Below are positions 1 through 30,720 of a DNA stretch of 30,720 nt, in pieces; positions within the stretch are counted from its first letter, which is position 1; every line of letters starts with the position of its first letter. The position numbers were made by a program, and so were the translations under genes. Below the pieces are notes generated by a model that did not search any database, was not told the DNA's origin, and saw only the letters and a list, made by a program, of their open reading frames with translations. This DNA is from an uncultured Chloroflexota bacterium (lineage in GTDB: Bacteria > Chloroflexota > Anaerolineae > Promineifilales > Promineifilaceae): NCBI GenBank assembly GCA_937958365.1, contig CALFEW010000728.1, positions 1-30,720 of the forward strand. Direction: 5' to 3'.

Positions 1-109
1 TAGGGTCTTGGGCCACGTTTTGCTGCAAATTTTGCCCGTGCGTGATGTGGCCCAATGCCTGTTCAATGATGAATCCGATTTTGACCAAGTAAAAAACCTC
101 TGAGTAACA

Positions 110-628
110 TCAAGACCTGACAGGTTTCCGAAAACCTGTCAGGTCTAAAAGCGCAGGAATGGCAACCAGGGCGATACCGCCCATTTCCAGCAAAAAGTTG
201 GGGTTGATTCCCATGAAGCCGCGATAGAGGAAGGCATCTATAGCGTGTAAGGAAATGGCGCGGAGCAGAGAAAATCCCGTCAGAAAAGCCACACCCACAA
301 CGGCCGTTACCTGCGACCGCGACAACGGCCGTAAAAAACGCACGAGCAGCAGCAAGCCCAACCCCATCAGCAACAAGACGCCGCCGATCAGCGCCCACTG
401 CAAACCACCCCGCGCCGCGTACCAATCACCGCCCCAGGCCAGGAAGCGGCCTTGCGTCGTCAGGCGACCAACGAGGTTAAACTGCTTGTTGATCGCCAGA
501 ACGCCCATACCGACGCCTAAAAAGCCATACACATTGCGCTGATGGGGATCACTCCGGCGGAAGCGCCAGGCGCACAAGATACAGAGAACGGCCGTTCCCC
601 AATATGCAGTCACCGTCAGCCACCACAT
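110..628 (-). CDS. Small multi-pass membrane protein of unknown function, last visible gene of the locus
   Basis: 172-aa ORF starting 6 nt after the DegT stop. It has 4-5 hydrophobic segments with polar motifs between them (NKQ..L...GR, W-Y..R, RAISLH..D, N..LE.GG). The C-terminal LTGFRKPVRS is encoded by the REP hairpin at 113-146. Confidence 0.75.
   Translation of the reverse strand: MWWLTVTAYWGTAVLCILCAWRFRRSDPHQRNVYGFLGVGMGVLAINKQFNLVGRLTTQGRFLAWGGDWYAARGGLQWALIGGVLLLMGLGLLLLVRFLRPLSRSQVTAVVGVAFLTGFSLLRAISLHAIDAFLYRGFMGINPNFLLEMGGIALVAIPALLDLTGFRKPVRS
113..146. repeat. REP-like perfect inverted repeat AGACCTGACAGGTTT-ccga-AAACCTGTCAGGTCT
   Basis: 15-bp perfect arms (113-127, 132-146) with a 4-nt loop. 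Each arm contains the near-palindrome ACCTG(A/T)CAGGT. A lone core ACCTGACAGG recurs at 14117-14126. Confidence 0.85.
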
Positions 629-634
629 AAAGAG

Positions 635-1777
635 TTATTCCTGACTGGACGCCCAGTCCAAAATCGCGTCGGCGACAAGGTTGGCCTTGTCCAGGCCCAA
701 TTCAGGATAAATAGGCAAGGTCATGATCTCAAAGGCCAGATTTTCTGTCTGGTCAAGGGAACCGGACAGTGGCGTTCGATTTTCGTAGGCAGGTTGCAAG
801 TGGACGGGAACCGGATACAAAACCTGGGTTTCAATGCCGCGCTCGGACAGGAAGGCGCGCAAGGCTTCACGGCGAGGCGTGCGTAAGACGTATTGATGGT
901 AAACGTGAACGGCCGTTTCCTTTACGCACGGCAGCGTCAGGGGCAGATGGGCTAACCGTTCGTTATACACCTGAGCAATGGCCTGACGACGGCCGTTATC
1001 TTCATCCAGATACGCCAATTTGACGCGCAAAATGGCTGCCTGGATGGGGTCCAGCCGCGAGTTAAGGCCGGGAATCAGGCTAATGTACCGTTCGCGCCAG
1101 CCATATTGGCGCAGCAGCCGTACATTATCGGCCAGGGTCGCATCGTTGGTGGCGATGACGCCGCCATCGCCCAACGCGCCCAAATTCTTCGTAGGGTAGA
1201 GACTGAAGGCGGCGATGTGGCCGATGGTTCCCACTTTACGGCCGTTTAGCATAGCCCCATGCGCCTGGGCGCAATCCTCGATGACGTACAAATTGTGCTG
1301 CCGGGCAACGTCCAGAATCGTGTCCATGTCGGCCGGGTGGCCGTAGAGATGGACGGGGATGATGGCTTTGAGCGTGCCGGGGAAGTGGCGCTGCGTGTGG
1401 GCAACGGCCGTTGCCAGCGCCGCCGGGTCGAGGGTGTAGGTGTCCGGGTCAATATCGGCAAAGACGGGGATGGCGCCGCAGCGCTCGATGGCTGAAATGG
1501 TGGCAACGGCCGTGTTGGACACCGAGATCACCCTGTCGCCGCTGCCAACGCCACAGGCGCGCAGAGCCAACTCCAGGGCATCCGTGCCATTGGCTACGCC
1601 GATGGCTTCTTTTGCGCCCAACCAGGCAGCAAATTCTTGTTCAAAAGCGGTTACTTCAGGCCCAAGAATGTACCAGCCGCTTTCTAAGACGCGCTGAACG
1701 GCCGTGTCTATTTCCGCTTTATGGGCTAAATAATTGGCATGAGGATTTGCCGGGACAATTTTGGCTTGATTTGTCAT
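635..1777 (-). CDS. DegT/DnrJ/EryC1/StrS-family PLP-dependent nucleotide-sugar aminotransferase
   Basis: Motifs [42 protein letters not shown] (PLP lysine), [21 protein letters not shown]. Confidence 0.96.
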
Positions 1778-1785
1778 GGGTGGTT

Positions 1786-2778
1786 TTATTCGTTATCCAG
1801 ATAGTTTTGTAGATAGTGCCGATAAAAATCGAGCGTTTTCGCCAGGCCTTCGCGCAGTCTCACTTTGGGTTCCCAGCCAACGGCCTGGTTGATTTTGCTA
1901 TAGTCGGCGTAATAATCGCCGATGTCAATGCGTTTACGGTCGGCCGGATAGGTGCGCACCACAAATTCGCCGCCGCCGTTGACGTCAACCAACAGTTGGG
2001 CCACTTCTTGCAGGCTGACAACTTCCCTGTCCCCCAAATTGTATATCTGACCGTTGGCTTCATCGCTAACGGCCGTCAGCAGCAGTGCATCCACAGCGTC
2101 ATCCACATAGGAAAAGTCACGTAATTGCTCGCCGCCCCAAACCTCAAATGGCTTCCCTTCCAACAACAGACGAATCCAGATTCCCAAGAACGTCTGGCGA
2201 GCATCTTTCACGCGCATTCGCGGGCCATAGGTGTTCGTCAGGCGCAGAGCGCAGGCGCGAATGCCATAGACGTTGTTGTACAAAATATGGTACCACTCGC
2301 CGGCCATTTTATTGATGCCGTTCACGTCAACAGGGCGTACCAGATGCTTTTCGTCCACCGGCAAATAGTCCGGTTTACCATAAATCTGGCGGGTGCTGGC
2401 AAAAACAACCTTGATGTCCGGGCTGTACTTGCGGCATGTTTCGAGGATGGAGAGTTGGGCACGGCCGTTAATCTCCAGGTCGGCGAATGGATTGCTCATA
2501 GAATCCATGTGGCTCGTCTGCCCGGCCAGATTAAATAGAAAATCATGCCCCTGGACCAGATAGTGCATACTAAACTGGTCCCGCACGTCAGAGATGTTCA
2601 CCCGAACCTGGCCTTCGATGCCTGTTATGTTAAACAGGTTGCCGCCATATTCCGGGATCAAACTATCAATCAGGGTGACTTCTGCCCCCAATTCTACCAG
2701 CTTGAAAGCCAGGTTAGAACCGATAAACCCCAGCCCACCTGTGATCAGAACTTTACGATCCTTAAAAACCTCGTGCAT
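1786..2778 (-). CDS. NAD-dependent epimerase/dehydratase (extended SDR) with NxxxK in place of YxxxK
   Basis: Rossmann [30 protein letters not shown] at the usual YxxxK position, [27 protein letters not shown]-like sequence before the ATG. Confidence 0.93.
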
Positions 2779-2816
2779 GAAACACCCCCACTTTTCTGAA
2801 CAGACCGGCTTCTGAT

Positions 2817-2866
2817 CAGGTTAACATCATAATTCCCAGGCTAACATCATAATTCCCAGGCTAACA
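2817..2866. repeat. 20-bp tandem duplication (TAACATCATAATTCCCAGGC x2 plus partial copies)
   Basis: Exact units at 2822-2841 and 2842-2861, with partial copies at 2817-2820 and 2862-2866. It overlaps the stop codon region of the GT2 gene. Confidence 0.95.
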
Positions 2867-3837
2867 CTCGATAACAAAAACAGACGCTGGAGTTTTTCAT
2901 AAACTCTTGATCTCAACAGTGTACGAGCGCCAATAATCGCCGTACGCTTATTGATTAGCGCCTCTTGCGGGCGCAGCTTAATGCTTTCCCACATAATTGC
3001 CCAGGACAGCTTATAACGGTTGCCAAACACCAGAGACATCGGAATCGCAGTGAGCGCATGAGAATAAACATGTCGCTTCAAAGCCGCCGGATTTTGCATC
3101 TGAGCAGCCAACGGGCCTTCAAACACAGTATCAACGGCCTGCAATATCTCTACCATCAATTGCCGTTGTTTTACCGTCGCCTTCATGCTCTCTTTGTGCT
3201 GCCGGTAAGCATATAAATTTTCGCAGATATACCCAACCTTGCCCAAAGCACACAAATCAAACCAGAGCTGCAAATCCAGAACATATTGATACTTGAGGTT
3301 ATAACCACCAATTTGCCGGAACGCCTCCCTACGAAACATCGGTCCACTATGCCCAATGTAGAACGTCATCGCTTTTTCAACCGCAACCACGCCCGGCATG
3401 ATGGCATCCGACGGGAAAGACACCATATTCATAAGCTGGTTACCCTTGTTGTCGTATTCGGCTATCGTTGAGTAAACAAAAACGACATCTGGGTTCGCGT
3501 CCAGCAAAGCCACCTGACGTTCAAGCGCGGTAGGCGATTTGATCCAGTCATCGGAATCCATGTGTACCATGTACTTGCCACGAACCGCATCGGTGACGTC
3601 TTTTAAGTTTTGAGCAAAACCTTTGTTTTGCTCATTGACGTACAGACGAATCCTGTCGTCCTGATCTGCATATTTTTTTATCACTTCAACAGAGTTATCT
3701 GGCGACGCATCGTCAATGATCACGATCTCGAAATCGGTGAACGTTTGCTGCAAGATTGATTCGATGGTATGCCCAATATAATCTCCATAGTTATAACTTG
3801 TGATCGTAAGTGACACTGTAGGGGATTCTTTCGTCAT
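2827..3837 (-). CDS. GT2 glycosyltransferase
   Basis: VSLTITSYNY..I..TIESIL.QTF.DFEIVIIDDASPD, MDSDDW (DXD). Start moved from 3873 to ATG 3837 (MTKESP), which has GGAGGT upstream. Confidence 0.93.
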   Translation of the reverse strand: MTKESPTVSLTITSYNYGDYIGHTIESILQQTFTDFEIVIIDDASPDNSVEVIKKYADQDDRIRLYVNEQNKGFAQNLKDVTDAVRGKYMVHMDSDDWIKSPTALERQVALLDANPDVVFVYSTIAEYDNKGNQLMNMVSFPSDAIMPGVVAVEKAMTFYIGHSGPMFRREAFRQIGGYNLKYQYVLDLQLWFDLCALGKVGYICENLYAYRQHKESMKATVKQRQLMVEILQAVDTVFEGPLAAQMQNPAALKRHVYSHALTAIPMSLVFGNRYKLSWAIMWESIKLRPQEALINKRTAIIGARTLLRSRVYEKLQRLFLLSSVSLGIMMLAWEL

Positions 3838-4036
3838 GGTAGCACTAACCTCCAGATGCTCGCGTTGGGGCAACCGTATTTACTCCGTCGGCCGCATCTT
3901 CCACACTTTTATGATTAATTCAGGAAATAACGGCAAAGGAGTTTGTTGATTTCAATCGGGGCCACATTCGGAAAATGTCGCGGTTGACAATGAATCTGCT
4001 TTGAGCATGAAGTGGTCTCGAACGAGTTAAACAGGC

Positions 4037-4063
4037 AAAAAAAAGATTCGCATCAGCACGATC
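4037..4063 (-). terminator. Possible intrinsic terminator in the spacer between the two GT2 genes
   Basis: Minus strand GATCGTGCTGATGCGAATC followed by T8. The stem is weak, with a bulge and G-U pairs. Confidence 0.3.
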
Positions 4064-4263
4064 CTTTTCTCTGGTTGCCTGAAATACTTATTAGCTCTTG
4101 TTACGCGACTGCGCAGCATGAGTTATTGATAAAGTCAATTTATGGTCGCATTCGACACCGACGGTATAAGCCAAGTTAATCTTAACAACTTACAATTCGT
4201 CTTATCATGCGGCGTTGCTACCACCTGGTTTGTGGCCTGTTCCATTGCAGAACGCCGGGCGCC

Positions 4264-5205
4264 TTATGGATATGGCGTGTCTGATATGTAACGGACAGAA
4301 CCTTTTTCCACCGGCTTGCGCAGGCCATCTACCACGCCATGCATGAGATAATAAAAGCGCTTGAATCCTTTCGGCCGGTGCAGGTGGGCAACCGGTTGGA
4401 ACGGCATGTATATTCCGAAGATGAACATCCAGGTTAATACCAGGCGCAAAATGCGCAAATCGCCTACTTTGATGTATTTGCTGAATGTCGCGCCCATACC
4501 GTAGAAGTCGCGGCGGGATAAGTTGCGCATCTCTTCCCAGGTTCGGAAACCGTCGTGCAGCACGGCAATGTCGGCATTCTCATAGACCCACCACCCCTTG
4601 TAGAGCGCCCGAATCGCCACATCTTTGTCTTCGGCGGATGGGAATTGCGCACCAGGGCCAAGCGATTGATCGAATCCTTTAATGGATTCTATGAGCGAGC
4701 GTCGAATGGCCATGCCGGCACCTAGCCCAAGCCCTTTACCGAGGCCGTGGAACGATTCAGATGGGCTATGGATGATTCGGTTTTTCTCGAAGATGATGTT
4801 TGGCGTAAAACCGTCTACCGGGTTATAAGGCAGTGGTTCTACTGTACAAAAAACGACGCCGATTTCGGAATGCTGGTCGAAGGGGGCGGTGATCTTTTGC
4901 AGCCAGTCTTCGGGCAAGAGGCAGTCGTCGTCGGTGATGACCAGATAGGGCGCGGACGAAAGACGAATGCCCAGGTTTCGGGCGTAGCAGGTGCCTGTTA
5001 TTTCAGAGTAAATGTAGCGGATACGGCCGTCTTGCAAAAATGGCGCAACCGCTTCTTCTGTTTCGCAATTTGAACTCTGGTCAATAATTAAAACTTCATA
5101 TGAAGGGTCCTGACTTTTTAAGATGGACTGCAATGTAGCTTCGATTTTGTGCCCCCGGTTTCGAGTGGCAATAATTATTGCGTAACGAGGTATTTCGTTG
5201 TCCAT
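4264..5205 (-). CDS. GT2 glycosyltransferase
   Basis: AIIIATRNR, EVLIIDQS, ARNLG, ITDDDC (DXD), GFDQSLGPG..F.SAEDKD. AGGTAGG RBS. Confidence 0.93.
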   Translation of the reverse strand: MDNEIPRYAIIIATRNRGHKIEATLQSILKSQDPSYEVLIIDQSSNCETEEAVAPFLQDGRIRYIYSEITGTCYARNLGIRLSSAPYLVITDDDCLLPEDWLQKITAPFDQHSEIGVVFCTVEPLPYNPVDGFTPNIIFEKNRIIHSPSESFHGLGKGLGLGAGMAIRRSLIESIKGFDQSLGPGAQFPSAEDKDVAIRALYKGWWVYENADIAVLHDGFRTWEEMRNLSRRDFYGMGATFSKYIKVGDLRILRLVLTWMFIFGIYMPFQPVAHLHRPKGFKRFYYLMHGVVDGLRKPVEKGSVRYISDTPYP

Positions 5206-5806
5206 TCAACCTACCTTTCAATTTATCTTTTTCTGCGAGTGATTAGCTAGTGTCGGTTATGCTAAAAGCTTGATCTTGGGCATAGATGAACGCAGAATTT
5301 TCTATTTGCCAGTGCGTTCTTAGCCATGAAAGCTCGCATCCAGAAATTCACATAACCTTATTTCCGAGATCATCTGGTCTATAGGGAAAATTTGTTGTGC
5401 TAACGACCAATCTGGCTGCCTTCGTTGATTGATGTATGTATTTCTTTACTTCAAGGTGTCGCCTTTTGACAATATGAGCCAGTTTTAATTGAGCGTGTGT
5501 TTAGAGGCAAGATAAACCGCCTGTCAAGAGTTTTAGCTATGGTTTGCGCAAATCAATGATCTCAAAACAGTTGCGTTACCTTAATGAAGAATCTCTTTCC
5601 CGTTTAACTTCTCTATTGTGGACCTTTCAGCTTACCAAATAGATTACTTTTTACCAGACCCTGATCGTTTGACTTACTTACGCTGACGCAGCACAAATGA
5701 GCAACTTGTGTGTTATTGGAAGTCGGGGTGATGATCGCGTGGTCTCTGCAGGAATCCGGCCGAAAGCAAAATTAATATGGGCCTCTTCAAAATATGGCAG
5801 CGTCTT

Positions 5807-5869
5807 GTCATGCTGAGAGAAGTGAAACAACCCAACACCTTTGGGATGCTTCACTTCGTTCAGCATGAC
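5807..5869. repeat. Long REP-like stem-loop GTCATGCTGA..GAAGTGAA.CA / TGCTTCACTTCGTTCAGCATGAC
   Basis: 23-bp arms (5807-5829, 5847-5869) with 3 mismatches, plus an inner stem CCCAA/TTGGG (5831-5835, 5841-5845). It lies about 100 bp downstream of the LysM lipoprotein gene. Confidence 0.8.
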
Positions 5870-5966
5870 GCGCTTCAGGCCCTATCTGAAAGACTCAAAT
5901 ATTTCCCATTCAGAAAATTTAGCGCCACCTCTTAGTGTAAGGCTTTCTGTGACGAACATAAAGGGG

Positions 5967-7121
5967 TTAAGGAGCGGGTGTTTCGGTGTTAGGCAGTCGT
6001 GGCAGCCAAATTTGTTTGCCCACGCTTAAAACGCCGCCTCTGTCCAGGCAGTTGACGCTTATGACCACATCTGGAGCCGCACCTGCCTGGACAGCCAGGT
6101 TTGAAATTGCGTCGTTGGGTTGAATGGTGTATTGCACCCAACCGTCAGGTGGGGAGATGACACACACGGCCGTATCCGCATCTGTTTCCGTAGTGGCCTC
6201 CGGCGTGGTTGTGGTTTCTGGGGCAACGGCCGTACTCTCCGGCGTACTTATCACGGGAGCATCCTCAACCACCTGATCGGTCGTCTGTTCCAACAAAATC
6301 ACCTCAACATCATCCACATAGATGGTATTGTAAAACCCTTCGTCATTTTTGATATAAAACGCAGTGATGTAATTCGAGATCGGATCATAGACAAGATTAT
6401 CAATCCACACGTAAATCTGAACCCAGGTGTTAGGAGGGATTGAACCATTTAGACCGAGGTGATACAGGCGTGTTTCCGAGAAGCTGCCACCTGAGGGCAG
6501 GTCGGCGGAGGTATCATCCGGGTTCCAATAGGTAAAGTCATTGCTGCCGATGACCGTCACGGCCAATTCGTCAGGTTCAATATAATCGTCACCACTATTG
6601 AGCCAGAAACTAAAACCCAGCGTTTCTTCATAAGTAAATGTTTTGTCGGCATCGGGCGTGACGGCAAAAAACAACGTTGTAAAATCTTTTTTGGGGGTAA
6701 AGGCGATGGCGTTTTGGCCGCTGTTGGCCTGGTTGGTACTGGCCAGGTCTATATCCGCATCGGGGTTGTCCAAAATCTCCCAATTGGCGTCTAATTCATC
6801 GTCGTAGATGACAAAACTCTCGGTGTCTACACTGGTGAGATCGCGGGTGGGCGAAGGCAGGGTAGCTCGCGGCGTAGAAGGTGGACGAGGAGTGGAGGTA
6901 CTGCGTATGCTAAAGAGACTGGCGATGGTGGGCACGGCCGTGATCTGATCCTCGTTAGCAGGCTCTTGAGTCTGGTCGCTATTTTCGGATATAAAATAAG
7001 AGTGGGTCGTAGGCGTGGACTGCGGCACAGACGTAACCTCAGATGAGACAGTTCCTACGGTACAACTGGTCAGGGCCAAAAACAGAGATGCGTAAAAGAT
7101 GAAACCGGCTTTTATTTTCAT
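5967..7121 (-). CDS. Predicted lipoprotein with Thr/Pro-rich linkers, a putative jelly-roll carbohydrate-binding domain and a C-terminal LysM domain
   Basis: True start is ATG 7121, an ATGA overlap with the GT4 stop at 7118. Signal MKIKAGFIFYASLFLALTS-C (lipobox). Central VIYDDEL..NW...SG..AI.F...FSFW...W.QI....IYVDDV. LysM YTIQPND.IS.LA...G.....VISVNCL....LSVGKQIWLP. Confidence 0.85.
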   Translation of the reverse strand: MKIKAGFIFYASLFLALTSCTVGTVSSEVTSVPQSTPTTHSYFISENSDQTQEPANEDQITAVPTIASLFSIRSTSTPRPPSTPRATLPSPTRDLTSVDTESFVIYDDELDANWEILDNPDADIDLASTNQANSGQNAIAFTPKKDFTTLFFAVTPDADKTFTYEETLGFSFWLNSGDDYIEPDELAVTVIGSNDFTYWNPDDTSADLPSGGSFSETRLYHLGLNGSIPPNTWVQIYVWIDNLVYDPISNYITAFYIKNDEGFYNTIYVDDVEVILLEQTTDQVVEDAPVISTPESTAVAPETTTTPEATTETDADTAVCVISPPDGWVQYTIQPNDAISNLAVQAGAAPDVVISVNCLDRGGVLSVGKQIWLPRLPNTETPAP

Positions 7122-8203
7122 CTTTGATACTCGTTGGTGGCTGACTCGACAACGATTCTGACGACGTCGGCGGCATTTTGGCGGGCGTCGAAATGACATT
7201 CAGCGCGCAGGCGAGATGCAAAGCCCATTTGTTGGCGCAGGCGCGGGTATTCGGCCAATTGCCGGAGATGGTTGGTTAAAGCCTCGGCATCATCAGGGAC
7301 CATGAGGAAACCATTTTCACCTTGAGCGACAATATCGGTTACGCCGCCAACGGCCGTAGCAATCACCGGCAACCCCGCAGCACAAGCCTCCACCACGGCA
7401 ATGCCAAAAGCCTCAGCCTTGGTTGGCAAAACGAACACATCCGCCGCCTGATAGAGGGCAACCAGTTGTGGGGAATTCGGCTGCATGTTGTTATATACAG
7501 TGACTCCTGCCTCTGGCGGCAGTTGAGTACGTGTGACCAGGTTTAAGTTAGCAGAACCTTCGGGTAATGACCGAAACGCTTCAAGTAACACATCCCCTCC
7601 CTTGCGATACAAATCGCCACCTACAAACAAAATTTGCAGCGGGCCATTGTGTACGGCCGTGCCCGGCTTCCAGGTCTCCAGATCAACACCTGGTGGAATA
7701 ACCGCAATCCGTTCTTCTTCTACGCCATAGTCTTCTATGAGGGATGCGCGTGTCCAGGTAGACCAGGGCAAGATTTTGACGGCATTTCTGAACAAATTTA
7801 CATTTGCCCAATGCTTATACCGGCTCAACAAACCACCATTATCGGCCTGATGGTTATAATGTTCTCCCATCCGATCATATTGGATGGGCGTGATGTCGGT
7901 GCTAAGAATGTAGGGCTTTCTGCGGACGATTGCCCCGCCAATCACGGCCGGAACCTGTGTATTGAACAAAGCTACATCATAAGAAAGTTTCTGCAACCCC
8001 TTTTGCACTTCATTTCGACCACTCATCGTGCCACGCAGATTGTCGGGAAGGATGGACAGGCGGGCCAAAATACCGGCATATTCATAGGTTACCTGAACCC
8101 ACGATACCTCAATTTGCGACGACTGGTCAATAAATCGTCGTAAGTTTTCATAATAGGCCCGGTGGCCTATATGTTGTTCCATCACAAAAGCTGCGCGTAC
8201 CAT
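7118..8203 (-). CDS. GT4 (GT-B) glycosyltransferase
   Basis: VIPPGVDL, ILFVGG..YRKGG, DVFVLPTKAEAFGIAVVEACAAGLPVIAT.VGG (EX7E). Confidence 0.94.
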   Translation of the reverse strand: MVRAAFVMEQHIGHRAYYENLRRFIDQSSQIEVSWVQVTYEYAGILARLSILPDNLRGTMSGRNEVQKGLQKLSYDVALFNTQVPAVIGGAIVRRKPYILSTDITPIQYDRMGEHYNHQADNGGLLSRYKHWANVNLFRNAVKILPWSTWTRASLIEDYGVEEERIAVIPPGVDLETWKPGTAVHNGPLQILFVGGDLYRKGGDVLLEAFRSLPEGSANLNLVTRTQLPPEAGVTVYNNMQPNSPQLVALYQAADVFVLPTKAEAFGIAVVEACAAGLPVIATAVGGVTDIVAQGENGFLMVPDDAEALTNHLRQLAEYPRLRQQMGFASRLRAECHFDARQNAADVVRIVVESATNEYQR

Positions 8204-8264
8204 GTGATATTCTCGGGCGTCGAGAAAGGCAACTAACGTGTAACAGACGCCAGTTTTTCCTCGT

Positions 8265-8792
8265 CTAATTCTTGATTTTTATAACTTTTGCCGGAATGCC
8301 AACGGCCGTAGCGTTGGCCGGCACATCTTCCAGAACCACCGCATTGGCGCCGATAGAAGCGCCATCGCCAATTTTGATGCCGCCCAAAATGCGCGCCCCC
8401 GCGCCCACAAAGACGTTGTCGCCAATTTCTGGGAACGCCCACTCGTTGCGCATCCCCATCGTCACCGAGCTGACCACGGTACAATTTCGGCCAATAGATT
8501 TGGCGACAATCACCGTGCCGATAGGATGGGCGATGTAAAACCCGCCGCCAATGTCTGTGCCCACCCGTATTTCCAGGCCATATATCAAATACAAAATCCA
8601 CTGCGTAAATCCCGGAATCAAGCGGATGCCTTTATTCCTGCACCAGGTTCCCAGGCGAAACCATAACATCGCCTGTAACGGCATATGCCGGAAAAGTAAT
8701 CTCATCGTCCTGGGAAAAGTCACTTTGGATGGATCGGCTATTTGTTGCGGGATAACCCATCGTTGTACATCTTGCTTAAACAGGTCGAACAT
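8265..8792 (-). CDS. Serine-O-acetyltransferase-like (CysE/WcaB-type) hexapeptide acyltransferase
   Basis: [22 protein letters not shown]...[26 protein letters not shown]...IGANAVV..DVP....AVGIPAK. Confidence 0.9.
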
Positions 8793-8849
8793 TTTCTTTC
8801 ACTTTTATGTCAGGTTTGAATGATGGTTGATCAATAAAAAGCGCGTCCG

Positions 8850-9839
8850 CTACTTTGGCTTAGTCACTACACCGTTAAAAAACAACTTGCGACCGCCCAA
8901 CTGGTCGGACACACCCTGATAATACTGCAAATTAAAAATCCCACTGTAGGCGATTCGGGTCAGTCCGGCCAAATTCACGTCTGACCCAAATTTAGCCATA
9001 CGTCCCAGCCTGGAAATAACCGAGGAACTGAGCCTGGACCGATCCAGGCAAATGTACGTTAGGAGCTGGATGAGGGGATTTCGCTGCCGACGAAATTCGC
9101 GGAAGATGGTGGGCAGCAGCCATTTCTGACCTTTGTCAACGTGAAACTGGACGTCGTTACGGCCGTAATCATAAGGAATCTTCAACCACGAGGCAAAACT
9201 GCGCTCCGCATAATGGTAGCCAATTGCCTTGGGGTTAAACTGAAAACGTAAGCCGCTTTTAGCCAGGCGATACGCCAGCTCCACATCTTCGGCGCGCCGA
9301 AAATGCGTGTCAAAACCCCCATGACTGACAAGATGATGACGCAGCAACGAGGTGTTACCGGTGTAAAACTGCCTGGCCGTTGGCGCCCATCTCCCGGAAG
9401 TCATGCTGTTGTACTGTTTTTCTAGCATAGCCTGCTCCCAGGCCACCCAGGGCAGCATCGCAAAATCTGGCGGTGTTATCATGGGTCCTAACACAACCGT
9501 GTGGCCGTCATCGTTCTGATGGATGTGCATATGCTCGGCGATCAACTGGGGCGTTGGCACGATGTCATCGTCAACAAACAAAACGATCTCGCCTTGCGCT
9601 TGCTCCAGACCCAGGTTGCGCGCCGCCGCCGCCCCCTGGTTCACCTGCGTCAGACCGCGGAAGTTTAGGGGCGTGCGAATGGATTGCAGGTACTCTCCCG
9701 TCCCATCCGTGGAGCCATCGGAAATAACGATGACCTCGAAATCAGCGAGAGGAAACTGCTGCTGTTCAAGCCCGGCCAGCGTATTTTTAAGGCGCGCCAG
9801 ACGATTATACGTAGGTACAACAACGCTGAAGGTTGGCAT
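8850..9839 (-). CDS. GT2 glycosyltransferase
   Basis: FSVVVPTYNR, EVIVISDGSTDGT, GAAAARNLG, LFVDDD, GFD..FRRAEDVELAYRL. Confidence 0.95.
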   Translation of the reverse strand: MPTFSVVVPTYNRLARLKNTLAGLEQQQFPLADFEVIVISDGSTDGTGEYLQSIRTPLNFRGLTQVNQGAAAARNLGLEQAQGEIVLFVDDDIVPTPQLIAEHMHIHQNDDGHTVVLGPMITPPDFAMLPWVAWEQAMLEKQYNSMTSGRWAPTARQFYTGNTSLLRHHLVSHGGFDTHFRRAEDVELAYRLAKSGLRFQFNPKAIGYHYAERSFASWLKIPYDYGRNDVQFHVDKGQKWLLPTIFREFRRQRNPLIQLLTYICLDRSRLSSSVISRLGRMAKFGSDVNLAGLTRIAYSGIFNLQYYQGVSDQLGGRKLFFNGVVTKPK

Positions 9840-9842
9840 AGT

Positions 9843-10412
9843 TTACAGTTCTCGAATGACCTTCGCTGGCATCCCAACAGCCAGGCTGCGCGGTGGAATA
9901 TCTCGCGTAACCACGCTACCCGCCCCGATCACGCTGCCCGCGCCAATGGTGACGCCGGGCAAAACAATGACACGCGCCCCCAACCATACATTTTCTTCAA
10001 TGATGATGGCGCTTGATTCCGGCCGTTCCTGGCGGCGTTCTGGCTCTAGCCGGTGAAAATTATTGTCCATGATGAGGACGTAAGTGCCTATGTTGCAGTC
10101 AGGACCGATGGATATGTGTTGATTAGCCGCAATAGAACAGCCATAGTTGATAAATGTGCCCGGACCAATGTAAAGGGTGGCGTTTTTGCCGGCTACCAGT
10201 TCCAGGGTAGCAATGGTCGAGACGATACGGACCCGATCCTCAATAATGAGTTTGCCCCAGTTGTAGGCGACCGGCTTTCCCCATACGCGCACTTTGGGTC
10301 CGACGTGGCTTGCCCGGCGCAGATACCATCTTGCGCGTAAAACGGCCCAACCATTCACCCAAATGCCCCGCAAACGGCCGTAACCGGTCTGAATCGTCTT
10401 AGAAAAGCTCAT
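9843..10412 (-). CDS. Hexapeptide-repeat (LbH) sugar O-acyltransferase
   Basis: IGPGTFINYG, ISIGPDCNIG..V.IMDNNFH, IEENVWLGARVIVLPGVTIG.GSVIGAGSVVTRDIP....AVGMPAK. Confidence 0.92.
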   Translation of the reverse strand: MSFSKTIQTGYGRLRGIWVNGWAVLRARWYLRRASHVGPKVRVWGKPVAYNWGKLIIEDRVRIVSTIATLELVAGKNATLYIGPGTFINYGCSIAANQHISIGPDCNIGTYVLIMDNNFHRLEPERRQERPESSAIIIEENVWLGARVIVLPGVTIGAGSVIGAGSVVTRDIPPRSLAVGMPAKVIREL

Positions 10413-11663
10413 CTAACGTTTTGGCTCCGGGCTGTTAAGCTGCCGATCAATCTGAACATTCGCAGGCAATGGCAGCGACTGGTTGACCACACCTTCATAC
10501 AGCTTTTCAAAATCAGATGTCATCCTTTGGGCGTTGAAGTACTGGTAGACGCGGGAACGGCCGTATTCACCCATTTGTTGACGCAGCGCCCTGTCGGCCA
10601 TAAGCCGCATGATGTTGGCAGCCAATTGATCAATGTCGCCTGGTTCAGAAAGCAGCCCGGAACGGCCGTGTTCCACAATCTCCGGCACACCGCCACTGTT
10701 CAGAGCGACGATGGGTTTACGCATGGCCATGGCCTCCACAAACACCATGCCAAACGGCTCCTCAAAGCTTGGTAGTGTAAAAATATCGCCGGCCGCAAAT
10801 AGCTGCCTGCTATCCGGGCGAAAACCGGTCAACGTAACCATATCCGCTAACTGCAAAGACGCAATCAAACCCTCTAATTCAGCGCGATTCCCCATGTAGG
10901 TGTCCTCGCTGCCAGCGATGAGCAAATAGAAGCTCTGACCGGCGTCTCGCACTTTAGCCAGGGCGCGCAGCAGGTCCGCCTGACCTTTGTAAGTCGCCAT
11001 CCGGCCAATGGCAACAAGCAGTGGTGTTTCCGAATCTACGTTAAACTCGGCGCGAATACCCAGGCCATCTGCCTGGTCTTCCCAACGGACCAGGTCCAGG
11101 CCGTTTAAGATGTGGGTTGTCTTTTCAGCCGGGAAACCCATGGCCTTGCTGGATTGCACCACAAAATCGGAAACCCCGACCAACACGTCCGCCCTGTGCA
11201 TGGCCCATTGCGACAGTGAACTGAGCCAATCTTCCACTTTAACGTGCAAATGCACCAGACACATGGCCCCGGATGCTTTCGCCAGCCAATAACCATAAAA
11301 AACGTCGCGGGGTTTTTCACTACAATGGATGATGTCAATTTTGTGTTTTCGCGTGTATCGCACCAGGTCCACGCCTGTCTTGAGCAACCTGCCACTGTCA
11401 AGAAGCAGCCCGGCGTTGGACTTTGTGTTGGCGTCTGAGTGCAGGGAAGGGCCAAAAGAAGTAGGTCTCAAGTGGATATCTGGTACCTGACTAAGCGCCG
11501 TAATGGATGGTGATGCGCTTTGTTTTGTGCCGGGGTTGCAGGCTACGTGTACCTCGAAGCGTTCCCGATTCAGATAACGCATCAACTTCTCGTGGATTTG
11601 GGAATCGGCCATGAAGTAAGGCTGCGATTGCATGAATAATATGGAAATCTTTCCGTTTTGCAT
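10413..11663 (-). CDS. GT4 (GT-B) glycosyltransferase
   Basis: HILNGLD, IGRMATYKGQ, GFRPD, DIFTLPSFEEPFGMVFVEAMAMRKPIVA..SGGVPEIV. Confidence 0.95.
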   Translation of the reverse strand: MQNGKISILFMQSQPYFMADSQIHEKLMRYLNRERFEVHVACNPGTKQSASPSITALSQVPDIHLRPTSFGPSLHSDANTKSNAGLLLDSGRLLKTGVDLVRYTRKHKIDIIHCSEKPRDVFYGYWLAKASGAMCLVHLHVKVEDWLSSLSQWAMHRADVLVGVSDFVVQSSKAMGFPAEKTTHILNGLDLVRWEDQADGLGIRAEFNVDSETPLLVAIGRMATYKGQADLLRALAKVRDAGQSFYLLIAGSEDTYMGNRAELEGLIASLQLADMVTLTGFRPDSRQLFAAGDIFTLPSFEEPFGMVFVEAMAMRKPIVALNSGGVPEIVEHGRSGLLSEPGDIDQLAANIMRLMADRALRQQMGEYGRSRVYQYFNAQRMTSDFEKLYEGVVNQSLPLPANVQIDRQLNSPEPKR

Positions 11664-11720
11664 TACGCCTCAAGAGTGACTGAGATGAAGATCTGCACGG
11701 CCGTTTGCTTTGGCAATGGG

Positions 11721-12302
11721 TCACGCTGCATTGTGAACATAATACACATCAAGTTCACGAATTGCTTTTGCGGGAACTCCGGCCACCATCGTATTTGCCG
11801 CCACGTCTTTTGTAACCATGGCGCCGGCAGCGACAACAGCCCCTTCGCCAATGGTGACGCCGGGAAGAATCGTACAGCGCGCGCCTAACCATGCGCCACT
11901 GCCAACGACGATAGGTTTGGCTACCAGTGGACCGGCTCGTTGATCGGTTGCGCCAATGTGATGTGAATTCGTAAGCAAAAGAACTTCGTGCCCAAAGGCC
12001 ACCGTATTGCCAATGGAAATGGGAGCAGCCACATCAAAATGGCAGCCCACGTTGAACCAGCAACCATCGCCAATGGTAAGTCGCCCGTATATGTCGCCTT
12101 TACCGACAAATCTAGGCATCCCCCACATAACCGTTCCGTTACCAATTTCAAAGCCGATCAATCGCAGCAGCCGCACCCGTATACGACTGCCTACATTTGC
12201 TGGCAAGAGAAACACCAACATTTGCACAATCACCAGGCGTAAATGGAACGCACTAAATTCTTCGTAGATAATTCTTACTGCTTTTGCTATCCCTTTTTTC
12301 AT
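11721..12302 (-). CDS. Hexapeptide-repeat (LbH) sugar O-acyltransferase
   Basis: IGNGTV, LTIGDGCWFN, LLTNSH, VGSGAWLGARCTILPGVTIGEGAVVAAGAMVTKDV....VAGVPAK. Start set to ATG 12302 (MKKGI) with GAGG upstream, rather than 12374. Confidence 0.92.
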   Translation of the reverse strand: MKKGIAKAVRIIYEEFSAFHLRLVIVQMLVFLLPANVGSRIRVRLLRLIGFEIGNGTVMWGMPRFVGKGDIYGRLTIGDGCWFNVGCHFDVAAPISIGNTVAFGHEVLLLTNSHHIGATDQRAGPLVAKPIVVGSGAWLGARCTILPGVTIGEGAVVAAGAMVTKDVAANTMVAGVPAKAIRELDVYYVHNAA

Positions 12303-12483
12303 TATGTCGTTTTCCTCGAATAGCAGGACGTCAATGTAATAGCTTGACCATAAGAAGTACCACCAGGCTGCCATGGGTCAAACGTAGCAACCTGGTAAGT
12401 TTAATTCATTTTATTGGTCTGGGCTGTGTTTCATACATGTTAATGGCGGTTGTGGTTTTGCGGAGCCAGGGAATAAATCGAGG

Positions 12484-14034
12484 TTAGTTGATCAAACCAG
12501 GTGCAGGCTGCGGGTCTGGTTGCCAGGGCCAACGCTTCTTTTCAACGGCCGTTGGCTGCCCCACGACACGTTCCATACAACTAACAGCGCCTATCATTGC
12601 CCCAAGATAAAGCATACTTTGTGTATCCCACGAAATATCTACATAAGCATAGACGAAGTGCATAGTAATATAAATGGTGGCCGTCGCGGCAATCGCGCGC
12701 AAATCGTTTGGCGGCATGCGCCGGATTGCTTGTGTACCAATCAGAACGGCCGTGCCAATAAAAAACAACATGGACAAAAAACCCCCAATACCCGTCTTCA
12801 CCCACATGTAAATAATCGAGTTGTGAGGCAAATAAGACCACCACTCGAAAAAACTAATGTCGGGCAATGGGATCAGAATGTAAAATTGCTGCCCAAAGCC
12901 CACGCCGGTGAGCGGTTTTTGATGGATCGTAAAGCTGGTATTCACATTCTCAATGATGCGATAGAGGTTTGAAGACACGTCGGCAGCATTGGCCTGATCC
13001 TCAGCAACCACAGACTTGATCGCCTGCGCCGGCAAGCCCAAAGCGCCGCTGGCATTCCAAAAAACACCGATATACACAAGACCAATAAGTACGGCGGGAG
13101 GCGTAATGAGCCAGAAGACGTGACGCTTATGAATGTAAAGCAAGATAGCTAAGAAGGCCAACCCCATAAACAAGGTGATGAAAGCGGCACGTCGCTGGGC
13201 CGCGAGATAGGTTAATAAAGCAAACGGCAACACCGGAATCAAGGCAAAGCGTTTGACGGCCGAACCGTTATACAACCAGACTGCCAAAAACAAAATAAAA
13301 AGTGTGTTCAAATGGACCGCTGCCGAATGATCCATGATGGCATCCACACCCGCCAAACTGCTGTTCAACGTAAAAACAAAATAATAAACGCCATAAATGC
13401 TCTCAATCGTCAAAGCCAAAATAGCTGCCCACATGAGGTGGCTGAAATGTTCTCGTTTGTCGAGCAAATTGCTTGTCAGGATCACCATGGCAATCAGATA
13501 AAAAATCGGGCGTGTTTCCCACAAGGCAATGTTCACGCTCCCCCCGGTAGCCACGCCATAAAACAGGCCAACTGCCACAAAAACGAGAAATACCACGGCC
13601 GGCCAAAATATCTCACTGACATAAAACTGCAATCGCCGCTGCATCAAACCACGGCCTAACCAGGAAACGGCCGTTACCACAATAAACGCCTCCAATGGGC
13701 TGATAATCAGCGCATCATGCAAAAACAAAATAGATTCGCGGCTCGAAAAGTTCTTCAGGAAAGGATACCAGGGCATCAACACCCCATCACCGGTCAACCC
13801 CAGGAATACAATCAAATAAATCCCGTAACGCGGTTGGTAAAGAACAAGCGCCAGACCAAACAAAAAAATCACCCAGGCAATCGAACTTGGCTTAGGTCCT
13901 CCACGCAACATCAACAAAGCAAAAAGCGATGTCATGCCAAGAATAGATAGAAACCAGAAAGACCAGACAAATGCTGAATTCAGCTTCCGTCTGTCTACTG
14001 ATTGAACCTGACTCCGATACAGATAACTTTCCAT
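12484..14034 (-). CDS. O-antigen ligase / Wzy polymerase family membrane protein
   Basis: About 12 hydrophobic segments, QRRAAFI, and a large loop with R..E......I...PLTGVGFG followed by PHNS..YMWVKTGIGG (Wzy_C-type signature). Confidence 0.88.
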   Translation of the reverse strand: MESYLYRSQVQSVDRRKLNSAFVWSFWFLSILGMTSLFALLMLRGGPKPSSIAWVIFLFGLALVLYQPRYGIYLIVFLGLTGDGVLMPWYPFLKNFSSRESILFLHDALIISPLEAFIVVTAVSWLGRGLMQRRLQFYVSEIFWPAVVFLVFVAVGLFYGVATGGSVNIALWETRPIFYLIAMVILTSNLLDKREHFSHLMWAAILALTIESIYGVYYFVFTLNSSLAGVDAIMDHSAAVHLNTLFILFLAVWLYNGSAVKRFALIPVLPFALLTYLAAQRRAAFITLFMGLAFLAILLYIHKRHVFWLITPPAVLIGLVYIGVFWNASGALGLPAQAIKSVVAEDQANAADVSSNLYRIIENVNTSFTIHQKPLTGVGFGQQFYILIPLPDISFFEWWSYLPHNSIIYMWVKTGIGGFLSMLFFIGTAVLIGTQAIRRMPPNDLRAIAATATIYITMHFVYAYVDISWDTQSMLYLGAMIGAVSCMERVVGQPTAVEKKRWPWQPDPQPAPGLIN

Positions 14035-14346
14035 CTAATTCATTCGTCTCAACAAAACCATCTGCCCTTCGGCAGAAAGAAAGACATTTCAGGCGCAGCC
14101 CGCCAACAAAACGTTCACCTGACAGGCTTCTCTTGATCTTCGCTTCAAAGCTGATTCAAGAAAAAATACGCAAAGCTAATGAGCAGACAAACAACCAACA
14201 AAACCTGTTGGCGACGGCCTAACGGGACCTTCCAAAACAACAGGCCGCCTACAAAACAAAGGACAATAAATAAGACAAATAGCTTCATAACAAACGGTAA
14301 ATCAATAGCGCCGGCCTAGAGACGGCGCACGTCATGGCCTCAGCCT

Positions 14347-15069
14347 CTACAAAGACAACAACCGCGAAATGGTACGCGGCGTGGCTATCTTGATCCGATT
14401 TAAGATAACACCCTTCATTTCCATGTGATCAATATCATCAAGCGCCAACCGCACATCTTCAACAACCGTTACCCCCTGATGAACCACCAAAACGCCGGCC
14501 GAAGCCAACGAGGCCAGGGGAACAGCGTCACTCGTCGCCCGCAAAGCCGGAATATCCAGAATCAAATAATCAAATCGAGTCTCCAACTCATTCAGAATCT
14601 CTTTGATAATTTGACTGCGCGCCATCACCGGTCTGTCATCCCTTTCCAAAACACCAGCCGGCAAATAGGAGAAATTTGACCACCCCGTGGGCGCAACCAC
14701 GTCTTCCAAAGCCGCTCTATTGGTAATCACGGCCGCTAAACCTTCATTATCCGGGGCAATAAATGGCGAAGGCGAAGGCCACCACCAATTCAATTCAATC
14801 ACACAAACTTTGGCTCCTAGATCGTGGGCCATCACAACGCCTAAAGCGCGTGAATTAAAAGTGACGCCCTCGTTGCGCAAAGCCGCAACCAGCGCCAAAC
14901 GCTTGGGCATCTCTGCCTTGCGATTCATGCGCGTGACCATCTGGCGCAGCCTATCCACAACCACACCATCAAAAATCTGGATTGGGTCTCCATCCCCTCC
15001 TGGCAAAACCAGAGGATCAAACTGCGATTCCTTTTTACGTCTTCGTATCATTTGCATACCACCAACCAT
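14347..15069 (-). CDS. CpsD/CapB-like BY-kinase homologue with degenerate catalytic motifs
   Basis: Order and spacing of BY-kinase elements: ALVAALRNEGVT (Walker A without Lys), VCVIELN (Walker A-prime DxD lost), FDYLILDIPA (Walker B), GVLVV..G.T, GVILNR. No C-terminal Tyr cluster. Confidence 0.8.
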   Translation of the reverse strand: MVGGMQMIRRRKKESQFDPLVLPGGDGDPIQIFDGVVVDRLRQMVTRMNRKAEMPKRLALVAALRNEGVTFNSRALGVVMAHDLGAKVCVIELNWWWPSPSPFIAPDNEGLAAVITNRAALEDVVAPTGWSNFSYLPAGVLERDDRPVMARSQIIKEILNELETRFDYLILDIPALRATSDAVPLASLASAGVLVVHQGVTVVEDVRLALDDIDHMEMKGVILNRIKIATPRTISRLLSL

Positions 15070-15160
15070 CTCACCAAAAAGTCAACTCTAACGATTCCAA
15101 CTAAACTTTTGCCAGGCCCTTGCGCCAACATTTGTGAAACCATACATGGAGGCCCATCTA

Positions 15161-16651
15161 TCATGGAACCGGCTGTACTTTACGAATACCTAACCGCGCC
15201 AATACAGACATAAACAAACTTCTGAAAAGCGCCCAATCTTCCTGGGGCACAACCTTCAACAAAAGGATCATCGCCAGGAACACAACGGCGCCCACGACGA
15301 TAGGAATAACCACAAAGAAATCGCGCATCCACCAGGTCGCGGCAACCATGACGCCACCCGACAGAAAAACCTTGAATGCGTATTGGGCCGTCTGCCGTGT
15401 CAGCGTGTTCCGAGGCATCAGACGCAAACCGGCAATCATCATGCCCGACTCAGTGATAACAAAAGCCAAAGCCCCACCAATGGCTCCATTATTAAACGTC
15501 GCCTGACACCACGGAACCAATATCAAATCCAGAGGAAGTGATACAAAAGTCGCCACCGCCATGACCCACGTCCACATATTTTGCTTATCAACCGAAATAA
15601 GGAATTGGCCCACCAGCATATTTTGATAAGTCAACAACAAGACAATCCCCATAACTGCTAAAACAGGGCCGCTATTAATAAACCCTTCGCCGAACAACAA
15701 CAAAACGACCCCATTAGCAACAACCAGGACCCCTAGACCGATAGGCACACTCAGTAACAACAACAAGTCAAAACTTTTGCGCATGATTTTGGGCAATGAA
15801 TCAGGATCATTCGCATACGCTTGCGACAAAACGGGGAAAATAGCCGTGATAAATACAGTGGGAATAAACAACAGCGTGCCAAACAATCTGTCGGCCGCAC
15901 TATACCAGCCAACGACAGTTTCGTTGGCAACCAATGAAATGATAATCACGTCAATTTGCACATAAATGACCAGGAAAATGCCCGTCAGCAAAAATGGCAC
16001 ACCGGAACGCAGCAGCCATCGTGCGCTGTCCATGGTGAAGCACCAAAGGCATAGCTTCTGCGTTCGATTCACAAAGTAAAGATAAATCACCATCGTCACT
16101 AAGACTGCGCCAATGTTAACGGCCGCAATCACCAACACCCCCTGCCCCAACAACACCAAAACGATACTGACGATTGTTCCAAATGCCTTTCCCGCAACAT
16201 CGCCAATCGCTTTGTATTCCATGCGTTGAAAGCCTTGCAGCACAGCCCCGAAAGCGCTTAAAACTTGCGCAAACAAATCTGAAATACCAATAATGACCAC
16301 AACGAGAACGGTTTCCGGTGAATAGTCCACGTTTGTGACATAAATGAATACAGCCAGGAATCCTACGACAAAAAAAATGGCTCTTAATACAATTGACGTG
16401 GATAAATGTTCAGGCATCCGGCTCGAATCGCGAGCGATTTCTTTGATAAGGACAATGTCCATACCAAAGGCAATAAACACCATCACCATAGCCCACAAGG
16501 AACCGGCTAAGTGCAATTGACCTATGGCTTCTGCTCCCAGATAACGGGGTAAAAACACCGTCAACAAGAGCGTCAGACCCCAGGTGAGCAGCTGTGACGC
16601 CATCAAGACGCTGGCGTTTTTGGCGACGGTTCTGCTGGTGGTTTCGTTCAT
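15161..16651 (-). CDS. wzx: Wzx oligosaccharide flippase
   Basis: 496 aa, multi-TM. VAKNAS.L...., PRYLG.E..G, FG.D..L.KEIAR, VGWYSAA.RL, IFPVLSQ (polysaccharide-synthesis flippase pattern). ATGA overlap with the upstream gene. Confidence 0.92.
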   Translation of the reverse strand: MNETTSRTVAKNASVLMASQLLTWGLTLLLTVFLPRYLGAEAIGQLHLAGSLWAMVMVFIAFGMDIVLIKEIARDSSRMPEHLSTSIVLRAIFFVVGFLAVFIYVTNVDYSPETVLVVVIIGISDLFAQVLSAFGAVLQGFQRMEYKAIGDVAGKAFGTIVSIVLVLLGQGVLVIAAVNIGAVLVTMVIYLYFVNRTQKLCLWCFTMDSARWLLRSGVPFLLTGIFLVIYVQIDVIIISLVANETVVGWYSAADRLFGTLLFIPTVFITAIFPVLSQAYANDPDSLPKIMRKSFDLLLLLSVPIGLGVLVVANGVVLLLFGEGFINSGPVLAVMGIVLLLTYQNMLVGQFLISVDKQNMWTWVMAVATFVSLPLDLILVPWCQATFNNGAIGGALAFVITESGMMIAGLRLMPRNTLTRQTAQYAFKVFLSGGVMVAATWWMRDFFVVIPIVVGAVVFLAMILLLKVVPQEDWALFRSLFMSVLARLGIRKVQPVP

Positions 16652-17745
16652 ATAGCCACTTCTACTTCGGTTGACTCTTGTTCCACTATTTCACCCTGAA
16701 CACGCTTGCTGCCTTCTAGCAATAAATTTGCATCGTTCGGTTTTCGCTGCCAGAAGCGTCTTTTACGGGGCGTCACATCTGGTATTTCCGCCATGACAGG
16801 CAGGTCCAGGCGATTTTGTACGTCAATCGGCAGACGGAAACTACGATCTAGAATCGCAGCGCCAACAATGGCGCCTCCGCTTAACATAAAACCGACCGCA
16901 ATAAAAATGATGACATTAACGGCCGTTTCCTTCAGCGAAGTGACCGAATCTGTGGGCAGCTTGGGGGCATCAATAACAAAATAAGTCTGCCGCATATCGC
17001 TTTCAATCTGGGCCATGGCCAGCCGGGAATTCTCCTCTTTGTCAAGCGCACTGGCATATCGAGCAGCGGCGAGGTTAATGTTGGCCTGCAAACGATCAAT
17101 TTCCAATTGCTCTTCACCTGGCCGATCCCCACGGATAGGCGCGGGATTCGTGCGCAAGAAGTCCTTCATGTCCTCGCGCGCCTGCGATAGCTCTTCTTCA
17201 TAAGTTCCAATGACCTCGCTGAAGAAGACCTGCGCCGACTCACTTTCGGCTCTTCTGGCGTTTATTTGCCATTGCAGGTAGCTTTCAATGGTGGCGCTCA
17301 CAAGTTGATAAGCTAATTCCGGGTCCTCATTGGCGGCATTGATGGACATTTGATTATCGCCAATCGTACTGGCCCAGACATTTTTGCGTGTTTCTGCGAG
17401 AATCTCATTGACCGCGTTGTTTCCCTGGCCCATATCAGATTCCAACTTTGTTTGGGCTACCACAGCGCGGACAAAGGCATTGGTCTGCATCAAGTCCGTT
17501 ACTTGTTTGGACACAGCCTGAGAAGGCGTTGTCCACCAGCTTGTGCTGTTACTGTTTATCGCTGTGAGGGAAGCCAGCAGAGATTCATCCTGCACGTAGA
17601 GAACCCCCTGAGCAATGTATTTAGGCTCTACTCGGTAGAAAACAAAATAGGCGCTGAGCGCCGTCATCAGAACGATGGGGAGTAAATAGAGCCAGCGATG
17701 ACGGAAATAGCTTTCCAGTAACCGATAAATTATTAAGCGAATCAT
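16648..17745 (-). CDS. Wzz/CpsC-like polysaccharide co-polymerase (chain-length determinant)
   Basis: N-terminal TM after FRHRW, a coiled-coil extracytoplasmic region, VIDAPKLP then a Gly-rich second TM, and cytoplasmic LDRS...DVQNRLDLPVMAEIP. Confidence 0.88.
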   Translation of the reverse strand: MIRLIIYRLLESYFRHRWLYLLPIVLMTALSAYFVFYRVEPKYIAQGVLYVQDESLLASLTAINSNSTSWWTTPSQAVSKQVTDLMQTNAFVRAVVAQTKLESDMGQGNNAVNEILAETRKNVWASTIGDNQMSINAANEDPELAYQLVSATIESYLQWQINARRAESESAQVFFSEVIGTYEEELSQAREDMKDFLRTNPAPIRGDRPGEEQLEIDRLQANINLAAARYASALDKEENSRLAMAQIESDMRQTYFVIDAPKLPTDSVTSLKETAVNVIIFIAVGFMLSGGAIVGAAILDRSFRLPIDVQNRLDLPVMAEIPDVTPRKRRFWQRKPNDANLLLEGSKRVQGEIVEQESTEVEVAI

Positions 17746-17793
17746 AGGATTCTCCGTTAGCTATCAACTTTCAGAAATGTTTCATACTGTAGC

Positions 17794-17833
17794 AAAGGCT
17801 TTAACCGGTCTATATTATCCGGTTAAAGCCTTT
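17794..17833. other. Perfect 15-bp inverted repeat upstream of the wzz-like gene (terminator, operator or RNA stabiliser)
   Basis: AAAGGCTTTAACCGG (17794-17808), 10-nt spacer TCTATATTAT, CCGGTTAAAGCCTTT (17819-17833). The structure is certain; the function is not. Confidence 0.7.
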
Positions 17834-17973
17834 ACTTTAAACCCTGTTTCTGAACATGTATATTAAGTTATGCCTGACTAAGCTGCTGCCTGGCCTTTAA
17901 TTTTCTAGCAAGTATGTTTACACCTGTTGAATGGCGGGAAACGGCCGTTGCCCCTTCCCTTCCCTACCATTCA

Positions 17974-19242
17974 TTACGGCGTCTGTGGCGACCAGATCGA
18001 GATGTCTCGGAAGTGCCAGCCGCCACCCCACCAATCTTGCCCACGAAATAGCACGCTGCTAGTTCCTTGTGGAATGGGCATCCAATAAGATTTGAACGAC
18101 TCATCGGCAAAAGAATAATCGCGGTGCTTCTGATACGCGGCATTCTGCCAGGTACTGCCATTATCGAAACTCACCTGCAAGTTGCCACCAATCCCGGCAA
18201 AGCGCAAATGGGAATTGGCCGGAGCCGGAGCAGAGAAATTCACGCGGTTGCTGCCACTACTATTGACATAACGCCGATCAGCCTTGAGTATGGTAAAAGG
18301 GACCGCAGGCTCAACAAACACGTTATCCCAATGCCAGGTTTGTGGCCCGCCATTGCCATCTTTCCAGGGATTATAGGAATGATGCCCAAACTGAATAACC
18401 CCTTGTGTCCAGTTCAGTGGGCTGATGTCTGTGTCTACCCACCAAAAATTGTAGTCTGGCATACCAAACTTAATGTGCGTTCGAGAAATGCGGAGTTCAA
18501 AGGTATCTCGACGCTGCGGGCTGGGTTCCAGGAAGTCGTTGTATGGAACCCACCAGGTACTCTCTAGACTATCTTCCTGGAAATTGCGATAAACGCTCGC
18601 GCCAAATGTGGGACCATTAAAGTCGCCCATGTCTATGTGAACGGCATTGTGCGGCTCGCCATTCAGATCAGGCAGCCAATTCATCAGAGCAAGCTGCAAA
18701 TTATCGTCGTAAGGCGTAATCCATACGTCCACCCAATCACGCAAAGAACGGCGTTCTGTGGACATGTCCCAGCGAATGACAGCTTCTCCCTCGGAAAAAT
18801 CAACCATCTGGTTCGGCGTCAAATAAATGAGACCATAACCGGAGGCGTTAATGGCCGTCATGATGTGATTGTTGCACTGGTAAACGGTGTCTTCATAGGC
18901 CGTAACGTCGTGGGTTGTCGCCGGTGACTCGCAATTGGGACCATGCTGCGCGTCCATGGCTTCCAGGTTATACCAGGTATCCACGTTACGTGAATGCACA
19001 GTAATATCCCAAGTCGCCGAACGCCACGGCGTTGGATGCGCCGGTGCGCCATCAAAGGTTTCCATAAAGTTAGCGGGCGGCGCGGGCACAGTAATGAAAG
19101 GCAAATAAACGACTGGATCCGTTGAAGGTTCCTGGGCGGCTACATGAGTTGGTTTCGATGTAATCTGCTGTGGCAAGGTGATTGTTACGACACTTATTAA
19201 AAACACTACTATTACATAAATTACCGGTTTTTTAAGTTTCAT
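17974..19242 (-). CDS. Secreted protein of unknown function with a VYLPFI motif after the signal segment
   Basis: MKLKK plus a hydrophobic stretch and AAQ-E-like cleavage region, then PVVYLPFI. Trp/His/Asp-rich, predicted beta-rich body. Strong RBS AAGGAAAGG. Confidence 0.85.
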   Translation of the reverse strand: MKLKKPVIYVIVVFLISVVTITLPQQITSKPTHVAAQEPSTDPVVYLPFITVPAPPANFMETFDGAPAHPTPWRSATWDITVHSRNVDTWYNLEAMDAQHGPNCESPATTHDVTAYEDTVYQCNNHIMTAINASGYGLIYLTPNQMVDFSEGEAVIRWDMSTERRSLRDWVDVWITPYDDNLQLALMNWLPDLNGEPHNAVHIDMGDFNGPTFGASVYRNFQEDSLESTWWVPYNDFLEPSPQRRDTFELRISRTHIKFGMPDYNFWWVDTDISPLNWTQGVIQFGHHSYNPWKDGNGGPQTWHWDNVFVEPAVPFTILKADRRYVNSSGSNRVNFSAPAPANSHLRFAGIGGNLQVSFDNGSTWQNAAYQKHRDYSFADESFKSYWMPIPQGTSSVLFRGQDWWGGGWHFRDISIWSPQTP

Positions 19243-19272
19243 ACAGACCTTTCCTTAGCACTGGTTTGTAGC

Positions 19273-19301
19273 ACTATAGTGTGTCGGTCTGCAATCGTCA
19301 A
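19273..19301 (-). promoter_or_regulatory. Sigma70-type promoter TTGACG-N17-TATAGT for the secreted YLP protein
   Basis: Minus-strand -35 TTGACG (19301-19296), exactly 17 nt, -10 TATAGT (19278-19273), then a short leader with AAGGAAAGG and ATG 19242. Confidence 0.7.
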
Positions 19302-19341
19302 TCTAAAGTCACCCCAAAGTAGCGTAACAATTAAGAAATCC

Positions 19342-20148
19342 TCATGCTGGCAAAGCCACAAAGTTCTCTACGCTCCAGTTACCGCGAGCATATGAATCCG
19401 GTAACATTTCAATTTTGTAGCCCAATTCCGCCAAAAAGGTGATACAAAGCTCCTTTTTGCGCTGAAATTCGGCCGGTTCACCATCATCTATTTCAATTAT
19501 TAAGGTAGGCTTGTACGTTTGAATAGTGTGCGTCATCCCCCTTAAGACATTTATTTCGGCCCCTTCCACATCTATCTTCACAAAGGAAGGTGGCGCGCCA
19601 CGCTGTTGGCCGACAAAATCATCCAGCGTAATGAGGCTGATCGATATCGTGCCTTTGTAATCAGGCGGTGGCGCAGCCACGGATAGAGACGCCCCGCCGG
19701 AATGATGGGCCAATTGCAGTTCGCCTGTGCCGTTGGTGTCGGACACGGCCGTTTCCCACACCGTCACCTGCTTCATCCCATTCAAATCACAATTGTGCTG
19801 CACCGCAGCCGCATTCTCCGGAACCGGCTCAAAGGCATGAACCTGCCCCGCCGGCCCGACCAGACGCGCCCCAATCACCGTGAAGAAACCCACGTTGGCC
19901 CCCACGTCATAAAATACGCCGCCCTCATGCAAATAGCGCCCAAACGCTTCCTGCACCGGTATTTCGTTCAGGCCCAGCCCATATTCCGGGTTGGAATTGG
20001 CGGAATTGAAGCGCAGCCCTGTCCCAATGCCTTCGGCAATCGTCACGTCGCGGTTGCGCACCCACAACCGCTGCAAACGCCGCGCCGTCTGGTTAGACCG
20101 GATACGGTTGATGAATCCATCTTGTTCCTTGCCATTTATAGAACTCAT
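19342..20148 (-). CDS. FkbM-family SAM-dependent methyltransferase
   Basis: FYDVGANVGFFT, VHAFEPVPEN, FVKIDVEGAEINVLRG. Start at ATG 20148 (MSSING) with AAGGAG RBS, 1 nt after the upstream stop. Confidence 0.95.
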   Translation of the reverse strand: MSSINGKEQDGFINRIRSNQTARRLQRLWVRNRDVTIAEGIGTGLRFNSANSNPEYGLGLNEIPVQEAFGRYLHEGGVFYDVGANVGFFTVIGARLVGPAGQVHAFEPVPENAAAVQHNCDLNGMKQVTVWETAVSDTNGTGELQLAHHSGGASLSVAAPPPDYKGTISISLITLDDFVGQQRGAPPSFVKIDVEGAEINVLRGMTHTIQTYKPTLIIEIDDGEPAEFQRKKELCITFLAELGYKIEMLPDSYARGNWSVENFVALPA

Positions 20149-20149
20149 T

Positions 20150-22270
20150 TTATTGCTCCTTACGCCGCCCGGTAAACTGCCGGAACACCGTGCCGGTGTC
20201 ATTGCCCCATTCCCAGTTGGCTAAAATGCCCACCCGTCGAATCGTCAGGCGGTTAAATTGTGGATAGACGTCCGTCAGGGCGCGATACAACACCGGTTCG
20301 TCGTTGACATAAGCCATGTAATGCACGCCATCAAACGCCACGCGCAGGCGATACGGCCGTCCCCAATGAATGCGCCCGCCCACATTGCTCCACACAGCGT
20401 CAAAAATTTCCTCAAAACCATTGATATAAAAGAAGGACGAAATCGAAGCGCCCTGGTAAGAATCATCCAGCCAGGTATTCACCAATAGCTGATTGTGTTC
20501 ATCCTGCCAGAAGACAAACCCGCCACGGCCGTGTTGCCAATCACCGCGCACAGAACCGGGGGGCGTCACTTCCACCTCCAGTTCGGCAAACGCGGGATCA
20601 TCCCAGGGAATGGTGTAAAACGTGCGGCCAGGATTGGGACTGGTAGGGCCGCCAACCACGCCGGCCGCTTCATCTCCGCGCAGGGTGATGGTTCCCCGGC
20701 CAAAATCTTTCTGCCACACTTTGCCGCCCACGCTGGTTTTGTGGCCGGCCAGATCGGCCGCTTCCCCGGCAAAAGTGTCGGCAACGGCCGTTACCCTTTT
20801 CGCCGGCTGCCAGGACGAGGCAAACGCAAATTCGGCCGGAACCGCAACCGCTCGTGGATGGGCCTCTAAATCACGCAGCGCCACATCATCACCCGCCGCC
20901 CCGCAGAAACCGACGCCGCCCGCGTTTTGCAGTCTGGCGTCTGTGAACCAGTCGTTAAAGAGGAAACGGCCGTTCACCGCCACCGAAAAACGCTCGCCAT
21001 CATCCACAATCTGCACCGAATTGGCCGCATCCGCCAGCCAACCATGCGCCGCATCCACGCCCATTTCCGCCACGACGCCGTCTAGCCGCAACAGCAGACG
21101 GCAGCGGTCTTGCCGCATTGCCAGGCTCCAATAATTGGCCTCATCCTGAAAACGCCAGACCAACTGCGCCTCGGCGTCTGGCGCAGCCAACGTCACCAAA
21201 GCATGAACCAGGCCGGCCGGTTCACCGGCGTCTAAAATCGCCAGACTGTCGTTTTCCAAAGCGCGCGCGCCTACGGCCGTGCGCGCAAAATCGCCCTGAT
21301 AGACGCGCCACACGCCGCCCTGTTCTGCCGGAGAATCGGTCAGACGGCCGTTCCCCACCAATCGGTCGGCCAGGTGCGCTGTGCCGTACCAGCTATCCAG
21401 AGTGGCGATTTTTTGCACGGCCGTGCCATACACCCGCGAATCTACGCGAAAACCAATCTGCCCCAACACGCTCTGATGCACACCGGCATACACCTCCGGC
21501 GCATCCTCAAAGGCATCAATCGCCAACGGCCGCATCCGCGGAAAAGCCGCCAGCCCATGCGCCCCCGGCAGCGACGCCGCATAATACGCCGCTCCTTTCT
21601 CGCGCAAAATCACCACAAAATAAATCGGGATGTTTTGCAGGCCGCGCAAAACGGGCAGCGTCCCGCCCGTCGCCCGCACCCACAGTTCGCCGTTTTCTGC
21701 CCCGGTGGCATGAACGATCAACGAATTGCCTTGCGTGACGGGATCGGTCGGATTTTCTGCAGGGAACCAGCCCACCGCCAGATTTTCGTCCAGCAGACCG
21801 CTCTCGACGCGCCGATAATGCCGGTTTAGCCAGAACCAGCGCCGCCACTGCCGCACAAAATGCTTCTTATTGCCGCCCCGGGTCCAGGCGATGAGGCGCT
21901 GCGGGATGGTTTGGGTTTCGCCGCCCAACAGCCAACGCTGCAAACGCCCCGGAATGCTCTGCCCCAGATCGCCGACCTGCGACGTGTTGTGCCCGTTTAA
22001 CATATGCACGCCAAACGCCAGCCCGTTTTCGCGCCGATAGGGGCCATAGGCCAGACCAGAACGCCCCCAACCCGGCTGCCGCAGCGGCTGGATGCGCAGC
22101 GCTCCGCCATCCGTGCTGATGACGCGCTCGACGTCCATGCCGCCCCGGCGCACGCCGGCTGCATTTCGGCTGCCGATCACCTCCCCGGCGCTTAAGGTTT
22201 GCACAAAGGAATCAGTAAAATAAAGGTTGGATACGGTGGTCTTTTCAGACTTGGCAATATGCATAGTCAC
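20150..22270 (-). CDS. 706-aa protein of unknown function, no signal peptide, probably three tandem beta-sandwich modules
   Basis: Long ORF tightly coupled to both neighbours. Recurring module starts YFTDSF / HLADRL..GRL.......GGVW / VADTF....DL.......GGKVW. Start is GTG 22270 or ATG 22264. Confidence 0.85.
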   Translation of the reverse strand: MTMHIAKSEKTTVSNLYFTDSFVQTLSAGEVIGSRNAAGVRRGGMDVERVISTDGGALRIQPLRQPGWGRSGLAYGPYRRENGLAFGVHMLNGHNTSQVGDLGQSIPGRLQRWLLGGETQTIPQRLIAWTRGGNKKHFVRQWRRWFWLNRHYRRVESGLLDENLAVGWFPAENPTDPVTQGNSLIVHATGAENGELWVRATGGTLPVLRGLQNIPIYFVVILREKGAAYYAASLPGAHGLAAFPRMRPLAIDAFEDAPEVYAGVHQSVLGQIGFRVDSRVYGTAVQKIATLDSWYGTAHLADRLVGNGRLTDSPAEQGGVWRVYQGDFARTAVGARALENDSLAILDAGEPAGLVHALVTLAAPDAEAQLVWRFQDEANYWSLAMRQDRCRLLLRLDGVVAEMGVDAAHGWLADAANSVQIVDDGERFSVAVNGRFLFNDWFTDARLQNAGGVGFCGAAGDDVALRDLEAHPRAVAVPAEFAFASSWQPAKRVTAVADTFAGEAADLAGHKTSVGGKVWQKDFGRGTITLRGDEAAGVVGGPTSPNPGRTFYTIPWDDPAFAELEVEVTPPGSVRGDWQHGRGGFVFWQDEHNQLLVNTWLDDSYQGASISSFFYINGFEEIFDAVWSNVGGRIHWGRPYRLRVAFDGVHYMAYVNDEPVLYRALTDVYPQFNRLTIRRVGILANWEWGNDTGTVFRQFTGRRKEQ

Positions 22271-22278
22271 CTTGATGG

Positions 22279-25200
22279 TCAGTTTCTACGGCGCAGGACA
22301 AAAAAGCCGCCCAGAACCAAAATAGCCATGACGCTCACGCCAACAGCCAGGATGCCCGGCGAGAATACGGCCGTTTCCGGTTCCGGCAATAGCGCAGTCG
22401 CCGTAGATTCCGGCTGCGGGCTGGCCGCGCTGGATACGGCATCCGGTACGGCCGTTGCCACAACGTCCGTTGTCGCAACTTCGGTCGGCGGAAGTGTGGT
22501 TGGTTCCGGCTGCGCGATGGGCGCGTCTGGCCCCGCCTGGAACTGTTCGGCGACCTCGGCGGCGGTTAGCGCCCGGCCATACAGCGCCAGCCGGTGATAT
22601 TCACCCAACCAGGGACGGTCCAACGAAAACTCGTTGCCCAGCGCCAGGCGATAGCTGGCGTCCCAACCGGCCAGGTCGCCGCCAATTTGTCCGGCGGCGG
22701 CCACTTCGCCGTTCTGATAAAGCGTCGCCTGCCCGCTGGCGTCGCGGGTATACACCAGATGCACCAGGTCGGTCGTCACTACGTTGTCGGCTGTGATCAG
22801 CGACGGCACGCCATTCTCCGACGTGGCGCTGCTGCGCAGGCGCACGTCGTACGCGCCAAACTCTTGCCCCAACGTCAGGTTGCGGTAAAACGGGTCAAAC
22901 GACAGGCTGACGATGCGCGCCGGGCCATCCTGGTCTACGCTGGCCGGTTTTAACCAGACTGCCAGCGTCAGTTCGTTGTTGGCAGGGATGGCGCTGTTGA
23001 GTTTGGCGGCGGCCTGTTCCGTCGCCAGAATGGTGGGCGCTTGCAGCAGCAGCCCACCGTCCGGCAGCCAGGTAACGGCCGTTTCCTCGCCAATCAACAA
23101 ATCCAACGGCTCGCCCACGCCAGACACGTCGCGCACCACATTGCCCGCGCCTTCGGCAAACGTGTACAGCGCCAGCGGCCCCTGGATGGCGGCAGAGTCG
23201 GCCAGCGCTTCGGGCGGCACGGCCGTTTCTGCGGCTTCCGGCTGCATTACCTCTGGCGTCGCGGCGCTGTCCGATGTGGTCGTCAAGCGGTTTAACTCGT
23301 CGTTGCGCCACAGGTGGACAAACTGCGACTCGTCATAAGCGATGCTGACGATGTCCAGGTCGCCGTCGCCGTCCAGGTCTACCGTTTGCCCGCCCAGGTG
23401 GCTCTCTTGGCCTTCGTCAACCAGCTTCTCGGTGAAGTTGCCCTGGCCGTCGTTGATCCACACGGCCGTTGCCTTGCGGCCGCGATGTTCGGCCAACACC
23501 AGGTCTATGTCGCCGTCGCCGTCCATGTCGGCGGCGTCCAGGCTGTTGGTGGTGGCCTGGCTGACGATGAGGCTGCGCGGCCAATCGCCGCTGGTCGGAT
23601 CGGCCGGCTGCGCCCACCAGAAGGTCTGGGCGTCGCTGGCCTCACCGTTTTCTTCGGTGACGATGATGTCGAGACGGCCGTCGCCGTTCAAATCGGCCAA
23701 TTCGGTGCGGTCCGGGTAGAGCGCTTCGTCAAACGTCCCAATCGGGAAAGCGGCCCAATCATCGGAACCGTCGCCGGGGTTGCGATACCATTCCACCCGC
23801 TTGGAATCGCCGGTGGTCGCGGCAACGTCCAGGTAGCCGTCGCCGTCTACGTCGCCAAAGGCGAAACCTTCGTCGGACGGATTGGCGCTGACGTGAACAC
23901 GCGGCCAATCACCGGCGGACGGATCGGCCGGCAGCGTGAAGTAATAGATGCCGTTGCCGCTGGAAATGGCGACAACCGGCGGCGAATCGGCGGACAAAAC
24001 GGCCGTGCGATACCCCTGCGCGCCCAGTTCATGGCTGGCCGCCGGCACGTCGCCCACACGAACGGCCGTCCAGTCCGTCGCGGCGGCGTCTGTGGCTTCC
24101 AGCCAGTAGACGACCAGGTCGCCTTCGCTCTTTTGCGCCAGCACGTCGGCCAGGTCGTCGCCATCTACGTTCAGGGTGAGGAAGGCGTGCATGTCGGCGG
24201 GAAATTCGCGGCGCGGCCAGTCGCCCAACAAATCGCCGCCGGGATTGGCATACCAGTAGCGCCCGGAGAGGATGTCTATACGGCCGTCGCCATCCAGATC
24301 ACCAAAGCCCAGGCCAAAGGTTTGCGCGTGTTGGTCAGTGATTTGCTTGTAGGTCCAGCGATCCAGCGCCCCGGCCGCATCCAGTCGGTTTTCCCACAAT
24401 CTAACCGGGGGATTGCCGGTCCAGTTGGCCCCATAAATGTCATAATCGCCATCATTGCCGATGTCGGCGACGACGCCGTTGTGCAGGCCACCCGTACCGA
24501 CCACCTGTTTTTCCCAGGAGGTTGCCTGCCCGTCCACGTTGAACAGGATCATGATTTCTTGCGCGGCGGAGGTGTGCATCTGGCCCAGCACCACGTCCAG
24601 ATCGCCGTCCAGGTCCATGTCGGCGGCTTGCAGAGTGTGGGCTTTTTCCAGGCCGGGCAGGATGGTGTGGCGCGTCCACGCGCCGGTGGGATCGCCATTG
24701 TCGGCCGACCACCAGTCTACGTCGGCGGTGTTTTCGGAGCTGGAGAAGAGGATGTCCATACGGCCGTCCTGGTCCAAATCCACCACCAGCGCTTTGAAGT
24801 CGGAATCGGCCGCGCCGATGTCGTAGGGGGTCCAGTTGGCGGCGATGCGGGCCGCTGCGCCGCCAGGATTATGCGCCCATTGGCCGCGCAGGACCAGATC
24901 AACGTGGCCGTCACCGTCCACGTCACCGCTGGTCATGCCCTCGTTGCCGGTGTTCAGGCCGCTCAAATCCACCTGGCTCCAGGTATTAACGGCCGTCTGG
25001 AAAAAAATCATGACAGCATCCTGGCGGCGGGTAGCCACGTCCAGGAAACCGTCATCGTCGAAATCGGCCACGTGTACATCTTTGCCCCAACTGCCGATGG
25101 TTCCGATGGTGTGGCGGGTCCAGGTTTCGCCGCTGAAGGGATCGCCGGACGGCCGTGGGTTTTCAAACCAGACAAGGTTGTCCGGGCCGTCGCCATCGGG

Positions 25201-25617
25201 CACAACGATGTCCAGATCGCCATCGCCATCTACGTCGCCTAAACGGCCGTCGGTGGTGAATTCGTTGTTGGGCGTGGCGATGACGGTTTTTTGCCAGGTG
25301 GGGTAATGGTACCAGTTCAGTTTTTCGTCGGTGATGCCGCCGAGGATCAGGTCGGGGAAACCATCGCCGTCTATGTCGCCGACCAGTTTCACGTCGCCGC
25401 CCACGTCGCCGTCAATTTCTACCAGGTCGAAGGGGATGTCGGCTAATTGGAGGGCCGGATTGCTTTGGGGCGGGCTGGCGAAGGCTACGGCCGTGCCCAC
25501 CGCCATGTTGACGCGCCGCTTGATGCCATCAATAGACGGCCGTCGCCAGGCAATATACGCGCTGCCCAGCAGCAGCATGGCGATGATCAGATAAACTGCT
25601 AAACGTCTCGTTTTCAT
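22279..25617 (-). CDS. Large surface protein: FG-GAP/VCBS repeats (two probable 7-blade propellers), LamG/ConA-like domain, Pro/Thr linker, C-terminal TM plus basic tail
   Basis: 13 DxDxDGxxD-type motifs plus one degenerate unit. LamG-like LALYTF.EG.G..V.D.SG...W.HLVYT.....TLY.NG...L.LGN....W.G....LALY.RAL...EV. Ends GILAVGVSVMAILVLGGFFVL-RRRN. Start ATG 25617 with AAGGAAG RBS. Confidence 0.9.
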   Translation of the reverse strand: MKTRRLAVYLIIAMLLLGSAYIAWRRPSIDGIKRRVNMAVGTAVAFASPPQSNPALQLADIPFDLVEIDGDVGGDVKLVGDIDGDGFPDLILGGITDEKLNWYHYPTWQKTVIATPNNEFTTDGRLGDVDGDGDLDIVVPDGDGPDNLVWFENPRPSGDPFSGETWTRHTIGTIGSWGKDVHVADFDDDGFLDVATRRQDAVMIFFQTAVNTWSQVDLSGLNTGNEGMTSGDVDGDGHVDLVLRGQWAHNPGGAAARIAANWTPYDIGAADSDFKALVVDLDQDGRMDILFSSSENTADVDWWSADNGDPTGAWTRHTILPGLEKAHTLQAADMDLDGDLDVVLGQMHTSAAQEIMILFNVDGQATSWEKQVVGTGGLHNGVVADIGNDGDYDIYGANWTGNPPVRLWENRLDAAGALDRWTYKQITDQHAQTFGLGFGDLDGDGRIDILSGRYWYANPGGDLLGDWPRREFPADMHAFLTLNVDGDDLADVLAQKSEGDLVVYWLEATDAAATDWTAVRVGDVPAASHELGAQGYRTAVLSADSPPVVAISSGNGIYYFTLPADPSAGDWPRVHVSANPSDEGFAFGDVDGDGYLDVAATTGDSKRVEWYRNPGDGSDDWAAFPIGTFDEALYPDRTELADLNGDGRLDIIVTEENGEASDAQTFWWAQPADPTSGDWPRSLIVSQATTNSLDAADMDGDGDIDLVLAEHRGRKATAVWINDGQGNFTEKLVDEGQESHLGGQTVDLDGDGDLDIVSIAYDESQFVHLWRNDELNRLTTTSDSAATPEVMQPEAAETAVPPEALADSAAIQGPLALYTFAEGAGNVVRDVSGVGEPLDLLIGEETAVTWLPDGGLLLQAPTILATEQAAAKLNSAIPANNELTLAVWLKPASVDQDGPARIVSLSFDPFYRNLTLGQEFGAYDVRLRSSATSENGVPSLITADNVVTTDLVHLVYTRDASGQATLYQNGEVAAAGQIGGDLAGWDASYRLALGNEFSLDRPWLGEYHRLALYGRALTAAEVAEQFQAGPDAPIAQPEPTTLPPTEVATTDVVATAVPDAVSSAASPQPESTATALLPEPETAVFSPGILAVGVSVMAILVLGGFFVLRRRN

Positions 25618-25653
25618 TGGGTACGCTTCCTTCCCTTGGGTCAAGGGACAGCG

Positions 25654-26514
25654 TCAAATTGCTGCGTCTCCGGGTGTTGGCGGCGTTGGCCCGTTTCCTG
25701 AGAATGGGTAGTGATGAAAGAGTTCTTTTCCCCGAAAAAAGCATTCCAGCCATTCCCCATCAGACACGTCGGCGAGGGTTAACCAATGGGCGTCTGGCAG
25801 AAGCCTGGACATTTGGGTTTTATGTTCCGCCAGGGCAGCACGCTTCTGGTCCACCGAATCACTTATGTTAACTGAATAGCGAAAATCAGCCAACAACCGC
25901 AGGCCAGAGCGCATGGTCAGGGTGTTTTTGAGGATGGCGCGCCGGTCGCCCAGGGCGTTTTGGCCCAGGCCGACCCAGGGCCAATGATACCAGGCCCAGA
26001 CCGGATATTCGTAGATGGCGGCTGGGTGGCCGACCTGTTGCAGGGCGGCGAGGACGGCGTGGGTGGTGCTGTAGTGGTCGGGTGGCGGTTCGTGGCGATA
26101 GGGGATAAACACCTGTTCTGGCCGGAGATCGGTCAGCAATTTGACGATTGGGGGGACGGCCGTTTCTTTTTGTTCAGTGACACGGCCGTCTGTCAGGTCT
26201 AAAAAGGTTACGTCTTCAGCCGCCACGCCCAGCGTGCGGCAGGCCGCCAGCGCCTCGTCGGCCCGGCGGGCGATGAGGTCAGCTTCGGGAATCAGGCCGG
26301 CGTGAGAGCGACGGCCGTCGGTCATAAACACAACGGAAACGTGCGCATTCCTGGCGCGTTTGCCGATGATCGTACCGCCGCAGCCCAACGTCTCGTCGTC
26401 CTGGTGCGGCGCAAAAACTACAGCTTTTTGCGGCCAAAATGCTTCGTCCGGTTGTTGGGCGCGCGCTTCTAGCGAACGCCAAAGAAGCCGTTGTATGCTG
26501 GATTGGATAGACAT
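25654..26514 (-). CDS. PIG-L/LmbE-family Zn-dependent deacetylase
   Basis: VFAPHQDDETLGCGG, VVFMTDG..SH, RADEA..AC..LG, PPDH, K..AL..H.TQ. Confidence 0.94.
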   Translation of the reverse strand: MSIQSSIQRLLWRSLEARAQQPDEAFWPQKAVVFAPHQDDETLGCGGTIIGKRARNAHVSVVFMTDGRRSHAGLIPEADLIARRADEALAACRTLGVAAEDVTFLDLTDGRVTEQKETAVPPIVKLLTDLRPEQVFIPYRHEPPPDHYSTTHAVLAALQQVGHPAAIYEYPVWAWYHWPWVGLGQNALGDRRAILKNTLTMRSGLRLLADFRYSVNISDSVDQKRAALAEHKTQMSRLLPDAHWLTLADVSDGEWLECFFRGKELFHHYPFSGNGPTPPTPGDAAI

Positions 26515-26566
26515 TTTAAAACCACCCTGGGTTTAGACTGGTTCACGGCCGTGTGATAATCTGGTT

Positions 26567-27490
26567 TTACTTCTGCGGATCAGATGGCTCCTGACGTGAA
26601 CCGAGACCGGTGCGAACACCGACGAGCAGATCGCTGCCCAGGCTGCGCAGCTTATCAAGCGACAAGACATTCTTGCTGAGAAAGCCAACCACCCGCAGCC
26701 GGTCTGTCATAGAAATTGGGGCGCGGCGCGCCATCTGAAGGTAATCCGAATAGCGCCGCCAGCGTGGCAGAACCAGCCGGTTTTTATTGCGCGTATCAAA
26801 CCAGACGGCCAGGTCCTTTTCTTCGTTATACACTTCGGTAGATATTTGTGGGTGAACCCGGCGATAGAGCAAAAAGTCCGGCAGTTCGTGAAACTCGCCG
26901 TACAAGGTTAATTCCGCCAGAAGGTTGCGATCCGAGCGAGGATAATTGGCGATGAGCGGCGTCCTGGCAAGAACCGACGAGCGCATGAGGCCAAAGATGG
27001 GGTTACACCAACCCGGCGTATTCACCAGCTTGTGAAATCGCTCGTAGGGCTTGGGCGAGCGTAGGTGTAAATCGTCTGAGTAATATTCCAGCACGCCGCC
27101 ATGTTCATCAATCAGGACGGTCTGGGAATAACAGATGACGACGTTGGGTTCGTTGTCCAAAATTTCCACGCTGCGCGCCAAAAATTCGGGGGCGCAGCGG
27201 TCGTCGTGGGCGATCCACTTAAAATAGCTGCCGCTGGCTGCGTGAAAGGTCTGGTTGTAATTGGGGGCAGCCCCCAGGTTTTGCGGGTTGCGAATGTAGG
27301 TGATACGGCCGTCTTTGGCCGCATAGGCGCGACAAATCGCTTCCGTTCCATCCGTCGAAGCGTTATCCGAGATGATCAGCTCGAAATTTTCATACGTCTG
27401 AGCCAGAACAGACTCGATAGCCTCCGCCAGATAGTTTTCGCCGTTATACACGGGCAAGCCAATGCTCACTTTGGCCTTAGATTGGGTCAT
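26567..27490 (-). CDS. GT2 glycosyltransferase
   Basis: VSIGLPVYNGENYL.EAIESVL.QT..NFELIISDNASTDGT, NLGAAPNYN, WIAHDD. Start ATG 27490 with GGGAGG RBS. Confidence 0.95.
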   Translation of the reverse strand: MTQSKAKVSIGLPVYNGENYLAEAIESVLAQTYENFELIISDNASTDGTEAICRAYAAKDGRITYIRNPQNLGAAPNYNQTFHAASGSYFKWIAHDDRCAPEFLARSVEILDNEPNVVICYSQTVLIDEHGGVLEYYSDDLHLRSPKPYERFHKLVNTPGWCNPIFGLMRSSVLARTPLIANYPRSDRNLLAELTLYGEFHELPDFLLYRRVHPQISTEVYNEEKDLAVWFDTRNKNRLVLPRWRRYSDYLQMARRAPISMTDRLRVVGFLSKNVLSLDKLRSLGSDLLVGVRTGLGSRQEPSDPQK

Positions 27491-27524
27491 GCGACCTCCC
27501 AATGTCTCCACGTGTCATAGACCC

Positions 27525-28769
27525 TCAGACCGATGGAGACAATTTCTCGTATTTTTCCAGCAATCTTTGCGCCACCTGGGACCAGGAAAACAGCGTCTGG
27601 ACACGTTCATATCCCAGGTGTTCCAACTCCTGCCGCAAGTTTTCGTCTTCAAAGACCCGCGTAATCGCGGCCGCCAACGCCTGGACGTCGCCGCGGTCTA
27701 CAAGCAGACCGGCACGGCCGTTATCCGTAATTTCCACCATGCCACCGGCGCGGGTAGCCACCACTGGAATCCGGGTGGTCATCGCTTCCACCAAACTCAT
27801 GCCAAACGATTCACTGTACGAAGGATTCACCAGCACGGCTGCTTTCTGATAATGCTTCACCAGATCAGTCTGGCCCATGCCGCCCAAAAAATTCACCCGT
27901 TGCTTCAGGTGGTCAGGAATCAATCGCTGAAGGTAGTCGCTGTAATCTTCATGATAGAACTTAGCCAACCCACTCACCAGCGGGTCGTTGCTGACGCCGA
28001 CGATAAATTCACTCGGCAGCGCCCCAATCGGACCGGCGATGTCCAGGATGGCGTCTGGATGCTTCTCCGCCACGAGGCAAAACGCTTCAATCAGATCATG
28101 GACGCCTTTTTCTGGCGACACCCGGCCCACAAACAAGATGCGCTTTTCTCTAGTTGAAGCCGACGCCCCATTGTTTTCGGCGCTGACAAAAACATCGGTA
28201 TCCACGCCATTGTAGATGGTCTGGCAGCGTTCCGCGTAGTGCGGGTAGCGCTGACGCGCCAACTCCGCGATGTAGTTGCTCGATCCCAGTATGAGGTCCG
28301 ATTGCTCGATCCGCTGCTCCATCACGTCATAATCAAGCTGGTTCAGCCACTCACAATTCATATGCAGGACAATTTTCGCCTTCGGGTTCAATGCGCGAAT
28401 GATAGGCACAAACTGGGTAAAGTTGTGAATGTGGACAATTTGAACCTTCTGCTGCTTGAGGCTCCAGGCTATCTGGAAAGCATAATCAAAGTAGTAAAGC
28501 CGAGATGCGTAAAGCGGCAGATCGTCGTTCGCCTTGAGTTTGCCCAAATAATTGAGCATCACGCGGTTGGGAATGACCGGCGGGACGAAATGATAGCTGA
28601 CGTTTGGTTGCCCAGTCCACGATTTTTGCAGGTTAGAGCGTTTGCCATAGACCAAAACGTCATGGTTTTGGGCTATCTGCGGTGCAACTTTATAGGTCCA
28701 GATGCCAATGGAGTTTTGGTATGGTGGGATGAGCATGTCCAATGGCTGGTTGACAAAAGCGATTTTCAT
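27525..28769 (-). CDS. GT4 (GT-B) glycosyltransferase
   Basis: IYNGVDT, ILFVGRVSPEKG, VNPSYSESFGMSLVEAM...PVVATRAGG. Start set to ATG 28769 (MKIAFV). Confidence 0.95.
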   Translation of the reverse strand: MKIAFVNQPLDMLIPPYQNSIGIWTYKVAPQIAQNHDVLVYGKRSNLQKSWTGQPNVSYHFVPPVIPNRVMLNYLGKLKANDDLPLYASRLYYFDYAFQIAWSLKQQKVQIVHIHNFTQFVPIIRALNPKAKIVLHMNCEWLNQLDYDVMEQRIEQSDLILGSSNYIAELARQRYPHYAERCQTIYNGVDTDVFVSAENNGASASTREKRILFVGRVSPEKGVHDLIEAFCLVAEKHPDAILDIAGPIGALPSEFIVGVSNDPLVSGLAKFYHEDYSDYLQRLIPDHLKQRVNFLGGMGQTDLVKHYQKAAVLVNPSYSESFGMSLVEAMTTRIPVVATRAGGMVEITDNGRAGLLVDRGDVQALAAAITRVFEDENLRQELEHLGYERVQTLFSWSQVAQRLLEKYEKLSPSV

Positions 28770-28817
28770 AGGCGTGTTGACCTGTTGTTTCCTGACGATA
28801 TGGATCCGGGGAAGGCC

Positions 28818-28850
28818 AGATGGGTCCAATCTCCAAGATTGGACCCATCT
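28818..28850. other. Perfect 15-bp hairpin between the epimerase and GT4 genes
   Basis: AGATGGGTCCAATCT (28818-28832), loop CCA, AGATTGGACCCATCT (28836-28850); 15 nt past the epimerase stop. No U-tract. Confidence 0.75.
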
Positions 28851-28865
28851 AACCAGGTGAAACGA

Positions 28866-29834
28866 TTACAGAGAGGCCGTAGCTGGCTGGTTATTTTTCG
28901 CTTCCCAGGCTTGCGACCAGGCCACAGATTTATGGATGCCATCGCGGAGGGACGTTTGGGGCGTGTAATCTAGCACAGCGCGGGCTTTGCCGATGTTGGC
29001 AACGTAATGGGTCACTTCGCCCACCCGCGCCGGTTTGATGGTCATATCTGGCTCTTTGCCCAGCGCTTCCCCGATAAATTCGGCCATAGCGACGAGGGTA
29101 TTGCCCTGCCCATAAGCCAGATTGATGGTATGGTTGACGGGATGACCGCTGGTGATGAGCTTGATGCCGCGATAGACGCCGTTAATGCAGTCGTCTATGT
29201 AGGTGAAGTCCAGGACCTTCTCTTTGCCATAGACGACAATGGGTTCACCCTGGCCGATTTTGCGCACGAACAGGGGGATGACCCGTTCCATGCGCTCGAT
29301 GTCGTTGTCGTAACGGCCGTACACATTGCTAAACCGAAACACCAGATAACGCAGGCCATAACATTGCGCGTAGGAATAAATCAGCGCTTCCCCGGAAATC
29401 TTACTCGCCGAATAAGGGCTTTCCGTGTAGGCAAAATCGGCGTACGTTTCTTCCGTGATATACCGGTGAATGTCCCCGTAAACTTCCCGCGAGCTGCTGA
29501 AAATGATCGGCAGGTTGTTCTGGCGACAAAACTCCAGCACGTTAAACGTCATGGTGATGTTTTCCAGCGCCCGATCCGGCTGCTCTACCAGTTCATGCAC
29601 TTTGGCATGGGCGGCAAAATGCACCACCACGTCCAGGTTTTCCGGATACTCAATGCCAATACCGCCGGCAAAATGGTGATAAGGCACACTCAAATCCTGA
29701 ATAATGGTGCTGATTTCATTTGTCCAGGTATTTTGCCGTTTATCTACGCCAAAAACCTGATGGCCTTCTTGCTGCAAAAAGAGGCCCAAGTTCGTGCCAA
29801 TTTGCCCGCTTGAACCTGTGATTAATACACGCAT
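28866..29834 (-). CDS. NAD-dependent epimerase/dehydratase (extended SDR, canonical YxxxK)
   Basis: TGSSGQIG, HFAA, SSSREVYG, SPYSASK, RFSNVYG, DFTYIDD. AAGGGAG RBS. Confidence 0.95.
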   Translation of the reverse strand: MRVLITGSSGQIGTNLGLFLQQEGHQVFGVDKRQNTWTNEISTIIQDLSVPYHHFAGGIGIEYPENLDVVVHFAAHAKVHELVEQPDRALENITMTFNVLEFCRQNNLPIIFSSSREVYGDIHRYITEETYADFAYTESPYSASKISGEALIYSYAQCYGLRYLVFRFSNVYGRYDNDIERMERVIPLFVRKIGQGEPIVVYGKEKVLDFTYIDDCINGVYRGIKLITSGHPVNHTINLAYGQGNTLVAMAEFIGEALGKEPDMTIKPARVGEVTHYVANIGKARAVLDYTPQTSLRDGIHKSVAWSQAWEAKNNQPATASL

Positions 29835-29850
29835 CGGAATCTCCCTTAAA

Positions 29851-29874
29851 ATTTCGGATTTTGGATTTCGGATT
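29851..29874. repeat. Short tandem heptamer repeat (ATTTYGG x3.4)
   Basis: ATTTCGG ATTTTGG ATTTCGG ATT in the spacer just upstream of the epimerase RBS. Confidence 0.7.
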
Positions 29875-29912
29875 GAAGCTGTTCAGCGCCGCACGCCATC
29901 AGCGGCCAGACA

Positions 29913-30720
29913 TTACAAGCGCACGATGCGGCTCTTGCGTTTTCCCTGGATGGCGTTGCGCGAGTCTACAATCAAGCCGGCATGGTCCGTAATGAAGTCC
30001 CAATCGTAACTCGCATGATTGGTGACGATGACGACGCAATCGGCCTGTTGCAGGGTTACGGCCGTTAACTCAATCGAATGAAACGACGTGCCGGCCGCCA
30101 CAAAGTCCTGCACGTAGGGATCATGATAGCTCACCTCCGCGCCGCGTTCTTCCAGCAAATCAATCACGTCAATGGCCGGGCTTTCGCGCACGTCGCCAAT
30201 GTTCGGCTTGTAGGCGACGCCCAAAACCAATACCCTGCTGCCATTAATCGCTTTGCGATCGTCATTCAGGGCCATCGCCACTTTGCCCACCACGTAATCC
30301 GGCATGTGGCTGTTCACGTCGTGGGCCAATTCAATAAAGCGGGCTGTGTAATTGAGTGTACGCAGTTTCCAGCTTAGATAGTGGGGGTCCACCGGAATAC
30401 AATGCCCGCCAAGCCCAGGTCCCGGATAAAAAGGCATAAAGCCATACGGCTTCGTCGCCGCCGCCCCGACCACTTCCCAAACGTCCAGCCCCAGTTTGTC
30501 ACACATCAAGGCGATTTCGTTGACCAGGCCAATGTTGACAGCGCGGAACGTGTTTTCCAACAGCTTCACCATTTCGGCCGCGGCTGTGCTGGAAACCGGC
30601 ACCGGCTTTTCGACGACGGTGCTGTATAAGGCCAGGGCAACTTCCAGGCAATCTGGGGTGATGCCGCCAATGACTTTGGGCGTATTGAACATGTTGTAAT
30701 CGGTACGGCCGGGATCAATA
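29913..30720 (-). CDS. Nucleotide-sugar (UDP-HexNAc-type, WbpA/WecC-like) 6-dehydrogenase, 5-prime truncated
   Basis: The frame stays open to the window edge (IDPG, end of the PERxDPG motif). AEMVKLLENTFRAVNI, PGPGLGGHCIPVDP (catalytic Cys), LGVAYKPNIGDVRESPA. Confidence 0.95.
   Translation of the reverse strand, partial: IDPGRTDYNMFNTPKVIGGITPDCLEVALALYSTVVEKPVPVSSTAAAEMVKLLENTFRAVNIGLVNEIALMCDKLGLDVWEVVGAAATKPYGFMPFYPGPGLGGHCIPVDPHYLSWKLRTLNYTARFIELAHDVNSHMPDYVVGKVAMALNDDRKAINGSRVLVLGVAYKPNIGDVRESPAIDVIDLLEERGAEVSYHDPYVQDFVAAGTSFHSIELTAVTLQQADCVVIVTNHASYDWDFITDHAGLIVDSRNAIQGKRKSRIVRL

Follow-up and report, generated by a model that had tools for sequence, protein, structure and literature searches.

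An abundant palindromic word with a strand-polar flank footprint in a family of wastewater Chloroflexota

The word across a polysaccharide-biosynthesis locus

The window analysed here, a stretch of 30,720 nucleotides, carries a minus-strand polysaccharide-biosynthesis gene cluster through which the 8-bp palindrome ACGGCCGT is scattered in 59 exact copies, one per 521 bp (Table 1). Dinucleotide-preserving shuffles of the same window yield a mean of 0.53 copies and a maximum of 2, so the original prediction for this DNA, which put the number at about 58 against fewer than one expected, was close to the mark; it was equally right that the copies span 300-30065, the first lying at 300 and the last at 30058-30065. 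The three copies that it had assigned to intergenic DNA do fall between open reading frame (ORF) calls, and the one it had read as Arg-Pro is the phase-2 copy of the table.

The longer of the two word-free stretches, at the low-GC core of the cluster, is probably younger or transferred DNA. A further repeat of the window, an intergenic hairpin outside the ACGGCCGT system, recurs dozens of times per genome across the genus; an Rfam scan of the window gave no match.

Table 1. Distribution of ACGGCCGT and an unrelated repeat in the window
Feature	Coordinates	Context
59 exact ACGGCCGT copies	300..30065	Spread across minus-strand polysaccharide-biosynthesis gene cluster
Dense block, 11 copies in 2.2 kb (~5 per kb)	300..2468	DegT aminotransferase gene, adjoining short ORF 110-628, start of SDR gene
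Word-free, 2.5 kb	2469..5022	Glycosyltransferase genes, GC 0.46-0.51
Intergenic copy	11697..11704	Between genes 10413-11663 and 11721-12374
Word-free, 3.2 kb	13675..16918	Low-GC cluster core, with a BY-kinase-like gene and a Wzx-like flippase
Intergenic copy	17941..17948	Between genes 16648-17745 and 17974-19242
Densest block, 26 copies in 6.2 kb (4.2 per kb)	20353..26552	GC 0.59-0.63; covers 706-aa protein, FG-GAP/LamG protein and PIG-L deacetylase
Phase-2 (Arg-Pro) copy	25536	In minus-strand gene 22279-25644
Intergenic copy	26545	Within block 20353..26552
Intergenic hairpin repeat, 13-bp arms	28815..28863	Outside the ACGGCCGT system

Abundance through the genome and imprint on proteins

The 5.42 Mb source genome, a MAG in 1,121 contigs whose genes were called with a simple ORF model, contains 11,275 copies of ACGGCCGT (one per 481 bp, or 2,078 per Mb), which is its commonest 8-mer by far, with observed/expected (O/E) ratios of 81, 76, 36 and 24 under Markov orders 0, 1, 2 and 3. 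The genic copies, 10,046 in number (89%), occupy all three codon phases (5617/3098/1331) and exceed 6.4-fold the 1,575 expected from within-gene shuffling of synonymous codons, and intergenic DNA holds 1.66 copies per kb. The original prediction, that this is a HIP1-like palindrome acting at the DNA level in a non-cyanobacterial genome, was to be given up if the enrichment disappeared under a codon-preserving shuffle, was confined to the locus or came down to a single reading frame, and the opposite was found on each count.

Little is fixed around the octamer. No flanking position is conserved in more than 55% of copies and there are no conserved longer flanks, so that the frequent extension to AACGGCCGTT that had been predicted holds only in a weak sense, A standing at -1 in 52% of copies and both flanking bases being present in 2,785 of the 11,275. 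One-off variants are depleted when they differ at internal positions (O/E 0.24-0.79) and in excess when they differ at the outer ones (1.4-2.3). Spacing is near-Poisson, with near-exponential gaps, a deficit below 30 bp and no periodicity seen in the genome-wide gap distribution, and genes of higher GC hold the word at a greater density, by more than composition predicts (O/E 29 to 87). The same genome also displays extreme avoidance of several hexamer palindromes.

The word overrides both codon choice and amino-acid sequence. The tripeptide TAV occurs 5,687 times against 801 expected (~7-fold), 98.8% of occurrences being encoded ACG-GCC, that is, through ACGGCCGT; the reverse tripeptide VAT shows no enrichment, and 91% of [NDHY]GR tripeptides are encoded by the word, which bears out the TAV/NGR imprint on the proteome foreseen from the window. 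Codon and peptide statistics are thereby distorted by ~7,300 extra TAV and xGR tripeptides.

Conservation and dialects

Between species, 80% and 86% of ACGGCCGT sites are kept, against 25% of phase-matched control octamers (81% identity), and sites not shared line up with the relative without indels, at 1-5 differences. The alignment of relatives, proposed with the original prediction as a check, thus shows gain by substitution: ACGGCCGT is written by point substitutions, and is neither a mobile repeat nor a protein motif. More than 2,000 copies are found in each of 80 of the 151 family genomes, assemblies of 2-7 contigs included, and the named relatives with the word bear the label Chloroflexota or Ardenticatenaceae.

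Other words, TCGGCCGA, GCGGCCGC and TGCCGGCA, dominate in sister genera within the family, and ACGGCCGT represents one dialect, the local one, of a system common to one wastewater Chloroflexota family. The core is CGGCCG in ACGGCCGT, TCGGCCGA and GCGGCCGC and GCCGGC in TGCCGGCA, so that the predicted separate HIP system on a CGGCCG or GGCC core stands for three of the four dialects and fails for the fourth, and a core is in any case too little for the flank footprint described below, which needs the full 8-mer. A fifth candidate dialect, CCGGCCGG in genomes G019 and G007, reaches an O/E of only 10-13 and lacks flank skew, and was rejected as compositional.

Hyper-abundance, presence in all frames and in non-coding DNA, conservation, gain by substitution and lineage-wide occurrence with replacement words are the marks of a HIP-type sequence, and ACGGCCGT is a true highly iterated palindrome of the HIP1 type, a genome-wide word at the level of DNA. 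Our literature search found no published account of ACGGCCGT or of any Chloroflexota iterated palindrome.

A strand-polar footprint in the flanks

The complete word sits in a strand-symmetric zone of ~25-150 nt that is G-rich on its 5' side and C-rich on its 3' side. At 4-fold sites the skew is +0.62 near ACGGCCGT and falls to 0 by ~200 nt, whichever way the gene is oriented, and intergenic DNA shows the same. At 3-12 nt from the word it amounts to +0.34/-0.30 around sites shared between relatives, +0.24/-0.20 around lineage-specific sites and +0.09/-0.12 at the same position in a relative without the word; the footprint is stronger at older sites and grows with site age. The net flux behind it is a loss of C, with counts, taken without outgroup polarisation, of 482:250 for C>G, 550:399 for C>T and 226:144 for C>A. 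In the 5' flank C turns over ~1.4 times faster and G more slowly, total divergence not being raised, and 4-fold divergence increases slightly with distance from the sites, from 0.353 to 0.371.

The footprint is restricted to the full octamer (n=9,356): skew is zero at sites matching 7 of the 8 bases, at bare cores, at the words of other dialects and at other palindromes. Each of the four dialect words, in its own genomes, has the same flank polarity, and the polarity recurs in weaker form at 137 HIP1 sites, a small sample. The left and right flanks of ACGGCCGT are statistically independent, the pairing of mirrored positions equalling the product of the marginals, so that there is no hairpin. 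Since the near-zone skew at 4-fold sites (0.5-0.6) is very large for a purely mutational by-product, and since flank G is conserved above baseline, the flanks may be under selection themselves, as a portion of an extended signal, instead of being a scar.

Copies outside the chromosome differ in this respect. A true tailed phage, with portal, major capsid and terminase genes, carries ACGGCCGT at 3.5 per kb, above the density in its host, and phage and plasmid-like contigs in general carry it at 2-3.7 per kb, without flank skew. A restriction-modification target was considered and rejected, as the word is not avoided but enriched 24-81x in the host and dense in these contigs.

The search for a driver enzyme

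An orphan methyltransferase (MTase) had been predicted as the driver of the word, and a co-distributed enzyme was looked for accordingly; none was found to follow either the word or its dialects among PF00145, PF01555, PF02086 and PF02384, and that part of the prediction is not supported. The search for C5-cytosine MTases (PF00145) gave none for G000-G004 and none for the 2-contig assembly G121, and those of two TGCCGGCA genomes, G032 and G065, are unrelated (28% identity, one being HhaI-like), which speaks against this class as driver. Two MTases are conserved in the genus. The beta-class DPPY enzyme (on C650) was rejected, having homologues of 60-72% identity in Planctomycetota, Cyanobacteria, Bacillota and others, at loci without ACGGCCGT; so was the Dam/DpnM-like D12 enzyme, which is present in 126 of the 151 family genomes whatever their dialect, in wordless genera too, and of which the word-rich genus g3 yielded none. 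PF02384 MTases were dismissed for their variable occurrence.

Vsr was found in none of 31 genomes and a NotI-type endonuclease in one of the 31, which is no tracking of the word. RecC and NucS were not found, and AddAB-sized PD-(D/E)XK proteins are absent from G002, G032 and G017, a pair occurring only in G012. MutS paralogs and MutL are present, as are the near-universal ComEC and DprA. No word-reading protein was identified in this survey.

What might read the word

The reading that we favour, at a probability of roughly 0.4, is that a lineage-specific factor recognising 8 bp starts a strand-polar DNA transaction, in repair or recombination, at ACGGCCGT. Such a factor would read all 8 bp of the duplex and mark the site for the transaction; the independent and identical behaviour of the two flanks makes a symmetric dimer probable. 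Judging from composition only, a nick or break at the word might be followed by 5'->3' removal or resynthesis of one strand, so that the 3'-ended strand, which forms the 5' flank, would be left exposed and would tend to lose cytosine. The word would then be a 'self' signal for repair or recombination, with a logic like that of Chi or MutH-GATC and a density kept up by selection or biased conversion, and host phages would copy it while being exposed only briefly to the chromosomal transaction. The canonical Chi-like and MutH-like partners (RecC, Vsr and, in G002, G032 and G017, AddAB) are not conserved.

The closest known system is HIP1, GCGATCGC, beside which cyanobacteria have the alternative iterated palindromes GGGATCCC, TCGATCGA and CAGGCCTG (PMC4390886; PMC5861425; PMC13756078). 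Both HIP1 and ACGGCCGT are 8-bp palindromes at ~1-2 per kb, with O/E values of tens to hundreds, that lie in genes (in all frames) and spacers, spread by substitution without indels, are conserved beyond codon effects, have palindromic extensions and give way to replacement words in some lineages. ACGGCCGT is nevertheless not HIP1 proper, being a different word from GCGATCGC in a non-cyanobacterial host: the HIP1 core is CGATCG/GATC, whereas that of the Chloroflexota words is CGGCCG/GCCGGC. The present system has a strong flank footprint that depends on site age and is specific to the 8 bp; in the HIP1 papers that we searched, no mention of GC skew was found.

The model put forward by Elhai for HIP1, transferred to this family, would have an orphan MTase act on the core (CGGCCG/GGCC) and methyl-directed mismatch repair use the sites for strand discrimination, the word being enriched by selection for dense sites or by biased correction. 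HIP1 co-occurs with DmtC and DmtA, which recognise its internal cores (PMC4390886), a 'Dam-like' PF02086 enzyme can make GGm4CC (PMC6105098), and the MutS paralogs and MutL, the lower 4-fold divergence close to the sites and the skew polarity that 5'->3' nick-directed excision would yield all fit. We still hold it to be unlikely, as no cognate MTase tracks ACGGCCGT, every candidate family having the wrong distribution and Vsr missing, and as the footprint requires all eight bases and not the core. Dcm/Vsr repair bias and restriction-site avoidance likewise show how action on a short palindrome can shift its genomic frequency, but there is no Vsr in the 31 genomes and no C5-MTase in most of the genus, and the effect seen here, a 24-81x excess with rewriting of proteins and enrichment rather than avoidance in phages, goes far beyond the known effects of VSP repair.

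The uptake sequences USS (Pasteurellaceae) and DUS (Neisseriaceae) are short words present at ~1 per kb in both orientations, with dialects round a conserved core, and the density, imprint and dialects of the Chloroflexota word resemble theirs. If a competence machinery preferred the word, uptake and recombination would act as a molecular drive, and divergence of the receptor would give the dialects; the occurrence at ~1-2 per kb in genes and spacers, the imprint on the proteome, the conservation and the genus-level words would suit such a drive, USS and DUS sharing with ACGGCCGT their dialects, peptide imprint and accumulation by drive and not transposition (cited in 10.1101/2024.09.10.611283). 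In cyanobacteria HIP1 makes transformation more efficient and shows a correlation with genes for DNA transfer (10.1101/2024.09.10.611283; PMC13756078). We regard this explanation as decidedly unlikely. ComEC and DprA are present but, being near-universal, do not discriminate; uptake sequences are normally non-palindromic, so that strict palindromy would be unusual among them; and a strand-polar flank footprint is not among their known features, the age-dependent C loss not being predicted. Moreover, the word is at least as dense in the bona fide tailed phage, though phages do not spread by transformation, and its enrichment extends beyond the host chromosome, where that of an uptake sequence would be expected to stay within DNA that spreads in this way.

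A site for a nucleoid or chromosome-organising protein, with word and G-rich arms selected together for chromosome architecture, an idea raised for HIP1 by Xu et al. 2018 (PMC5861425), would suit the palindromy and the two independent, identical half-contexts, as expected of a dimeric duplex binder, as well as the conservation of flank G. It is improbable, however, in view of the near-Poisson spacing without periodicity, a skew tail that at 100-150 nt exceeds the length of a binding site, and phage copies that lack the arms, and it does not explain why the flux is a loss of C in particular.

Far less probable is a canonical Chi site for RecBCD/AddAB. Chi too is an over-represented 'self' octamer, phages benefit from carrying that of their host, and the 3' tail produced in its processing is single-stranded DNA 5' of the site, in agreement with the skew and the polarity of C loss. 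A Chi-like role has been suggested for HIP1 (10.1101/2024.09.10.611283). Chi, however, is read as ssDNA and is non-palindromic, ACGGCCGT is ~10x denser, and its footprint decays over tens of nucleotides, not kilobases; with RecC and AddAB not conserved in word-bearing genomes, the Chi reading is already weakly refuted by gene content. Finally, a trivial cause can be set aside: TAV and NGR are frequent peptides and the MAG is fragmented, but a protein motif or codon bias is ruled out by the phases, the intergenic copies, the codon shuffle and the single encoding of TAV without enrichment of VAT, a REP- or MITE-like hairpin by arm pairing at chance, the 89% of copies in genes and the poorly conserved flanks, and an assembly artefact is opposed by the recurrence of the word in 80 family genomes, those in few contigs among them.

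Concluding remarks

To our knowledge, the highly iterated palindromes described since the 1990s have all come from cyanobacteria; that Chloroflexota have a second system, independent of the first, shows the phenomenon to be general. What is new in this second system are the sister-genus words and a C-loss footprint that is confined to the full word, increases with site age and is lacking in phage copies. The apparent lack of a cognate MTase challenges the main hypothesis for HIP1, and the strand-polar C-loss scar constrains the chemistry. In practice, ACGGCCGT could mark the host when phages and plasmids are to be assigned to this abundant activated-sludge family, and, as islands poor in the word are conspicuous, it also points to DNA acquired recently.

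Returning to the factor that we favour, a broader and more tentative possibility is that the word serves as point of entry for a sequence-programmed DNA maintenance system not yet described, in which a factor that switches between genera opens the chromosome at each copy and leaves the C-loss scar on the 3'-ended strand, and that the same mechanism lies beneath HIP1. Thanks to the dialect switches the reading factor can be sought by phylogenetic profiling and, if this broader picture is true, comparing the dialects would offer a direct way to the protein that underlies a 30-year-old puzzle.

Abundance and level of action of the octamer

The palindromic octamer ACGGCCGT (hereafter the word) occurs as 59 exact copies in the window, where dinucleotide-preserving shuffles yield a mean of 0.53 and never more than two, and the assembly of which the window is one contig, C728 (G000; 5.42 Mb in 1,121 contigs, GC 57.6%, 95% complete), carries 11,275 copies, or one per 481 bp. 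It is the commonest 8-mer of this genome by a wide margin, the runners-up all overlapping it, with observed/expected ratios (O/E) of 81, 76, 36 and 24 under Markov models of orders 0-3. As the remaining fifteen NCGGCCGN words reach only 218-702 copies each, the enriched unit is the full octamer.

Using a simple codon-model ORF caller (4,608 genes, 87% coding, with a few local errors), 10,046 copies were placed within genes, in phases 0/1/2 at 5617/3098/1331, and a further 1,163 in intergenic DNA of 50% GC (1.66 per kb). Shuffling synonymous codons inside each gene, which preserves the proteins and per-gene codon usage, produces only 1,575 copies (1252/276/47) versus the 10,046 observed. Given this result, the genome-wide count, the phase spread and the intergenic copies, the enrichment neither vanishes under a codon-preserving null, nor is confined to the window, nor keeps to a single reading frame, and the original prediction of a signal acting at the DNA rather than the protein level stands. 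The imprint on proteins is nevertheless large: TAV heads the over-represented tripeptides of the proteome (5,687 versus 801 expected; the reversed VAT is at 0.84x expectation), with 98.8% of its occurrences encoded by ACG-GCC-GTN where codon usage predicts 19.5%, while NGR is enriched 5.9x and the word encodes 91% of [NDHY]GR (6% expected).

Table. Positions of the features discussed
Feature	Location	Description
Span of exact word copies	window 300-30065	
Low-GC block	window 12484-19242	middle of polysaccharide cluster; GC 0.48-0.51; only 5 word copies in 6.8 kb; unknown 516-aa protein, BY-kinase-like gene, Wzx-type flippase, two unknown proteins
Word-dense stretch	window 20353-26552	4.2 word copies per kb
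Hairpin repeat	window 28815-28863	intergenic; 13-bp arms ATGGGTCCAATCT / AGATTGGACCCAT, short loop
Beta-class methyltransferase gene	L001:883-1824 (G000 contig C650)	313 aa, DPPY; beside Rcas_1661-family thioredoxin-like lipoprotein gene

Conservation, site anatomy and the flank footprint

The closest relative, G005, was compared over 1.2 Mb, of which 758 kb aligned at ~81% identity. Here, the orthologous position retains an intact word for 1,242 of 1,546 G000 sites (80%) and, in the reverse direction, for 86% of G005 sites; the corresponding figure for phase-matched control octamers 12-30 nt from the word is 25%. Single-base differences at orthologous sites fall mainly on the outermost positions, 1 and 8. 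With a Markov model trained on word-masked G000 as the reference, every one-off variant at internal positions 2-7 is under-represented (O/E 0.24-0.79) and those at outer positions 1 and 8 are enriched (1.4-2.3). Protein rewriting, near-miss depletion and conservation together show that fixation is strongly biased toward the exact 8-bp word.

Spacing between words is near exponential with a shortage under 30 bp, and the flanks are symmetric, GG-N-A preceding the word and T-N-CC following it (A at -1 in 52% and G at -4 in 54% of sites). Statistically, each flank of a site is independent of the other: mirrored positions are complementary as often as the product of the marginals predicts, and a hairpin or REP-type element was therefore rejected.

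Around the word, GC skew is antisymmetric, the 3' side mirroring the 5' side. At 4-fold degenerate sites the 5' skew is +0.62 at 3-6 nt and decays outward through +0.49, +0.35, +0.18, +0.08 and +0.06 to ~0 near 200 nt, and it is equal in both gene orientations and present in intergenic DNA. Only the complete octamer bears it in G000 (+0.237/-0.228, n = 9,356): no skew was found at 7-of-8 sites ACGGCCG[ACG] (n = 2,799), bare CGGCCG cores (n = 3,091), internal one-offs (n = 943), other dialect words (the dominant palindromes of other genera of the family) or unrelated GC-rich palindromes. At 3-12 nt, sites shared by G000 and G005 show +0.34/-0.30 and lineage-specific sites +0.24/-0.20 in the word-bearing genome; in the genome lacking the word, the aligned position shows +0.09/-0.12, and zero beyond 24 nt. 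In a pairwise comparison of genomes without and with the site, the 5' flank of the word-bearing genome has a net loss of C toward every base (C>G 482:250, p = 7e-18; C>T 550:399; C>A 226:144). Close to shared sites 4-fold divergence is not elevated (0.33-0.36 versus 0.37), with 5'-flank C differing in 41-47% of cases (baseline 31%) and G in 17-24% (baseline 28%). The word thus anchors a strand-symmetric loss of 5'-flank C that accumulates with chromosomal residence time.

Distribution, dialects and mobile copies

All six other genomes of the same genus carry 6,500-12,600 copies, and more than 2,000 are found in 80 of 151 family genomes (maximum 15,492); in sister families the word is at background. 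Its base-wise complement, TGCCGGCA, also a palindrome, is hyper-abundant in genera g26 (8,850 copies) and g30 (3,639-6,775 in 5/5 genomes), where ACGGCCGT is at background or lower. In stretches sampled from ACGGCCGT-poor genera, the dominant word was TCGGCCGA in G017 (1.6 per kb) and G070 (1.1 per kb), at O/E about 63-65, GCGGCCGC in G039 (1.5 per kb, O/E 61) and TGCCGGCA in G032 (1.7 per kb, O/E 49), and stretches from g25 and g28 had none. Every dialect word shows identical G-5'/C-3' flank polarity in its own genome, including TGCCGGCA despite the opposite polarity of its internal halves. A further candidate, CCGGCCGG in G019 and G007, proved compositional (O/E 10-13, zero skew). In the sample from G014 (genus g9, L177-L178) no palindrome dominates; overlapping words such as CCCATCAC, CCATCACC and ACCCATCA are each present ~23 times in 27 kb, suggesting another dispersed or tandem repeat.

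Named records dense in ACGGCCGT are labelled 'Chloroflexota bacterium' or 'uncultured Ardenticatenaceae', and public runs containing window DNA are wastewater and activated-sludge metagenomes. IMG/VR contigs picked by a triple-word pattern hold 2-3.7 copies per kb. One, L258, is a real tailed phage, having genes for a portal protein (2e-71), a major head protein (1e-89) and a terminase. The two 'viral' contigs of highest density, L247 and L256, carry genes for FtsK/SpoIIIE-like, ParA-like and transglycosylase proteins instead of virion proteins and look like conjugative or plasmid-like elements of word-bearing hosts. At the 203 word sites on these IMG/VR contigs there is no antisymmetric skew.

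The search for a driver

The nearest known system is the cyanobacterial highly iterated palindrome HIP1 with its variant words (PMC4390886, PMC5861425, PMC13756078), and our literature search returned no paper describing ACGGCCGT or any iterated palindrome in Chloroflexota. The word shares every descriptive feature of such palindromes but differs from HIP1 in the methyltransferase association. In a small sample of HIP1 flanks (137 sites, 18 cyanobacterial loci) the polarity is as at ACGGCCGT but weaker, at +0.14/-0.20 for 6-12 nt and +0.15/-0.07 for 12-24 nt.

The original prediction had proposed a possible methyltransferase driver, which the searches, covering draft genomes where absence means not found in those assemblies, did not bear out. 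C5-methyltransferases (PF00145) were not found in G000-G004 (G002 being 7 contigs) or in the two-contig G121 with its 12,370 copies, and those of the two TGCCGGCA genomes examined (G032, G065) share 28% identity, one being HhaI-like. The only solid PF01555 enzyme of G000 has a DPPY motif and is an N6-adenine-type beta-class protein nearest MboIIA and CcrM; homologues at 60-72% identity, a conservation unusually high for a solitary methyltransferase, are spread over about 600 genomes from widely divergent phyla (Planctomycetota, Cyanobacteria, Bacillota, Ignavibacteriota and others), with zero word copies at their loci in other phyla. PF02086 can conceal a GGm4CC enzyme (PMC6105098); the family-conserved member is closest to DpnM and Dam and is present in 126 of 151 genomes, in every dialect as well as in wordless genera; in word-rich genus g3 it was not found. 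PF02384 occurrence is variable. A methyltransferase-centred mechanism is accordingly unlikely. Within the family the methyltransferase repertoire is highly variable: G008, a word-rich member of g3, has seven C5-cytosine genes, and most of genus g1 has none.

Drive by an uptake sequence is rated somewhat lower still; ComEC and DprA are present, as are MutS paralogs and MutL, but all are too widespread to be informative. A nucleoid-protein site is improbable, and a canonical Chi very much so: RecC was not found in the family genomes searched, and, of the genomes checked, G012 and G121 alone have AddAB-sized PD-(D/E)XK proteins. Vsr was found in 0 of 31 genomes, a NotI-type endonuclease in one of 31, and NucS in none searched. 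An artefact can be practically dismissed.

Several hexamer palindromes are avoided to an extreme degree in G000 (GAGCTC 9, ACGCGT 11, CCTAGG 13, GGGCCC 24, GTCGAC 28 and GTGCAC 41 copies, against 1,700-3,100 predicted from composition), in sharp contrast to the enriched ACGGCCGT, and GGGCCC is almost missing from every family sample (L159-L240). This suggests heavy, long-standing restriction pressure.

How the word may work

We favour, at a probability of roughly 0.4, a factor that would read all 8 bp and set off a strand-polar transaction. The two half-contexts being identical and independent, such a factor may be a dimer that reads duplex DNA. If the word were nicked or broken and one strand then removed 5'->3', the strand lying 5' of the word would become single-stranded on either side. 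In single strands the most vulnerable base is cytosine, with deamination and abasic-site bypass yielding C>T, C>G and C>A. Such a nick and strand removal would give the correct polarity, base and age dependence, and would leave phage DNA unscarred since it is short-lived. Word density may be upheld by biased conversion, or the word may be selected as a 'self' signal for repair or recombination. Alternatively, the flanks could belong to a selected extended signal instead of a scar, a view favoured by a near-zone skew that is very high and by flank G turning over more slowly.

Local features and residence time

The window's hairpin has relatives 85-97% identical in dozens of places in each of 5/5 same-genus genomes searched, with ~16 exact 11-nt arm matches and four full matches (3/4 intergenic) in G000, and resembles a small REP-like family with no relation to the octamer. 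Across G000, word O/E climbs with gene GC from 29 to 87. The low-GC block was probably acquired more recently, and word density may serve as a clock of residence time.
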